Shown here piece by piece: positions 1 to 64,000 of a stretch of 64,000 nt of DNA. The notes beneath the pieces were generated by a model that saw only the letters and a list, made by a program, of their open reading frames with translations, was not told the origin of the DNA and made no database searches. The stretch spans positions 29,876 to 93,875 of the IMG/VR virus record IMGVR_UViG_3300010883_000009, one strand, 5' to 3'. The first letter of the stretch is position 1, and each line of letters starts with the position of its first letter. This DNA is from a virus. The position numbers were made by a program, and so were the translations under genes.

Positions 1-1
1 T

Positions 2-235
2 GAAAAAATAGCATCTCCGCCTGACGAGTTGATTAAAACCATCATTGATCACGGCGGTATGCGTATTTTCATCAACAAAGACAAGAAGATGTACTGCCAA
101 GTCAACGCCAAAGAGTACTCAAAATGGGCTAGACAAAAGATTAAAAAGCTTGATATGAAAAACAAAATAATAAAAGTCATAGATACTTCACGTCCCTATC
201 ATGGTTGGAAGACTGGGGTTACTATTCTGCTTTAA
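2..235 (+). CDS. hypothetical protein, 5'-truncated by window edge
   Basis: Frame of the 29..235 ORF stays open back to position 2 (EKIASPPDELIK...). Confidence 0.6.
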   Translation, partial: EKIASPPDELIKTIIDHGGMRIFINKDKKMYCQVNAKEYSKWARQKIKKLDMKNKIIKVIDTSRPYHGWKTGVTILL

Positions 236-266
236 AGGGTTGGAAATCAGGAATCCTAATCAAACT

Positions 267-3200
267 CTAAACGACATTAGATCTGTGAATCGCTAAGGCC
301 GTCTTATACCAATTGTAATTGCTTCCACGAACAAGTTTTCTGTCAACACTTTTTGCAAGCCACATCCAATCTGCCCCATAATCTTGTTCCATCTCTGCAA
401 TAAACTGTCCACCATCTTCTGCATCTTGTGGACTAACTGGAGTCGGTTTTTGTTCTTGAAAATCAGCGGACTTCAACTGTTTTTCCCTTTCTACCATTTC
501 TACTACATCCTTTAAAAGAGATTGCGGCAAAGCTTCTTCAAACAAGCTGTTGACAGTTGTCATATCTACGCTATAAAGTGTCGATGGTGGCCCAAACATT
601 AACAACAACAAATCCTCAATTCCAAACAACGTTCTTAGTTTTTGTGGAGTGTTCCGATCTATGTAGCTTTTGAAACGACTAACAAACGCATCCGCATCAT
701 AGAAATTATACGCATTTTGAAGAATCTCTTGACACCCGTTTAAAAACTGCTTATAGTCTTCTCTTTGACTCAATTCATTAATAAACTTATCTGGTGAATA
801 AGGGTTTCGTTCAGTCGTGTCCTCTGGTACAACGATCTCTTCATCAAATGTTATATCCTCAACTTTTTTCCCAACGTCTGACAATTGAGATTGCAATTGG
901 TCTTCAACCTTAGATCTCATGAATTTACGCAAAAAGAACTGAGTGAACATATTCGTCATATTGTCTATCTGTTCTTCTTTAGACATGCTATTTAATGCTT
1001 CGATAGCGCTATCGTTAAATTCAGGCATTGCCGTATCCATTTTTGACAACGCTTCCTGTTTGCTCATCCCTAAAAACTCCCATGCAAAAGCGTCAATTAT
1101 ATCAGATTTGATTTGACTCAAGAAGCCTTCTGTTATTCTATCAGGGAACGGATAATTAGATTCAAAATACTCATGGATTCTTTGTTTAATATGTTGAAGG
1201 TTTCCATATGTAATTGCGGCAATTTCTTGGGGAGAACTTACCCATTGAGACTCACTCTCTATCTCCTCGCTTCTGCCTTCTACGACTTGATCTAAAAACG
1301 AATGGGCAATTTCATGCCATAACGTGTTTTCTTCAGAGAAAGACAGATCTTTTTCTATTGCATCAATTCCTAATTCGTTCAAAACCTGCTCTGAAGTGGG
1401 CATGCCGTTGATTTGATCAGTAAATACAACTATTGTAGCATCTGTTCCAAACATGCTATATTTACCTGCAAAAAAGCCATTAGCATCTTGTGGAGTAGCT
1501 GGGAAATATTTAGCTCCTTCTTCTCCTAACAAACTCATATATTTAGATGCGTTAATAAAATAGATATTCATCTTTTTAAGTTCTTGCATCGCTCGTTCAG
1601 TTTTAGGTATATATCCTTCTGAATCAGGGGAATATGCCTCTTCAGTACCAACATTAGAGTTTACGAAATCTACTACTCGTTGATATACTTCTGGGAAATC
1701 TGTTATCTTATTCTTTTTAACTGCATCCGATTCTAAAAACGATGGAAGTTTACTCCTCACTTCTTTATGGACTTCCTTCTCTTTGCTTTCAAGTATTTTG
1801 CGTACCGCTTCCCTTAGCTTTTCTGAGTCTCCTGCGCATTGCATGTGGTCAATTACTTTTTTAATATCGTTTACGCTTCCCTGCGCTTTCTCAAGAACTT
1901 TGGAACAAGGGAACAATCCTGACAAATAGAAAAACCATGAGCCTACATCTCCAGAAACGGCGGATCTAACTCGCATTGGAACCTTACTCCAAAAATCCAT
2001 TGCAGATTGCATTTTGAAAGGCCACATTTGCGTCCAATGGATTTTTGAATCTTGTCGATAAGTACCGGCATCAAGTATTTCATTCCCTTGAACTAAATTA
2101 GAAAACATATCCGTTCCTGCCGCTTCCGTTAAATCCTTTATGGTTTTTGACTTTACTATTTGCAAATAATCATGATCTGTCATGTCCTCACTAGATAACT
2201 TTTGATTTATCCATTCGTTAGACAAATCGGCTTCTTCCTTAATGGTCATTCTAGTGGCTCTTTTTAGATAGTCAATATAAGAGTCGCTATAGGATGACGT
2301 AACAGAATTAGGATCGGTTCTATCTTGACCCCCTTTGGCTAAATCTTGATATATTCCTTTTTCTTCATTTATAGCATACACACTTGGCGGTAAGCTTTCT
2401 GGTATATTTTCAACGTCTCTAGATCTAAGGTCTCTGTCTAAATCCTGTTGCCAATTAATTTCCCAGTAATCTTCAATACTAGAATTTATAACCTTGCCCG
2501 CTTCATGCAATACTTCTATGCGTATTACTTGTGGCCCTAACATCAAATTTTTAACTATTCCAAATTGGGCAGAATTATCAATCGTCACAGTAAGCGGATT
2601 GTCTTCAGTCAAAAACTCTTGATTGTTTTCATAAGCGTTATTTACATCTTGCAACTCCTGAAGCATTTCAGTCCCATACAACATCCAATTTTCCCCGTTA
2701 TAATGCTGTTGAGATCTAACTTTTTCCATTTTGTCTCTAAAGTTCCCACTATTTAATAAATAACGGTATATGTCAAATGAAAGCGCCCTTTCTTGTGGAG
2801 AAAGCTTCTTCCAATTATCAGGGTTGCTTGTGTCCATCTCTGACATCTTTTGCGATCCATCCAATATAGCAAAGGTCTCTTTTGATGGAAATTCTAGATA
2901 GTCTTTTACATATTGCTTTCTTTGTTCAATTGATCCGTTTTGCATTGCAGACGCTATCGACGGATATTGTTGAGATATAAATTGTACAAAATCATCTGGA
3001 TATGAATTGGGGGTTGACAATATGTCGCTAGCCGTTTCTGCACTAAACCTAGACCTAGAGAATTTTTGCATTATGGTCTGATATACCCAATCTGGCATGT
3101 CAGATGGAATTCCGTATTTGAGTTGGGCTTTTTGTAGGAACGAGTCTAATGCCCCCTTGATCATTCTCTCATCCATATTCCATTGTAAACATTTTTGGAT

Positions 3201-3404
3201 GTCCCATAAGCTCAAATATACATAGTTTGGATACCTGACAAAATACTTCAGACGCATAGAGGCATCATTCGTATCAAGAGTGAATCTCCTTATCTTGTCT
3301 TTTTGGTCGTTTGTAAGTTCGTTCTCAGGAGGCATATTGTCAATATCATGACCGCCGACACCGGACATGAACTCATCAACCCCTGATAATCTATATATAT
3401 TCAT
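267..3404 (-). CDS. 1045-aa putative virion-internal protein with zinc-metalloprotease-like HExxH domain
   Basis: WHEIAH motif followed by SPQEIAA; N-terminal MNIYRLS leader and C-terminal NWYKTA motif. Confidence 0.6.
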   Translation of the reverse strand: MNIYRLSGVDEFMSGVGGHDIDNMPPENELTNDQKDKIRRFTLDTNDASMRLKYFVRYPNYVYLSLWDIQKCLQWNMDERMIKGALDSFLQKAQLKYGIPSDMPDWVYQTIMQKFSRSRFSAETASDILSTPNSYPDDFVQFISQQYPSIASAMQNGSIEQRKQYVKDYLEFPSKETFAILDGSQKMSEMDTSNPDNWKKLSPQERALSFDIYRYLLNSGNFRDKMEKVRSQQHYNGENWMLYGTEMLQELQDVNNAYENNQEFLTEDNPLTVTIDNSAQFGIVKNLMLGPQVIRIEVLHEAGKVINSSIEDYWEINWQQDLDRDLRSRDVENIPESLPPSVYAINEEKGIYQDLAKGGQDRTDPNSVTSSYSDSYIDYLKRATRMTIKEEADLSNEWINQKLSSEDMTDHDYLQIVKSKTIKDLTEAAGTDMFSNLVQGNEILDAGTYRQDSKIHWTQMWPFKMQSAMDFWSKVPMRVRSAVSGDVGSWFFYLSGLFPCSKVLEKAQGSVNDIKKVIDHMQCAGDSEKLREAVRKILESKEKEVHKEVRSKLPSFLESDAVKKNKITDFPEVYQRVVDFVNSNVGTEEAYSPDSEGYIPKTERAMQELKKMNIYFINASKYMSLLGEEGAKYFPATPQDANGFFAGKYSMFGTDATIVVFTDQINGMPTSEQVLNELGIDAIEKDLSFSEENTLWHEIAHSFLDQVVEGRSEEIESESQWVSSPQEIAAITYGNLQHIKQRIHEYFESNYPFPDRITEGFLSQIKSDIIDAFAWEFLGMSKQEALSKMDTAMPEFNDSAIEALNSMSKEEQIDNMTNMFTQFFLRKFMRSKVEDQLQSQLSDVGKKVEDITFDEEIVVPEDTTERNPYSPDKFINELSQREDYKQFLNGCQEILQNAYNFYDADAFVSRFKSYIDRNTPQKLRTLFGIEDLLLLMFGPPSTLYSVDMTTVNSLFEEALPQSLLKDVVEMVEREKQLKSADFQEQKPTPVSPQDAEDGGQFIAEMEQDYGADWMWLAKSVDRKLVRGSNYNWYKTALAIHRSNVV

Positions 3405-3513
3405 ACATTATATCTTCTTTTTTATACTGCTAAAAACATTTTTATTTTTGGTTGACACCCCTGTTTGATATTGCAATTGATATTGTATAATACTAAAAAG
3501 GAGATTTAATATC

Positions 3514-3993
3514 ATGAGCGCATGGGTAGAAGGTAAACTTGATCTTAAATGTAGCTTAGACGTTTTACGTAAAGCTATCATCAATATCCATCCTGAATGG
3601 GAAGACCATCTTATAATTGACAAAGAAGGTCATATCCCGATGTATCGCTTCGACGGACAGAGAGAATACAACGGGAAAGGTGGAGACAAAGAGGTTCATG
3701 TCCTGATTCCCGGTAGCGGTCATCCAATAACAGAAACTCCTCCAAATCGCGGAGCGCATAACGATTGGGGATTCCGTCGTTCACAAGACGGAAAATGGGA
3801 AGTAACTTTTGCAGACTTCGGATTGTCACAAGCCAATCATCTTGAGAATCAAATAAAGAGCGAAGTAGCCCTTATGAAAGCAAAAGCGATTGCTAAAATG
3901 CGAGGGTTTGAAGTTCTAGCTCAAGATGAAACTGACCAAGAGAAGCACGTTGACATAAGAGTTGACTCAAGCGTTTACGAACAAATGTCGTAA
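3514..3993 (+). CDS. DUF1257/Ycf35-like protein, paralog 1
   Basis: MS-W start, L-KA-...-DWGFRRSQDGKWEVTF and C-terminal AKMRGFEV resemble DUF1257; clear paralog of 32516..32947; AGGAG RBS. Confidence 0.65.
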   Translation: MSAWVEGKLDLKCSLDVLRKAIINIHPEWEDHLIIDKEGHIPMYRFDGQREYNGKGGDKEVHVLIPGSGHPITETPPNRGAHNDWGFRRSQDGKWEVTFADFGLSQANHLENQIKSEVALMKAKAIAKMRGFEVLAQDETDQEKHVDIRVDSSVYEQMS

Positions 3994-6345
3994 ACTGTCA
4001 ATCCTCTTGGCGTACTTATACCAACTCATAACACTAGCTTGTTGAGGATAAACAGGTACAACCTGCCCTCTTTCGTTAATAGTATATTCATTGGTCGGCA
4101 TTTCATCGAAAAACGGCAAGTTCTGCTGTCCCTGATCTTTAAGAGATTTCTCCCCTTGCATACGTTTTGCTCGTTCTTCATAGTTGTATAGTAACGCCTG
4201 AACGTTAGGTGGCATTTCCTTGAAATCAACATCTACATCAGAAGCAACTATTCCCTGCACAAGCCTTTGTAACTGTTCAGGGGACATTTCTTCTATCGCA
4301 GCCTTTCCATCATGTGTTAACATAGATTCCCAGTTACCTTTCAAAAAGTAATTTAACCATATCCCCGTAAAATGTCGCTCTCGATCTTGCTCGTCATAGG
4401 GAGTCTCGTAGTAGTTATCCCTGAAGTTATCAGGAGCATAGTCCATTTCAGTTGGATCTTCCGCGATCTTCTCCCACCATATGTTTTCTACCATTTCCCT
4501 TATTTGTTCTTGGTCGCCGGGGTATCCTTCTGACTCTTCAACATAGTATTGGGTGTATTCGCTTTGATCATACATCGCATCAGTTTCGTATTTAGTAGGA
4601 TCTGTTTCAATGTATTTCATCCAAGCATTGTCTAAAGCGTCTTTAACCTCTTGGATTCCGCGAATGTCGCTTTCACCTATGGGTTCAAGCAAAGTATTAT
4701 TTTTCTCCCATGCCTCATGGTCAACTGCATAATCTGTTTCTTCATTCTCGTCACCCCTCCAATAAGATCTGCGATAATCGTCTTCTTGGGGTTCTCTCCA
4801 TTCTTCTGCGAGAATGGATTCAGGGTTTGTGTCCCCTTCAGATTGTTTTAGTTTCTCAATGGCTTGAGAGAAAGGATGCTTCTTAGCTTTCTCTATAATG
4901 TCATCAGGAAAGGTTGCCAAAGTCTCATCCTTAAGATTGTACATCTTCCAAGGTTCAGTTTGTACGATCTCTTCCAAGGTTCTACGAATAGTTTCGTTTA
5001 CTTCTACATCTTCCAAAATCTCTTTAGGCAAGTGGTCAATTTCTCGGAAGAAATTGTTTCGTAATTTCCCGTTTTCGTTAGGAACCCTAAGCGATATTAG
5101 AACAGACTGTGTGACAAAATCTAATGTCTCTGGCAGTACTTGAACGCGAATGTCTTGAGGAAGTTCAGAGTAATAACCAACCTCATTATTTAGCTGAAAA
5201 TAGTGTCGCCCTTTTTCCTGTTTCCGAATTCCAACGTCAATCGCCTTGACAATATCCTGTACAACTTCAGGGTTCTGTCTGTTCTCTTTAGAAAGACGAT
5301 CAATCAGCCGAGGCTCTTTAGTGATCTGCTCAACGAATTTTTTGTATTTCTGAGGGTCGAGAAGATTATCATTTAGCTTCTTGGCTTCCATTAACTCTGC
5401 GTAATGGTAATCATTGCCGGGATCAATGCCCTTCGCGTTAAGGAACTCTTCGATCTCTTCTGTATAAGCAAACGGTGCTCTATTTCTCTCGCCTTGGATT
5501 TCTGCCAATCGCCCTCCATCCATACGAATAGCTACTTCCGCCTTACCATCAAGGATATACAGATAGAAGTCTCCCTTGGTAAGATATGGTACTGCCATGC
5601 CCGATCCAGTACACCATCCATTAGGAACGCTATAGCCTACGAGTTTGTTGACATTATCTTGGAAGTTGGAAGGATCGTTTTGTTGGCTAGGAAGCCTGAT
5701 CCAACCGTTACCATCCTTCATTTTCGTCCCCGGGACTACTTCTGTGGACTGCTGATTGGCAACATTAACCTCGTTCATATACTGCTTATCGATTCTAAAT
5801 TGCTCCGTGCCGCCCCCGTTGCGCACTTTTTCATACAGAGCTGCTACTGCCATCTCATTCAGAGGCATCGTAGAACGTTTATTATTTGCTTTTGATTTAT
5901 CGAAAATAGGTTTTAGTACTGTGTACGCAAATGCGGGGGTTTGGGCGTATACGTCATTTCCTGATGTAAAATAAGACCACCAAGAGTCGAATATTCGCTG
6001 TTTCTGTCCATTGATAGCCTCTAATATGGATTCTTGAGCCTTTTCAGGGTCTTGCTGGTAGATTGCCCATGCCTGCTGAACTTGTGGATCTCCGGGATTC
6101 TGGTTGAATTCCGCTTCAAGGTCTATTTCCTTGAGATATCGGTTAGAGTCTGATTTAGGGTCGATAGAGCGTTGCAAATCGGGTAGCAGGGAGGACGATA
6201 TATGGGCATTAATGTCCTCTGAGGACTTGATCTTATTCCACGGGATCAAGTTCTCATATTTTTGAATGAAGAAAGTAAGAAAGGGATCATCGATATTGTA
6301 TCGCTGAACTTTCTCCTTAAAAGCTGCTAGCCGATAGATCCTCAT
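3967..6345 (-). CDS. 792-aa putative virion-internal protein with GWCT...GDFY...AIRM...EIQG domain and helical repeats
   Basis: MRIYRLA leader, C-terminal SWYKYA; Cys-containing motif of unknown function. Confidence 0.55.
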   Translation of the reverse strand: MRIYRLAAFKEKVQRYNIDDPFLTFFIQKYENLIPWNKIKSSEDINAHISSSLLPDLQRSIDPKSDSNRYLKEIDLEAEFNQNPGDPQVQQAWAIYQQDPEKAQESILEAINGQKQRIFDSWWSYFTSGNDVYAQTPAFAYTVLKPIFDKSKANNKRSTMPLNEMAVAALYEKVRNGGGTEQFRIDKQYMNEVNVANQQSTEVVPGTKMKDGNGWIRLPSQQNDPSNFQDNVNKLVGYSVPNGWCTGSGMAVPYLTKGDFYLYILDGKAEVAIRMDGGRLAEIQGERNRAPFAYTEEIEEFLNAKGIDPGNDYHYAELMEAKKLNDNLLDPQKYKKFVEQITKEPRLIDRLSKENRQNPEVVQDIVKAIDVGIRKQEKGRHYFQLNNEVGYYSELPQDIRVQVLPETLDFVTQSVLISLRVPNENGKLRNNFFREIDHLPKEILEDVEVNETIRRTLEEIVQTEPWKMYNLKDETLATFPDDIIEKAKKHPFSQAIEKLKQSEGDTNPESILAEEWREPQEDDYRRSYWRGDENEETDYAVDHEAWEKNNTLLEPIGESDIRGIQEVKDALDNAWMKYIETDPTKYETDAMYDQSEYTQYYVEESEGYPGDQEQIREMVENIWWEKIAEDPTEMDYAPDNFRDNYYETPYDEQDRERHFTGIWLNYFLKGNWESMLTHDGKAAIEEMSPEQLQRLVQGIVASDVDVDFKEMPPNVQALLYNYEERAKRMQGEKSLKDQGQQNLPFFDEMPTNEYTINERGQVVPVYPQQASVMSWYKYAKRIDSLRHLFVNA

Positions 6346-6347
6346 GG

Positions 6348-6896
6348 TTATGTATTCAGTCCAACACCCTGTCCAGCATCATACATGTTAACGTTGGGTT
6401 GGATTTTTTCTTCAATCCATTTCGCATTCGTTTTAATACCTTCTAAAGCTTCACGAACAGCGTCTAAATTAGCCGGATTTTCCTTGAAAGCTTTATAAAG
6501 TTTATCGCTCAGGGCGTTCATATGCAATGCCCGTGCTTCTGCCTCTTTAAGACTCTGAACTGTTTGTGCTTCTTTTTTGATGCCTTTTTCTTTCTTAGCT
6601 TGTTTCCCTGAAGATCCCCTACAATTGTCGCAATAACTCTCCGTTGGATTAGATGGGTCGAATGTAAATACATTCTTGCACCCTTTCTTTTCACATCCCA
6701 ACGTCTTAGGCTTTGCGGATGAACCTTCTGCTGCGTCAGATGTTTGAACTCCATCGAGAGGCTGAAGCTGATCAACTTGAGCAGTTGTACTTAAATCTGA
6801 GTCGTCTAACCATCCTGTTTGACGACCTATCTGACTCCATTCTTTATGGGATAGTTTAATCGTAGCTTTACCTTCTGCTGTTCTTGTGATCTTCAT
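6348..6896 (-). CDS. hypothetical protein with long leader and Cys4 motif
   Basis: MKITRTAEGK...EWSQIGRQTGW leader; CEKKGC...YCDNC; AGGAG RBS. Confidence 0.7.
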   Translation of the reverse strand: MKITRTAEGKATIKLSHKEWSQIGRQTGWLDDSDLSTTAQVDQLQPLDGVQTSDAAEGSSAKPKTLGCEKKGCKNVFTFDPSNPTESYCDNCRGSSGKQAKKEKGIKKEAQTVQSLKEAEARALHMNALSDKLYKAFKENPANLDAVREALEGIKTNAKWIEEKIQPNVNMYDAGQGVGLNT

Positions 6897-7020
6897 TATT
6901 TCTCTCCTGTAAATTCAAAATCAATTGCCATGATCATGTCTTTATTTCTGACTAACTGGTTCGTTTTACGGTAAATTCTCATGGATAATATTTCCACGAA
7001 CCTAGATGAAAACCCTTGTA

Positions 7021-7584
7021 TTAGACCATATACTCTACGGCTAACCCTTCGTCTACCAAAAGTCGATTCACATTTACGTTGTCGAAGTATACAGTTGCTA
7101 GATAGCGACCATATTTGCCTTTCTTATCTTGATTGGTCTCAATGGTTATCTCTTTGTCCAAGATAAGCCCTTTAAGGCGGTCTCTAGCGACTCTTCCTTC
7201 AATAAGGGTTGGTCTTCTTAACTCAGGGGTGTTAATGCCATACAATCGAAATTTGGCGACAACAGTGGTATTAAAACCTAGATTAACTATGGATCGAGTA
7301 ATGGTATCGCCGTCATAGATTCTTTCTACTTGACATTTGTACTTACAAACGCGATGCCAAGGTTCGGTAACGACAGTTGCCTGCCAGAATCTACTGTTGG
7401 GATCTTTGGGGTGTTTTGTATCAAAGACATAGGTTTCGCCAAGATCTAGTTTTGTCTTTTTGCTAACAAGTAAATCTTTTTCAGCAAAGACGCCAAACCC
7501 TAATGCGAAACGAACTGGAACTGCACCATTAGGCAATCTGCTTCCAGCGATATACCCTTCGTATCTGTACAGTTTGGGACTCAT
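7021..7584 (-). CDS. thermonuclease (staphylococcal nuclease family)
   Basis: YDGDTI, RLYGINTPE, KGKYGRYLATVY, NVNRLLVDEGLA motifs. Confidence 0.9.
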   Translation of the reverse strand: MSPKLYRYEGYIAGSRLPNGAVPVRFALGFGVFAEKDLLVSKKTKLDLGETYVFDTKHPKDPNSRFWQATVVTEPWHRVCKYKCQVERIYDGDTITRSIVNLGFNTTVVAKFRLYGINTPELRRPTLIEGRVARDRLKGLILDKEITIETNQDKKGKYGRYLATVYFDNVNVNRLLVDEGLAVEYMV

Positions 7585-7748
7585 AATTCATCTTCGTTGA
7601 TGAATTCACAATGTTCCTTGCAAGAAGGGCATATGCCCGTGTCTGAATAGTTAGGTCCATCTTCAGAAACCATACGATCTTTGGTTCCGCAACAATTAGA
7701 TATAAGGATTTCTTCTACGAAAGCTATAGCTAATCTGTATATTTTCAT
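7581..7748 (-). CDS. 55-aa Cys-rich protein with MKIYRLA leader (absent from ORF track)
   Basis: Manual translation MKIYRLAIAFVEEILISNCCGTKDRMVSEDGPNYSDTGICPSCKEHCEFINEDEL; ATGA overlap with the thermonuclease start. Confidence 0.75.
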   Translation of the reverse strand: MKIYRLAIAFVEEILISNCCGTKDRMVSEDGPNYSDTGICPSCKEHCEFINEDEL

Positions 7749-7749
7749 C

Positions 7750-7998
7750 TTATCGACTTACGTTCTGGAAATATTTTGTTACAGTATCAATTGGAGCATG
7801 ACCTATTTGAATAAAAAACTTGTGAAATGCTGATGGATCTTGAGCAATTGCCTGAACAATACCTTGACTCCTGCCTAGTTGGTCGTAGCTTTCTACTGTT
7901 TCGGTCATAGATTGCCCAAAACAAAAATTGTAAAACCTAACCATTTCCGACTGTCTTTCATTAAAAGGCTCTTCCTGAGCTAATCTGTATATTTTCAT
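7750..7998 (-). CDS. small protein with MKIYRLAQ leader
   Basis: First 21 nt identical to those of the 7748 gene; promoter motif directly upstream. Confidence 0.75.
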   Translation of the reverse strand: MKIYRLAQEEPFNERQSEMVRFYNFCFGQSMTETVESYDQLGRSQGIVQAIAQDPSAFHKFFIQIGHAPIDTVTKYFQNVSR

Positions 7999-8021
7999 AC
8001 TGTATTATACTTCTTCGGCAC

Positions 8022-8057
8022 AAAAAAGAACCCTCTAGGAAAAAACCTAGAGGGTTC
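8022..8057 (-). terminator. intrinsic terminator after major capsid gene
   Basis: GAACCCTCTAGG/CCTAGAGGGTTC stem followed by T6 on the minus strand. Confidence 0.85.
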
Positions 8058-8085
8058 CTTAAAACTTTTAGTTAATCGTTACCGA

Positions 8086-8952
8086 TTAGCTGCCAGCCGT
8101 AACCGTTACCTTCGCCGTAGCGTAGGAGTTGATTACTACGATACCGACTTCCTCGTAGATAACCCATCCGAGACGAAGCTTCTTTGGATCGTCCGCTGGG
8201 AGAACGGTGATATCCTGACGAATCGGGAATGCACCAACGTACTCTGCGGGAGCGAGCAAGAAGACTGTATCAGTAGGGCACTTCGAAGAAACATGGATGT
8301 CAGCCGTGAACAAGTGTCCGAAGAGACCTGTAGTCAAGACTTCCTTCTGTGTCGCTTCATCGTAAACGGTCTTACCGAAGTTACGGATGTCTGCGTAACG
8401 CAAAGCGTGGCAAACGATCTTTCCTACAGTAAGGTCGTGCTGTTCGATAGTTGCGAATGCTTGGTTCAATGCGTTAAGCGTCAAAGCACCACCAGTCGAA
8501 ACGACGGTATGTGCAGCGTCAACTGCGGCATTGATAGCGTTGAAGATGTTTAAGTCCTCTTCCTTCTGGATCGCTTCCTTCGCCTTGATCTGTGCTCTGT
8601 CTACAATGTAGAAACGACGAGCCTTGACTTCGGAAAGTCTGATCGTGGGGTTAGTTGCAATTTCGAACGTAGGTACGAGGATTTCCTCACCTTCTGTGAT
8701 CATGTCAGGTACAGCGCCACGACGTGAAATGACGTGTGCGGTAGCTCTAACATCCTTCTCATAACGGGCATACGCGCCCTGAGGAAGTTCATCAACCATA
8801 AGCAATTTTCGGCCTACGGCTTGGTATTCCAGCGCTCGACGGATAGGCTCCACCATTGCCTGTGCTAACGCAACTCGACCTTGGGGGGTATCCAACGCTT
8901 GAGCGATGAGACTTTCTCTCTCAGCATTTACTGCTCTTTTGTCAATAGCCAT
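8086..8952 (-). CDS. major capsid protein, HK97 fold
   Basis: LAQAMVEPIRRALEYQAVGRKLLMVDELPQG and PTFEIATNP...KEAIQKEED resemble large-phage (Bxz1-like) capsid proteins; position after protease/scaffold; strong RBS and terminator. Confidence 0.88.
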   Translation of the reverse strand: MAIDKRAVNAERESLIAQALDTPQGRVALAQAMVEPIRRALEYQAVGRKLLMVDELPQGAYARYEKDVRATAHVISRRGAVPDMITEGEEILVPTFEIATNPTIRLSEVKARRFYIVDRAQIKAKEAIQKEEDLNIFNAINAAVDAAHTVVSTGGALTLNALNQAFATIEQHDLTVGKIVCHALRYADIRNFGKTVYDEATQKEVLTTGLFGHLFTADIHVSSKCPTDTVFLLAPAEYVGAFPIRQDITVLPADDPKKLRLGWVIYEEVGIVVINSYATAKVTVTAGS

Positions 8953-9015
8953 TTTACTTTCTCCTTAAGTTGTTTTATAGGGGTTATAGCCTATAAAAAG
9001 AACTATTACTTAACC

Positions 9016-9528
9016 TTATATGGTTAGTTTAACTTCGATATAGGTGTTACTGTTTTCTCCACTAAGAGCCTGATCGCCGTTGGAGTCAACGCCCGGTACG
9101 CCCGAAGGATATGTACCAGCAGCTTTGATCAAACGACCAACTTCGCCCGAAGCGAATGAGTTTGTGGGGGACAATACACCGCTTACAGCGTAAAGAAGGT
9201 CACCGATAGTAGAAGAGGATACGTTTGCAAGGAACTGATCCGTTGCAAATTCACCACCACTATGGTAAACAGTCATTTTGCCAGAAGCTTTAGTTTCATC
9301 GAAATAATCCGATGCCCTATTTTGCCAGTCACCGGAAACTCCGGGCATGGCTGATGCGCTAGTTGATTTGGTGTCGCCTGCGATTCCGTAAGGAGCTGCA
9401 TTCGTCGCACTTTGCAGTACAACTTCGCCAGATGAGTTCAAAGAAACAATCTGTCCTTCCTTAATAGTTTCGCCTGAAGCAACAGCCCTCTCAGCAGCAA
9501 CAACGTGATATCTTTCTATAAGAGCCAT
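9016..9528 (-). CDS. probable capsid decoration/cement protein
   Basis: 170-aa Gly/Ala/Ser-rich protein between scaffold and capsid gene; IKEGQIVSL...ASGKMTVY...FATDQF. Confidence 0.65.
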   Translation of the reverse strand: MALIERYHVVAAERAVASGETIKEGQIVSLNSSGEVVLQSATNAAPYGIAGDTKSTSASAMPGVSGDWQNRASDYFDETKASGKMTVYHSGGEFATDQFLANVSSSTIGDLLYAVSGVLSPTNSFASGEVGRLIKAAGTYPSGVPGVDSNGDQALSGENSNTYIEVKLTI

Positions 9529-9685
9529 TTTATTTTCTCCTTTTAATTTGAGTTACTTCGCTTGAATTATTGGCGGATTGTTCTTCTTTTTATTAAAATC
9601 AGTTAATGCTGAATGAGTAAGTCGTTTTTTCTTCGTTTTAGTGCTATCGATTTGATTATGTGATTATGCCAATTTACGTTAAACC

Positions 9686-9713
9686 TATTCTATAACTTTA
9701 GGTGAAATCCCTT
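9686..9713 (-). promoter_or_regulatory. AGG-N19-GAA promoter for decoration/capsid operon
   Basis: AAGGGATTT...AGAATA; one of 20 matching sites upstream of genes. Confidence 0.75.
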
Positions 9714-9742
9714 TTTTTAATTAGTAATTTTTACGGATACAG

Positions 9743-9770
9743 AAAAGCCCGTTCAAAAAATGAACGGGCT
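9743..9770 (-). terminator. intrinsic terminator after protease/scaffold gene
   Basis: AGCCCGTTCA/TGAACGGGCT stem plus T-tract. Confidence 0.7.
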
Positions 9771-9788
9771 GCTTCTGCGTAACGTAAA

Positions 9789-12700
9789 TTACTTCTCTCC
9801 GTAGATCGTCAAATCCTTATCGAACTTGGTATTGCCAATCGTGAAAGAATTTTCCAACTGACTTTGCAGATCATTTACTCCAGCAGTTACCATAGGAGTA
9901 GACTCCTGCACGATTGCAGGGATGCTGTAACCAGCTTCAACTGTCTGTCCTGACTGAGCTTCTGCTGTCTTAATAGTCGTCTCAGGGAACATACGATTCG
10001 CCATAACCTGAATCTGATCCGTCTCAAAGCCCATAAGAGCTTGTACGACAGTATCAAATGTATCCTTGTCCTTGGCGACTCGTTGATTCGCTACGAGCCA
10101 TGCAGCCGTCTGAACCGCTTCGTTCTTGCGAGCTTGGGCGATTCTGTCAAGCTGTACCTGACGCTTCTGCTGTACCTGCTTTAGGATCTCGTCGTTAGTT
10201 CCGGGCATTCCCTTACCAGTATTGGCATGATCATATCCTTGCTGAACTTCCTTTTCGTGACCCATGTAAGCGTCTGATACAGGAACGTCTGGTCCATCTG
10301 CCTTGGGGTTGATGTTATCTGCGCCTTCGTTACCCATCTCAGCATTTGCTCGGGGTACATCGGGCTTAGCAGCAGGAACGTCGATGTTATCCGGTCCTTC
10401 GTTGCGGATTGTAGCGTCAGAGCGTGGAACGCCTGCTTCTACATCGCCTTCAACCGTATCAACTTCCTTCAACTTCTTTGCCTGCTTCTCTTGAGAAGCC
10501 TGCTTGATTTCATCATCACCTTCAGCAATGACGGTTCCCTTGATCTCGTTATTAATGGCAGGCATTCCCTTACCAGTATTGGCATGATCATATCCTTGCT
10601 GAACTTCCTTTTCGTGACCCATGTAGGAACTGTCTACGGGAGTCTCGGGGAGACCAGCCTTAGGATTGATGTTGTCTGCGCCTTCATTGCCAAGTTCGGC
10701 ATTTGCGCGAGGAACATCGGGTTGCGCCATTGAGACATCAATGTTATCTGCGCTTTCATTTCTGATAGTCGCGTCAGATCTTGGGACTCCAGCTTCTACA
10801 TTGCCTTCGATGTCCTTTACCTGTTTTGGGGTACTTGCCATCTTCAAAACCTCCTCATTAGTATTTCTAACTCTTTTGGAATTCATAGTCAAAGCTAGTC
10901 GCATTTCTTCCTCAGGGTCAATTTCTTCCTCTGAAGCTTCAACTTGAACTTCAACTGATGCTACAATGTTCTCTTTTTCAGAAGCAGACTCTTTTTTGTC
11001 ATCGTCTTTGCCTTTGCCTTTGCATTCGCAAGGATCACATTCGCATTTCTTGCAGCAATCCCCATCATCCTTGTCGCACTTGCAACTAGCTTTTGGGTTT
11101 TTGCAGTCATCGCAGAAGAAACCTTTAGCTTCAACAACGATTTCGTCCTCAACTTCTGCTTCAACTTCGATATAATCCGCAGGAGGAAGTTCGGTTCCGA
11201 TATCCTCTTCGTCAGCCTGAGCTAACTTCTGATGCTCTGCTTCGACCTCAGCAGATTTTTCTTCTGCCAAAATACGATCCAAAGTAGCTAAGTCGCCAGC
11301 CGTGATTCCATCTTCTCGACCCTCTTCGGCGTCATCTGAGAATGCCTGAGCGTAAACGTTCTGCATCCATTCAGAAGCGAAACGCTTCTTGATGCAGTTA
11401 CAGATAGCCTCAGCTTCCTTCAAAGTATGCCCTTCGCTGTCGGTCTGATCCTCAATGCACTCGTCCCATGGGTCTTTCTCCATCGAAATAGAGGCAAGCT
11501 TGTTCAAGTGACGAATCTTTCGGAATCCAAGCTTCTGAAGCTGTCCGCATACGCATTCAGCTAAAAGCTTACCTTTGCAAGGACCAAACGATGCAACCGT
11601 GTCGCCGCCATATCTGCGAGCTAAACGTTCCATGCAAGCGCTTACGGGGAATTCGTCTGCATTTGCAGCAGCCGTCTTCAACATTTGAGCAACTCTGACC
11701 TCAGAAGCAAACTTAAGAGCCTCTTCCTTGCAGCTTTCGCAATTCTCAACGTCAGGGAAGAGATCCCATTGTACTCTGAGATAACCGACCTCTGGGTTGC
11801 TTGCGCTTACCATGAAGTCCTTCTCTACAGGAGTTCCGCATGCTGTGCAAGAGAACTCAGTATGACCATCTTCTTCTGCCGATGCTTCGCAGTTATCCTT
11901 GCCGCAAGCTGGGCAAACATGTCCGTGCTCTTCCTGATTCTTGGCGATACGAACAATCGCATCCTTGCCAAGGCTAGTCTGAGCCGCTACGGGCAATGCA
12001 GGAACCTCAGGAACTTCAGGAGCTTCAGGAGTATCAACTCCCTCTTCGCCTACGCTCTTAGTAGGTTTGATGATCTTGAATTCAACTTCCTTCTTGATAA
12101 GGGCTTCATATTCGGCTGTGCAAGCGTTGCATGTGCCATGAATATCTCCGCCTTCATTCGTAACGTCTACGTCGGTACTTCCGCACTCAGGACATACTGT
12201 CCAAGGCATCTGACGTTCGCCAGTCGTAGGAATGTCATCTTCTGCGCTTGTGTCTTCCGTTGTCAAAGCCTGTACGGGGTCTCCCTCCATAGGTGCTGGA
12301 CCCGGCAAACCCTGTTCAGGTGCTGCGCCGCCTGCGCCGGGCATTCCGCCGCCCATAGGGGACTGTGCTTCTCGCGTCATCTTGTCCTTGGACGATGCCC
12401 AAGAGTTTTCAAGACCTTCGCCTGCCATATCGCCTTCAGGGACGGTTTCGGCAGGAGCATCAAGACCTTCAAGACCTTCGCCAATAGGAATCTCGGTTGT
12501 TCCTTCGCCCGTATCAATGTTGACCTCATTCTCTTCGGTGTCCGTTTGGACTGCGATTTGAATGGTGTCGCCGCTGATTGTTACGTTCGTAATGGAACCT
12601 AAACGAAGATTCTGAGAAGCGAGTGCGCCTTTCGTGAAAGCAACAACTGATGGCTTATTGTCGCCCAACTGTCCCGGCTCAACGCCCAACTCTTTAAAAC

Positions 12701-15383
12701 TGGTTTCAATTACCGTGTCAGCCTCTCCAATCTCTTCCTTGTTGAGGATTTCCTGTTCTTGATCCTTAACGGAAGCGAGAAGATTCTCACGTTCTGAGTC
12801 TCTTTCTGCTCTCGAAGACTCAACATCAACCTGAGGCTTCAACGCAGCGCGAAGTTCATCCTTACGGCTGACCTTAGCGGTTGTCTCTTCCTTGGCTGCT
12901 TCGAGCTTCTCTTCGACTAAAGAAGAAACGCTATCGATACCTTCCTGTCCTTCAGAAATGATATCTACGGCATCCATGAGAAGGTCAGGGTTGATTGTTT
13001 CGTCAGACGCATGAGCGCGAAGACTGTCTACGACAACCTCTGCAATCTCTTTAGTTCCAACGCTAGCAACCCTAAGATTCTTATTCTGCCAATAGGCAAC
13101 TCTCTTTGCGTAATCGATATCTTCTCTTGATTTTGAATCTTCGAAAAGCGATACGCCCAAATTGTATCTACTTTCAAGCGAGTCAACCAAGGATGCTGCT
13201 ACAGAACATGCTTCCTCGGGAGTACAACCCGTCTTGATAGCGGACGAGGCCATAACATCAACTACCGTCTGCATATGCTCGGACGCGCTCTTGAACCTAG
13301 CTGCATCCCTTCCGGCGGCTCTCGCCCAAGGTGCTGCTACGTTACGAAGTTGATCCTCGGTAATTGTATTTGGCTCGTTATCAACGCGCTTGCCCTCATC
13401 AGGCAATTGCTGTTGTGTAATAGAGTGCTGGTCGCCTTCGATCCTATTATCGCCTTCCATTTGTCCTTCTTGGACTTGATCCGGAGCGTCACCCTCTCTT
13501 GGGTGCTGCTTCAATTCAGGATCATCCAATTGACCTTCGGTGATCTCATTCTTTTCGCCCGAGCGCTTCTCTTCGAGTTGCTCTTGGGTAATAGAATGTT
13601 TTTCATCCTTCTGTCTGGCGTGATAAAGATCGGAACGCTCAAGCTGACCCTCTTGAACCTGATCTGGAGTCGTTGCTCCAGCTTCTTTGCTGATATCAGT
13701 CATCTTTTTTACTCCTTCTTTTGTAGTATTGAGATTATTCGCAAATGTATCCAATAACTTAATTGCTGCGTCTTTAGGGGAATCGATAATTTCTCCACGT
13801 TCTTGTTCTGTCAGGTCTTCATACGTCCAAACCTTTTTCGCAGAAGAGTCTTTATCTTCCGCGACGATGATGAACGAGTCATCACGTTTATTGACAGACA
13901 AGCGATGATCATTGTTTTGTATTGATGGTACTTTCTTTATATACTCGAAAAAGGATTGTTTTTCCTCCCACGAATTTGATAGAACTTCAATAGCCTTCTT
14001 TTTTTGTGCTTGCTTCTCAGCAATTGTTCGTCTTGCTCCCATCTCTGTTTCTCCTGTTTTGTTGATTCTTTCACAAATATTCGATGCATTTCTTACAATT
14101 GCTTTTCCGTCCGCTACGCGCTGTTCAAAGGGAACGTCCTTAATTGCGCAGCTTATATCTGAGACTCTCTGAATTGAACGACTGTCCTGAACATCCGATG
14201 TTCTCGGCTTAACAGGAGCAGTAATAGGTAAATTTGGGGAAGATGTTGCTGGTGAAGCAGGAGATCCCGAAATACTACCCACTCCCGCCGTAGATTCCGC
14301 AGCAGGCATAGCCGATGGCATTCCTCCGGGCGCAGGCGGCATACCTTCAGGCATAGGTGGTTCTGCTCCAACTGGTCCAGCCCCGCCTTCTTCTAGATTT
14401 CCAACAGTTCCCGGTACTTCATCGCCCATGTTCCCGTATCCTGCTCCTACCAATTCTTCCATCCAAGTCTGAAGATCAGACATAATCTGCACCAAATCGC
14501 TAGAAAACTCCATTTCGACTTGTTGACGATTTTGAATAAGGTTGATAGCAATTTGTTCCAATATCTCTAGACATTGTTCAATTTGATCAATTTCTTCTTG
14601 GCTGGCTTCCTTCTCAATAGCCGCAGTACGAACCATTCGAAGCTCGTTCTCTATGGACGCAACCTTAGCTAAGAAGTTTTCGTTAGGAATAATGCCCTCA
14701 ATATGACAATTCGGGCAGGCAGGATCAACTACAGCGCTCAACTCAATAAACTTGAGTCCGTAGTTGAATTCAAATACATCTTGATCCTTAAAAGACTTTT
14801 CTTCACCAGTTTTAACGTCTCTGGCTCGACCTGTAAATGTTCTTCCCTTGCGGTTACGAATATGCGTACAATAATCTTCGGTACGCTCAGCTTGGTTATT
14901 GCAAATATTACAAACGCTGTATTCAACCGAACAACCCATGCTGACGCCGGTTACATACTCTTCCTCGATTGAACGACAAATATGCGGATATGCATCTCTA
15001 TCAATAAAACAGATAGTGTAGATTGCCTGCTCTTCAGGGACAGCTTCAGCAAAAATAACCTTCCCGCGAGCATTCTCTACGTTCTGATTATCATGGTTGG
15101 TGAAAAAAGGAACGCCTTCAAAGCTCTTGTATGCGGAAAGAAGTTCGTCCCATGAAAAATAATCGCCGTTAGTATTAGGGCAATCGGCTTCAATAGCTTT
15201 AGCACGGAAGAACAAAGCATTGGGATGCTTCTTTATCTCGGCTTCAACGATTTTCGCCTTATCAGAACCGGGTTCAACAATAACCCTACCTGATGCTGTA
15301 CGCATCATTCGGTCACCGTCTTCATTCGCACCCACTAATGGGTTAATGTCTGTAAAGTTAAAAGATGCTTCTTTTACTATCAT
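9789..15383 (-). CDS. prohead maturation protease fused to scaffold (1864 aa)
   Basis: N-terminal NTNGDYF, FTNHDN, RGKVI, GVSMGC, FIELSAVVDPA motifs of HK97/herpes-type prohead proteases with a CxxC insert; long acidic and Cys-rich C-terminal region; upstream of the capsid genes. Confidence 0.82.
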   Translation of the reverse strand: MIVKEASFNFTDINPLVGANEDGDRMMRTASGRVIVEPGSDKAKIVEAEIKKHPNALFFRAKAIEADCPNTNGDYFSWDELLSAYKSFEGVPFFTNHDNQNVENARGKVIFAEAVPEEQAIYTICFIDRDAYPHICRSIEEEYVTGVSMGCSVEYSVCNICNNQAERTEDYCTHIRNRKGRTFTGRARDVKTGEEKSFKDQDVFEFNYGLKFIELSAVVDPACPNCHIEGIIPNENFLAKVASIENELRMVRTAAIEKEASQEEIDQIEQCLEILEQIAINLIQNRQQVEMEFSSDLVQIMSDLQTWMEELVGAGYGNMGDEVPGTVGNLEEGGAGPVGAEPPMPEGMPPAPGGMPSAMPAAESTAGVGSISGSPASPATSSPNLPITAPVKPRTSDVQDSRSIQRVSDISCAIKDVPFEQRVADGKAIVRNASNICERINKTGETEMGARRTIAEKQAQKKKAIEVLSNSWEEKQSFFEYIKKVPSIQNNDHRLSVNKRDDSFIIVAEDKDSSAKKVWTYEDLTEQERGEIIDSPKDAAIKLLDTFANNLNTTKEGVKKMTDISKEAGATTPDQVQEGQLERSDLYHARQKDEKHSITQEQLEEKRSGEKNEITEGQLDDPELKQHPREGDAPDQVQEGQMEGDNRIEGDQHSITQQQLPDEGKRVDNEPNTITEDQLRNVAAPWARAAGRDAARFKSASEHMQTVVDVMASSAIKTGCTPEEACSVAASLVDSLESRYNLGVSLFEDSKSREDIDYAKRVAYWQNKNLRVASVGTKEIAEVVVDSLRAHASDETINPDLLMDAVDIISEGQEGIDSVSSLVEEKLEAAKEETTAKVSRKDELRAALKPQVDVESSRAERDSERENLLASVKDQEQEILNKEEIGEADTVIETSFKELGVEPGQLGDNKPSVVAFTKGALASQNLRLGSITNVTISGDTIQIAVQTDTEENEVNIDTGEGTTEIPIGEGLEGLDAPAETVPEGDMAGEGLENSWASSKDKMTREAQSPMGGGMPGAGGAAPEQGLPGPAPMEGDPVQALTTEDTSAEDDIPTTGERQMPWTVCPECGSTDVDVTNEGGDIHGTCNACTAEYEALIKKEVEFKIIKPTKSVGEEGVDTPEAPEVPEVPALPVAAQTSLGKDAIVRIAKNQEEHGHVCPACGKDNCEASAEEDGHTEFSCTACGTPVEKDFMVSASNPEVGYLRVQWDLFPDVENCESCKEEALKFASEVRVAQMLKTAAANADEFPVSACMERLARRYGGDTVASFGPCKGKLLAECVCGQLQKLGFRKIRHLNKLASISMEKDPWDECIEDQTDSEGHTLKEAEAICNCIKKRFASEWMQNVYAQAFSDDAEEGREDGITAGDLATLDRILAEEKSAEVEAEHQKLAQADEEDIGTELPPADYIEVEAEVEDEIVVEAKGFFCDDCKNPKASCKCDKDDGDCCKKCECDPCECKGKGKDDDKKESASEKENIVASVEVQVEASEEEIDPEEEMRLALTMNSKRVRNTNEEVLKMASTPKQVKDIEGNVEAGVPRSDATIRNESADNIDVSMAQPDVPRANAELGNEGADNINPKAGLPETPVDSSYMGHEKEVQQGYDHANTGKGMPAINNEIKGTVIAEGDDEIKQASQEKQAKKLKEVDTVEGDVEAGVPRSDATIRNEGPDNIDVPAAKPDVPRANAEMGNEGADNINPKADGPDVPVSDAYMGHEKEVQQGYDHANTGKGMPGTNDEILKQVQQKRQVQLDRIAQARKNEAVQTAAWLVANQRVAKDKDTFDTVVQALMGFETDQIQVMANRMFPETTIKTAEAQSGQTVEAGYSIPAIVQESTPMVTAGVNDLQSQLENSFTIGNTKFDKDLTIYGEK
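10204..10625. repeat. internal duplication in scaffold, period 357 nt (119 aa), with a 65-nt identical core
   Basis: 10204-10268 equals 10561-10625 (YMGHEKEVQQGYDHANTGKGMP); VEAGVPRSDATIRNE also repeated. Confidence 0.9.
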
Positions 15384-17071
15384 AACGTTGTCCTTCCTTG
15401 ATACTTTTTAATTACCCGTTCAATCCCCCAAGCACTTTTACCCTTGCCTTGACTTCGTAAATCTTTAGCAATTTTTTGCAATGCTCCAAGCGTCCTTGTC
15501 AGAGTAACCTTCTCTTCTTCCGCTTCTTCCTGCTGTTCTTCGCCGTCTTGAGGCGGAGTTTTCACGGAAGGTCTATCAACCTCTATATTTTCAATTCCTT
15601 CAGAAGGTACTTCGCCTGTATCTTCTACTAACAGTTGTTCTTCATCTTCTACTAACAGTTGTTCTTCATTTTGTGGGATAAATCCTTCTCCGGATCTCAT
15701 TTGAGTTAGATCTAGACTTGTCATATTCACATTAGTTGGCATCTCGAACATAGATGGTATCATAACGAGTTTAGCCCTAGACACTGGGTCAATCTCTGTG
15801 GACTGTACCTCTGCGAACCTCAAAGCGGCAATTTTCAAAGCAGTTTCCATGTCATCGAAACCCTGCCTCATTTCAACTAAATTATTAGCAAACTCTCCCA
15901 CCATCTCTTCATAACCCTTGACCTGTTGAACGTTACCATCCGCATCATGACTCTCTTGAAACGTCCGCACTTGTTGAAGCCAATGAGTAACAATGTCAGG
16001 CGTAAAAAGTCCCTGAGCTTTGCCTTTCTTTTTTGGGCGTTTATTGTTAAGACCTTGAGCTATTGACTCCGGATCATCGCTACCTGTCTCAACAATAATC
16101 TCACAAATCTCTTTCATAAGCTTGATCATTTGAGTTTGTTCTCGGGAAGGCTTAAGCGCTTCAGATCTCTGGCTTCCTGAACGGCGAGGTTTCATAATAT
16201 CTTCAGCCAAAGGATTAACCTGCGCAAATTGTTCAGAAACTTCTTGAGCGAAGTCGTTGTCCATTTTTGCTGCTTCTAAAATTTGATCTTCAGGGATACC
16301 TCTGCGACCCGCTACTGCCTGAATAATCCCTTTGAGTTGCTCTTCTTGTTGGTTATTCTCTGCAACTCGCATAAGTAGCTTGAAAACCCCCTGAGGTTTA
16401 ATCATAAAATAACTACCTACGCCCATAGCTGTTCGATAAGGTGGATCGTTACCTTCATCTAATGACTTCTGATAATCATTAGCCGCCAAAAATTCAGGAG
16501 TCATATCTATCAACTCGTAATCTTCTCCCGGCGTTCCTTTGCCAGAACCAGTTCGCTGACGTACCTGAAGCAAAAAATCGTCTGGAGCAACAACTTCACC
16601 CAATCTAGCAACTCCAAGATCATCAGTAATCTTTTTGTAAGCAGAATGCCCCATCAAAAACTTATTCCAAAGAGTCAAAAGATTTCTAGAATCAGTACTA
16701 GGATAACGCATGGTAAAGTAACCAAACTTATTCTCTTCATCTTCTTGTTTAGTACCTACATATGGTCCTACGCCAACCATATAGGCACCATATGCGGGAT
16801 GATATCCCACATTCATGCTATAGAACTCTTTAACCTGTTCAGGATTGACTTGGTATCGTTCTGCAAATGTATCAACATAATCTTGATACTCAGATTGGAC
16901 ATGATGGATGATTTTTTCGAGCGAGGGATTTTTGGCGACTAATTGATTCCACTTTTCATCTTGTCCGCTCAAAATATTATCGAGTGTGAACCATTCATAT
17001 TCAGGACGGTACGACTGCCAATCCCATCCCATAGCAAATCGATGAAGGTTGAATCGAGCTTTACTTGTCAT
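15380..17071 (-). CDS. hypothetical head-associated protein
   Basis: Probable start MTSKARFNLHRFA; EEQLLVED duplication; C-terminal LQKIAKDLRSQG helix. Confidence 0.7.
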   Translation of the reverse strand: MTSKARFNLHRFAMGWDWQSYRPEYEWFTLDNILSGQDEKWNQLVAKNPSLEKIIHHVQSEYQDYVDTFAERYQVNPEQVKEFYSMNVGYHPAYGAYMVGVGPYVGTKQEDEENKFGYFTMRYPSTDSRNLLTLWNKFLMGHSAYKKITDDLGVARLGEVVAPDDFLLQVRQRTGSGKGTPGEDYELIDMTPEFLAANDYQKSLDEGNDPPYRTAMGVGSYFMIKPQGVFKLLMRVAENNQQEEQLKGIIQAVAGRRGIPEDQILEAAKMDNDFAQEVSEQFAQVNPLAEDIMKPRRSGSQRSEALKPSREQTQMIKLMKEICEIIVETGSDDPESIAQGLNNKRPKKKGKAQGLFTPDIVTHWLQQVRTFQESHDADGNVQQVKGYEEMVGEFANNLVEMRQGFDDMETALKIAALRFAEVQSTEIDPVSRAKLVMIPSMFEMPTNVNMTSLDLTQMRSGEGFIPQNEEQLLVEDEEQLLVEDTGEVPSEGIENIEVDRPSVKTPPQDGEEQQEEAEEEKVTLTRTLGALQKIAKDLRSQGKGKSAWGIERVIKKYQGRTTL

Positions 17072-17480
17072 CTTTCTTTTCATTAGCTTCTTTCCATTTA
17101 TCTACCTTGCCTTTAATGCCGAATAGCTGGGCAGAAGTATAAGGCTTCAATTCTCTTGGGGTATCTACTCCCCAAGTTTCCTTAGCATAACGAGCGGCGG
17201 CATCCATGCTGTCAAAGTACTTGCCGCCTGCTGAAAAAGTAGCTGGTAAACGTCTAACTCCCGCAAAAAATTTAGCTCGGGGTTTATGGACTTGAGCAGG
17301 ACCAATAATGCAGTAATACCCTACACTTTCGTCTGACTTACCTTCGAAACGAAAATAACTGCCGGGTCCAACTACATCCTCAAACATGTCCTTAAGGAAC
17401 TGAGTTTTTTGAGTGTAGACTTGTTTCCAGCCGATATGCTTTTCGACCAATTTTTCTCTAGATAATTTTTCCATAAACAA
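17061..17480 (-). CDS. hypothetical protein
   Basis: 139-aa ORF in head module behind promoter motif; start may be 17474. Confidence 0.7.
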   Translation of the reverse strand: MFMEKLSREKLVEKHIGWKQVYTQKTQFLKDMFEDVVGPGSYFRFEGKSDESVGYYCIIGPAQVHKPRAKFFAGVRRLPATFSAGGKYFDSMDAAARYAKETWGVDTPRELKPYTSAQLFGIKGKVDKWKEANEKKDDK

Positions 17481-17525
17481 AACGCCGCCTCTCTTACAGT
17501 TTTTCTGTAGAGAACGCGGCGTTTC
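17478..17525 (-). terminator. hairpin after portal gene overlapping the next promoter
   Basis: AAACGCCGC...GCGGCGTTT with inner TACAG/CTGTA stem. Confidence 0.55.
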
Positions 17526-17543
17526 CTCTTTTATTTAGTTTTT

Positions 17544-19823
17544 CTATGTGGTATTTGGGGCTGTCAGGCTTGGTTTAGCCTGAAGATCTTGGGCGTTCTG
17601 CTCAAGCCACATGCGTTTACGCATGATTTCTTGGAGAACTGTGCGAACAATTTGTGGACCTGAACGTTCAATTTCGGTATCAGTAAAACGAAGAATTGTC
17701 CATCCTTGTTGCTGTAGTTTCATGTCCCTTGCGTTATCTCTATCGACTTGTTCTCGGGAACCATGAAAGACTTCTCCATCAGCTTCGATACCGATTTTAA
17801 GTTCAGGAATACCAAAGTCAAGAGAATATTCTTGACCAGCAGCGTTAACTCTATATTGTGGATAAATAGTTTCTTTTAACAGACCGTCTTGCTGCGCCTG
17901 CATTAATTTAGGAATTAAATCTCTTTCAGCTTTAGTAAACGCTATACGCCCTTTCTCATCTCTAAAATACCCTTGCTCATCTTTTCCCATGACTCCCTGA
18001 GTTTCTTGTTCCCTGAATATCTTCTCTTGTTCCGACTGTATGCGTTCTCTCGTTCTCTTTTTTAGAACTTTTCCCCCAAACTGGGTGGGATCTGCTACCT
18101 CAGCCGTAATGCTTGTGCTTTTTGGCATTGGTCCTCCGACTCCCCCTCCTACGGGAGAAGGCATTCCTCCTCCTCCTACTGGAGTTCCGGGTCCACCCAT
18201 CTCTCCGGGCGCTCCAATCGGTGGCTCTCCTCCTAATCCGCCGCCTCCGTCTAACGGCGGCATAGCTGAACCGCCTGCTCCGAATCCGCCGCCGCCTGCT
18301 CCTCCCGGAGCCGAAGGTCCAAATCCTTGTCCAATTGCCATGAACTGCAAGGCATCGTAACGCTTTCTCTCGATTTCCTGATCAGGATCAAGATCGAACG
18401 CCTCAAGTACCGTTTGAGCACTTAAGAGACCCTTATCGTAAAGCTGAATAATAAATGTTCTGTATTGCTGCTGATCGCGCAGATGCATCGAAGCCCATTT
18501 GATCTTGGGAATAATGTACTCATCTTCACCCGTATCAGGATTCTTGTCAACGAACCCTTGTCGTTTCGCTTCTGGAAGATAAATGTTTTTCTCGATCCAT
18601 CTAGCGACTTCACTACGGAAAGTATTGAGACGCTGAATCATTGCCTCGATACCGACAGCCGCCGAACTGAAGTTTGGTCCCTCTCCGTTCAACAGCGCAT
18701 TGTTGATCATCATACCGTCGAGAATTTCTTGATTAATGAACTCAAACTCATTAGAAAGAGTAAGAACTCTTCCTGCTGCGCCAACAAAGTCTAATTCGAA
18801 AGCATGGTGAGTAACAATAGTAAGGTTAGGATCGTTAGCTGTTTGAGATAACTGAGACTGTACGTCTGCAATATCAGCGGGACCAGCAGGACGCTCATCG
18901 CTACCGACCTTGACGATCTTGATTGGGACAATTAAACGCTCTGCAACTATCCACTGAGCAACCATCAGTTTCGTTTTGTAGGAAAGAATAGGAAACAAAC
19001 GACGAACCATTCCTATACCAAACTTCTGATATCCACATTCTCCGTACTTTAAATGCGACACATTGCGATTGTCAAGGCGAATAGGTTGTCCTGTAGCGAT
19101 AAGGGCAACAACTTCAGGAGACAATTTCTCATAACCCGGAATCTTTCTTTGTACCATGTTAATCAACTCTTCGTCAGGACGAAGCGCAATCATTGGGTCA
19201 GGGTTAATGGAAGTCGTGTGAACCTCTACATAATCAGGATTTAGGAGAACAACACGGCGTACTGTCCCGCCCTCATGTTCGCATATCTCGTCTCCGACCT
19301 TACCTGCTCCGAAACAATGAGGACAATCGATTTCAATAAAAGGGAAGCAATCTCCCAAAAGGTGAACTTCATGACTAATTAAACGACACCATTTAGGGAG
19401 TTCAATCTTGTCTTTAAGTTTATCGAAATGAATCTTAACGTCTCGATTACGACATTCATGCTCGAAGTCGCTCATGGGAAAATCGCTGTAGAAGTCAACA
19501 GCAGCAGCTACTTTGGGTTCGTTCTCGTAAAAGAAACGCGCCCACTGATACTGTTCTAGACGCTTAGAAGGTATCTGCCAGTTGATCGGGGTGTGAACTG
19601 GTGAGAAGAATTGAGGCTGACCATATACGATACCGGCTGAGGTCGCAGCAGTACGCGACATTCCCGTTCCCCATCCGCCAGTTTCTACTGCGGTAGTTGG
19701 GGCATAGTTATGTTGGGGAATCCTTTTGTAGTCAGGATGGGGCGCTACAATTTTCTTCCCGACTTTAGCGGGATCTCGATTTTTAAGTGCTTGAAAAGCT
19801 TGTTGTAGTCCTGAATCTGCCAT
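17544..19823 (-). CDS. portal protein with C-terminal DUF559-like endonuclease domain
   Basis: FFYENEPKVAAAVD, LLGDCF, LLNPDYV, HLKY...GIGMVRR portal motifs; Gly/Pro linker; YSLDFGIPELKIGIEADGEVFH...RDMKLQQQGWTILRF. Confidence 0.82.
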   Translation of the reverse strand: MADSGLQQAFQALKNRDPAKVGKKIVAPHPDYKRIPQHNYAPTTAVETGGWGTGMSRTAATSAGIVYGQPQFFSPVHTPINWQIPSKRLEQYQWARFFYENEPKVAAAVDFYSDFPMSDFEHECRNRDVKIHFDKLKDKIELPKWCRLISHEVHLLGDCFPFIEIDCPHCFGAGKVGDEICEHEGGTVRRVVLLNPDYVEVHTTSINPDPMIALRPDEELINMVQRKIPGYEKLSPEVVALIATGQPIRLDNRNVSHLKYGECGYQKFGIGMVRRLFPILSYKTKLMVAQWIVAERLIVPIKIVKVGSDERPAGPADIADVQSQLSQTANDPNLTIVTHHAFELDFVGAAGRVLTLSNEFEFINQEILDGMMINNALLNGEGPNFSSAAVGIEAMIQRLNTFRSEVARWIEKNIYLPEAKRQGFVDKNPDTGEDEYIIPKIKWASMHLRDQQQYRTFIIQLYDKGLLSAQTVLEAFDLDPDQEIERKRYDALQFMAIGQGFGPSAPGGAGGGGFGAGGSAMPPLDGGGGLGGEPPIGAPGEMGGPGTPVGGGGMPSPVGGGVGGPMPKSTSITAEVADPTQFGGKVLKKRTRERIQSEQEKIFREQETQGVMGKDEQGYFRDEKGRIAFTKAERDLIPKLMQAQQDGLLKETIYPQYRVNAAGQEYSLDFGIPELKIGIEADGEVFHGSREQVDRDNARDMKLQQQGWTILRFTDTEIERSGPQIVRTVLQEIMRKRMWLEQNAQDLQAKPSLTAPNTT

Positions 19824-19877
19824 ACTTACTCCAAAATGTCACTCTTCATTATACAAATAAAGAGCGTTTTTGTGCGA

Positions 19878-21239
19878 TTAACTTGGCTGGAGTTCCGTTA
19901 CGGCAAAGTCTTGCCCATAGGCAGGTTCGGCATTTTGCGTTTCCAATGCCGCTTCAGCCATTGCCTCCTGATCATCTTCATTGAGACCAATCTCTGTAGC
20001 TACATCCTGAATCGGCGTTGTTGAAGCAACTTCGAAATCCATGTTAGCGAAGCTTACGCGACTTCCAACCAAATTTGCGTTTACTGGGTGATCAACGATC
20101 TCGAAGACATTTGTAACGTTAGGAACGTTAACAAACATTGCCCCCGGATCTAAGTAAATTTGCTGATTAGCATCACCGCTGAGAACACCATACGCTCCGT
20201 TTTGATCTGTAACTTTAATGTTGCTCGTACCAGCGTGTTCCAACATCTCCTGTAATGTTTCAGCCTTTTTGACTACCGCTTCGTAACCGATGCCTGCATG
20301 CTTAGATACTAGCCGTTGAGCAACTTGATCAATTTGTGCAACTCCCATGACTGAAGCTCTGTAATGGTCGCAAATAGAATCAACCATTGTTTCATATTCG
20401 ACACCTGCTTCTCGCATTTCAATTGTATCTTTGAAAATATGATAGATACGATCTTGTTCAGCTTCTTTAAGATTCTTATTTGAAGCAACCTTTACGACCT
20501 TCTCAAACGAGTCAGCAGCAACGGTAATGCTATCTGCCTTATTGTCTCTCGCTTCTTCCAAGCGTCTTTCGGTAGAGTACTGATGCGGTCTTGGCTTGCG
20601 AGTCCTTTCTCCGTCTGCCAATTCCATCTGATTCCCTCCGTCTCTTGGAGCGTCAGGATTAGCAGGAGTTCCGGCAGTTGGGAAAACATGGAAACGGTCA
20701 TTGATGTAACCACCAACTACTTTCCCATCATTATCTTTGTAATCCCTGTAGAACTTATCCATTACATATGTTCGCCAAATAGATTCTCCGCTATAGATGT
20801 GATGAGGATCTTCATCAAAACGAATTTCATCGGTTGCGTAGTGCGTGAAGTCATAATACTTATCGCGTCCTACTCTCCAAGGAGTATTTTCGTTGTAAGC
20901 GTCTACAACTCTGTTCCATTTGTTTCTGCTGGATCTAGTCCATTCATTACGCTGACGAGGATCTGAAGATTCTTTTTTCATAGCTGTTGCCTGTTTTGTT
21001 AGTTTTGTAATATCATGTTTAGCGAGAACGCCGAACAAAATCTCAGAAGCATTGCTATTCTCTCCCTGTTCTAAAATTGCTTGACAGGAATCATGAATGT
21101 CTTGCTCGTCATCCGGAATTTCAGACATGTCTGGAACCGTCTCAATCATTTTCATGAGTTCTTGCGCAGCTTCTTCAGCCGAACCTCTTGAACGAACCCA
21201 CGCTTCTAAATCCTTAGGATTCTGAAAATACTCTGCCAT
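19878..21239 (-). CDS. hypothetical head-module protein
   Basis: 453-aa ORF with AGGAG RBS and several K-x-A/S motifs. Confidence 0.75.
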   Translation of the reverse strand: MAEYFQNPKDLEAWVRSRGSAEEAAQELMKMIETVPDMSEIPDDEQDIHDSCQAILEQGENSNASEILFGVLAKHDITKLTKQATAMKKESSDPRQRNEWTRSSRNKWNRVVDAYNENTPWRVGRDKYYDFTHYATDEIRFDEDPHHIYSGESIWRTYVMDKFYRDYKDNDGKVVGGYINDRFHVFPTAGTPANPDAPRDGGNQMELADGERTRKPRPHQYSTERRLEEARDNKADSITVAADSFEKVVKVASNKNLKEAEQDRIYHIFKDTIEMREAGVEYETMVDSICDHYRASVMGVAQIDQVAQRLVSKHAGIGYEAVVKKAETLQEMLEHAGTSNIKVTDQNGAYGVLSGDANQQIYLDPGAMFVNVPNVTNVFEIVDHPVNANLVGSRVSFANMDFEVASTTPIQDVATEIGLNEDDQEAMAEAALETQNAEPAYGQDFAVTELQPS

Positions 21240-21249
21240 GTCTAGCTCC

Positions 21250-22245
21250 TTATTGTGCTACGCCCAAGTTTGATGCTAAAGAACTTGCGAAATCATCAGA
21301 AATCTGACGAGAACTTTGTTTACAAGGCTTCTCCCAATCGTCGTTCTCTTTCGGACGCTGGATAGAGGCTTTGTACTCTTTGTTATGTTTCGCAATCTTT
21401 TCGCCTTCAGTCAAATCGGGCAAAGTTTGTTTTCCGCTACCATAAACGCCGCCTTGAACGGGTTCGTGATTAAGACCCGTATGAGCATTAAGTGATTCGG
21501 TTGGGAATACCGTTCCTTTCGGAATTATATCTCCTCCAGACATTTCATCAGCCTTATCTTGCTGCCATTCGGTATGATTCGCCTTCTTCTGCTCTTCTTT
21601 GTCTTTTGCTTGCTGCTTCAAGCGTTCGCCGTTATCAGGAGTTTCACTCTCTGCAAATTCTTTGATAGCGTCAGGATTCGTGATGCTGTTTTGGTTAGGA
21701 GCGGGGTTAACATCCGAATTTTCGAAATAATTCTCTCCGCCACCAATCGCAATGACATCACCTGTAAACAGGGATGGTTCGGACAAGTTGTCTTGTTTCT
21801 TAACCTGTTCCCAGTTAGCAGGCTCCATGTGAGACGTATCTGAACGCTCATCAATGCGGAAAGGATCTTTCCATACACCTCGTAAATTTTGCGTTTCCTC
21901 AGATGGAGCCGCTGCTTGCGCAGTTCTAACCATCGTATCGGATGCTGATTCTCTTTGAATATCGACAGGATTAAACCCCTTAAACTTGGACAAATCCATG
22001 CCGCAAGCAATGGCGTATTCTCTCAAATGACGAACAACACCATCATCCCAATTGGAATTATAATGGTAAGGCTTACCGTTAGAAGAACATGCTTCAATCC
22101 TATCGCACTCTTGAGCTAATACCAATTCGTCCACTTCCTCAGAAACATTTATTTCCTCAACTTCTTCAGTTGGAATGGAAGGTTTTTGTTCTTCGGTCAT
22201 GAACCAAGGAATGCTCTGTTCGTCTGCGACTCGTAATATGTTCAT
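21250..22245 (-). CDS. hypothetical head-module protein
   Basis: MNILRVA start, internal VRTAQ; promoter motif upstream. Confidence 0.75.
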   Translation of the reverse strand: MNILRVADEQSIPWFMTEEQKPSIPTEEVEEINVSEEVDELVLAQECDRIEACSSNGKPYHYNSNWDDGVVRHLREYAIACGMDLSKFKGFNPVDIQRESASDTMVRTAQAAAPSEETQNLRGVWKDPFRIDERSDTSHMEPANWEQVKKQDNLSEPSLFTGDVIAIGGGENYFENSDVNPAPNQNSITNPDAIKEFAESETPDNGERLKQQAKDKEEQKKANHTEWQQDKADEMSGGDIIPKGTVFPTESLNAHTGLNHEPVQGGVYGSGKQTLPDLTEGEKIAKHNKEYKASIQRPKENDDWEKPCKQSSRQISDDFASSLASNLGVAQ

Positions 22246-22303
22246 AAATCAGTCCTTTTTAGTGGTTACATGGAAATTCACGTACCTATTTTTCCTAATG
22301 TCT

Positions 22304-22330
22304 ATTTCATACATCCTGCGGTAATTCCTT
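22304..22330 (-). promoter_or_regulatory. AGG-N18-GAA promoter
   Basis: AAGGAATT...GAAATA directly after a terminator. Confidence 0.75.
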
Positions 22331-22343
22331 CTTTTTTGAGCAA

Positions 22344-22377
22344 CAAAAAACCCCGCACTTAGACGCGGGGGTTTTTG
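22344..22377. terminator. intrinsic terminator, possibly bidirectional
   Basis: AAAAAACCCCGC-loop-GCGGGGGTTTTT. Confidence 0.8.
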
Positions 22378-22585
22378 CTTCTAGCGATTTCTACGCTTTC
22401 TTATATTATGTATCGACATATAGTCGATAAAAGTCATATAGCTTTGAGCAAAACGATATTGCTCCGACTCAGGCAAAGAAAGCCAAAATTTAGTTACTTC
22501 GTTGTATTTCTCCGACTTCTTTTTGCGTCTATATACAGTAACTCTGTATCTATAATTGTAATCCTTGGCTTCTTGTGATTCGCCT

Positions 22586-25500
22586 TTATTTCAACTCTTT
22601 GAAGCCGGGTTCAGGCTCAGTCTTCTTCTTGTCAAAATCAAACTGCTCTTGTTCCTCTTTGTCACCCTTTTTCATACGACGAAATACCTCTCGATCTCCA
22701 AGAATCAACTCACCTGTTGAATCATCGTCTTTCATGGAACCTTCGCAATATTCCAGCACCTTGACGAAGTTTTCCGTATTCCATTCCAAACCCTTCTCAC
22801 CTCGTTTGAGATAGTAATGATGAGCCGCCATTTCCATAACAAGAGTTTCAACGTCTCGAACAGTAAAGCCCTTCATGGTACAAAGTTCTGCAACTTGATC
22901 CAAATCAAGACCGTCAATGGCTTTTTGCAACGCTTCATGCGTCATGAAGCCAAGAACCTTGATCTCTCGATTTTTCATTCTACGACCCGTTGTTTTGAGG
23001 GTCTCCTTCATAGATTCCGAATCAAAATTGTCAATGTCAATTACCAAATCTACACGACCTGATCTCAACATTGGACCTGTAATCGTTTCTTTATGGTTCG
23101 TAGTCATGACAACGAAAATGTTTCGCTTAGCGAATTCGTTCTCTTCTTGACCATTCTGCAACCAAGCCATGAACTCAGACTCGACTTGCTTATGAGCCTC
23201 ATGCATACCTGCCGCAGAGTCATTAGTTGCACCGATTGCTCTATCATATTCATCGATACGAACGATTACATGAGAAGAGTTCATAATAGCCTGAATTGAC
23301 TTCCTTGCTTGTTCGGAACCCTCTCCAACCCATTTAGAGTGAACTGCATTAACATTGAAATCCCAAATATCGAATCCCAAAAGTCCTGCCAAGTGGATCG
23401 GGAATGCAGAGTTATGAGTTACTGTGTAGTCTCCAAGTAAAAATTGGTTATCTCCATCTACTTCAAAACCAAAGTAATCGCCAACACCAATCGGTTCAAC
23501 ATCAATACCACATTTTACTCCAATTTTTTGAGGATTGTCATGCGCTTGTTTCCTCTCTAGAAGCGTAGGGATTTCGGATAGGTTTCCCCCAAACGTAACC
23601 GTATAGCATCTTATTTTGTAGTTTCTAGATTTAAGCGTCTTTATAGATGATGTCTCAAAAACCTTAAAACCTAAACTTCTACCCAAGTCAGCCACATCTT
23701 TTGCCAATCTTTCATTGACGTTAAAGAACTGTAACGAGCCGCTTTTGGTTTGATATCCGTCAGAGTCTATTAATCCTGCCAAAAGAGCCAATCGATTCTT
23801 TCTAGAATTAACCTTATAAACATTTGGAATGTGTTTATTTCCATATATATCTGTTGACCTGAGCGCAGCCTTTACAAAATTGTCTGCATATCCGCTACCT
23901 TGACGAGGTGAGAAATTTATTACCTCTGCTTTAGTTGTCGTCCGGTTTTCAACTCTGACGAATAAATTATTCGCCTTAGCCCAATCCATTAACCATTCCC
24001 GAACTGAATTATCTTTATCACCAACGGTTATTGCAGGTTTTTTAGAAGTACCGTCTCCTAACCATAGTCCTGTCCAGTACGGGTCAAGGGGCAAATCTTG
24101 CTTAGGATACTCAACACCTGTTTTCCATCCGTAGTGAGTTTTCTTCCATGTTTCCCCTTTCTGTACATATTCTTCAGCAGAAATAAAAACCGGATCGTCT
24201 TGGAATCTCCCCTCTTTCTTCAAAGACAAAATGTGTTTGTCATTGCAAATATAGTTGTCGCCATTTCTTTGACTAATCTTGTATAGCTCTCCTACGCCCT
24301 TTGTCGTTCCGAGAATCTTGCGGGGAGTCGAATCTGGACCCATTAAGATGTCATCCAATTGCACGTCTTCTACATTCTTCTTGGACCCATCAAACATGAT
24401 AACTGGAGTTCCTTGACCAAGGCATTTACCAACTCCGCCTTTGCCGAATAGAACAGAAACGTGAGGCATCCGCGTTTGAATGCGTTCAATCAGATCTTCG
24501 AATTGAGATTCATCCTTTCCTGCTTCAACAGCCTTTTGAGAACGCTTACGAAGCTCAGAAACCTCTCTGAAGTCTCTGAGTAACTTCTCTACATCCCAAG
24601 TAAAGTTGCTTGACTCAGGCGCAATGTAATCTTCCCATGGACGAGGCGTTAACTGTGTTAAACCATATCCTTTGTCCATGAATTTCTGATTGATTGTTTT
24701 ACGAAGAGTTTTTATCGCTTTAATGCTGTCGATCTTCTTAGATTTTGGGGGTTCTTCAGAAGCAGCCAACGAAGCAGCCAAAACATCTCCCGCTTCAGTA
24801 TAAGTCAAACCTGCCAACTTACGAACAATCTGTTCGCGCTGCGCTTTGCTGAATTTAACTTGGTATTTTGCGTTAGTGTACAGATCAGTGAAACTCTCAA
24901 TGATATGATTAGCTTCATGCTCATCAACTGGACTTATTTCAAGCGTTCTAACTTGGAAAGGCAATTTTAGTTTGACGTTTGAAATCAATAACATACGGCA
25001 ACCCTTTTTGATGCTAGGGTTGCGGAAATTATCGAAAACGTTCAATGCCTTAGGCTCAACTACTCCGGGATTCTCCTTGAAGCAGAAGTCAACTGCGAAA
25101 TCAACATTTTTGATGATCAACAGCTTATCCTTGAATCTACCTTGTAGAACTTCTCGACGACTAACAAATCCGTCAGGCTTCCTTTTGCGTTTTCCAGTTT
25201 GAGGATCTGTTTTCGGTATTGGGATATCCATGTCTGGATCTTGTTCTGTTTCGATAGAACCGTAGATCAACTCGTCAAGATAACCATAACTACGCCCTTT
25301 GCCGGGTTGACCATGCTGAAGCTCAACAGCATCAATGTCAGCGGTGTTGTTGTAGAGTTCTTGCATTTTGAAACATTCCTTCATTAACGCATCTACTAAG
25401 CAAGGGTCTTCGTGATTAACTACGAAATTTGTAATACCGGTCAACGACAGCTTGGTAGAGACTATAAGCTCTTCCTTGAGCTTTTGGAATGTCTCGCTAG

Positions 25501-25648
25501 ACTTGACCAAAGACGTAAAATTGATATCCGACCCTTTCTTGGGCGGAGCGGTGGCTGCGGATGCTGCCGATGCTGCCGGGGGCTTTACAGCAACCGTTTT
25601 TGAGTCAGTTTTTTGTGTTGTGTTAGTCGTTGGCATAAGCGTCTCCAA
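22586..25648 (-). CDS. Ycf46-like AAA+ ATPase interrupted by an intein (about 682 aa after splicing)
   Basis: Spliced Walker A GKGGVGK/S, SKWVGEGSE, Walker B VRIDE, MTTNH, LRSGRVD; GLTYTEA in a degenerate N-terminal domain. Confidence 0.85.
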   Translation of the reverse strand: METLMPTTNTTQKTDSKTVAVKPPAASAASAATAPPKKGSDINFTSLVKSSETFQKLKEELIVSTKLSLTGITNFVVNHEDPCLVDALMKECFKMQELYNNTADIDAVELQHGQPGKGRSYGYLDELIYGSIETEQDPDMDIPIPKTDPQTGKRKRKPDGFVSRREVLQGRFKDKLLIIKNVDFAVDFCFKENPGVVEPKALNVFDNFRNPSIKKGCRMLLISNVKLKLPFQVRTLEISPVDEHEANHIIESFTDLYTNAKYQVKFSKAQREQIVRKLAGLTYTEAGDVLAASLAASEEPPKSKKIDSIKAIKTLRKTINQKFMDKGYGLTQLTPRPWEDYIAPESSNFTWDVEKLLRDFREVSELRKRSQKAVEAGKDESQFEDLIERIQTRMPHVSVLFGKGGVGKCLGQGTPVIMFDGSKKNVEDVQLDDILMGPDSTPRKILGTTKGVGELYKISQRNGDNYICNDKHILSLKKEGRFQDDPVFISAEEYVQKGETWKKTHYGWKTGVEYPKQDLPLDPYWTGLWLGDGTSKKPAITVGDKDNSVREWLMDWAKANNLFVRVENRTTTKAEVINFSPRQGSGYADNFVKAALRSTDIYGNKHIPNVYKVNSRKNRLALLAGLIDSDGYQTKSGSLQFFNVNERLAKDVADLGRSLGFKVFETSSIKTLKSRNYKIRCYTVTFGGNLSEIPTLLERKQAHDNPQKIGVKCGIDVEPIGVGDYFGFEVDGDNQFLLGDYTVTHNSAFPIHLAGLLGFDIWDFNVNAVHSKWVGEGSEQARKSIQAIMNSSHVIVRIDEYDRAIGATNDSAAGMHEAHKQVESEFMAWLQNGQEENEFAKRNIFVVMTTNHKETITGPMLRSGRVDLVIDIDNFDSESMKETLKTTGRRMKNREIKVLGFMTHEALQKAIDGLDLDQVAELCTMKGFTVRDVETLVMEMAAHHYYLKRGEKGLEWNTENFVKVLEYCEGSMKDDDSTGELILGDREVFRRMKKGDKEEQEQFDFDKKKTEPEPGFKELK
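23411..24424 (-). mobile_element. intein (338 aa) with LAGLIDADG homing endonuclease
   Basis: Begins CLGQGTPVIMFDGS, ends GDYTVTHN followed by Ser; GLWLGDG and LAGLIDSDG blocks. Confidence 0.95.
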
Positions 25649-25671
25649 GTTCTAGTTATAGATTTGAATCT

Positions 25672-25679
25672 ATTATACA
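25672..25679 (-). promoter_or_regulatory. TGTATAAT promoter element upstream of AAA gene
   Basis: One of 11 exact copies found upstream of gene starts. Confidence 0.65.
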
Positions 25680-25691
25680 ACGCCCCCCAAC

Positions 25692-25734
25692 AAAAAAGGC
25701 AGACAATAACGCATTATGCGCTATCGTCTGCCTT
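25692..25734 (-). terminator. intrinsic terminator
   Basis: AAGGCAGAC...GTCTGCCTT stem plus T-tract on minus strand. Confidence 0.7.
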
Positions 25735-25754
25735 GAAAAAATCGGTAACGACGC

Positions 25755-26540
25755 TTATTTTTCGTAGTTCGTGGTCATCAACTTGGCGTAGTCGGCTACG
25801 TATCCCAAGTCGTCTTTCCAGAACTTCAAAACTTTCTTGCGAGTGGTCGGGCTGATTTTACTCGTCTTAACGAGATCATCTACGCTAGCTTCCTTCAGAA
25901 GCTCTTCCTTATCGGACTTTGCAAATGCTCCACAAGCTTCAGCCTCTTCGTCAGACTCTTGAATAATGTCTTCGCCGCCTTCTTCAACGTCTTCAACAAT
26001 ATCAATCTCGATAACCGCTTCGTCAGAAACGTCAGTAATGTCTTCAACAACGTCTTCAACAACGTCTTCGGCTGCGTCGGCTGTTACGCCTACGGCATCC
26101 TTAACGGCTTCAACTGCTTCTTCGACTTTAGCAACTGCTTCTGTAACTGCTTCCGCGACCTCATCGGCTGCTTCTGATTTCTCTACGAGGTCGGCAACTG
26201 CTTCCTGAACGTCTCCGCTAACTGCTTCTTCAACGTCATCAGTTACGTCAGTTACTTCGTCAGCTTCGTCGTCGTCGTCGTCATCATCGTCAACTTCGTC
26301 CACTTCCGTGTCGTCGAATTGAGCTTCTACTACCTTCTTGGCTGCTTCGTACAGCAAATCCTTATCGGTCTTTGCCTCAACAACCGCTTCTTGAGAAGCT
26401 TGCTCGTCGGCTTGTTCGGTATTTTCTTCGATTGATGCTTCGGTGGATTCCTCGTTGGCAGAAGCCGTTCTTACCATCTCTTCTGGGTCTGTAGGACTCC
26501 ATTCGAAGTCTGTTTTTCCAACTGGTGTAATAACTGCCAT
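25755..26540 (-). CDS. highly acidic scaffold/core-like protein
   Basis: D/E/V/A-rich centre flanked by VRTAS and LKEAS; AGGAG RBS. Confidence 0.75.
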   Translation of the reverse strand: MAVITPVGKTDFEWSPTDPEEMVRTASANEESTEASIEENTEQADEQASQEAVVEAKTDKDLLYEAAKKVVEAQFDDTEVDEVDDDDDDDDEADEVTDVTDDVEEAVSGDVQEAVADLVEKSEAADEVAEAVTEAVAKVEEAVEAVKDAVGVTADAAEDVVEDVVEDITDVSDEAVIEIDIVEDVEEGGEDIIQESDEEAEACGAFAKSDKEELLKEASVDDLVKTSKISPTTRKKVLKFWKDDLGYVADYAKLMTTNYEK

Positions 26541-26609
26541 TTTATGTCTCCTTTTGTGATTAAACTTCAGTCTTTTCTTTTAATTCTTTATTATGTTCTC
26601 GATTCCTTC

Positions 26610-26837
26610 TTATTTCTTGCTTTGTGCTGAAGCATATTTGAACGACCAATCTCCGCCACTCAAATCTTGATACTCTTCTATACAAGAAGTAATCGCCGCT
26701 TGCGCTGCCATTCCTGCCGAAACCTTAGCCTTGTAACAGTCCATCCAGTTACGACTTTGGCTTTTCATCAACGCCTGAGCATCTTCGTAGTAAGCTGTAC
26801 GTCGAAATGCCTTCAGGTTAAACACAGTAGTTTTCAT
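26610..26837 (-). CDS. small hypothetical protein
   Basis: FNLKAFRRTA leader; promoter motif 12 nt upstream. Confidence 0.7.
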   Translation of the reverse strand: MKTTVFNLKAFRRTAYYEDAQALMKSQSRNWMDCYKAKVSAGMAAQAAITSCIEEYQDLSGGDWSFKYASAQSKK

Positions 26838-26844
26838 GGTGTCT

Positions 26845-26871
26845 TATTCACGGTTTATTGGCGAATTCCTT
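26845..26871 (-). promoter_or_regulatory. AGG-N18-GAA promoter
   Basis: AAGGAATT...GAATA 12 nt before ATG. Confidence 0.75.
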
Positions 26872-26884
26872 CTCTTATCTTTGT

Positions 26885-27364
26885 TTAAAAGCTTTGACCG
26901 GGTGATCCCGGCTGCATTCGTGCTTCAGGAGACATTTGATCAAATACGCTTTGGTCTGGTGCTTCAGCTTGTTGTTGCGGAACAATCTGGTTGATTACTT
27001 CCATAACACCTTGTGGCGTTGTTAACGTTTGCAAACTTGAAATGTCAGTTTTACCAAAACGAACATTAGTTATCAATCCAGATAGTTGATTCATAAGAGT
27101 TAGAACTACCCCTCTGTTAATTGGAAGCAATTTAGCTAATGTTTCTTCTACCGTTTCTAGTTCAAATTGTCCCTGATCTTGACTATTCGGATATTGACTA
27201 ACAAATGTTGCCATTGCTTGCGCTGCTGTTTGTGCAATGTTTTCTTTGCTCGCCTCATCAATTACTTGAGCCGTTTTCGTCCACCCAGCTTTCTTACCAA
27301 TGTCTTGCCATTCTTTTTGAGACATCTTAACTTTACTTTTTCCGTTAGCTGTAATTATTTTCAT
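26885..27364 (-). CDS. hypothetical protein with long leader
   Basis: MKIITANGK...EWQDIGKKAGWTKTAQ. Confidence 0.8.
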   Translation of the reverse strand: MKIITANGKSKVKMSQKEWQDIGKKAGWTKTAQVIDEASKENIAQTAAQAMATFVSQYPNSQDQGQFELETVEETLAKLLPINRGVVLTLMNQLSGLITNVRFGKTDISSLQTLTTPQGVMEVINQIVPQQQAEAPDQSVFDQMSPEARMQPGSPGQSF

Positions 27365-27375
27365 ATTTGTGCCTG

Positions 27376-27717
27376 TTAAGCTTTCGTATTATATCTGTCA
27401 TATATTCTATTCACAAGATTAGAAATTTTGTTTCGTACATCTTTCCTTGTTTCGCCTAAAAAATTGATCATATCGACAACATCGGGATAAACCTCTCCCC
27501 ATTCAGGGTCGTCTCGCATTTCGTTCTTTACAACAAAAAGATATTGTATTAGAGAATCTATCTTTTGAGAACATCTAAAAGACTCGTCACTTAAATTCTT
27601 ACCAAGATTGACACCTTCTTGAGCCGTTTTCGTCCACCCATTGTTTTCGCCAATGGATTTCCATTCACTTTTCGAAATCTTGATTTGCTTCTTACCGTTT
27701 GCCATTACTATTTTCAT
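27376..27717 (-). CDS. hypothetical protein with long leader
   Basis: MKIVMANGK...EWKSIGENNGWTKTAQ. Confidence 0.8.
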   Translation of the reverse strand: MKIVMANGKKQIKISKSEWKSIGENNGWTKTAQEGVNLGKNLSDESFRCSQKIDSLIQYLFVVKNEMRDDPEWGEVYPDVVDMINFLGETRKDVRNKISNLVNRIYDRYNTKA

Positions 27718-27726
27718 TTGGTTCTC

Positions 27727-28527
27727 CTATTCCACAAATTCTTCCAACACTTCTAATGCAATGATGTTGGAGAACAAAAACCTTTTTATCTGATTCCCCA
27801 AAATCTGCCATTTTCCTCCATTTATTGTAGGAGATGCGTCAAATGCTACAAAATACTCCCCTCCATTACTTACTCGTATTGGATACCCTTCTCCGGGAGA
27901 TGGCATTAATTTTCTAGGCGGCAAAGTTTGACCACTTTCCTTTGACTGATAAATTATCTGCAATGCAAGATTCTTCTGCTCTGCATATCTTACCTTTGCT
28001 CTGTCATCCAATACCATTTCAGCGCGAGGACTTGTCGGTTGCTCCTGTTGCGCTGGTTGCTCCTGCATAGGATCGGGCATTGGCGGCTCTTCAACGACAG
28101 GACCATTCTGTAAAACGTCTTGATTAACAGGGAAGGCAGGATTGCCAATAGTAGATTGAGCTTGACGATGAGTTTTTTCTCCGATATCTACTCCTGCAAT
28201 TTTGTCCCCAACTCCTAAGTCATTTTTCAGGAACCACCCGTGATTAACTTCGAGTGCTAACTTGCATGGTTTATCAGATGATGTTAAACGGGTACTAAGA
28301 GGATACATCTCTGCGATTTGGAAAATAGTACCATCGTCTTCTAAAAAAGCTATGTCCAATGGTATATAAGTGGACTGCATCCAAAAACGAAGATTGTCGG
28401 CGCGGGTAAACTTAAACAGCATCCCTGCATTCTCCGCGAGATTTTTTCTATGCATTAAACCCGTTGCTCTGAGCGTAGGGGTATCTGCTATTTCTACTGA
28501 AAGTCTCTTCATGAACTTTCCTGCCAC
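27727..28527 (-). CDS. DUF192 domain fused to a WYL-like C-terminal domain
   Basis: VEIADT...GLMHR...GMLF...FWMQSTYIPLDIAF...ALEVNHG; C-terminal IIYQS...RKLMP...YFVAFD...KRFLFSNI. Confidence 0.75.
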   Translation of the reverse strand: MAGKFMKRLSVEIADTPTLRATGLMHRKNLAENAGMLFKFTRADNLRFWMQSTYIPLDIAFLEDDGTIFQIAEMYPLSTRLTSSDKPCKLALEVNHGWFLKNDLGVGDKIAGVDIGEKTHRQAQSTIGNPAFPVNQDVLQNGPVVEEPPMPDPMQEQPAQQEQPTSPRAEMVLDDRAKVRYAEQKNLALQIIYQSKESGQTLPPRKLMPSPGEGYPIRVSNGGEYFVAFDASPTINGGKWQILGNQIKRFLFSNIIALEVLEEFVE

Positions 28528-28736
28528 GATACGGAGCTATCATCTAAACCATCTCGCAGTTCTTTGGCAGCTTCAACGTCAGGGCAGAAAAAATGTAAAG
28601 CTCTTGACCCCGCCTTGTTTCGCAACATCACCCCATGAGGAACTTCAACAGATACCTGTCCCGTCTGAACGAGGTTGTATTGCTTTTTACTTAACTCGGC
28701 GTAAATCTCGATTGGTCGATCTTCTTTAGTTTCCAT
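28509..28736 (-). CDS. hypothetical protein
   Basis: 75-aa ORF filling the operon gap. Confidence 0.6.
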   Translation of the reverse strand: METKEDRPIEIYAELSKKQYNLVQTGQVSVEVPHGVMLRNKAGSRALHFFCPDVEAAKELRDGLDDSSVSWQESS

Positions 28737-28745
28737 TTCAGAACC

Positions 28746-29210
28746 TTAAAATGAGACAAGATGAGAATGCTCGTCAAAAACGCAAGCAATACGATATCCT
28801 TTCTTCCCTCTCTTGTTCATGCTTGCTAAAATTTCGGTATAACTCTTGTCCTTTCTGTTTTTCAAGAAAAGGTTATTTTCTCCCAACGACATTGTTGAGA
28901 TTACCTTTCTTCCCTTCTCGGTAAATTTGACTTCATTTGTATTGCCGCTTAAAAGACCTCTTGATTTGAGGCGAATCAACTCTTTATTTGCAACATCTAT
29001 GTTTGCAACTTTGTAAGTTTCGTTGCTGCTCTTCTCTGCGTTCAACCAAATCTCCATTAACACATTTGCGTCTTTATCCGCAACTGTTACAGAGAAGTCG
29101 CTAGCTTCCTTGGGTATATGGTTTGCCAAAAAAGAGATATCCAACAAACCTTCTGCTTGCGGTTCTGTTTGTAATGTATTTTGGTTTACTAATCCAATTG
29201 GTATAGGCAT
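28746..29210 (-). CDS. hypothetical protein, possible winged helix
   Basis: LIRLKSRGLL...KFTEKGRKV; AGGAG RBS. Confidence 0.6.
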   Translation of the reverse strand: MPIPIGLVNQNTLQTEPQAEGLLDISFLANHIPKEASDFSVTVADKDANVLMEIWLNAEKSSNETYKVANIDVANKELIRLKSRGLLSGNTNEVKFTEKGRKVISTMSLGENNLFLKNRKDKSYTEILASMNKRGKKGYRIACVFDEHSHLVSF

Positions 29211-29220
29211 AATTATCTCC

Positions 29221-29601
29221 TTATCCGCTTACGTCTGGCATCTCGCCGCCCTGCATTTCGTGAATATCACCCATAACAAACTCGGTTTCATGTCCCCTAC
29301 TATTCCACCACATTGCTTGGACTCTATCTAAACTTATCAAAAGGTTTTCCATTTGTTTTAAAGATCCTCCATCCATTTCATTAAGCACAGCAAGCAGTTG
29401 AGACTTGATTTGATTAGCCCTAGACTGAATTTCAGGATCATCAATATCATTTGTCAAATCCTCTAACTTTTCAATGTTATCAGCGTATGCTCTTAATGTA
29501 TTAGCTATCACATTGAATTCATGATTAAATTCAAATGCATTTTCGCTAACGACTGGCTGCGCCTCTTTAATGATCGTAACTTGTCCGTCGTCAATATGCA
29601 T
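29221..29601 (-). CDS. hypothetical helical protein
   Basis: AGGAG RBS; IIKEAQ near N-terminus. Confidence 0.7.
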   Translation of the reverse strand: MHIDDGQVTIIKEAQPVVSENAFEFNHEFNVIANTLRAYADNIEKLEDLTNDIDDPEIQSRANQIKSQLLAVLNEMDGGSLKQMENLLISLDRVQAMWWNSRGHETEFVMGDIHEMQGGEMPDVSG

Positions 29602-29611
29602 GTCTTCTCTC

Positions 29612-32047
29612 CTATTTCATCTTTCGTAGCTTCCACAGCCCGAAATCATCAAATAATCTATCTGCTTCTTTCTTTCCTTCAGAACGGATACTTTCCCTTG
29701 CAAATAAAAGATCGAACTCTGAAATACCTCCTTTGAACAAAGAAGCAGAACTAGATATCATAGAATGAACTAAATCTCTATCAATATCCAAATCATACTG
29801 CAACTTTAACTTCAAAGCTCTCAAAATAATCACTGGGTTATTCTTAACAAGTCTCTTTGGATCAGAGTAAGTCTTAAGAATACCCTTACGAACTGCCTTC
29901 TGAGCAACCCTTAGTGGATCAATAACGTCCCCCGTGACTACGTTAAAGGCGAACATATTGATCGTAAAATCTCGGCGTAACAAATCAATAACGATTTGAC
30001 TACGCTGCGACTTGCGTAACATAGAGAGACGAGCAAGCTCTTCTTTTCTTGATGTCAAGCTAAATTCTACCTTAATTCCCTTATAGGCAAATGTTAAATC
30101 GTCACCGATTTCTGGAACAACTCCCAATTCGCTAGCCAACAACTGTCCAATCTGACCGTTGGTACGTGCTGATTTTGTTGAAAAATCTAGTTGCTCTACA
30201 TCGGGATTATCATTCCCCATCACCCTTTCTCTTGCATACATCCCAACGATATGAAGATCCTCAATTTCTGCTCTCTCGGCAATCGACTTGGCAATATCAA
30301 CGATCTCTTCGACTGCCTGAGATCTGCAATAAGAAAATCCAAGAAGATCTTCGATCAAATCATCCAAATCTTCAGAAGACTTATCACTTTGGAAACGAGC
30401 TTCTGCTTTACGCAACGTATCGGCAGGAACAGAAGTATCGGTAATCCATATCGAATAGATGAACTCTTCATCCATTGTTCTTCCAAAACGAAATGACTTG
30501 AGATTGATGCCTTCGCATTCAACAACCTTTTTAATGAACGGATAAATATCGCTAGTGACAACTAATCGAGTAGCTTTCATCTTCCCCAACAATATACGTT
30601 CTTTGATTACTTCCAAGATACGCAAAATCTGCGGAATGTCACTTTCTACATCTGTTTCTACTTTGGCAAAACGTTTTGCAGGATGTACATTAGAATTATC
30701 CTCTACCATTTCATCCCATAGTTGCGGTTTAAAACGTGGCTCAATCCATCTGTAATAGAATCCCTTAAGATCGTATGACGGATTGTATCGAGGTTGGCTC
30801 TTAATCCATGTCTCTTCTTCGGAGAAACTTTCATCTCTATCATCCCACGCCATAACCCTGTCTCCAAGACCGGGAATAGTAGAACCGTCCGAAATCTCAA
30901 GATTGTTATACCATCCGAAAAGCGTAGCTTCTTTCTTCATCTTAGAAGCCGTCTTTCCTAATGGGACCATAAGAGGTTGCGGTCTACGTTCCTCCATCAA
31001 CTGTTCAAGGGTCTTATACCCAGCAGTTTCATCATGGTCTTTGGAAAGCAACTCTTCATATATTAACTGAGGATTTGGAACAAAATCATTAGCGAACTGT
31101 TTGCGGAGTTGCTTCTCTACGATATCGTGAATCTGACTAAGATCAGGGGCTAATGGCCACGTGAAACCTCTACCCAATCGTTCCTCAATAGGAACATTCT
31201 GATCTTGTTGAGCCATCATACCCCAATCTGCCATACCTGCTTCAGGAGATGGCGATCTACCTGTCCGTCCTGACAAATCAGAACCCGTTGGTTTGTTTTG
31301 CATGGACTTAGGAACATAACTCGTATATTGAGAAAAACGATACCAATTCCTTTTACCAGCCATGATAGGCATATCTTCGCCGGACTCCGTTTGGTATTTC
31401 TGTTTGATGTTTTCCATCATCTGTCCAGCAAAATCTGCTTCTCTACCTTGAGCGGCACCTTCGTCTCCGCCCATGGAGTGCTCCCATTCATGAACTATGG
31501 TAGCTCCTAACTCCAGCATGATTAACATATCCCAAAGAAGGTTTGGATTGGAGATAGGGACTCCCGCTGCTTCAGCATCATTAGCAATCTTCAGCATATT
31601 TTGTTCTGTAGCGCTTTTGACTTTATTCATGTTAACGCCAAGAACTTCACTCTTACCGGTATTAATCTGATCCCAAACCTGTTTGATTTCTGATTGGACT
31701 TGTTCGTTAGGCTTATCCTGATCCTTTGGGTAGGCAACGAGCATCTTGTTCTCTTCTTTAATCTCGTACCCTCTGCCCTCTAATTGCGCTTGCAACTCGT
31801 TAGCTTTAACTTCTTCTACGAGAGAGGGGATATATACGCCGTAAGCTCCTTGATTAGAAAAGTCAAAAATGTAAGATACATCTTGCGATATTTGAGGAGC
31901 ATATTGGTACACCAACTCCATAGTTTCGGCTGTTCTTGAGAACATAGAAGAAAGCTGAGAGAAGTCGATACTACCGCCGGGACTGTATTTAGGAGTGTCC
32001 CCGCTATAGTACTGAGAATAATCTTGATTTTGAGATTCCTTTTCCAT
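29612..32047 (-). CDS. multidomain protein: HExxH protease-like N-terminus and degenerate CCA-adding/poly(A) polymerase-like C-terminus
   Basis: IVHEWEH...E; HIVGMYARE...QLDFST, DLLRRDFTIN, VIDPL, NNPVIILRALK; start set at MEKESQ from promoter position. Confidence 0.7.
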   Translation of the reverse strand: MEKESQNQDYSQYYSGDTPKYSPGGSIDFSQLSSMFSRTAETMELVYQYAPQISQDVSYIFDFSNQGAYGVYIPSLVEEVKANELQAQLEGRGYEIKEENKMLVAYPKDQDKPNEQVQSEIKQVWDQINTGKSEVLGVNMNKVKSATEQNMLKIANDAEAAGVPISNPNLLWDMLIMLELGATIVHEWEHSMGGDEGAAQGREADFAGQMMENIKQKYQTESGEDMPIMAGKRNWYRFSQYTSYVPKSMQNKPTGSDLSGRTGRSPSPEAGMADWGMMAQQDQNVPIEERLGRGFTWPLAPDLSQIHDIVEKQLRKQFANDFVPNPQLIYEELLSKDHDETAGYKTLEQLMEERRPQPLMVPLGKTASKMKKEATLFGWYNNLEISDGSTIPGLGDRVMAWDDRDESFSEEETWIKSQPRYNPSYDLKGFYYRWIEPRFKPQLWDEMVEDNSNVHPAKRFAKVETDVESDIPQILRILEVIKERILLGKMKATRLVVTSDIYPFIKKVVECEGINLKSFRFGRTMDEEFIYSIWITDTSVPADTLRKAEARFQSDKSSEDLDDLIEDLLGFSYCRSQAVEEIVDIAKSIAERAEIEDLHIVGMYARERVMGNDNPDVEQLDFSTKSARTNGQIGQLLASELGVVPEIGDDLTFAYKGIKVEFSLTSRKEELARLSMLRKSQRSQIVIDLLRRDFTINMFAFNVVTGDVIDPLRVAQKAVRKGILKTYSDPKRLVKNNPVIILRALKLKLQYDLDIDRDLVHSMISSSASLFKGGISEFDLLFARESIRSEGKKEADRLFDDFGLWKLRKMK

Positions 32048-32084
32048 ATTCATCTATTTCTTGATTTGCTCTCCAAATCCCTAT

Positions 32085-32119
32085 AAAAAAAAGAGGTAGA
32101 GCCATAAGCTCTACCTCTT
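32085..32119 (-). terminator. intrinsic terminator after DUF2997-like gene
   Basis: AAGAGGTAGAGC/GCTCTACCTCTT stem plus T-tract. Confidence 0.85.
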
Positions 32120-32186
32120 AAACCACCAACCAGTATGATTTAGTCTTACTTGCCTAGAGCATATGCCCTTCTCGTAAGAAAACTGT

Positions 32187-32504
32187 TTAAACGCCGTATC
32201 CCAAGCCCAAATCTTTTTCTTTGGTCTCTTCTTCCTCGTCGCCGTCGCCTTCGTCACCTTCATTGTAACGATATTTATGAGGTCTTTGCTTCGCTTGGCG
32301 CTCTTCAAAATATTCGCAGGTCTTTCCTGAGTCTTCAGGAGTTATCAATTCACCAAACCCCGGGACTTCAGCATTCAAGAGATCTTCTAAGATATCTTCA
32401 TCGATACCATCTCCGCAGCTTGTTCCCCCTTCGTGACCTAGAACCTTGGCTTCATAGGTTCCATTTTTCTTGTTAACCGTTAATCTGACAATTACATCGC
32501 CCAT
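32187..32504 (-). CDS. DUF2997-like protein
   Basis: VRLTVNKKNGTYEAKVLGHEGGTSC...EYF pattern; directly downstream of a DUF1257-like gene. Confidence 0.55.
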   Translation of the reverse strand: MGDVIVRLTVNKKNGTYEAKVLGHEGGTSCGDGIDEDILEDLLNAEVPGFGELITPEDSGKTCEYFEERQAKQRPHKYRYNEGDEGDGDEEEETKEKDLGLGYGV

Positions 32505-32515
32505 GATCACTCTCC

Positions 32516-32947
32516 TTACGTCAATAGCTCTCTGGCTTTTTCGGCGTCAACGCGAATGTCGGTAACAATTTCCTCGTCACCATTCTCGTTGCGTAATACT
32601 TCGTATCCTCGCATTTGAGCGAGTGCCAAAGCTTTCATACGCATTACTTCGCCAGTTAATTTTTGCTTCAGCGCTCCGATAGAGTAATCTCCACCGATTT
32701 CCCATGTCCCGTTCTCGTTACGATTCAAACCGATATCGCTATAAAGATTGGGGATTTTACGTCCGGAACCTTCAACAACAATTTGGAATATATCCTTGAC
32801 TGGACTGCCATGAAATTTTGCTTGTAACCCACCCTGTTCATCAACCTTAACATGTTCTTCCCATTCGGGCATAACATTAATCAAAGCTTTTTTCAGGATA
32901 TTGAGGCTGCATTTTAGCTCAATTTTACCTGTTTGCCAATGGCTCAT
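32516..32947 (-). CDS. DUF1257/Ycf35-like protein, paralog 2
   Basis: MSHW start behind AGGAG; LKKAL, SDIGLNRNENGTWEIGGDY, AQMRGYEV. Confidence 0.7.
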   Translation of the reverse strand: MSHWQTGKIELKCSLNILKKALINVMPEWEEHVKVDEQGGLQAKFHGSPVKDIFQIVVEGSGRKIPNLYSDIGLNRNENGTWEIGGDYSIGALKQKLTGEVMRMKALALAQMRGYEVLRNENGDEEIVTDIRVDAEKARELLT

Positions 32948-32980
32948 ACTGGTTCTCCTTATCAACTTCTAAATGACAAT

Positions 32981-34045
32981 TTACTTTGTCTTTATGTCAT
33001 TCATTATACAGAAGTTTTTAAAATAATAAGAAGGTAAACCGACATTCAATCCATACTCTCCATCCTGTGCAACAATGGATGTCAACATGCCAACAACCTC
33101 TCCATTATCTGTCTTGACGATAGGACCGCCGCTATTGCCTTGAAAAACTGGTGCATCTATGAAGAAATACTTAGGAGAACCCTGATGACCATAGATCTGT
33201 CTACCCATAGATCCAACGTTGCCAAACGATACATTATTTTCAAAACCATGGGGACTTCCAATGGTTAAGATATCGTCTCCGATCTGCATCGAGGCTACGT
33301 CTAGTGCAAATGGCTCTACGTCTATCTCAGCTTTCAATATGGCTATATCCCATGCAGCATTCATAGCAACAATCTTGGCAGGGATGCGCCGTCCATTCTG
33401 AATGATATGGACTTCGACTCGATCTGTATAGTCTTCTAAATCTATATGAGACTCAATGCTCTTATCATAATTGATGATGACATGTGCGCAAGTTAAAAAG
33501 GTTTGGGGAGCTATGCAAAATGCTGCGCCAGTTTCTTTGACAGAATGATAAGTGTCAACTGACTCAACTTTAAAGGTACGTCTTAGGGATGCCGAAACAG
33601 TTTGAACACGATCTTGATTTTGAGCAACGCGAGCGATCCATTTGATAGGAACATTCTTTTCTCGCATCTTCTCTCTAAACTGCTGTACCAAGTTGAATGA
33701 CGGAAATGTTTTGGCTCCGCCCGGGATCTTAACTTTCCAAGTTTCGCTTTCGTCAGGATAAAGAGCGGTCATCTTGTTAAAGATTTCCATGTCCCGTTCT
33801 TTACGTTTGTAAAGGTCGCCTTCGTCTTTGTACGAACTGAAAAGTTCGTCAGACTTTTCGCCTCTACCCCAATCCCCGCCTGCATTCGGTAATACGTAAT
33901 TACGTCCGTCCATAACGTCCTGAATAGTATGGACATTATTTGTGGGAACAACCGAGCGATTAGTTGGTGTAGATAGACCAGTACCCGGAGCAATAATCTC
34001 GGGCATGAAAGTACGTGACTCTTTCTTTAACTTGATAAATTTCAT
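32981..34045 (-). CDS. trypsin-like (HtrA-type, no PDZ) serine protease with N-terminal extension
   Basis: LTCAHV, DIAIL, IGSPHG, GNSGGP catalytic motifs. Confidence 0.9.
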   Translation of the reverse strand: MKFIKLKKESRTFMPEIIAPGTGLSTPTNRSVVPTNNVHTIQDVMDGRNYVLPNAGGDWGRGEKSDELFSSYKDEGDLYKRKERDMEIFNKMTALYPDESETWKVKIPGGAKTFPSFNLVQQFREKMREKNVPIKWIARVAQNQDRVQTVSASLRRTFKVESVDTYHSVKETGAAFCIAPQTFLTCAHVIINYDKSIESHIDLEDYTDRVEVHIIQNGRRIPAKIVAMNAAWDIAILKAEIDVEPFALDVASMQIGDDILTIGSPHGFENNVSFGNVGSMGRQIYGHQGSPKYFFIDAPVFQGNSGGPIVKTDNGEVVGMLTSIVAQDGEYGLNVGLPSYYFKNFCIMNDIKTK

Positions 34046-34085
34046 AACAAATACAATTTCAATGTATTCGCTGTAAATTCCTTTC

Positions 34086-34997
34086 TTAGTACTCTAAGAA
34101 GTCGAGATCGTCTTTTTCGCTTTTTTCTTTCTTATCGACAAAAGACTGCTTTGCCGCTTCATCAGCGTCCTTGTCTGCCTGATCGATGAACTCTACGGCT
34201 CGATCTTTAATCTGCTGAGCTTCAGGTACAATAGAATTCTGCATAGCAACCTTTTCGGCTCCAGTTTCTCCGCCAACTACTGCTTCTCCACCCATTCGTT
34301 CTTCGGGAGACAGTTTTGACTCGTCTACAACGTCATCAGGCAAATTAGCGTCAAACTCTTCTTCCTCTTCAATCTTCTTCATAGCTTCAAGAGAGGCTCT
34401 GGTTTGCTCACTGTCATCAATATCTCCAGCAGCGCTACGATACATCTTGCCGGTTTTTGCTCCGTCAGGTGTCATAACAATGACAGTTGTCTCTTCATCA
34501 TCAGGTGATGCAGGCTTGACAACTTTCTTTACTGCCTTCTTTGATGCAGACTTGCTCTTGGAATTTTTGCGAGGCTTCTTATCCTTGGAACCTTTTGGTC
34601 TTCCACGGGATTTTGGTTTCTCTTCCTCTTCTTGCTCTTCAGCGGTAGCTTCAGGCGCAGGCGCATCTTCTACTTCGTCATCTGTTTCAGGGGCTTCAAC
34701 AGGAGCCTCGGGAGCAGATGGGACAGGAATAGGAATAGGAGCAGCATCCGTAGCTACTAAATCTTTTGGCGTTACCTTGGGGGCAGATTGAGTTTCTCCC
34801 TCTTCTACCTCTACGGCGATCAAACCCGCATTGACCAATGAATTAACTTCCGTCAACTGATCTTCATTGACAACATCGATATGTATAGCAATACTCTCTG
34901 GATATAACTCTGGGGTATTGTTATCTCCACGGATGACAATTCCTAAAGTATTAAACGCGATAGTAGATGGCGTTATGCCTCTGATTGTTACTTTCAT
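34086..34997 (-). CDS. acidic protein with AT-hook motif
   Basis: SRGRPKGSKDKKPRK; start MKVTIRG behind AGGAGG. Confidence 0.7.
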   Translation of the reverse strand: MKVTIRGITPSTIAFNTLGIVIRGDNNTPELYPESIAIHIDVVNEDQLTEVNSLVNAGLIAVEVEEGETQSAPKVTPKDLVATDAAPIPIPVPSAPEAPVEAPETDDEVEDAPAPEATAEEQEEEEKPKSRGRPKGSKDKKPRKNSKSKSASKKAVKKVVKPASPDDEETTVIVMTPDGAKTGKMYRSAAGDIDDSEQTRASLEAMKKIEEEEEFDANLPDDVVDESKLSPEERMGGEAVVGGETGAEKVAMQNSIVPEAQQIKDRAVEFIDQADKDADEAAKQSFVDKKEKSEKDDLDFLEY

Positions 34998-35054
34998 ACA
35001 AACCTCCTTTGATTTCCCACGTATTATACAAGAACTCAAACGAATTCGTGGAAA

Positions 35055-35243
35055 TTAATGACTATCTATGCAATCAAGGGAAATATGTTTCTTGCCCAAT
35101 TCTTTGCGAATTTTGGCAAATAACTGCGCTTTCTCATTATTATTGAGTTCACAAAGCGCGATAGTATCTTGAAGTTCAGCGTTAGCTCTTTCTAAATTAT
35201 ATTCGTTGAACGTTGCCAAAAAGCTATTGGCAATTTGACCCAC
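35055..35243 (-). CDS. small hypothetical protein
   Basis: 62-aa ORF filling the gap. Confidence 0.45.
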   Translation of the reverse strand: MGQIANSFLATFNEYNLERANAELQDTIALCELNNNEKAQLFAKIRKELGKKHISLDCIDSH

Positions 35244-35254
35244 TCTAGACGGTT

Positions 35255-36424
35255 CTACTTTTTTTTTGTGTCAGAAAGAACAACAATGTCGAAATCGTTA
35301 GAAGCGATTGGATCACCCTTAACCTTTTCCCAACTCTCAGGTCTACCCTTCTTGGAAACTGATACCTGCCCGACAAAATTGATTTCGCCGCTGGTAATCT
35401 TATCAAGATCAATGCCATCATCTTCTACGTTAACTGATCCATGAGACTCGCCAATGATGTCGCGTACCTTACGCTTCAACTCTTCGTCGCTCATGTCTTG
35501 CACAATTTCCTGCATTTCAGGATCAACTGTAACAGTCCCGATTACAACTCCCTCTACTTCTGTATTTTGAATATCAGAAACCGTAAATGGGCTGTCCTCT
35601 GTAAACTCTGCTCCGCCAAGTCCTTCTTTACCCGTTGGGTAATACTCTTCACCAATTAAACGAGCTACGATTTGATCATTTTTGCTAAAGAATGTTTCAG
35701 GAGTAAATCCGTCAACCTCTGCAAGGTAGCCATAGCCTTCCCGAAGTACGAGATCATAAGCTGCTTGCTGCAATTCATTTAACCCAAGCTGTCCACCTTC
35801 AGGACTGATATCTAGAGCGATATAGAGTCCTTTGGCAATGGGCGTATCAACGGGCTTAATCTCGTCCACTGTTAAAGGGGCTGCGCCAACTTCTTCAATA
35901 AATGTATCTTCATCTGGAAGTCCCGTCTCATCTTCAACGGCAACGCCTTCTTCCGGCGTCCAAGTGTCATCCGATCTCTCCCACCTAGACTCATTATCAA
36001 ATGCCAATTCTTGAGCAGTCACGACACGATTTTTTGAATCTGCTTTGAGATGGTCCCACCATCTTTTCTTCTTAGGAGTTCCCGATGCAGTTTCATACTT
36101 TTCATCTTCCTGTTTTGGCTTGGAAAGACGTTGCTCCTCAACCTTGTTGATGTCACCAGTATGAGTTTCGGAATTGCGATGCTGATGGAGTCCGCTGTCA
36201 GAATCATCTAGATTCTTCTCGATTATCTTGAAATCATTCCCGCTTGTACGAGTTTTCTCCAATTGCTTCTCGATGAGGACTTCCTTTTCATCGACACGAT
36301 CTTTTTCTAGCTGTTCCTGCGTAATAGACTCAGGAGCATCACTATGGTCTCGTTGGAGCTTTTTCTCGTAATGGATGTCTCCTTCTTGAGCTTTACCCGC
36401 AAAGGTCTTCAAATTGAATGTCAT
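35255..36424 (-). CDS. hypothetical acidic head-associated protein
   Basis: MTFNLKTFAGKAQ; SITQEQLE repeats like those in the scaffold. Confidence 0.75.
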   Translation of the reverse strand: MTFNLKTFAGKAQEGDIHYEKKLQRDHSDAPESITQEQLEKDRVDEKEVLIEKQLEKTRTSGNDFKIIEKNLDDSDSGLHQHRNSETHTGDINKVEEQRLSKPKQEDEKYETASGTPKKKRWWDHLKADSKNRVVTAQELAFDNESRWERSDDTWTPEEGVAVEDETGLPDEDTFIEEVGAAPLTVDEIKPVDTPIAKGLYIALDISPEGGQLGLNELQQAAYDLVLREGYGYLAEVDGFTPETFFSKNDQIVARLIGEEYYPTGKEGLGGAEFTEDSPFTVSDIQNTEVEGVVIGTVTVDPEMQEIVQDMSDEELKRKVRDIIGESHGSVNVEDDGIDLDKITSGEINFVGQVSVSKKGRPESWEKVKGDPIASNDFDIVVLSDTKKK

Positions 36425-36495
36425 AATATCTCCTTGTGGTCTAAAAACTGTTCTCTTGATTTTTTCTTCATCAAACAGCTAAAACCCTTTCTTTT

Positions 36496-38343
36496 TTATA
36501 CCCAACCTGTATGAACAACGATTGGTGACGGCAAAGCCATTTTCAATCCTTCGCTGGCTGCTGAAGTCGCTCCTGCCAAGCAATCTGCCAAATCGTCAGT
36601 CCCTATATCCCCGTTCTTGTCTGCAAGAATAGAATATCCTCTTTTCGTTTTTTTGAATTTCAACTCCTTCAATTCACCCATTAAAAGGCTAGTCTCTGCG
36701 CTATTGTCATAAAGAATTAGCTCTGGCTCAGGTTGATAAAGCATCATATTTCTAAGATTCTGATAGATTTTGCATTTAACCCTGTCATTGAATGCGATCT
36801 GGTTGCAGTTAATGCCGTGACTCCTTAATCTCTGTACACTATGAACCGAATGGTAATCGTCATACGTTACCGACATCGGATGGAATCTAGCACAAATCTG
36901 AATAATCTCCTTATCGATCTCATCGAAAAGCAATCCCAAACCCGGGGAAGGCTTCCATAGCCATACTCCTGCCAAAACACATCTTGTACGTTTGTGTCCC
37001 TGAGGAGTTACGTAACGATTCTTAGCAACCATAATGGCTGCATAATTATTGCTCTTCTTGGCAGGGTCTACATGTATATAGTAATTCGTGGAAGGCTGCG
37101 GTCTTATATGCTCCCTGATGTCTAAACGAAGACAACGATCAACCGCTGCTTCTTCAAAATAGTTACCATAAGCTCCGCCCTGCGCCCATTGAGCGCCAAA
37201 TTCAACGGTGAACATCTCAGGATTGTTGTTACGCTCTTTTATTAACTCAGGCTCATCGTAAGGAACGTCCAAATTAATATCCCAAGTAGGAAGCTGAAAT
37301 GACAAGCAAGCATCACTTATTTTTGGATCGTTTGCCTGAGCTTCCATGAAAGCATCATAGAAAGCTCCCGATTTGATGTTCGGAGACGAAATCATTACCA
37401 CTTTGCCAGCTTTGAATTTGTAAAATTTCGACAATGAAGGCTTAAGACGATTGACGAAATATTTGCCCGTTACTTTGCCGGTTTCATCATAGAATGCTAT
37501 CTCATCGAAAAGAAGTAGGATCGCGTTATATCCAGCGAGTGAGTCCGGATTACTATGTCCGCAAAGCAATAGTATCGAACCCGGGATACTTAAGATGGCT
37601 CCGTCACGTTCCTTCTGTAAATCTCGATCTGTATAAAGACGAATGGTGTCAGTAGTCTCCTTGGCGATTCTCCCCTCAAAAAACGGAGAATTTCGAATTC
37701 TTGCTTGAACCTGACCGAACAAACGTCCCGCCTGTTTTTGTGACAAAGCTACATTGATAATTGCAATTTCATCATCGTCAGGTAGGTTATAGTATCGATG
37801 AGGGTCTCCGTTGTTAATGATCAAAAGCTTATATGCTTCATATGCCGTAATGATAGATGCCATGAAAGTTTTTGTTCCACGTCTTCCGAGTACAAGTACT
37901 AACTGGGTAAATGGAGTTGATTTGTCTTCTTTTTCCTTCTCATGAAGTTTTTTAATGACATCTCTCATATTGCGTTCATAAGTAACGCCATCAAGATCTG
38001 CATCATCCTTCCTCTTATATAGCCATTCCCATTCTGATTGTGACAGAGCAATGTTTTCGTTACCAACAGTCCCTCTGTAAAAAGATTTGAGGATGACCGC
38101 CTGCCCGGGAAATACTTTAAACTCCGTCAATTCATCATCGTCATCGTCAATAATCTCTTCTTCATCTGCTGCATCTTCATCATACGTAAACCCTAAATAC
38201 CTTGGGTCACTGACGAACGTCATAATATCAACTATCTTATATCGATCATCCTTATCCGCTATTTCAGGATTGTCAGCTTCAATTTTACGGAGGGCATCAA
38301 ATAAAGGATTACGTGTTGCGTCTACTTCTTTTACTTTAGGCAT
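36496..38343 (-). CDS. terL: terminase large subunit
   Basis: GRRGTKT Walker A, LLLFDEIA Walker B, ISSP coupling motif, HVDPA and DDLADC nuclease motifs; start taken as MPKVKE. Confidence 0.9.
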   Translation of the reverse strand: MPKVKEVDATRNPLFDALRKIEADNPEIADKDDRYKIVDIMTFVSDPRYLGFTYDEDAADEEEIIDDDDDELTEFKVFPGQAVILKSFYRGTVGNENIALSQSEWEWLYKRKDDADLDGVTYERNMRDVIKKLHEKEKEDKSTPFTQLVLVLGRRGTKTFMASIITAYEAYKLLIINNGDPHRYYNLPDDDEIAIINVALSQKQAGRLFGQVQARIRNSPFFEGRIAKETTDTIRLYTDRDLQKERDGAILSIPGSILLLCGHSNPDSLAGYNAILLLFDEIAFYDETGKVTGKYFVNRLKPSLSKFYKFKAGKVVMISSPNIKSGAFYDAFMEAQANDPKISDACLSFQLPTWDINLDVPYDEPELIKERNNNPEMFTVEFGAQWAQGGAYGNYFEEAAVDRCLRLDIREHIRPQPSTNYYIHVDPAKKSNNYAAIMVAKNRYVTPQGHKRTRCVLAGVWLWKPSPGLGLLFDEIDKEIIQICARFHPMSVTYDDYHSVHSVQRLRSHGINCNQIAFNDRVKCKIYQNLRNMMLYQPEPELILYDNSAETSLLMGELKELKFKKTKRGYSILADKNGDIGTDDLADCLAGATSAASEGLKMALPSPIVVHTGWV

Positions 38344-39205
38344 CTTCTTTCTCCACAATATATAGACTGTTGTCAAAGTCTGCGGCGATACCAACTATAG
38401 AGTTAGATTCATAGACAGGACTATCGCTATTGGATTCTGTTGCGAACGAATACGTCCTCACGCCATCTTGACACATAATATAAAGAACATCTTTCTGTAC
38501 TGCCATCTTGGATGGAGAAGGCAATATATTCTCACAAGGATGTCCGCACAAAATTTTCATATGGGTTCCGTCTAGCTCACGTATCACACCACTCAATGAA
38601 TCGGCAAGCAATAGTTTACGATCTCGGATTGCTACTCCAGAAGGACATCCAATCGAAGTATCCTGAGGACGAACTCCGCTAGAGAACCTACAGCGACCAT
38701 CGCCTGCTACATGATGTAACGCAGAATCGCAATAGTAAAAAACCTTCTTGATAGACGGGAGGGCTATAAACACACGGTCTCTACCTACAGGCGCGATATG
38801 AGCCGCAACGTCAATTGGAGTTTTTTTCAGAAGAACACTAACTGATGCTTTAGGTTGACCTTCTATGACGCTGGACGAATAGTCATTAGGTATATCGATC
38901 ATCCTAATACTTCTTCCTCCAGCTTCTCCAGCAAACAAAAACTTCTGTCGCTGAAGATATGACAAGCCGCCCAAGGTTTCAAATCTAGGGTTACTGCCAA
39001 TTCTAGGTAAACCAGTAGTTTCTCCCTTCCATGGGTAAATATTCCCCTGTTCCGATGAGAATGCACCTATGATATTACCGGCAGCATATGCCAACCCAAG
39101 GTCTCCAGCCCAACATACATCTGATATCGGGAGAGGGGTATATAGATCTGTTATCGGCTCTACTGTGTTTGTTCCAAAGATCTTTTTCGATACTTTATAT
39201 TTCAT
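38336..39205 (-). CDS. NHL-repeat-like beta-propeller protein
   Basis: HVAGDG...CPSGVAI...LLLADSLSGVIR, PSKMAV. Confidence 0.6.
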   Translation of the reverse strand: MKYKVSKKIFGTNTVEPITDLYTPLPISDVCWAGDLGLAYAAGNIIGAFSSEQGNIYPWKGETTGLPRIGSNPRFETLGGLSYLQRQKFLFAGEAGGRSIRMIDIPNDYSSSVIEGQPKASVSVLLKKTPIDVAAHIAPVGRDRVFIALPSIKKVFYYCDSALHHVAGDGRCRFSSGVRPQDTSIGCPSGVAIRDRKLLLADSLSGVIRELDGTHMKILCGHPCENILPSPSKMAVQKDVLYIMCQDGVRTYSFATESNSDSPVYESNSIVGIAADFDNSLYIVEKEDA

Positions 39206-40496
39206 CCACTATTTCCAACTGATCCTTCGATAATCTGACAATCTTTCTTCCGAAGTTAACATCGACTTCAAATCCGACTCCTGCATTGATGGGGATGATC
39301 TGTACGACCTCCCCGACATTGCCACATAGTTTCAATTTTTGATCGATGCAACGAACCCTTGTAGGTTGTGTTCGAAGGAAATCTTCTTCTGTATATTCCG
39401 TAGCTGTCTTTGTTAGTTTTCTACCTTCAGCTAAAATCCAAAGCGGAGCTTTTTCTTTAAAGGATAAGCTAATCGGCATCTCTTTAGTTTCTCTTGGACT
39501 CCATCCCTTGATGTCAAAATCACCACAGCCATTAGGCATATCTGGCAACGCACTCATCTCTGGAAGGATTAGCGAATCTAGTTCATCCAAGAAAAAATGT
39601 CCTACTGCTTCAACAATAGGTTTCCAGTATCGTTGATAAAATTTAGGGGAACAAGATGGGAATGACTCTGCCAATCCCGAGCTTGGAACTATATTGTTGA
39701 CATTCAAACTGTCATTCATATGAATGTTCAAAAGCTCTTTCCCGTCATCTAGCCCGAGAATTTTTATTGACCCATTGTCTGCAAAGACTTTACAAATCGC
39801 ATCCGGATGGTGCGAAGAAATGGCTTGACAAATTCGATTGCCGTAATGTTCTAACAACTCTTCAATCTCTTCGCTAGAAAGAGAAACCTTCTTCGAAGCC
39901 ATAGTCAAGTTTGGCTCCATCGGTTGACCTTCCTCCATAGGAGCCTGAGGTTGCATCTGAGGTGGCATAGGCATTTCCATTGGCATTTCGTCAGCCATTT
40001 CTTTTTCCTTTTGATCTTTATGAAGAAAGTCTTTGAAATGATTTTGAGCAATTTTTCGATATCCATCTATCAATTTATCAATTGCTGCCTTTTGCCTGTC
40101 GCTTTCTAATTTGTCTTTGACACGCAAAAGGTCTGAAACCTGAGACTTAAGGACCAAATATGTCATCTCCTTCTCGTCAGAAGTATTGTCATCGATCCCC
40201 ATTACATTCTGAGATAGTTCCTGCAACATGGTTTTGTAATGGTTAACCAAAAGCTCTTCGGGAGGCGGGCTTTCAATTACAGGCTTAGATAGGTCTTCAA
40301 GCGCGTAACGCTCTTGGCGTAATGCTTCAATATGGAATGGCTTCTTTTTGTAAATCTCTTTGGCAGCTTTAAGCGCCTGCCAAGCTTTACCATAAGACGG
40401 CTTTACCCCCGGGACCAAATTACTATGGTGCATGGAGGAAAATCCATCAACCGAAAAGGCATATTGCCCTTCTGTTTTATATAGTCTCAATTTCAT
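39195..40496 (-). CDS. hypothetical protein with SH3-like C-terminus
   Basis: RVRCID...GNVGEVVQI...VDVNFG...LEIV after TKTAT. Confidence 0.65.
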   Translation of the reverse strand: MKLRLYKTEGQYAFSVDGFSSMHHSNLVPGVKPSYGKAWQALKAAKEIYKKKPFHIEALRQERYALEDLSKPVIESPPPEELLVNHYKTMLQELSQNVMGIDDNTSDEKEMTYLVLKSQVSDLLRVKDKLESDRQKAAIDKLIDGYRKIAQNHFKDFLHKDQKEKEMADEMPMEMPMPPQMQPQAPMEEGQPMEPNLTMASKKVSLSSEEIEELLEHYGNRICQAISSHHPDAICKVFADNGSIKILGLDDGKELLNIHMNDSLNVNNIVPSSGLAESFPSCSPKFYQRYWKPIVEAVGHFFLDELDSLILPEMSALPDMPNGCGDFDIKGWSPRETKEMPISLSFKEKAPLWILAEGRKLTKTATEYTEEDFLRTQPTRVRCIDQKLKLCGNVGEVVQIIPINAGVGFEVDVNFGRKIVRLSKDQLEIVDEI

Positions 40497-40523
40497 AATC
40501 ACATTATACAGCGCCTACACGAC

Positions 40524-40562
40524 AAAAAGCGCTCCTATTTATTCACAATAGGAACGCCTTTT
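40524..40562 (-). terminator. intrinsic terminator after reductase gene
   Basis: GCGcTCCTATT/AATAGGAaCGC stem with A and T tracts. Confidence 0.65.
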
Positions 40563-40583
40563 ACCTTGTTTCTAAAGAATTAC

Positions 40584-43052
40584 TTACGCGACTGCTATCT
40601 CTCTAGACTTATTCTTTTTATTCTCATCGATAGCTAGCCCCAAGTCTCCCAAATCGCATGCGCCTCCGCTACAAGCCTCTCCTGCCCTTCCGAAGCCTAC
40701 TTCGAACTCGGCAGATTCCTCGTAACAATCCGACCAATCAACGTCTACGTAGACTCTATTGAGGTCGCACCACGTTTTCCAGTTAGTTACGTCCTTAAGG
40801 CAATATGTCATTTTTCTGTCGTTGCCATCGAGATAACGCTCTGCAAATTGCTTAGCTCTGCGAATCCAATCAACCTTGCCTTGGTAATTGAAAACATTAT
40901 GCTCCAACCATGCCTGCAAAAGCTTGTCAGGAGAGTCTGCACTCAAACCTTCAGCCTTCCATTGGACACCGTTAGTCTTCATGTCTTCGTTAATTTTGGT
41001 TCGCAACGACTCAACATCTAGAATCTCTCCAATGCCTAACACACAGTCGCAAGCTTTCCAAAGGTCTTCGAATTCTCTCAGACCGTCAACGATTAGACCG
41101 CTAGCAAAAAGGCTTCCGTCTCCATACTCTCGAACGGTTTCAGTAGGAGTAAAGACCGCAGTAAATGGAGCCTGCGGATAATCCTTATCTCCGCTCATGG
41201 GTAGCATCGATACACCGGCAAACCATTTGCGATTCTTGTAAAGATACGATCCAACAGTATTCCATTCATCATCCCTGATGTTGATTGTATTAGAAACGTT
41301 GTGACGAATCCAAGGTCTGACACATTCCTCAATGCGAGTACCAGCCTCAACCCAATTCTGCTGAGTCAACTTAACGTTACCGAGCAAGGTCAACGCATCG
41401 ACTTGGTTCTTTGTCTTCGCTCCATCAGGAACTTCGCAAAGGAAGGTGATAACTACATCAGTATTGTTCTGACTCCATACAGACTCTTCAACCGCCGTGG
41501 GGTTAAACTGCCGAAAGTACTGAAGCGGGTTCTCTAGCTTGTTAGCCTGTACTTTTCGAAAGTATCTTGTAGCATGATGCGGATGAATTCCCGAAGCCGT
41601 GCCAAGAATACAGCTTGTTGTACCGGCAGGTTTAACACAAGTTGCTCTTGCGCTCTTGTTAATGCCGATAATTTGCGAGATCCTTTCGTTAACTTCCAAG
41701 ATAAGCTTCGCGCCTCTTCTTTGGATCTTGGGATCGAAAGCAATTTCAGGAGTGTCAGCCATGCCTGTCATAGAAACTCCCAAGAGAGCCTCGCGCTTAA
41801 CGAGCATGTCGCTGATAGGACCAAGATACTCAAAATGGTCATAAGAGGCTTGAAGGGTTCCTATAACCGCAGCAGCCCTGCAAGCATCCATAAACTCTTC
41901 TTCTGTTTTCGCTTTCTTGACGTTAATTTCACAAAGGTTACAGAAACTCCATCCTGACAACTCTTTGGTGTTGCCCTGAATCTCCTTTTCCTTGTCGATG
42001 ATCTTAGCGAACTCAGGATCTTCTTTAATGCGTTTCGTAACATCTTTATGTTTGAGGCTGAGCCGAGCATAGAAACCGATTTCTACACAGGGATTATAAA
42101 GCGCTTCGGCATTATCAGACCAAATGAAACCGGGTTCACCAAAGTGCTTGACCGATTCCATAATTTCATCGAACTGTTCCTTAGTAGTTTCATCCCTGAC
42201 GAGAAGAACGGAGTTATTAGACCTTCCTCTCTGAGGATTATCGATGAACCATGATCCCGTCTTTGCCTTCAACATGTCATCATCATGAGGGGAAAAGATA
42301 CAAATGGTAGCGCTTCTTCGGATTCCACCTGAAAGAACGGCATCTGAAGCATGCATACAAATATCGTATGCATTAATAGGAGCGAGCTTATTGCCAAGCT
42401 TGCAACATTTCTCAAGAAGATAACTAATCTTGACTAGCGAAGCTTGCAGCCCGTCTGGTCCCGGTGCCTTGCCACCTGAAGAGAGCGGTGAACCTTCGGG
42501 ACGAATTTGGCTGAAATCAAAGTCAACCATAAAGCCTTGATACTTAGGGAATGGAACAGTTGGACCTTCGAAATATGATGACATTAGGACGCCTACTGCG
42601 TCTGCCCATCCTTCAATAGAGTCAGGAATGACAAACGACTTACTCTTCTGCGAAGGCTGTTTAATAGCAGGCAATTGACCTATGTGCTGCGCCTGAACGG
42701 AGAATCCTGTCCCGCAACCGCAAAGCAAAAGATACATGCATTCCTGAAAGAAACGTGGTCTATCGCAATAGGAAACTGTACAGTTGTACATTCGGGCATT
42801 CTTTTTGATAATGGGATCGCCACCAAATTGAAGTGCTCGTTGCGAGCCTAATACCCTCTTCTGATTTACCATCTTTTCCGCAAAGTCAAAATCTTCTTGG
42901 AACTGGCTAATCAATTCTTCGCCAAACTTGTTCCTATGCATATCGAAAACACGGGAAACTTGCTCTTCCCACAGTTCACGGCGTCCATGATTAGGATCGT
43001 ATTTGGCGTATTTTGAAAAACGTGTGTACTCTTGTAGTGCTTTAATTGACAT
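40584..43052 (-). CDS. nrdJ: class II (B12-dependent, monomeric-type) ribonucleotide reductase
   Basis: YNC, GCGTGFSV, GGIRRSA, GEPG, NPCVEI, FCNLCEI, TCVKPAGT, C-terminal ACSGGAC. Confidence 0.9.
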   Translation of the reverse strand: MSIKALQEYTRFSKYAKYDPNHGRRELWEEQVSRVFDMHRNKFGEELISQFQEDFDFAEKMVNQKRVLGSQRALQFGGDPIIKKNARMYNCTVSYCDRPRFFQECMYLLLCGCGTGFSVQAQHIGQLPAIKQPSQKSKSFVIPDSIEGWADAVGVLMSSYFEGPTVPFPKYQGFMVDFDFSQIRPEGSPLSSGGKAPGPDGLQASLVKISYLLEKCCKLGNKLAPINAYDICMHASDAVLSGGIRRSATICIFSPHDDDMLKAKTGSWFIDNPQRGRSNNSVLLVRDETTKEQFDEIMESVKHFGEPGFIWSDNAEALYNPCVEIGFYARLSLKHKDVTKRIKEDPEFAKIIDKEKEIQGNTKELSGWSFCNLCEINVKKAKTEEEFMDACRAAAVIGTLQASYDHFEYLGPISDMLVKREALLGVSMTGMADTPEIAFDPKIQRRGAKLILEVNERISQIIGINKSARATCVKPAGTTSCILGTASGIHPHHATRYFRKVQANKLENPLQYFRQFNPTAVEESVWSQNNTDVVITFLCEVPDGAKTKNQVDALTLLGNVKLTQQNWVEAGTRIEECVRPWIRHNVSNTINIRDDEWNTVGSYLYKNRKWFAGVSMLPMSGDKDYPQAPFTAVFTPTETVREYGDGSLFASGLIVDGLREFEDLWKACDCVLGIGEILDVESLRTKINEDMKTNGVQWKAEGLSADSPDKLLQAWLEHNVFNYQGKVDWIRRAKQFAERYLDGNDRKMTYCLKDVTNWKTWCDLNRVYVDVDWSDCYEESAEFEVGFGRAGEACSGGACDLGDLGLAIDENKKNKSREIAVA

Positions 43053-43091
43053 CAGTTTTTATCCCCTTATCCGCTTAATGGTTAACTTGTA

Positions 43092-44243
43092 TTATAGTTG
43101 TCTGTCATTGTCGCATGACAACACACCTATTACGTATAGATCTGAAACTTCCTTCAAAAATCTTGAGACACTATCTTGGTAATCACATAAGTCCTTGATT
43201 TCCTTACCGGATGCTACTCGCAGTTTTTCCCCGGCATTATACAAGTCAGGCTTCTTATCTGAATCCAATCCTTCCAATTTGTACAACGCATCATCTATCT
43301 CATCCATAATGCGAAGTCGCCAAGGCTCTGACTTGATAACTGGATCGGCGTGGATAGTTCTCAGGTCATAAATTTCTGACCTTCTTTTGAGGTTCTTCAT
43401 CATACGATAACTATGAGTTGTGGAGAAAAGTTGGCTTTCAGGGTAGCAACTTTGCATCGATTCGATGAGTGCCATATGCCTTCCTAACGCAACATGCATA
43501 GCAATATCGTCAATAAGAATGATCCTTGGGGAGATCTCAAGGTTCAGAAGAGTAGAGAATGATTTGACAACCTTCTTCTCGCCATTGCTACATTCTCTAT
43601 GGAAGATTGTTTCATATGGCTTCTTAACCGTAAAGCCCAAAACATACTTCTCTAGCATGGCAGCTTCAGCGGGATCAGAGCTTGAAGAAAAGATATCCTC
43701 AACCTCTTCAACCTCATAGCTAGTCACAGATTCAAACAGGGTTTTGAAATTATCCCATTTATTTCGAACCAACTGAAACTGATCAAGCTCCTTGTCAAAG
43801 CGAGCAAAATAACACAGTCGGTAAAGAATCTGCTTGATCTCTTTAGGATGGTCATCTATGAACCCTTTTTTGTTCATACGGACCATATATGAGCCGTATG
43901 CGGATTCAACATTTGCTTCAACAAGAAAGTCTTCGTCGGTATACATCCCATGAGAGCCATGGTCAGTATGACGAACGCATGCACCAAACCTAGCTAACAT
44001 ACGTTGTTCTGAATATCCCTCATAGCGCTGGAACAACATCTGAATGACATTGAGCGCAGTTGACTTTCCTGTTCCGTTCTCTCCTATGAAACAGACAAAC
44101 TGTTTGATACCTTGTTCGTTCGAAAAGTCAAAATAATGATCGTCATAAGCTTTGAAGTGTCTTATGCGTATAGATCGTATTCGAATATCGGGTACTGAGT
44201 CTAGTGTAAAGTTAGGTGCTTCTATTGCGAGCTTCTCTTCCAT
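43092..44243 (-). CDS. soluble ABC/SMC-type ATPase
   Basis: IRHFKAY, GENGTGKS, SNGEKK signature, ILIDDI, TTHS. Confidence 0.8.
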   Translation of the reverse strand: MEEKLAIEAPNFTLDSVPDIRIRSIRIRHFKAYDDHYFDFSNEQGIKQFVCFIGENGTGKSTALNVIQMLFQRYEGYSEQRMLARFGACVRHTDHGSHGMYTDEDFLVEANVESAYGSYMVRMNKKGFIDDHPKEIKQILYRLCYFARFDKELDQFQLVRNKWDNFKTLFESVTSYEVEEVEDIFSSSSDPAEAAMLEKYVLGFTVKKPYETIFHRECSNGEKKVVKSFSTLLNLEISPRIILIDDIAMHVALGRHMALIESMQSCYPESQLFSTTHSYRMMKNLKRRSEIYDLRTIHADPVIKSEPWRLRIMDEIDDALYKLEGLDSDKKPDLYNAGEKLRVASGKEIKDLCDYQDSVSRFLKEVSDLYVIGVLSCDNDRQL

Positions 44244-44403
44244 ATCTTCCGCCTGCTATTTTCTTTGTTGCTTCAAGGTCAAACTTGACCTTACGCTTAT
44301 CATATTCAACTTTGGGTTCTTTCATTGGCTTACCGTCAACATTTAACTTAGCACCGGCAGGAACGTAGACAACAGGTTTATTCTTGTTCTCGTTCTGGCT
44401 CAT
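44212..44403 (-). CDS. small basic hypothetical protein
   Basis: 63-aa ORF overlapping both neighbours. Confidence 0.5.
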   Translation of the reverse strand: MSQNENKNKPVVYVPAGAKLNVDGKPMKEPKVEYDKRKVKFDLEATKKIAGGRYGREARNRST

Positions 44404-44845
44404 ACCCTAACATCTCCCGTAGATTCTCTGTTAAGAGATTTTTGAGGAATGAAACGTGAAATTTAAAGATCAAACGACCTTTGTGTGTTTTTACCCCGAA
44501 GCTCTTATGATCTCCATACTGTTCAACGACCAACATGTAATCATTGATATCGTATTCCTTCAACTTGTTAACGAACAACTGAAGGTTCTCTCGGATAATT
44601 AGCTCTCCAAGGAAATCAATAACGAAGTAAGAGAAAAATTCATCCTCGTAAAGATTGTAGTCTTTGTACTCCAAGCCAATATCTATCATCGATATGGAGA
44701 ATGTCAAATCCCCTTTCTCGTCCCAGTCTCCTATAACGATATCCTTGGGCGGATTCTGCGTTATAATAGACAGAAGCTCTCGATAACGAGAAGTATCTGC
44801 TGTCTCAAACTGATGCTCTTTACTCTTCACGTCATTCGTTTCCAT
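44378..44845 (-). CDS. hypothetical protein
   Basis: GGAGG RBS, TGTATAAT upstream. Confidence 0.7.
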   Translation of the reverse strand: METNDVKSKEHQFETADTSRYRELLSIITQNPPKDIVIGDWDEKGDLTFSISMIDIGLEYKDYNLYEDEFFSYFVIDFLGELIIRENLQLFVNKLKEYDINDYMLVVEQYGDHKSFGVKTHKGRLIFKFHVSFLKNLLTENLREMLGYEPEREQE

Positions 44846-44898
44846 ATTGACCTCCGTGGTTGTTCGCCAAATTCGCGCTTATTATACAACCATTTCGG

Positions 44899-45099
44899 TC
44901 AAAATCGCCATTTGATCTTAATTCCCAAGACCGTTTGCTTCTTAACCTTATCTTCCCACTTCTCTATCTCACTCAAAGAAGCATCTTCCTCATGCCTATA
45001 TCGCTCATCGTATTTACTCCATCTTATGTGGGGTCGAACGTGCTCTTTAATCCAAGGCAAGATCTTAGATTCTTTTTTATTGAGAGGTTTCTTTGCCAT
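44899..45099 (-). CDS. small hypothetical protein
   Basis: MAKKPLNKKES start 16 nt after promoter motif. Confidence 0.55.
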   Translation of the reverse strand: MAKKPLNKKESKILPWIKEHVRPHIRWSKYDERYRHEEDASLSEIEKWEDKVKKQTVLGIKIKWRF

Positions 45100-45137
45100 A
45101 TAGTAAGAATTATTCTTCAAAAGGCGGTCAGATTCCT
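45085..45137. promoter_or_regulatory. overlapping divergent AGG-N19-GAA promoter pair
   Basis: plus 45085-45111, minus 45111-45137. Confidence 0.65.
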
Positions 45138-45794
45138 ATGCATTACAACTGGTACAAAGAAGCTAATATTCAACAAGAAGCCGGATTACTATCCGATGCT
45201 CTCAAATTAGCAGTTCTCGCTGTATTAGGCGGAGCAGCAATATGGTGGGCGGCTCAACAATTTAACGTAAGCGAAGATGATATTCAAAACGAAATTCAAA
45301 ACCGAGAACAAAAAGCTTCTACTAACACGGCTATCCTTACTCAAGAGCTTCTCGATGCTTTTAAACGTCTTGAAGGAACCCGTAGATACCAAGCCTACAA
45401 AGGCTATTACAAAGATGGGAAATTTTATCCTTACACCGACTCTGAGGGTCATCTGACTGTTGGATATGGTCATAAAGTACTTCCGGGCGAAGATTTTTCA
45501 AATGGGGTTGATGATCAAGAAGCGGATGGTATGTTACAAATGGATGCGGTGACAGCAATCAGAGGCGCAAACAGTTTACTAGAAAACACCCCAGTAACTA
45601 CTGAAGCAGCGCAAATCATAGCAAATATGGCTTTCCAAATGGGAGCAGACGGAGTAGCAGGATTCTCAAATATGTGGCAAGCTCTTTCCAACCAAGATTA
45701 TGATACTGCTGCTGACGAAATGCTAAAGAGCAAATGGAATACCCAAACACCAAGTAGAGCTAAAGAACTATCTGATGTCATGAGAATACAATAA
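45138..45794 (+). CDS. T4-like (GH24) lysozyme with leader and hydrophobic helix
   Basis: LEG...YTDSEGHLTVGYGH, NMAFQMG, AADEMLKSKWNTQTPSRA; start MHYNWYKEA lies downstream of promoter motif. Confidence 0.88.
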   Translation: MHYNWYKEANIQQEAGLLSDALKLAVLAVLGGAAIWWAAQQFNVSEDDIQNEIQNREQKASTNTAILTQELLDAFKRLEGTRRYQAYKGYYKDGKFYPYTDSEGHLTVGYGHKVLPGEDFSNGVDDQEADGMLQMDAVTAIRGANSLLENTPVTTEAAQIIANMAFQMGADGVAGFSNMWQALSNQDYDTAADEMLKSKWNTQTPSRAKELSDVMRIQ

Positions 45795-46105
45795 AAAACT
45801 TCTCAATCAGGCGGAGCCGCTCTCTTAATAATATATATAGTTATAAAGACTATATGAACTATACTTATTACATCGACCCTTTCAGTAGTCATAAACCATC
45901 GGTTATAAGTAGTTTACGTAATTTTAACACTAACTTAATCGAGTAATTTTTACTACCGGAAAGTTTGTGATTTGAGAAATTTGCACAGAAATATTGAATT
46001 CAGAGAGTAAAAATTACTTTATGTGATCCTGCGTTTTGAAAAAAGAGGATCATTTTTCTGCAACGTTGTATAACGCAACATGCCTTCCATTCCCTGTCCA
46101 AGAGT

Positions 46106-46273
46106 ATGACAAGGCATCGATCTGCTGCTAAGGGTGTTGATTATTCCTTTGCCGAAGATGATCGCAAGGTTCAAGATGATCTTCTTAAGGATAAGTCAAA
46201 AGCTGCCAAAAAGCACAACAAGGCAATCCCGTCCTACGTTTCTGATCTAGCCACCAGCGAAGAAGACGAATAA
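46106..46273 (+). CDS. 55-aa hypothetical protein (absent from ORF track)
   Basis: MTRHRSAAKGVDYSFAEDD...EEDE; TGTATAAC upstream, terminator downstream. Confidence 0.45.
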   Translation: MTRHRSAAKGVDYSFAEDDRKVQDDLLKDKSKAAKKHNKAIPSYVSDLATSEEDE

Positions 46274-46298
46274 TACATCGATTAAAATACTAAACTCG

Positions 46299-46330
46299 AA
46301 AGCCCCGTGGATAAAAACACGGGGCTTTTT
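46299..46330. terminator. intrinsic terminator
   Basis: AAAGCCCCGTG/CACGGGGCTTT stem plus T-tract. Confidence 0.8.
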
Positions 46331-46372
46331 GTATAATGATATGTAATCAAAACGAAAATAAAGGAGAGTTCT

Positions 46373-46960
46373 ATGCCACCACAAACACAAAGTTCTCTAT
46401 CTGGTGATACTCTAGAGAAAAACCGGATTGTATTCTTGAGCGGCAGTTTCAATGAGGACAAAGCCAAGGAAGTGATAACAACCATTCTCAACCTTGAGGC
46501 AAAAGACCCAACCAAAGATATCCTTATGATTATTGATTCTTATGGGGGATACGTTCATAGTTTGCTAGCAATCCATGATGTTATGAAACATATCACTCGT
46601 TGCGATATCGTTACGATGGGGATTGGTAAGCAAATGAGTTGCGGACAACTGTTATTGATCTCTGGATCTAAAGGGAAAAGGTTCGCAACCCCAAATTCTA
46701 GAATATTAATGCATCAAATATCTTCGATGACATGGGGCAAACTCTCTGACATGGAAGTTGATATTGACGAAAGTAAGAAACTGCAAGAAATAATCGAGTC
46801 TATGATCGTCAAATATACGAAGATGAATCGAAAGCAAGTTAATGAACTTATGCAGAGAGACTCTTACATGTCTGCAAATGAAGCGCTAGAAGCAGGGTTG
46901 ATAGATGGGATTGTAAAGAACCCCAATGATCTATATAAGAATCCCAATGTCAACCTCTAA
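46373..46960 (+). CDS. clpP: Clp protease proteolytic subunit
   Basis: IDSYGG, QMSCG (Ser), LMHQ (His), RDSYMSANEALEAGLID (Asp). Confidence 0.92.
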   Translation: MPPQTQSSLSGDTLEKNRIVFLSGSFNEDKAKEVITTILNLEAKDPTKDILMIIDSYGGYVHSLLAIHDVMKHITRCDIVTMGIGKQMSCGQLLLISGSKGKRFATPNSRILMHQISSMTWGKLSDMEVDIDESKKLQEIIESMIVKYTKMNRKQVNELMQRDSYMSANEALEAGLIDGIVKNPNDLYKNPNVNL

Positions 46961-46969
46961 GCGGTTGGT

Positions 46970-47254
46970 ATGCCATTTACGCATAGACACATTTTTAGAT
47001 ACGAGATTACTCAATCTGACAATGATGAATTCCCCGTTTCAACATTAACAAGTGAAGTCGAGGGAGATGCAACGCTAACAGGAATGCTAGAATCGTTTAG
47101 AGCGCATCTTCAGGGATGCGGTTATATAGTCGATGGGGCTTTAGCAATAGTACCTGAACCAACTTATGAAGTTGCTGTTCCTAAAAAAGTTGTAAAATAT
47201 CAAATTGCGACCAAGTTAATGCATCGTAGCATTAAAATAATCAAAAATTATTAG
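46970..47254 (+). CDS. hypothetical protein
   Basis: 94-aa ORF following clpP. Confidence 0.6.
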   Translation: MPFTHRHIFRYEITQSDNDEFPVSTLTSEVEGDATLTGMLESFRAHLQGCGYIVDGALAIVPEPTYEVAVPKKVVKYQIATKLMHRSIKIIKNY

Positions 47255-47281
47255 AGTCTGCTCCTCAAGACTTGGCGCATT

Positions 47282-47652
47282 TTAAATTCTTTCTAGCCAA
47301 CTCAGCGACACAGTTACGTTTCCATCTGAACCGCCGGTTTCTTTTGTGAATGGAAAAACAATAATTTCAGATGGTTGAATTGATAAGTTTAAATGAGATA
47401 TGTCAGCAGATAATGAACTGTCTCTTGTTACAGCAAAGTCAATTACTTATTCTACGCCCTGTATAGTACCTGTTGTACTGCCAGCAAGCATTGCCGAATT
47501 GATCGAATTGATCGAATTAACCGACGCCAATGTTACTCCTCAATGAATCCTGCCATTGAAGCTGTTGATATTGTTTTGGCAGCGCCGCTAAATCCTGTAT
47601 CCGTCTTTGCAATAATATTCATATGGAACGTTGGGTTACTAAAAGTGGGAGG
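47282..47652 (-). pseudogene. decayed fragment of a beta-rich phage structural-like gene
   Basis: PTFSNPTFHMNIIAK...ASMAGFIEE, frameshift, GVTLAS...GVE, in-frame TAA at 47447-47449, then VIDF...VTVSLSWLERI. Confidence 0.45.
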
Positions 47653-47724
47653 GGTTTCTCCCTCTTTCTCGAAGTAGTTTATATAAACGATTGATAACTG
47701 AGAGAAAGGGGAGGGGTTAACTAC

Positions 47725-47973
47725 ATGAGTACTGATGATGACGACAAGCTTTCCCGTGCTATCAATTGCAAGAGAAACTTTTCTTGTTTCGAAGCATTAT
47801 TTGACGTTATCGCAGATCATGCTTTGCACAAAGATTTTGAATCAATAACATGCGATGAATTTTGCAAATTGGGATCAGATGAAGAACTTGAAAGAAGCAT
47901 CAAAGAAGATGATGCCATTAAGGTTTGCCCAATCCTAGCAAAAGTCTTCGAAGAGCTTAAGGAATATCTCTAA
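47725..47973 (+). CDS. hypothetical protein
   Basis: GGAGG RBS, promoter motif at 47650-47675. Confidence 0.65.
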   Translation: MSTDDDDKLSRAINCKRNFSCFEALFDVIADHALHKDFESITCDEFCKLGSDEELERSIKEDDAIKVCPILAKVFEELKEYL

Positions 47974-48371
47974 TCGTCAGGATCGAATTGAGGAATTGGA
48001 GAGGCAGGGGGAACCCTAGTTTGTCCTCCGCCAAAATAATCGAACACCTCTTCTTCCTCTGGATGCTCGCGTAAAGCTTTGTATCTTTGCCAAGAATCCC
48101 AAGCAGTAAGGAAACTCTCTCTACTAGGTAAATGCCCTAATCTATCTGTCAACTCACGAAAAACATCGCTGAGTTCTACAAAAGAGTTAACGAAATCGGG
48201 ATCTGACTTGTCAATGCCAACCGCTTCAGCTAATATTTTGTGAAGCTGAAGCCATCGTTTTAAATCGGTTTTCTTATAATTCCCCGCAGGAGACATAGCA
48301 ATTCGATTGTTGTCTGCTGATACTAAACTATAGAAGGCATTGGACAACTTATGTGTCTTGAACCAATTCAT
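47970..48371 (-). CDS. hypothetical protein with MNWFK leader
   Basis: MNWFKTHKLS; promoter motif 12 nt upstream. Confidence 0.7.
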   Translation of the reverse strand: MNWFKTHKLSNAFYSLVSADNNRIAMSPAGNYKKTDLKRWLQLHKILAEAVGIDKSDPDFVNSFVELSDVFRELTDRLGHLPSRESFLTAWDSWQRYKALREHPEEEEVFDYFGGGQTRVPPASPIPQFDPDD

Positions 48372-48378
48372 ACTATCT

Positions 48379-48417
48379 TTTTCTAGTAAAAGGTCTTAAC
48401 CCCCTTTACTGCGAAAT
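48379..48417. promoter_or_regulatory. overlapping divergent AGG-N19-GAA promoter pair
   Basis: minus 48379-48405, plus 48391-48417. Confidence 0.7.
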
Positions 48418-48426
48418 ATATTTATC

Positions 48427-48753
48427 ATGAGAATATTTAGAACAGCTAATGAGTTTGAGGACGAAGGTAGAGATCCCTTAGAACAAGTTGAAGATCGAAG
48501 CCATTTCGACGCAGAACAAGAGATGAAAGACCGCCAAGAGAAGGGAATGACTCATACCTCCCAAATCTTGAGTGATATTACTCCTTCTTTTGTTGAGCGC
48601 CTCGACGCTAACTATACCGTCGATGGAGCCGAAGCATGGTTTGAATATAAGGATGGCAAAGTATATCATGTCATTGTTAAGCCTGCCCATCCTCTTCATA
48701 ATATTCTAGATTCATCTGGTCTAGATTCATCTGACGACCTACCTATGTCATGA
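48427..48753 (+). CDS. acidic protein with MRIFRTA leader
   Basis: Leader motif; promoter motif 14 nt upstream. Confidence 0.75.
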   Translation: MRIFRTANEFEDEGRDPLEQVEDRSHFDAEQEMKDRQEKGMTHTSQILSDITPSFVERLDANYTVDGAEAWFEYKDGKVYHVIVKPAHPLHNILDSSGLDSSDDLPMS

Positions 48754-49184
48754 GTGATGTATTAAATGCTTTTGTAGCCCAGACCTACGATCCGCATGGC
48801 GGCATCGATGCTTACGAGGAAAAGTGCGCAGAGGTTATTGCTACGGCTGAAGAAACTCTTCATGGTTGGATCAAAGAATCCACAGAAGATATGAGCCGCT
48901 CTCAGGAAATTACAGATTACATGGAGATCCTTTCCAACCTTAAAAGGGGCGAACTTGATGAGCAAACTCAATCTCATCCGCAATTAGAAGGATATGACCA
49001 CTCTCTAGAAATGGATCGACTAGCCCAGCTCAGAGGAAAATACGACTACGTTGCTCCTGAACATGATCCTCTTGACATGTCAGAAATGAAAATGAGCACA
49101 GAAGCTTACGAAAATATTGACCCATCTGAAGTTCCAAGTATGAGCGGACTCTTTGATGATGTTTTTGGATTAGGAGAAGTATAA
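48750..49184 (+). CDS. acidic hypothetical protein
   Basis: ATGA-coupled to the upstream gene. Confidence 0.7.
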   Translation: MSDVLNAFVAQTYDPHGGIDAYEEKCAEVIATAEETLHGWIKESTEDMSRSQEITDYMEILSNLKRGELDEQTQSHPQLEGYDHSLEMDRLAQLRGKYDYVAPEHDPLDMSEMKMSTEAYENIDPSEVPSMSGLFDDVFGLGEV

Positions 49185-49185
49185 C

Positions 49186-57727: not shown

Positions 57728-58546
57728 TCAGTCCCAAAAATTTAACCATTTAATTACCTTCTCTATCAAATTCTTCTTTTCCACAGGTCTGTTCGTTTTT
57801 TGGTCTATAATCACAACAGGTTCTTTTGGCATATCTTTCTCAGATGTGACATGCGAATATGATTTCGTTGCGCTTGTTGACGAAGCTGCTGGCGCAGACC
57901 TAGAACCGGGCTTCTTCCATGGTATAGCTCTTATCCATAAAACCTCATAATCTTGCCAAGTAATCCCATCTCCTTCAGAATCTATGTTGAGTGCCGTCTG
58001 ATCAGCATTTTCCATCCCGTTCTCAAGAACTGCCCATACCCGAAGCAAATAGTTCGAATTGTCTACTATAGGCGGAGTCCACGTTAAGAACCCAAAATGA
58101 ACCGTCTTATGCTCGAAAAAGCTCGGAGGGAAATTCGTAATCGTATCGATTGTTACCCAATTCGCTGAAGATGCCGTGTTCGTTCCAATATGATATTGGA
58201 ACCTCGCCTCTTCATAATCATATCCCGTCAACGGCGAATTCGTCATAAACCAAAAATAAAACGTAACCGGCCAAGCACAATCAAATGTATTGTTAGGGTC
58301 TCCGCCGTAAAGCAATGTAATGTCAGGATCTACATCCCCTCTGTCGAAAAAATCAATTGATGTCAATGGACCTGTTGGATTGAAAACATCTTGGTCCTTC
58401 TGATAAGTCTCGTAGGTATTGGCGCGAGTTATCATAACTCTGCCCCAAGGCTCGCTGTCATCGAACCATGCATTCGCAACCATCGGTATTCCCAATGCGA
58501 TTGCTAAAAGTATGCTAAGTAAACGTAATCTCATATGCTTATCCAA
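57728..58546 (-). CDS. secreted beta-rich protein
   Basis: RLRLLSILLAIALGIPMVANA signal peptide. Confidence 0.7.
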   Translation of the reverse strand: MDKHMRLRLLSILLAIALGIPMVANAWFDDSEPWGRVMITRANTYETYQKDQDVFNPTGPLTSIDFFDRGDVDPDITLLYGGDPNNTFDCAWPVTFYFWFMTNSPLTGYDYEEARFQYHIGTNTASSANWVTIDTITNFPPSFFEHKTVHFGFLTWTPPIVDNSNYLLRVWAVLENGMENADQTALNIDSEGDGITWQDYEVLWIRAIPWKKPGSRSAPAASSTSATKSYSHVTSEKDMPKEPVVIIDQKTNRPVEKKNLIEKVIKWLNFWD

Positions 58547-58558
58547 ATTATAGAAGAG

Positions 58559-59029
58559 TTACCCTAAAACGACTTTTTCAGTTTGATAGTCGCTCCAAAT
58601 AAAGCCGAAGCCTGATCGATATCGGATATATACTTCATCCATTCGATTGCCGGCGTTCTGATGCGTATATGTTACCAAGCCATAAGTTACGTCTTGATAG
58701 GCTGGAACCAATCCTCCGGGATCGATCTGAATAAAATCAGTGCCATTCCAAAACTCCCAACCAGATTGACTAATGGAAGTATCAACTTGGAAGATAAACG
58801 ATGACCAATCTGAATCAGTTGAGGCATCAACCTGAAACTTAAGGGTTTGCTGAGGGTCATTGCCATCTACGATGATCGGACCTCGAAGCATAACTACCAA
58901 TTTAGCCGACCAAATCTTACCATCAAAAAGGGTGTCGATCCAATCACCAAAATCGTCCTCGCAAGGCGTGTCGCCATCCTCGAACCGACTTTTTAAATAT
59001 GCTGAACTTCTTACTGTCATTTTAGGCAC
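58559..59029 (-). CDS. putative virion structural (tail/fibre-associated) protein
   Basis: LKSRFEDGDTPCEDDFGDWIDTL resembles a common phage fibre N-terminal motif; GTG start. Confidence 0.5.
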   Translation of the reverse strand: MPKMTVRSSAYLKSRFEDGDTPCEDDFGDWIDTLFDGKIWSAKLVVMLRGPIIVDGNDPQQTLKFQVDASTDSDWSSFIFQVDTSISQSGWEFWNGTDFIQIDPGGLVPAYQDVTYGLVTYTHQNAGNRMDEVYIRYRSGFGFIWSDYQTEKVVLG

Positions 59030-59181
59030 TCATCTTCTAATTTATACGCAGCTTTATTATACATCTCCTGCATGGATTATTCCTTTACTAAGTCCGTTTC
59101 TTGCAGATCACCTATCACCAACTATGCAATACTATTACAACCACATAAGGCTGCATTCCTCTTTACAACCTCAGAAAGTTG

Positions 59182-59617
59182 TTACTCCATCGGTGATCCG
59201 AAACCGAGTTCGTTGAGAGCGTCCATCGTCTTCTCAGATTCGAACTTCCCATCAGAAACTTCAGGGTCATCAAAATCTAATGGAAGAGACGTAGCAGGCG
59301 GAGCTTGAGGCTCTGGATTTATATGAGCGCCTGAATATGTAGGAGAATTCATTAGACTATGAATCCGAGAATTACTGGGTATAGCAAAGTTCTGAGGCGG
59401 TATAGACGCCATGTGACCCTCTTGTAAGCTTTTCTCTGCCCTCTGGTCTCTGGTCTCTCGGAGTATACGATGGAACCTCAAAATGAGTATTCGTAGGATT
59501 CGGGTTAGCAATGAATTGAGTCTCTCGATCAGAAGCTATACCATGACTGAGCTTAGATCGATGACGAGCAACCTCTTCTAAACGACTAACGCTTGGCTGT
59601 ATTCTTACTATTGGCAT
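59182..59617 (-). pseudogene. single 142-aa gene split by a 7-nt tandem duplication
   Basis: Removing one AGAGACC unit at 59441-59458 joins the two ORF-track frames. Confidence 0.6.
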
Positions 59618-59957
59618 TTTTGTCGTCCTTTGGATCAGGCGTCTCCTCAAGATCTTCTTCGTTTACATATTTGACATTCTGTAGGCGCTGAACATATCCC
59701 GGCGTCTGAACATCATCAAATGAAAATACACTAAATGGATTTATGAATGAAGCCTTCTTAGGGGTTACAACACCGTATACACCAACCCAATTAGTTACCA
59801 TATTACCTCCGTGCAACCCAATGGCAACCATCTTGTTGTCAGAATTGCATTTGAATAAAGCCGCTCGAATCGCGCAAATAGGTGTTGTTTCCTCTGGAAC
59901 AGAGAAAATCCTTCCCATATCGTATCGGGACTGTGTTATGTATTCAGTATCTCCCAT
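59586..59957 (-). CDS. hypothetical protein
   Basis: Start MGDTEY downstream of TGTATAAT and AAGGA. Confidence 0.65.
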   Translation of the reverse strand: MGDTEYITQSRYDMGRIFSVPEETTPICAIRAALFKCNSDNKMVAIGLHGGNMVTNWVGVYGVVTPKKASFINPFSVFSFDDVQTPGYVQRLQNVKYVNEEDLEETPDPKDDKNANSKNTAKR

Positions 59958-59993
59958 CAATCTAGTCCTTACCTTGCACGTATTATACAAGAA

Positions 59994-62900
59994 CTAGAAC
60001 TGAATAATCACATTGTCGTTGAATGCACTCGCCCATACAGTACGACGATTATCGGAAGCAGGAACAGGATAAGGATCAGGAGGAAACACTTTTATAGTAC
60101 CCTTGATCGGAGTTTGTTCCTTCTCAAGATCTTTGAAATTGTATAAGTCCTGATACTTCTGATACTCAGGAGATTGAATGAATTGCTGAATCTTAGAACC
60201 ATGCGTCGGCAAATCCATTTGATCTAGAGTATCCCACAACGAATATGGTATCCCCGCATTATCCAACGCCTGTTGAGCCTCTTTCTTAGATTCCTGCAAT
60301 GCTATCGACTTCCGATATTCTACTAAATGCTCTTGAATTAAAGGATGTTGCTCATACTCAGGAGGAATCTTCGTCAACGCTTCTGGATTTTGATAATTAT
60401 GATCGATGTATTGTATCCATTCATTCAACTTCAAACGTTGACGAAAACTTTCATCATCAAGAACAAATTGAGACGGAAAATTGTAGTTAGAATAATATCC
60501 ACCCAAATTTTCAGCATCTGTTATTTTTTTACGAGTAACATATTCCATCCATTGATCAAGTATGATCTTTTGCATCTTTGGCTCTTTAATGATTTCTTCC
60601 ATCATGCCAGACGGAACACTGATCTGTATAATACCCTTATCAACAATCAATTTCTTCCATATCTTTCTGGTATAATCTCTTAAGTTGTTCTTTGCTAACT
60701 CGTCATCCCCAAGTATATCAAAATAGTGATCCCAACGATCAGGATTCCCCGCGATCTGCTCTTTCCAATGCTCCATGCGTTTCTTGAGGTATTGAGGATC
60801 GTTCTTTATTTGTTCAACCAACTCAGGCAAAGCAGAATCAATGAATGAGGAACTATTTCCTTCGTAAAGTTGTTGCTCAACATAGTCCCTGATTGCCTTG
60901 ACGACTTTTGGATTGCCATAAATCTCATTGTTCTTAAATGGGGTCTCATTCTTAAATTCGGGGCGTCTGATAGCCTGACGAATCCAATATTCTTTCCACT
61001 TCTCAACTATCTCAGGATCTTTTAGAAACTCATCAATAACCTTTTCAGGAAGACGCGAAAAATATTCAGGATAGTTTTCAGCAAACTGTCGAGCGCCTTC
61101 CCAATAAGCCTTTAACAGCTCTTCGTCTTTGATTTCGTCAAACTCAATCTCATTAGGAGAAGTAGCAACGAGATCCCTCATATGTTCCAAATATGATTGA
61201 TGCACTTCAGGATCAGCTTTTATCTCATCCTTAAACTCAGTAGGAATGCTTTTGTAATACTTTGGCTGTCGAACAACATGTTTCTTCCACCATTGCTTAG
61301 CAGCCGCCTGAACTTCAGGATCATTCCTTACTATTGCCATAGGACAAATAGTATAATGCGCTCCATGCTTAGGATTAACAAGAATCTTTTTCCACATGTC
61401 AGCGTCTTTGTTTAACTCTTTGTACGCTGTAGGTATACGATCCATACGATTAGGATTCTCAATCAAATTGTCCTTCCAAGCCTGCATACCAAATTCTTTG
61501 AAGTCAGGAAGTACAAGCAACTCCGATGGGACATAAGCCATCCCCTCAATCCCGTGCTCCTGTACACGCGCCTTCCATTTGTCAACAACTATCCCCATTA
61601 GTTCTTTGTCTTTCATCAATGACGCAGGAATGTTATTTCCATAAGAACCATAAACATCATCAATGGCATATTGCTCCATCAGTGAAATGATTTTCTGTTT
61701 CGCCGTTTCAGCATAAATAGGATCTTCTTTCAAATGATCCGGCAAGTTGTCCAATCTGTTTGGAGAACGCTCAACAAGCTCTATCCATGCCGGTCCCAAT
61801 TTCTCCAAAACCCTCGGATCATTTCTCAGCTTCTCATTCAAATCTCCCCAACCTTCGACGTTACCTTCAATGGCTATAATAGATGACTGAATCGCTTTTT
61901 CAAAAATTTCAGGATCGTTAGCGAACGCCTCAGGAATCTGTTCAAAATAACCCGAACTGTGCGTTACTTGTTCACCCCAATACGCTTTCGCCTTAGCTTT
62001 TAACTCAGGCATCTCTTTAATATCATCATACGGACACTTCTCCCAATTATCAGGACTGGTATCTAAAAGATTCTCCCAACCAGTATGAGAAGCTTTTAGC
62101 ATCTCAGCATCTTGTTGAACCCATTCAGGAGCCTTCGAGAAATACGTAGGCGTCTTCTCAATAGTCTTGATCCATCCATTACGTATCGCAGCTTGAGTTT
62201 TCGGCAAATCCTGCACATGTTCCGGCAAATCAATGGCCATTACGTTGCTAGGATCAATTTGCCTCGCCCAATGACTATCAGCAGCATCCAATATCTGAGG
62301 CGACTTGCGAACACTATCATACGGACATCTATCCCAATGCTTAGGATATCCCAATAAAATTTCTGTCCATACCTTCTCGGAAAGATCAGCGCCCTTCTTC
62401 TGAATAAAACGCTCTAACTTCTCTTCGTTCTTATAACGATGGTTCGCCCTGTCCGATTCACTAGAGTTCTCATTGTCAATGATATCTATTTGATCATACG
62501 ACTTAGGAGAAAGGAAAACAGCTTGCATCGGTTCAGAACTATGAATATATCCTTTGCCACTCTTGTCAGCAAAACCTTCATACTCCAAAACCCCATTCAA
62601 AATACGATTGAAAGCCAATCCAAAAGGATTTAATTTGCCCTCAGATTTGTCAGGCATCAAATCACTCAAATCATACGCATTTAACATCTCACGAACAATA
62701 GTCTCTCGATCAGCCCCCGGCTCTTTTAACATAGCTACCAAATAACTTAAATGCCGAACCACATTCCACATCGACATGACAGGATTTAACTCTTTGGCTT
62801 TTTCCAATGCCTTCTTCTCAATACCCTCAAATTCTTCATCTGTCAAAACCGTAGGCGTAAAATATCCCCTCAGTTTCTTCTTGTCCTCATCATAACTCGC

Positions 62901-63380
62901 AGAATCATATTCATTGTACATGTCATTGATGAACTTAGCATCTTCCCTTACACGAATAATAGCAATATAAGGTTTCTCACCCTGATAAGGAACATCCGAT
63001 AAACTGCCCGAATTTTCAATCCTATCCCATATCTCTTTCAATGGATAGGTATATATACCCAATGGCGTATTGTAATGACTCTTTGGATTGATGCCAACCT
63101 TAGGTTCTTTACGAGGCTTTTTGTTCTTGCGAATAGATGGAGTCTCTTCTAATGTCCCGATGTAAGATATGTAAACATTAGGATCATCTTTGTATTGCTT
63201 CAAAATATCAAACGAACTCGGCTTGGGCTGACGCTGATTAGCAGGTCGAGCAGCTAAAATAACCATCTCTTGAGGAGATTCTAAATGCTCCACAGAAAAA
63301 TCAGATTCCCATTCAGATACAAAATCATTCCATATACACCTAGCATATGCTAATTTTAAATTGTCATCGAATGTATTCAT
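59994..63380 (-). CDS. 1128-aa protein with globular N-terminal domain and many DUF4116-like helical repeats
   Basis: GINPKSHYNTPLGIYTYP and GYIHSSEPMQAVFL motifs; about 33-aa W...P...IP...DPE repeats. Confidence 0.65.
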   Translation of the reverse strand: MNTFDDNLKLAYARCIWNDFVSEWESDFSVEHLESPQEMVILAARPANQRQPKPSSFDILKQYKDDPNVYISYIGTLEETPSIRKNKKPRKEPKVGINPKSHYNTPLGIYTYPLKEIWDRIENSGSLSDVPYQGEKPYIAIIRVREDAKFINDMYNEYDSASYDEDKKKLRGYFTPTVLTDEEFEGIEKKALEKAKELNPVMSMWNVVRHLSYLVAMLKEPGADRETIVREMLNAYDLSDLMPDKSEGKLNPFGLAFNRILNGVLEYEGFADKSGKGYIHSSEPMQAVFLSPKSYDQIDIIDNENSSESDRANHRYKNEEKLERFIQKKGADLSEKVWTEILLGYPKHWDRCPYDSVRKSPQILDAADSHWARQIDPSNVMAIDLPEHVQDLPKTQAAIRNGWIKTIEKTPTYFSKAPEWVQQDAEMLKASHTGWENLLDTSPDNWEKCPYDDIKEMPELKAKAKAYWGEQVTHSSGYFEQIPEAFANDPEIFEKAIQSSIIAIEGNVEGWGDLNEKLRNDPRVLEKLGPAWIELVERSPNRLDNLPDHLKEDPIYAETAKQKIISLMEQYAIDDVYGSYGNNIPASLMKDKELMGIVVDKWKARVQEHGIEGMAYVPSELLVLPDFKEFGMQAWKDNLIENPNRMDRIPTAYKELNKDADMWKKILVNPKHGAHYTICPMAIVRNDPEVQAAAKQWWKKHVVRQPKYYKSIPTEFKDEIKADPEVHQSYLEHMRDLVATSPNEIEFDEIKDEELLKAYWEGARQFAENYPEYFSRLPEKVIDEFLKDPEIVEKWKEYWIRQAIRRPEFKNETPFKNNEIYGNPKVVKAIRDYVEQQLYEGNSSSFIDSALPELVEQIKNDPQYLKKRMEHWKEQIAGNPDRWDHYFDILGDDELAKNNLRDYTRKIWKKLIVDKGIIQISVPSGMMEEIIKEPKMQKIILDQWMEYVTRKKITDAENLGGYYSNYNFPSQFVLDDESFRQRLKLNEWIQYIDHNYQNPEALTKIPPEYEQHPLIQEHLVEYRKSIALQESKKEAQQALDNAGIPYSLWDTLDQMDLPTHGSKIQQFIQSPEYQKYQDLYNFKDLEKEQTPIKGTIKVFPPDPYPVPASDNRRTVWASAFNDNVIIQF

Positions 63381-63582
63381 GTAATCGCTGCGCAGCCGAA
63401 CTCTAATTTATCTTATATCCTCGTCACATCGAATTTTTTCTCATAAATTCCCCTACATATTTCCCCATCTGTAAACAAATATCCTCCAACATCAATAAGA
63501 GGATTTAGAGATTTTACTAAGCAAGTGTTCTTTAGTCTTATTCGGATAAGACCCAAAGCGAACACCTAACGGAGAATTAAAA

Positions 63583-63858
63583 ATGAAAGTACAAGTAACA
63601 AAAGATTCTTGGGGAACTCAAGTATGGTTAGAAAATGTAGAACTAACATATCAAGTCATCAACCTCGGAAATAGAGCCAAGAAACCTACCGCACGAATCT
63701 CCAACGATCCCGTATGGCTTACTGAAAAAATCACATGGTTCAGACGCATTAAACCATTTAGTGATAAGTTCGTCAAAAAGAACTTCCCCGAACTTGCAGA
63801 TAAACTCGAAGTAGGCGAAAACAAAATCATGGACATTCAATTTAGAAAGTCCAGCTAA
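63583..63858 (+). CDS. hypothetical protein
   Basis: GGAG RBS, 91 aa. Confidence 0.6.
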   Translation: MKVQVTKDSWGTQVWLENVELTYQVINLGNRAKKPTARISNDPVWLTEKITWFRRIKPFSDKFVKKNFPELADKLEVGENKIMDIQFRKSS

Positions 63859-63869
63859 GAAAATAGAAG

Positions 63870-63998
63870 TTAATTCGCAGGCTGAATGACACCGGAAAAG
63901 TCAATGTCTTCTCCATGGGATATGATGTAGATGTAAAGATTCCCGTCTTTCTCTACCTCTTGAGTGTAATCATCGCCTTCCATCCATCCGTTAAGCCG
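63870..63998 (-). CDS. C-terminal end of a gene running off the window
   Basis: Open frame RLNGWMEGDDYTQ...VIQPAN-stop. Confidence 0.5.
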   Translation of the reverse strand, partial: RLNGWMEGDDYTQEVEKDGNLYIYIISHGEDIDFSGVIQPAN

Positions 63999-64000
63999 GT

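What the first reader, a model, noticed from the sequence alone, without database searches (positions are those of the whole stretch)
6990..63485. Twenty copies of an AGG-N18/19-GAA promoter resembling sigmaH-type promoters
Seen upstream of genes at 6990, 8009, 9686, 17501, 22304, 26582, 26845, 32056, 34056, 36462, 45111, 48379, 50288, 53201 and 63459 (minus strand) and 45085, 47650, 48391, 50301 and 53334 (plus strand), with an ATG-N19-GAA variant at 3413-3439. Spacing is always 18 or 19. Known: the Bacillus sigmaH consensus is AGGAWWW-N11/12-RNNGAAT, the same geometry. Inference: a late regulon read by an alternative sigma factor not encoded in this window; it covers the capsid operon and most tagged cargo genes.
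Basis: partly seen in the sequence, partly recalled or inferred. Interest (0 to 1): 0.7.

Follow-up and report, generated by a model that had tools for sequence, protein, structure and literature searches.

The report
SigmaH-type promoter set in a megaphage
A fragment of a giant, uncultured relative of Bacillus phage G carries about 20 to 25 copies of a two-box promoter, AAGGRWTT, 11-12 bases, GAAATA, that matches the bacterial sigma-H consensus. Complete relatives of the phage encode a sigma-H-like factor that could read it, so this is probably a phage-run gene switch of a familiar kind.

Summary
The bare pattern AGG-N18/19-GAA is at chance level (97 matches against 82±9.5 expected). The longer motif behind it is real: A-AGG-R-W-T-T, 11-12 nt, GAA(A/T)TA.

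- **Enrichment.** An unbiased dyad count ranks the motif top among non-terminator signals, 18-31x enriched in intergenic DNA. A weight matrix finds 20 non-coding and 2 coding hits at a score where random sequence gives 0.4.
All 20 exist. Thirteen are strong, four middling and three weak; 17501 lies inside a terminator hairpin.
- **Orientation.** Every non-coding site faces an ORF within 160 nt. Eight or nine sit 6-10 nt before an ATG that has no Shine-Dalgarno sequence, which implies leaderless mRNAs.
- **Conservation.** At the capsid-operon site, nine relatives keep the boxes while the spacer varies.
- **Geometry.** It equals the published sigma-H consensus.
- **The sigma factor.** The 93.9-kb fragment, about 20% of a genome of roughly 470 kb, encodes no sigma factor. 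A collinear 476-kb relative has no RNA polymerase genes but four sigma factors. One of them, and its orthologues in 8 of 9 near-complete relatives, matches SigH models best.

Best reading: a phage sigma-H-like factor directs host RNA polymerase to these promoters. "Late" timing is plausible but unproven. The same motif was also noted by this scan in the neighbouring window of the same genome. This is a new member of a known kind, of moderate interest.

The parts
6989..7016 (-). Strong site. GAAATA lies 6 nt before the ATG of a 28-aa tag-only ORF (MRIYRK...), with no SD.
   Evidence: LOO score 18.9; sequence
8008..8034 (-). Middling site. AGG lies in the 3' arm of a terminator hairpin and the -10 overlaps GTATAAT. 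It precedes the MKIYRLAQ gene 7750-7998.
   Evidence: Score 11.8; upstream sequence
9685..9712 (-). Strong site. Promoter of the capsid operon: decoration/cement-like gene 9016-9528 and major capsid gene 8086-8952. The leader is 156 nt.
   Evidence: LOO 17.8; Pfam Phage_capsid and cement matches, both just below cut-off, and phage G gp26/gp27 annotation; boxes invariant and spacer variable in 9 relatives
17500..17527 (-). Probably a false positive. The pattern lies inside a GC-rich terminator hairpin.
   Evidence: Score 3.7; hairpin visible
22303..22329 (-). Strong site upstream of the 331-aa gene 21250-22245 (MNILRVADEQ). It follows a terminator.
   Evidence: LOO 19.8
26581..26607 (-). Strong site, 40 nt before the ATG of gene 25755-26540, which has an AAGGAG SD.
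   Evidence: LOO 13.9
26844..26870 (-). Strong site. GAATAA lies 6 nt before the ATG of 26610-26837, with no SD.
   Evidence: LOO 17.7
32055..32082 (-). Strong site after a terminator. It lies 7 nt before the second ATG of the 813-aa nucleotidyltransferase-domain gene.
   Evidence: LOO 17.2; PolyA_pol domain
34055..34082 (-). Strong site, 9 nt before the ATG of the trypsin-like protease gene 32981-34045.
   Evidence: LOO 20.4; Trypsin_2 match 3.9e-21
36461..36488 (-). Strong site, 36 nt before the ATG (AAGGAG SD) of the 389-aa gene downstream of the large terminase.
   Evidence: LOO 22.5; terminase
45085..45137 (.). Divergent overlapping pair: 45085-45112 (+) and 45110-45137 (-). Both are middling.
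   Evidence: Scores 11.8 and 13.3
47650..47676 (+). Strong by score, but the -35 box lies in a terminator-like hairpin (47647-47662).
   Evidence: LOO 19.1; hairpin
48378..48418 (.). Divergent back-to-back pair: 48378-48405 (-) and 48391-48418 (+). Each is 6-8 nt before an ATG with no SD.
   Evidence: LOO 17.4 and 17.0
50287..50328 (.). Divergent pair: 50301-50328 (+) is strong, 50287-50314 (-) has a weak -35. Each is 6-7 nt before an ATG (MKSWYKTAQ and MKIYRIAD).
   Evidence: Scores 21.6 and 5.5
53200..53227 (-). Weak by matrix. GAATAG lies 6 nt before the ATG of 53008-53193.
   Evidence: Score 4.6
53334..53361 (+). Strong site, 7 nt before the ATG of 53369-54295 (MKSWYRLAQ).
   Evidence: LOO 13.7
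63458..63485 (-). Middling site upstream of the 1128-aa gene 59994-63380.
   Evidence: Score 8.6
3405..3439 (-). It has no AGG and its -10 overlaps GATATAAT, so its class is unresolved.

Best explanation
These are promoters of the sigma-H type: a -35 box A-AGG-R-W-T-T and a -10 box GAA(A/T)TA, with AGG and GAA 18-19 nt apart.

The phage has no RNA polymerase of its own. A phage-encoded sigma-H-like factor, whose gene lies in the roughly 80% of the genome missing from this fragment, would bind the host core enzyme and direct it to these sites.

Transcription would start about 6-8 nt after the -10 box. At roughly half the sites in this genome that point is the A of the ATG, giving leaderless mRNAs. 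Elsewhere it gives a 30-60 nt leader with an AAGGAG ribosome site.

The set includes the capsid operon, a protease gene, head-tail and tail module genes, and many genes whose products begin MKIYR or MKSWY.

A second promoter class, TGTATAAT (an extended -10 of the sigma-A type), serves the portal, nucleotide-metabolism and other genes.

**Shown:** the motif, its intergenic and oriented placement, its conservation, the match to the sigma-H consensus, the SigH-like gene in relatives, and the absence of polymerase genes.
**Inferred:** which sigma reads the sites, the transcription start points, and the timing.
For: - **Motif is non-random and intergenic.**
- **Orientation.** All 20 non-coding sites face an ORF within 160 nt. 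Eight or nine lie 6-10 nt before an ATG-ORF, against 4.2% for random non-coding positions. True TATAAT boxes in the same genome sit at the same 6-nt distance from SD-less ATGs.
- **Independent recovery in a relative.** The collinear 476-kb relative shares only 64-76% DNA identity. De novo dyads there recover AAGG-N19-GAAT at 18x. Twenty-two of 23 sites lie within 66 nt of an ORF, and they cluster in the structural region 394-457 kb.
- **Footprint at the capsid operon.** In 10 sequences, A-AGG and AGAA are invariant, the spacer is unrelated in sequence, and its length is fixed.
- **Related loci.** Across 80 related loci, hits lie mostly on the gene strand: roughly 90 of 104 at score >=15 (my tally of the rows).
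- **Consensus.** The geometry is identical to the published sigma-H consensus (also AGGAATT-N14-CGAAT in PMC6849360).
- **SigH-like factor in the relative.** Its ORF at 163344-164186 has SigH models as its top five hits (2e-25 to 2e-17; the next family is at 3e-8). Its only PDB match is 3mzy, 'sigma-H factor'.
- **Orthologues.** They are present in 8 of 9 relatives that are >=90% complete, and all match SigH best. More than 400 homologues occur in metagenomes; among the 120 listed, the named ones carry JGI labels such as 'sporulation-specific sigma factor' or 'sigma-H factor'.
- **No polymerase genes.** No beta, beta-prime or T7-type RNA polymerase is found in the relative (the T7-type search had no positive control).
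- **Not sigma-70 sites.** Full sigma-70-type matches are at chance in window 44000-54500, and none lies at the seven sites inside that stretch.
Against: - There is no transcript data, so start sites and sigma dependence are untested.
- The sigma gene is not in this fragment. Its presence in this exact phage is extrapolated from relatives.
- The SigH-like proteins score well below NCBIfam's SigH cut-offs (about 65-136 against 208-414 bits).
- The three bases before GAA do not follow the RRM of the sigma-H consensus.
- Motif use is uneven across the clade. It is abundant here and clear in the 476-kb relative. It is inconclusive in a 255-kb relative that has the sigma gene. It is absent from Bacillus phage G, which has only a weak SigH-like match.
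- Some listed sites overlap terminator hairpins.
Confidence: 0.6

Rival explanations
1. The sites are sigma-H-type promoters read by the host's own sigma-H. That would tie expression of these phage genes to the host's post-exponential, competence or sporulation state. The phage SigH-like protein would then serve another purpose, for example manipulating the host.
For: - The motif matches the cellular sigma-H consensus closely.
- The nearest cultured relative infects a Bacillus.
- SD sequences and extended -10 promoters are typical of Firmicutes.
- Some phage sporulation-like sigma factors are known to act on host genes (bioRxiv 10.1101/2021.11.12.468384).
Against: - The host is unknown.
- The SigH-like gene is a conserved single-copy core gene across the clade, which fits an essential phage role.
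- Making capsid synthesis depend on a growth-phase-limited host sigma would be risky for a lytic phage.
- The boxes are kept in a relative with 57% GC (L012).
Confidence: 0.17
2. The sites are promoters read by another factor: one of the three RpoD/RpoS-like phage sigma factors, or host sigma-A helped by a phage activator that binds the AAGG box.
For: The relative encodes three more sigma factors. The -35 box is degenerate in the relative, where the -10 TGAAT dominates.
Against: - GAAATA lacks the final T and the first T that sigma-A-type -10 recognition needs.
- RpoD-like factors would be expected to read the TTGACA/TATAAT class, which also exists in these genomes.
- The two-box geometry with fixed spacing is what a single sigma reads.
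Confidence: 0.13
3. The sites are not promoters. They would be a binding site for a repressor or structural protein, a remnant of cassette joints between mobile 'tagged' genes, or chance.
For: Several sites adjoin genes that share N-terminal tag DNA. Three sites overlap hairpins.
Against: - The motif also precedes untagged genes, including the capsid operon, the protease gene and the 389-aa gene.
- The spacer differs between copies, so the copies are not repeats.
- Strict orientation and distance to starts, and enrichment far beyond chance, all point to a promoter.
Confidence: 0.05

Closest known systems
Sigma-H (Spo0H/SigH) promoters of Bacillus and Listeria
   Same: The boxes and geometry are the same. 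Listeria -35 signals such as AAAGGATTT, AAAGGAATT and GAAGGACTT would score as members here, and AGG-N18/19-GAA is identical (PMC4754846; PMC6849360).
   Different: - Here the sites lie in a phage genome and serve structural and cargo genes.
- The -10 box extends to GAA-A-T-A, and the RRM prefix is not kept.
- Many sites sit 6-8 nt before an ATG (leaderless).
- The likely reader is a divergent phage protein that scores below the SigH cut-offs.
Bacillus phage SPO1 gp28 and gp33/34 sigma cascade
   Same: Phage-encoded sigma factors redirect host core polymerase to phage-specific middle and late promoters. gp28 groups with sigD, sigH and sigI in a published tree. From my own knowledge, not checked here, gp28 promoters have an AGGAGA -35 box.
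   Different: SPO1 -10 boxes differ (TTTNTTT and GATATT, from memory; a literature search did not retrieve them). No homology to gp28 was tested here.
Bacillus phage G (Donellivirus gee), nearest cultured relative
   Same: - The major capsid protein is 56% identical, and the capsid decoration and capsid genes are in the same order.
- It has a ~500-kb genome and several sigma factors, including one annotated as sporulation-specific (PMC12484599).
   Different: - Phage G shows no enrichment of this motif.
- Its intergenic DNA is dominated by TTACA-N14-TGATATAAT.
- Its SigH-like match is weak, at 33 bits.

Membership tests
Sigma-H-type promoter (RMAGGRWWW-N11-12-RRMGAAW) | -35 box with an invariant AGG, A-rich before it and R-W-W-W after it | tested here: met
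   In 20 training sites: AGG 20/20, A before it 20/20, R next 18/20, then W 15/20 and T 17/20 twice
Sigma-H-type promoter (RMAGGRWWW-N11-12-RRMGAAW) | Spacer of 11-12 nt, that is AGG-N18/19-GAA | tested here: met
   The dyad peak is at N19. With 17-20 allowed, the non-coding top hits use only 18 or 19. All 20 reader sites are 18 or 19.
Sigma-H-type promoter (RMAGGRWWW-N11-12-RRMGAAW) | -10 box RRMGAAW | tested here: inconclusive
   GAA 20/20 and W next 17/20. The three bases before GAA are mixed and do not follow RRM.
Sigma-H-type promoter (RMAGGRWWW-N11-12-RRMGAAW) | Transcription depends on a sigma-H holoenzyme and starts just downstream of the -10 box | not testable with these tools
   Only indirect evidence: the box sits 6-10 nt before SD-less ATGs at 8-9 of 20 sites, against 4.2% by chance
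SigH family sigma factor (protein of relatives, proposed reader) | Best match is to SigH models over their full length | tested here: met
   The top 4-5 families are SigH models for the G001 protein and 9 orthologues, E 1e-15 to 1e-39, covering about 150-200 of ~200 model positions. The only PDB hit is 3mzy, a sigma-H factor.
SigH family sigma factor (protein of relatives, proposed reader) | Reaches NCBIfam's curated SigH cut-off (true orthologue) | tested here: not met
   65-136 bits against cut-offs of 208-414. It is SigH-like, not SigH.
SigH family sigma factor (protein of relatives, proposed reader) | Encoded by this phage | tested here: inconclusive
   None is found in the 93.9-kb fragment, but the fragment is about 20% of the genome. 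The gene is present in the collinear 476-kb relative and in 8 of 9 near-complete relatives.
Sigma-A / sigma-70 promoter (TTGACA-N17-TATAAT) | -10 hexamer with T at the first and last positions, and a TTGACA-like -35 | tested here: not met
   The boxes are GAAATA and AAGGAWTT. In window 44000-54500 the sigma-70 scan is at chance (32 against 26.8±5.6) and hits none of the seven sites in that stretch. A separate TGTATAAT class exists.
Phage late-gene regulon | Expressed late in infection | not testable with these tools
   For: the capsid operon, and clustering in the relative's structural module. Against: the portal uses TGTATAAT, and a CCA-adding enzyme gene has the motif.

The most novel reading that the evidence does not exclude
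A globally distributed clade of G-like megaphages carries its own sigma-H-family factor as a core gene and uses it, rather than a phage-specific sigma type, to drive structural and cargo genes. In this lineage many of those genes are transcribed as leaderless mRNAs starting at the A of the ATG. This would be the first phage regulon with sigma-H specificity. It would also open the possibility of cross-talk with the host's own sigma-H programme (stationary phase, competence, sporulation entry).
Probability: 0.5. Interest if true: 0.55.

Novelty: new member of a known kind. Interest (0 to 1): 0.42.

Why it matters
**Regulatory map.** Transcription in megaphages of about 500 kb is almost uncharted. 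This gives a concrete two-class map for an uncultured clade: TGTATAAT sites of the sigma-A type, and AAGGAWTT…GAAATA sites of the sigma-H type.

**A candidate reader.** The work names a protein that could read the second class.

**Annotation.** The promoter positions fix many true start codons, including leaderless ones. That improves annotation of the 'tagged' gene families.

**A possible link to host state.** If the phage factor shares specificity with host sigma-H, infection could switch on host stationary-phase or competence genes, or host state could influence phage late genes.

The principle itself, a phage sigma with cognate promoters, is textbook, so this is an extension rather than a surprise.

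Tried and rejected
- **Bare pattern count** is at chance, so it was dropped as evidence.
- **Iterated matrix** drifted into coding matches. It was rebuilt from non-coding hits only, with leave-one-out scoring.
- **Near-identical DNA search** in the phage collection found no match.
- **Related loci by the 389-aa protein** found none.
- **Sigma, beta, beta-prime and T7-type RNA polymerase searches** in the fragment found nothing.
- **Phage G as a culturable test bed** was rejected, because the motif is not enriched there.
- **The 255-kb relative G009** has too little intergenic DNA to decide.
- **Genome-wide consensus counts without gene context** are uninformative in the larger genomes, so a remote pattern scan was not run.
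- **The idea that the shared 5' codons are conserved as RNA for leaderless initiation** is unlikely. Synonymous positions vary (ATA/ATC/ATT, TAC/TAT, AGA/AGG/CGT) while the peptide is kept, and tagged genes also occur inside operons.
- **Rfam and tRNA scans** of the window found nothing.
- **Literature.** No paper was found describing sigma-H-type promoters in phage G-like phages. The SPO1 consensus was not retrieved.

Full report
**What the DNA is.** The window is bases 29876-93875 of a 93,875-bp linear virus contig that CheckV rates about 20% complete.
- It holds a portal (17544-19823), a large terminase (36496-38394), a small HK97-type capsid protein (8086-8952) behind a decoration/cement-like gene (9016-9528), and a ribonucleotide reductase. 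Many ORFs have no known relatives.
- The capsid protein has hundreds of close relatives on virus contigs of up to 548 kb.
- The nearest cultured relative is Bacillus phage G (56% identity, same gene order).
- A 476-kb, 98%-complete relative (G001) is collinear with this fragment at 64-76% DNA identity. The window therefore belongs to an uncultured G-like megaphage of roughly 470 kb.

- All 20 listed sites carry AGG-N18/19-GAA, with minus-strand coordinates about 2 nt off.
- The six-base pattern itself is uninformative: 97 matches in the window against 82±9.5 expected, and other spacings are as common.
An unbiased count of all 4-mer dyads in intergenic against coding DNA puts AAGG-N19-GAAA (11 against 8, 18x) and AAGG-N21-AATA (8 against 3, 31x) at the top, after terminator-type AAAA/TTTT pairs.
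- The 20 best non-coding sites give A-AGG-R-W-T-T in the first box and GAA-(A/T)-T-A in the second.
- At score >=16 the matrix finds 20 non-coding and 2 coding hits in a genome that is 94% coding. Second-order Markov sequence gives 0.4. Seventeen of 20 sites keep a score >=16.6 when left out of the matrix.
Three are weak (17501, 50288, 53201). Site 17501 lies in a terminator hairpin and is probably false.
- Eight further strong sites lie in the 30 kb before the window. They match those noted independently for the neighbouring window.

**Do the sites behave as promoters?**
- Every non-coding site faces an ORF within 160 nt.
- Eight or nine of 20 end 6-10 nt before an ATG that opens a long ORF and has no Shine-Dalgarno sequence, against 4.2% for random non-coding positions. 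For several of these, the start codon is fixed by a peptide shared with paralogues (MKIYR..., MKSWY...).
- Genuine TGTATAAT boxes in the same genome sit at the same 6-nt distance from other SD-less ATGs, for example at 52276 and 40502. So the GAAATA box occupies the position of a -10 element for transcripts that begin at the start codon.
- The other sites lie 20-156 nt upstream, several of them ahead of an AAGGAG ribosome site.
- In window 44000-54500, full sigma-70-type matches are at chance and none coincides with the seven sites that lie there. Those genes would otherwise have no promoter.

**Conservation.**
- At the capsid operon, nine relatives carry the motif at the same place, 760-846 nt before the capsid gene. 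Their capsid proteins are 80-98% identical and their DNA ranges from 34 to 57% GC.
- In the alignment the invariant columns are A-AGG and AGAA. TTT after AGGR and the A of GAATA are nearly invariant. The spacers are unrelated in sequence but fixed in length.
- In G001, de novo dyad discovery recovers AAGG-N19-GAAT and AGGA-N18-GAAT at 18x, beside a CTTGACA...GCTATAAT class. Twenty-two of 23 sites lie within 66 nt of an ORF, mostly at 27-46 nt. About half cluster in the structural region that is syntenic with this fragment.
- Across 80 related loci, hits lie mostly on the gene strand: roughly 90 of 104 at score >=15, by my tally of the rows.
- The motif is not universal. It is not enriched in phage G, which instead has about 100 copies of TTACA-N14-TGATATAAT. 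It is inconclusive in a 255-kb relative.

**What reads the sites?**
- The published sigma-H consensus, (A/G)(A/C)AGG(A/G)WWW-N11-12-(A/G)(A/G)(A/C)GAAW, gives exactly AGG-N18/19-GAA. Listeria -35 signals such as AAAGGAATT are indistinguishable from those here (PMC4754846; PMC6849360).
- The fragment has no sigma domain.
- G001 has no beta, beta-prime or T7-type polymerase, so it must use host core enzyme. The T7-type search had no positive control.
- G001 encodes four sigma factors. Three look like RpoD/RpoS/RpoH. The fourth, at 163344-164186, has SigH models as its top five hits (2e-25 to 2e-17), with the next family at 3e-8. Its only match among solved structures is a sigma-H factor, 3mzy.
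- Orthologues of that fourth factor occur once each in 8 of 9 relatives that are at least 90% complete, including two with terminal repeats, and all match SigH best.
- More than 400 homologues exist in metagenomes. Among the 120 listed, the named ones carry JGI labels such as 'sporulation-specific sigma factor' or 'sigma-H factor'.
- All score well below NCBIfam's SigH cut-offs, so the protein is SigH-like rather than SigH.

**Most likely mechanism (confidence 0.6).** The phage SigH-like factor recruits host core polymerase to these promoters. Transcription starts 6-8 nt after the -10 box and often produces leaderless mRNAs in this lineage.
- The regulon includes the capsid operon, a trypsin-like protease, head-tail and tail module genes, a CCA-adding enzyme gene, and most genes with MKIYR or MKSWY N-termini.
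- A second class, TGTATAAT(A/G) with no clear -35 box, occurs about 18 times next to genes. It serves the portal, a 1020-aa ATPase and the reductase region, among others.
- 'Late' timing is plausible but not shown.

**Rivals.**
- Host sigma-H reads the sites (0.17).
- Another phage sigma, or sigma-A with an activator, reads them (0.13).
- They are not promoters (0.05).

**Novelty.** Phage sigma factors with cognate promoters are classic. I found no description of sigma-H-type promoters or of this regulon in G-like megaphages. I therefore file it as a new member of a known kind, of moderate interest.

**Limits.**
- There are no transcript data.
- The host is unknown.
- The sigma gene is inferred from relatives.

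Noticed in passing
window 3484-3492, 19839-19847, 25663-25671, 40494-40502, 46330-46338, 52268-52276, 57711-57719, 59047-59055 and others: A second promoter-like class. The exact 9-mer TGTATAAT(A/G), with no clear -35 box, occurs about 18 times just upstream of genes, including the portal, a 1020-aa ATPase and the gene at 39195-40502. Some copies lie 6 nt before an SD-less ATG.
   Followed up: partly
window 9668-9672 (-), and the same column in L001-L009: A TTGGC element about 17 nt downstream of the -10 box of the capsid-operon promoter is nearly invariant in 9 of 10 aligned relatives. It lies at the start of a ~150-nt leader and its role is unknown.
   Followed up: no
window 48378-48418, 50287-50328, 45085-45137: Three divergent promoter pairs in which the two -35 boxes overlap on opposite strands (AAAGG-N9-CCTTT). 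The two polymerases would compete or be co-regulated.
   Followed up: no
window 6897-6983 (-): A 28-aa ORF consisting of little more than the MRIYRK tag. It sits directly behind a strong leaderless-type promoter, and its stop overlaps the ATG of the next gene (6348-6896).
   Followed up: no
window-wide, e.g. 7750-7998, 7581-7748, 3967-6345, 49186-49497, 50020-50280, 50336-51178, 53369-54295: Many unrelated proteins begin MKIYRLA, MRIYRLA or MKSWY(K/R)xAQ. Synonymous codon positions vary, so the conservation is at the peptide level. It recalls the capsid-targeting sequences of T4 internal proteins (from memory).
   Followed up: partly
window 9789-15383 (-): A 1864-aa protein whose residues 49-222 match a head maturation protease family (phrog_18299, 2e-15). 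The rest has no match.
   Followed up: no
window 8086-8952 (-) against G001: The capsid protein is 93% identical between genomes whose alignable DNA is only 64-76% identical. That is unusually strong conservation of a 288-aa capsid protein across a clade with 31-58% GC.
   Followed up: no
L139-L163 (Bacillus phage G, NC_023719.1): Intergenic DNA of phage G is dominated by about 100 copies of TTACA-N14-TGATATAAT followed about 10 nt later by AAGGAG. This is a very uniform sigma-A-type promoter and ribosome-site cassette.
   Followed up: partly

What the first reader, a model, noticed from the sequence alone, without database searches (positions are those of the whole stretch)
9789..15383. Giant protease-scaffold polyprotein with about 25 K/R-x-A/S sites, suggesting an unusual prohead protease specificity
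Seen: VKEAS, MRTAS, AKVAS, VRTAA, EKEAS, VRNAS, SKEAG, FKSAS, LRVAS, TREAQ, VRIAK, LKFAS, VRVAQ, LKTAA, NKLAS, KRFAS, QKLAQ, LKMAS, IKQAS, DRIAQ, IKTAE and others, often at boundaries between acidic linkers, CxxC clusters and the 119-aa duplication. The motif also lies near the N-termini of the portal (SRTAA) and capsid protein (DKRAV) and in other head-module genes. It looks sparse in the reductase and ClpP, but I did not count it there. Inference: the protease cleaves after K/R-x-A and dices its own scaffold into peptides, some zinc-binding.
Basis: partly seen in the sequence, partly recalled or inferred. Interest (0 to 1): 0.75.

Follow-up and report, generated by a model that had tools for sequence, protein, structure and literature searches.

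The report
Megaphage head protease-scaffold with Lys/Arg-x-Ala sites
This 1864-residue gene of an uncultured relative of Bacillus phage G fuses the capsid-maturation protease to a giant scaffold studded with a conserved hydrophobic-x-Lys/Arg-x-Ala signal. The signal is most likely where the protease cuts, a herpesvirus-like "after alanine" rule rather than the "after glutamate" rule of T4 and phiKZ, but no cut has been measured.

Summary
All 21 listed pentapeptides are in the ORF at 9789-15383 (-). [KR]-x-A occurs 38 times against about 19 expected, [KR]-x-A-[SAQG] 23 against 5, and [KR]-x-A-S 12 against 1.2. Local shuffles, mirror motifs and other spacings show no such excess. Only Ala is enriched at the third position; Ser and Gly are at chance.

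The motif is a conserved short linear signal, hydrophobic-x-[KR]-x-A followed by a small or polar residue. It is kept in place across 67 homologs of 38-76% identity and enriched about 3-fold in 95 more distant family members.

It brackets the protease domain (101 of 108 on the C-side, 106 of 109 on the N-side). It also recurs 25-90 residues from the C-terminus (161 of 192).

Residues 31-240 fold like T4 gp21 and herpesvirus assemblin. The other 105 ORFs of the contig carry the motif at chance in their bodies but about 6-fold over chance at their N-termini.

The best reading is self-processing of a protease-scaffold polyprotein, laid out like herpesvirus pUL26 with release-type and maturation-type sites. 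This is inferred, not shown.

It is a new inferred specificity for a known kind of system. The scan has noted the same K-x-A code in at least eight other genomes.

The parts
9789..15383 (-). Whole ORF P0001: prohead protease fused to a giant scaffold/core polyprotein, 1864 aa
   Evidence: more than 140 full-length homologs; lies between the portal and the decoration and capsid genes
15294..15383 (-). N-terminal propeptide, residues 1-30, with two sites: I-V-K4-E-A6|S and M-M-R28-T-A30|S
   Evidence: pLDDT below 50; both sites kept in 94-96% of 67 homologs; 106 of 109 family members have a site before the domain, 44.6 expected
14664..15293 (-). Protease domain, residues 31-240, T4 gp21 / herpesvirus assemblin fold
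   Evidence: phrog_18299 head maturation protease E 2e-15; VIA-align Z 9.3 to 5jbl and 8.2 to 1vzv; 41% identical to phage G gp19
14934..14948 (-). G146-V-S148-M-G150, candidate catalytic serine
   Evidence: S148 invariant in 26 homologs; inteins inserted at G150|C151 or G146|V147 in many homologs
15093..15095 (-). His97 in the N-H-D motif, candidate catalytic histidine
   Evidence: invariant; the assignment is inferred
14598..14672 (-). Release-site cluster just after the protease domain: K240-V-A242|S, R252-T-A254|A, K258-E-A260|S-Q
   Evidence: pLDDT below 50 for residues 241-260; kept in 100%, 63% and 91% of homologs; 101 of 108 distant family members have a site within 35 residues after the domain, 31 expected, typically K-x-A-S-Q-x-[DE]
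13314..14597 (-). Residues 263-690: helix, Pro/Gly/Ala-rich linker, a conserved block and acidic I-T-Q-x-Q-L repeats; sites R431-N-A433|S and K566-E-A568|G
   Evidence: K566 site kept in 87% of homologs; a further family site at alignment position 408 is missing here
12534..13313 (-). Residues 691-950: helical domain plus a small beta/alpha domain; sites K698-S-A700|S at the start of a helix and R771-V-A773|S in a loop
   Evidence: AF2 pLDDT 60-88; sites kept in 91% and 88% of homologs
12213..12533 (-). Disordered acidic/Gly-Pro linker, residues 951-1057, with M-T-R1004-E-A1006|Q
   Evidence: pLDDT about 26-31; site kept in 96% of homologs with Gln after Ala in 66 of 67
11208..12212 (-). Residues 1058-1392: two zinc-ribbon-like CxxC...CxxC units and a Cys-rich helical domain; sites at Ala 1147, 1226, 1238, 1297, 1336
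   Evidence: weak zinc-ribbon matches to aIF2-beta and TiaS, E about 0.06; pLDDT 70-88, with these sites inside or at the ends of predicted helices; conservation 66-99%
10884..11207 (-). Residues 1393-1500: acidic stretch with a dense metallothionein-like Cys cluster (13 Cys between residues 1424 and 1453)
   Evidence: direct reading; pLDDT below 50
10104..10823 (-). Residues 1521-1760: tandem 119-residue duplication, preceded by L-K1514-M-A1516|S and split by K1627-Q-A|S and K1633-Q-A|K
   Evidence: K1514 site kept in 96% of homologs; mostly pLDDT below 50
9792..10103 (-). C-terminal helices, maturation-type site I-K1805-T-A1807|E and the conserved tail F-T-I-G-N-x-x-F-D-x-x-L-T-I-Y-G-E-K
   Evidence: site lies in a stretch with pLDDT below 50 just after the helical domain; 161 of 192 family members have [KR]xA[SAGQNT] 25-90 residues from the end, 44.7 expected
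9746..9770 (-). Intrinsic terminator-like hairpin (10-bp stem, then a T run) just after the stop codon
19644..19661 (-). Portal protein residues 55-60, M-S-R57-T-A59|A
   Evidence: kept as [MF]-x-R-x-A in three related loci within a variable stretch; phage G portal has L-M-R-S-A at residue 38
20481..20498 (-). 453-aa head-module protein, V-V-K250-V-A252|S
   Evidence: kept as V/I-K-V/I/L-A-S in three related loci
21916..21933 (-). 331-aa head-module protein, M-V-R107-T-A109|Q; it also has the N-terminal leader M-N-I-L-R-V-A at 22225-22245
   Evidence: kept as [VI]-[KR]-T-A-[SQ] in related loci despite variable flanks
8932..8952 (-). Capsid protein N-terminus M-A-I-D-K-R-A|V, a possible 7-residue propeptide
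   Evidence: fits the motif but cannot be judged: the capsid protein is 92-97% identical in related loci and phage G gp27 lacks the site

Best explanation
P0001 is the capsid-maturation (prohead) serine protease of a phage-G-like megaphage, fused at its C-terminus to about 1600 residues of scaffold/core protein.

The recurring signal is hydrophobic(P5)-x-Lys/Arg(P3)-x-Ala(P1), followed by a small or polar residue. It is most likely the recognition site of this protease, docked as an extended strand (side chains at i, i+2 and i+4 face one way) and cut after the alanine.

Inside the assembled procapsid the protease would do four things:
1. Free itself by cutting at Ala6 and Ala30 and at the cluster Ala242/254/260 (release sites).
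2. Detach the scaffold from its conserved C-terminal tail near Ala1807 (maturation site).
3. Cut the rest into roughly 15-18 pieces of 6 to about 310 residues, some carrying zinc-ribbon or Cys-rich modules.
4. Trim the portal, other head proteins and the 7-8-residue leaders of some 20 other proteins on the contig.

Shown here: the statistical excess, positional conservation, family-wide distribution, the fold, and placement around the domain.

Inferred: that cutting happens, that this protease does it, which bond is cut, and what becomes of the fragments.
For: 1. Excess. The motif is 2-10-fold over expectation. This survives local shuffles and is absent from mirror and other-spacing controls. 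It is the top non-Cys hit in unbiased k-mer scans of P0001 and of 82 distant family members, where K.A is 1837 vs 848, K.AS 381 vs 64 and L.K.A 243 vs 53.

2. Conservation. 24 of 38 sites are kept in at least 60% of 67 homologs of 38-76% identity. Outside the protease domain, conserved column pairs (KR, A) at spacing 2 number 12 against about 1.6 expected. P5 is M/L/I/V in 59% of cases. The scaffold diverges fast (52-71% identity) while the capsid protein stays 92-97% identical.

3. Placement. Sites lie in low-confidence flanks on both sides of the protease domain. Of 108 distant relatives, 101 have a site within 35 residues after the domain (31 expected), and 106 of 109 have one before it (44.6 expected). 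161 of 192 have one 25-90 residues from the C-terminus (44.7 expected). Stand-alone phage G gp19 has K-I-A, K-T-A and K-I-A before its domain and K-V-A-S and K-I-A-S after it.

4. Enzyme. PHROG head maturation protease E 2e-15. Fold match to T4 gp21 at Z 9.3 and to herpesvirus proteases at Z 7-8. H97, S148 and H174 are invariant. Inteins in homologs sit at G150|C151, Y171|C172 and G146|V147.

5. Specificity within the genome. Bodies of the 105 other ORFs are at chance (56 vs 45), while their first 15 residues hold hydrophobic-x-[KR]-x-A 24 times against 3.7 expected. Conservation of the leaders stops right after the Ala. Sites in the portal and two further head proteins are kept in related loci.

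6. Other proteases. The trypsin-like peptidase is absent from the complete genomes of phage G and Catera, and ClpP is absent from Catera. Both phages still show the excess: gp19 10 vs 3.4, Catera gp94 33 vs 18.

7. Precedent. T4 gp21 cuts at I/L-x-E (PMC12991175). Herpesvirus pUL26 has an N-terminal protease with R and M sites ending in Ala (PMC4498786).
Against: No experimental cleavage data exist for this phage or for any relative I could find, phage G papers included.

Sites 1147, 1226, 1297 and 1749 lie inside predicted helices, and 1238 and 1336 at helix ends, in confidently folded regions where a protease may not reach. There the motif could be structural.

Some conserved [KR]xA positions are followed by Y, F, L or R (Ala 131, 763, 847, 920, 1255) and look like fold elements rather than cut sites.

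No Pfam peptidase family matches.

The third catalytic residue is unclear, because H174 could instead be a zinc ligand together with C158, C161 and C172.

The family statistics come from related sequences, so z-scores overstate independence.

HK97 cuts after Lys (from memory). T5 pb8 reads L-K159-A160, and from memory the mature protein starts at residue 160. A cut after the K/R is therefore not excluded.
Confidence: 0.68

Rival explanations
1. The motif is a docking or targeting signal that is bound but not cut. For example it could hold scaffold segments and cargo leaders to the capsid shell, the portal, the protease body or a chaperone.
For: It sits at the extreme N-terminus of about 20 unrelated proteins, as capsid-targeting peptides do. 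Several copies lie in predicted helices of folded domains. Nothing here shows a cut.
Against: The i, i+2, i+4 pattern with a small residue at the last position suits strand docking in a protease groove. The motif brackets the protease domain in nearly all family members, including stand-alone phage G gp19, which is the hallmark of self-release. In T4 the targeting leader and the cut site are one element, so this reading and the main one may both hold.
Confidence: 0.12
2. The sites are cut, but by another protease: the phage's trypsin-like peptidase (32981-34045), its ClpP (46373-46960) or a host enzyme such as Prp.
For: Both phage proteases are encoded in the window. The trypsin-like gene is also in two related records. 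Some S1 proteases prefer small P1 residues (general knowledge). Three other ORFs carry F-N-L-x-x-F-A leaders that match the L27/Prp motif (D/N)-L-Q-(F/L)-F'A (PMC9405229).
Against: The complete genomes of phage G and Catera lack the trypsin-like family, and Catera lacks ClpP, yet both show the excess. The prohead protease is the only protease shared by all of them. Prp cuts after Phe and needs N-L-x-x-F (PMC9405229), which the P0001 sites do not have. No Prp gene is on the contig.
Confidence: 0.1
3. The motif is a structural or compositional by-product of Ala/Lys-rich helices or of internal repeats, with no signalling role.
For: Scaffold proteins are helical and rich in A, K and E. About six sites sit in or at the ends of predicted helices.
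Against: Local shuffles give the same excess. The mirror motif and other spacings are at chance, and Ser or Gly in place of Ala is at chance. The flanks of the sites are unrelated. The excess holds after masking the duplication. The motif persists in disordered linkers and across distant relatives.
Confidence: 0.05
4. Same protease and same motif, but the bond cut is after the Lys/Arg (P1 basic, Ala at P2'), as in HK97-type proteases.
For: HK97 gp5 is cut after Lys (from memory). T5 pb8 reads L-K159-A160, and from memory the mature protein starts at residue 160.
Against: Leader conservation runs through the Ala and stops there. T4, phiKZ and herpesvirus enzymes of this fold all read P3-x-P1 (PMC12991175, PMC10052503, PMC4498786). 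T5 pb11 shows no significant similarity to P0001.
Confidence: 0.15

Closest known systems
Herpesvirus pUL26 (assemblin-scaffold fusion with release and maturational sites; MEROPS S21)
   Same: The protease is at the N-terminus of the scaffold. There is a site cluster right after the protease domain and another near the C-terminus ahead of a conserved tail. Ala comes before the presumed cut and Ser often after it. The fold is shared (Z 7-8; PMC4498786).
   Different: There is no sequence-level homology. P3 is basic and P5 hydrophobic here, whereas herpesviruses have V/L/I at P3 (from memory). There are about 20 sites rather than 2-3, and the scaffold is about 1600 residues with zinc-ribbon and Cys-rich modules. 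No nested UL26.5-type internal gene was found.
Phage T4 gp21 with core proteins gp22/gp67/gp68 and the leader-tagged internal proteins
   Same: Best fold match (5jbl, Z 9.3). The protease cuts itself, dices the scaffold core at a short P3-x-P1 motif, and removes short N-terminal leaders from packaged proteins.
   Different: The T4 motif is (I/L)-x-Glu (PMC12991175). In T4 the protease and scaffold are separate genes. Here the motif is [KR]-x-Ala and the two are fused.
phiKZ gp175 / SPN3US gp245 jumbo-phage prohead proteases
   Same: Extensive processing of many head and internal proteins at a short motif, with several motif copies inside propeptides (PMC10052503).
   Different: Those enzymes cut after Glu in S/A/G-x-E (from memory, and PMC10052503 for the existence of the motif). 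The phage lineage is different.
Bacillus phage G gp19 (head maturation protease) with gp20/gp21
   Same: Closest cultured relative: the protease domain is 41% identical and the capsid protein 56%. K-x-A sites flank the domain. gp20 starts with ...L-K-K-T-A.
   Different: gp19 is a stand-alone 300-residue protease. The scaffold is presumably made of separate genes. No giant polyprotein is present.
Bxz1-type mycobacteriophage gp94 (Catera, 1369 aa) and phrog_2774
   Same: N-terminal protease of the same family fused to a long C-terminal region, placed next to the capsid gene. [KR]xA is 33 vs 18 expected, with R-T-A-A/G sites.
   Different: The excess is weaker and the scaffold part is unrelated in sequence. 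The gene is annotated only as hypothetical.

Membership tests
Assemblin-fold prohead proteases (T4 gp21 / HK97 gp4 / herpesvirus assemblin) | Shared beta-barrel protease fold | tested here: met
   AF2 model of residues 1-270 (core pLDDT 85-96). VIA-align gives Z 9.3 to 5jbl over 123 residues at rmsd 2.8, and Z 8.2-6.2 to VZV, PRV, HCMV, HSV, EBV and KSHV proteases. Foldseek probability is 0.99 for 5jbl, though with E 0.016.
Assemblin-fold prohead proteases (T4 gp21 / HK97 gp4 / herpesvirus assemblin) | Sequence-profile match to a curated head-protease family | tested here: inconclusive
   phrog_18299 'head maturation protease' E 2e-15 and phrog_2774 E 2e-26, but no Pfam family at E <= 0.01.
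Assemblin-fold prohead proteases (T4 gp21 / HK97 gp4 / herpesvirus assemblin) | Conserved catalytic Ser and His | tested here: inconclusive
   H97 (N-H-D), S148 (G-V-S-M-G) and H174 are invariant, and inteins target positions 146-151 and 171-172. Spatial proximity was not checked, and H174 may be a zinc ligand.
Assemblin-fold prohead proteases (T4 gp21 / HK97 gp4 / herpesvirus assemblin) | Gene lies in the head module between portal and major capsid protein | tested here: met
   Order is portal 17544-19823, P0001, decoration-like 9016-9528, capsid 8086-8952. The same order is seen in L002-L005.
Assemblin-fold prohead proteases (T4 gp21 / HK97 gp4 / herpesvirus assemblin) | Proteolytic activity on head proteins | not testable with these tools
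   Needs expression or virion mass spectrometry.
Herpesvirus-type protease-scaffold fusion (pUL26-like layout) | Protease N-terminal to the scaffold in one polypeptide | tested here: met
   most of the 150 best family representatives are 1000-2400 aa with the domain at the N-terminus.
Herpesvirus-type protease-scaffold fusion (pUL26-like layout) | Release site right after the protease and maturation site ahead of a C-terminal tail | tested here: met
   Motif present in 101 of 108 after the domain and 161 of 192 near the C-terminus, far above expectation. That these are cut is inferred.
Herpesvirus-type protease-scaffold fusion (pUL26-like layout) | Nested in-frame scaffold-only gene (UL26.5 type) | tested here: inconclusive
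   One loose promoter-like match lies inside the gene at 14415-14442, with no convincing start codon after it.
Herpesvirus-type protease-scaffold fusion (pUL26-like layout) | Sequence homology to MEROPS S21 | tested here: not met
   No PDB sequence hit to any herpesvirus protease at E <= 10 with the family profile. The resemblance is in fold and layout only, so I do not file it as a member.
T4-type (I/L)-x-Glu processing code | Cut sites end in Glu | tested here: not met
   The enriched motif ends in Ala. No [ILV].E-type pattern ranks among the top k-mers.
Host Prp / ribosomal L27-type leader cleavage (as in phage 80alpha) | Motif (D/N)-L-Q-(F/L)-F'A | tested here: not met
   None of the P0001 sites has N-L-x-x-F before the Ala. 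Three other ORFs do (PMC9405229).

The most novel reading that the evidence does not exclude
A very large clade of assemblin-fold prohead proteases (about 2600 sequence clusters, covering phage-G-like megaphages and Bxz1-type actinophages) has evolved a herpesvirus-like 'cut after alanine' rule with a basic P3 and a hydrophobic P5.

In this phage one enzyme would then do three things:
- release itself;
- dice a 1600-residue scaffold into about 15-18 peptides, whose zinc-ribbon and metallothionein-like pieces stay in the head with the DNA;
- strip a 7-residue loading tag from some 20 packaged cargo proteins.

A second set of leaders would be left to the host's ribosomal protease Prp.
Probability: 0.3. 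Interest if true: 0.78.

Novelty: new variant of a known kind. Interest (0 to 1): 0.6.

Why it matters
Cut-site rules are known by experiment for only a few prohead proteases: Glu for T4 and phiKZ/SPN3US, Lys for HK97, and Ala for herpesviruses. A conserved [KR]-x-Ala rule in the phage G / Bxz1 lineage would have four uses.

1. It would let mature ends of head proteins, scaffold fragments and packaged cargo be predicted from sequence alone in hundreds of uncultured huge phages.
2. It would extend the phage-herpesvirus parallel from fold to gene layout and P1 preference.
3. It would give a handle on how a T=52-class capsid is scaffolded.
4. It would predict which bacterial protease-sensing defences, such as CBASS activation loops (PMC12991175), could see these phages.

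It can be tested directly in cultured phage G and in Bxz1-type mycobacteriophages.

Tried and rejected
- **Pfam on P0001:** no family at E <= 0.01.
- **PDB sequence search with the family profile:** only weak zinc-ribbon matches, E about 0.06.
- **Foldseek on the 1200-residue scaffold model** (mean pLDDT 55): no meaningful match, so the scaffold domains stay unassigned.
- **The look-up of encoding contigs:** I used IMG/VR loci instead.
- **Literature:** nine searches and several papers gave no published cut-site rule for phage G, Bxz1-type phages or this protease clade. The supplement of the phage G proteome paper is not held.
- **T5 as a possible known example:** pb11 has no significant similarity to P0001. 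Its capsid precursor reads L-K159-A160, which does not fit [KR]-x-A, and shows no [KR]xA excess.
- **Chance or composition:** rejected by local-shuffle, mirror and spacing controls.
- **Trypsin-like peptidase, ClpP or host Prp as the cutter:** disfavoured.
- **Nested scaffold gene:** one loose promoter-like match and nothing more.
- **MKIYR-type leader in phage G:** absent, but a different leader, MKRL[IVM]K, is present six times.
Full report
**What is there**

The window is part of a 93,875-bp viral contig that CheckV rates about 20% complete. That implies a genome of several hundred kb.

The minus-strand head module reads as follows:
- portal, 17544-19823
- a 139-aa and a 567-aa protein
- the 1864-aa ORF P0001, 9789-15383
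- a decoration/cement-like protein, 9016-9528
- a 288-aa HK97-fold capsid protein, 8086-8952

The capsid protein is 56% identical to gp27 of Bacillus phage G, the closest cultured relative. P0001 residues 70-218 are 41% identical to phage G gp19, the head maturation protease.

In phage G the protease is a stand-alone 300-residue protein. Here, and in more than 140 metagenomic full-length homologs, it is fused to about 1600 further residues. The same holds for Bxz1-type mycobacteriophages, for example Catera gp94 at 1369 aa. The protease domain family is very large: 2600 clusters at E <= 0.001, and most of the best 150 are 1000-2400 aa with the domain at the N-terminus.

**Checking the observation**

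Counts against residue shuffles are:

| Pattern | Observed | Expected |
|---|---|---|
| [KR].A | 38 | 19.2 |
| [KR].A[SAQG] | 23 | 5.3 |
| [KR].AS | 12 | 1.2 |

- An unbiased scan of all gapped di- and tripeptides, with one copy of the duplication masked, puts AS, R.A and K.AS at the top of their classes. CxxC tops the a..b class.
- Shuffling only within 15- or 30-residue blocks leaves the excess unchanged, at z 4.7 to 10.
- The mirror motif A.[KR] (21 vs 20) and the spacings [KR]A and [KR]..A are at chance.
- [KR].S and [KR].G are at chance, so only Ala is selected at that position.
- [DE].A is depleted, 20 vs 34.

A hydrophobic residue two places before the K/R is part of the signal: [ILMVFYW].[KR].A occurs 18 times against 4.6 expected.

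**Is it a functional signal?**

I aligned 67 intein-free homologs of 38-76% identity.
- 24 of the 38 sites keep both the basic residue and the Ala in at least 60% of sequences.
- Many are kept in more than 90%: residues 4, 28, 240, 258, 698, 1004, 1236, 1295 and 1514.
- The residue after the Ala varies among S, A, G, Q, N and K.
- Outside the protease domain, strongly conserved column pairs two apart are (K/R, A) 12 times against about 1.6 expected. A third of all conserved Ala columns sit in this context.

This scaffold diverges quickly. It is 52-71% identical in four related IMG/VR loci whose capsid proteins are 92-97% identical. Retention of the sites is therefore informative.

In 95 more distant family representatives the region after the protease domain holds [KR].A[SAQG] 1261 times against 411 expected, a median 3-fold excess. 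An unbiased scan of 82 of them ranks K.A first among a.b patterns (1837 vs 848). K.AS comes first among non-Cys a.bc patterns (381 vs 64), and L.K.A is also high. These sequences are related, so the ranks matter more than the z-scores.

**Where the sites lie**

An AlphaFold model of residues 1-270 has a confident core at 31-240. The flanks at 1-30 and 241-260 have pLDDT below 50. The flanks hold the sites at Ala6 and Ala30 and the cluster at Ala242, 254 and 260.

This bracketing is a family trait:
- 101 of 108 distant members have a [KR]xA within 35 residues after the domain (31 expected), usually as K-x-A-S-Q-x-[DE].
- 106 of 109 have one before the domain (44.6 expected).
- Phage G gp19 shows the same arrangement.

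Near the other end, 161 of 192 members have [KR]xA[SAGQNT] 25-90 residues from the C-terminus (44.7 expected). It lies ahead of a conserved tail ending T-I-Y-G-E-K. P0001 has I-K-T-A-E there, in a low-confidence stretch.

A model of residues 665-1864 (mean pLDDT 55) gives this layout:
- a helical domain at about 675-875
- a small beta/alpha domain at 890-947
- a disordered linker at 951-1057
- zinc-ribbon-like strands and a folded Cys-rich domain at 1058-1392
- a long low-confidence stretch at 1393-1735 that holds the acidic region, a dense Cys cluster and the 119-residue duplication
- C-terminal helices

About half of the conserved sites fall in linkers or loops: Ala 700 (at a domain edge), 773, 1006, 1516, 1629/1635 and 1807. 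Sites 1147, 1226, 1297 and 1749 lie inside predicted helices, and 1238 and 1336 at helix ends. So 'at domain boundaries' is only partly right. The helical sites might be structural, or cut only after unfolding.

**The enzyme**

Pfam finds nothing. PHROGs matches residues 65-222 to 'head maturation protease' at E 2e-15. The model's best structural matches are T4 gp21 (5jbl, Z 9.3, 123 residues, rmsd 2.8) and a run of herpesvirus proteases at Z 8.2 to 6.2. Unrelated MCE-domain barrels follow at Z about 6, so the fold call also leans on the PHROG match and the gene's position.

H97 (in N-H-D), S148 (in G-V-S-M-G) and H174 are invariant. Many homologs carry inteins inserted exactly at G150|C151, Y171|C172 or G146|V147. 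H174 could be the third triad member, as in the herpesvirus Ser-His-His triad (PMC4498786). It could instead be a zinc ligand with C158, C161 and C172. I could not tell.

**Specificity within the genome**

In the other 105 ORFs of the contig the motif is at chance in protein bodies: 56 vs 45 for [KR].A[SAQG] and 65 vs 58 for the hydrophobic form. It is about 6-fold enriched within the first 15 residues, 24 vs 3.7.

Some 20 unrelated ORFs begin M-K-I-Y-R-L-A or a close variant. P0001 itself begins M-I-V-K-E-A. Conservation runs from the Met to the Ala and drops at the next residue. Other first-stage notes on this genome describe these leaders. I had seen them independently before reading those notes.

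Sites in the portal (R57-T-A59), the 453-aa protein (K250-V-A252-S) and the 331-aa protein (R107-T-A109) are kept in related loci amid variable flanks. The capsid N-terminal site cannot be judged, because that protein hardly varies and phage G lacks the site.

**Which protease?**

The window also encodes a trypsin-like peptidase (32981-34045) and a ClpP (46373-46960). The trypsin-like family is absent from the complete genomes of phage G and Catera, and ClpP is absent from Catera. Yet phage G gp19 (10 vs 3.4) and Catera gp94 (33 vs 18) carry the excess. The prohead protease is the only protease common to all of them.

Host Prp cuts (D/N)-L-Q-(F/L)-F'A, that is, after Phe (PMC9405229). The P0001 sites do not fit that motif.

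**Mechanism proposed**

By analogy with T4 gp21, which reads I/L-x-E (PMC12991175), and with the phiKZ/SPN3US enzymes (PMC10052503) and herpesvirus assemblin, I read the motif as P5-x-P3-x-P1 docked as a strand with the cut after Ala. For pseudorabies virus pUL26 the predicted R site is Y-L-Q-A|T and the M site V-Q-A|S (PMC4498786).

The layout matches pUL26: an N-terminal protease, a release site, a long scaffold, and a maturation site ahead of a conserved C-terminal tail that presumably holds the capsid protein.

Cutting at the conserved sites would give about 18 pieces:
- the 212-residue protease (31-242)
- 261-568, 569-700, 701-773, 774-1006
- 1007-1147 and 1148-1226, each with a zinc-ribbon-like unit
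- several short peptides
- 1337-1516, with the acidic and Cys-rich stretch
- 1517-1749, the duplication
- 1750-1807
- the 57-residue tail

All of this is inference. The alternative that the bond after the K/R is cut, as in HK97-type enzymes, is not excluded.

**Comparison with what is known, and novelty**

Protease-scaffold fusions, self-release, dicing of the core and leader removal are all established in T4, phiKZ/SPN3US, lambda, P2 and herpesviruses. What appears new is the inferred rule (basic P3, Ala P1, hydrophobic P5), its spread over a very large clade, and the size and modular content of the scaffold.

I found no publication stating a cut-site rule for phage G, Bxz1-type phages or this clade. 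The library is incomplete, so this is absence of evidence only.

Within this scan, the same K-x-A code has been noted and followed up in at least eight other genomes, and this stretch was noted a second time from the overlapping window. Those are unchecked AI notes, and I do not count them as support.

**Verdict**

It is a new variant of a known kind of system. Confidence is about 0.68 that these are cut sites of the ORF's own protease.

Noticed in passing
homologs P0002-P0120 aligned to window 14868-14948: Many homologs of the polyprotein carry one or two inteins (Hint plus LAGLIDADG domains). They are inserted exactly at G150|C151, Y171|C172 or G146|V147 of the protease domain, beside the invariant Ser148 and His174. 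The window's copy has no intein.
   Followed up: yes
window 15380-17083 (-), 26610-26837 (-), 35255-36424 (-): Three ORFs start with F-N-L-x-x-F-A leaders (...R-F-N-L-H-R-F-A-M...V-F-N-L-K-A-F..., M-T-F-N-L-K-T-F-A-G). These match the ribosomal L27 extension motif (D/N)-L-Q-(F/L)-F'A that host Prp cuts and that phage 80alpha mimics (PMC9405229). This would be a second, host-dependent leader class. It also hints at a host with long L27 (Firmicutes, Synergistetes and others); one homolog's contig was binned as Synergistaceae.
   Followed up: partly
phage G record NC_023719: 28218, 35181, 73330, 207449, 244460, 446709 (loci L007-L012): Cultured phage G has its own leader variant. At least six genes start M-K-R-L-[IVM]-K-[KA]-[ASGEN]; the DNA pattern gives 6 forward hits, 0 reverse and 0 in the control. 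gp20 starts M-S-K-K-I-S-R-L-K-K-T-A. This makes phage G a direct test bed.
   Followed up: partly
whole contig; window 267-54295 and 13-19 kb upstream of the window: About 20 unrelated ORFs begin M-[KRN]-I-[YFIL]-[RK]-x-A or M-K-S-W-Y-[KR]-x-A. Conservation stops right after the Ala. This was also noted as separate first-stage findings.
   Followed up: partly
window 17544-19823 (-): The portal protein has a C-terminal DUF559 / MTES_1575 endonuclease-like domain at residues 657-733. Related portals (L002 1153 aa, L004 1128 aa) carry a large intein-like insert after residue about 100.
   Followed up: no
window 22586-25648 (-): An AAA ATPase is interrupted by an intein (Hom_end_hint plus LAGLIDADG homing endonuclease, residues about 409-689).
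   Followed up: no
L002-L005 compared with window 8086-15383: Evolutionary rates differ sharply between neighbouring genes: the capsid protein is 92-97% identical across relatives, the adjacent polyprotein only 52-71%, and the 567-aa neighbour 22-32%.
   Followed up: partly
window 10884-11207 (-): There is a metallothionein-like Cys cluster: 13 Cys between residues 1424 and 1453, set in a highly acidic stretch of the scaffold. The protease domain also has six invariant Cys (136, 158, 161, 172, 223, 226), which suggests a structural metal site.
   Followed up: no
window 32981-34045 (-) and 46373-46960 (+): A trypsin-like (Trypsin_2) peptidase and a ClpP are encoded by the phage. The trypsin-like gene is conserved in two related viral records but absent from phage G and Catera.
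   Followed up: partly
window 9746-9770 (-): A strong terminator-like hairpin follows the polyprotein stop codon directly, ahead of the decoration and capsid genes.
   Followed up: no
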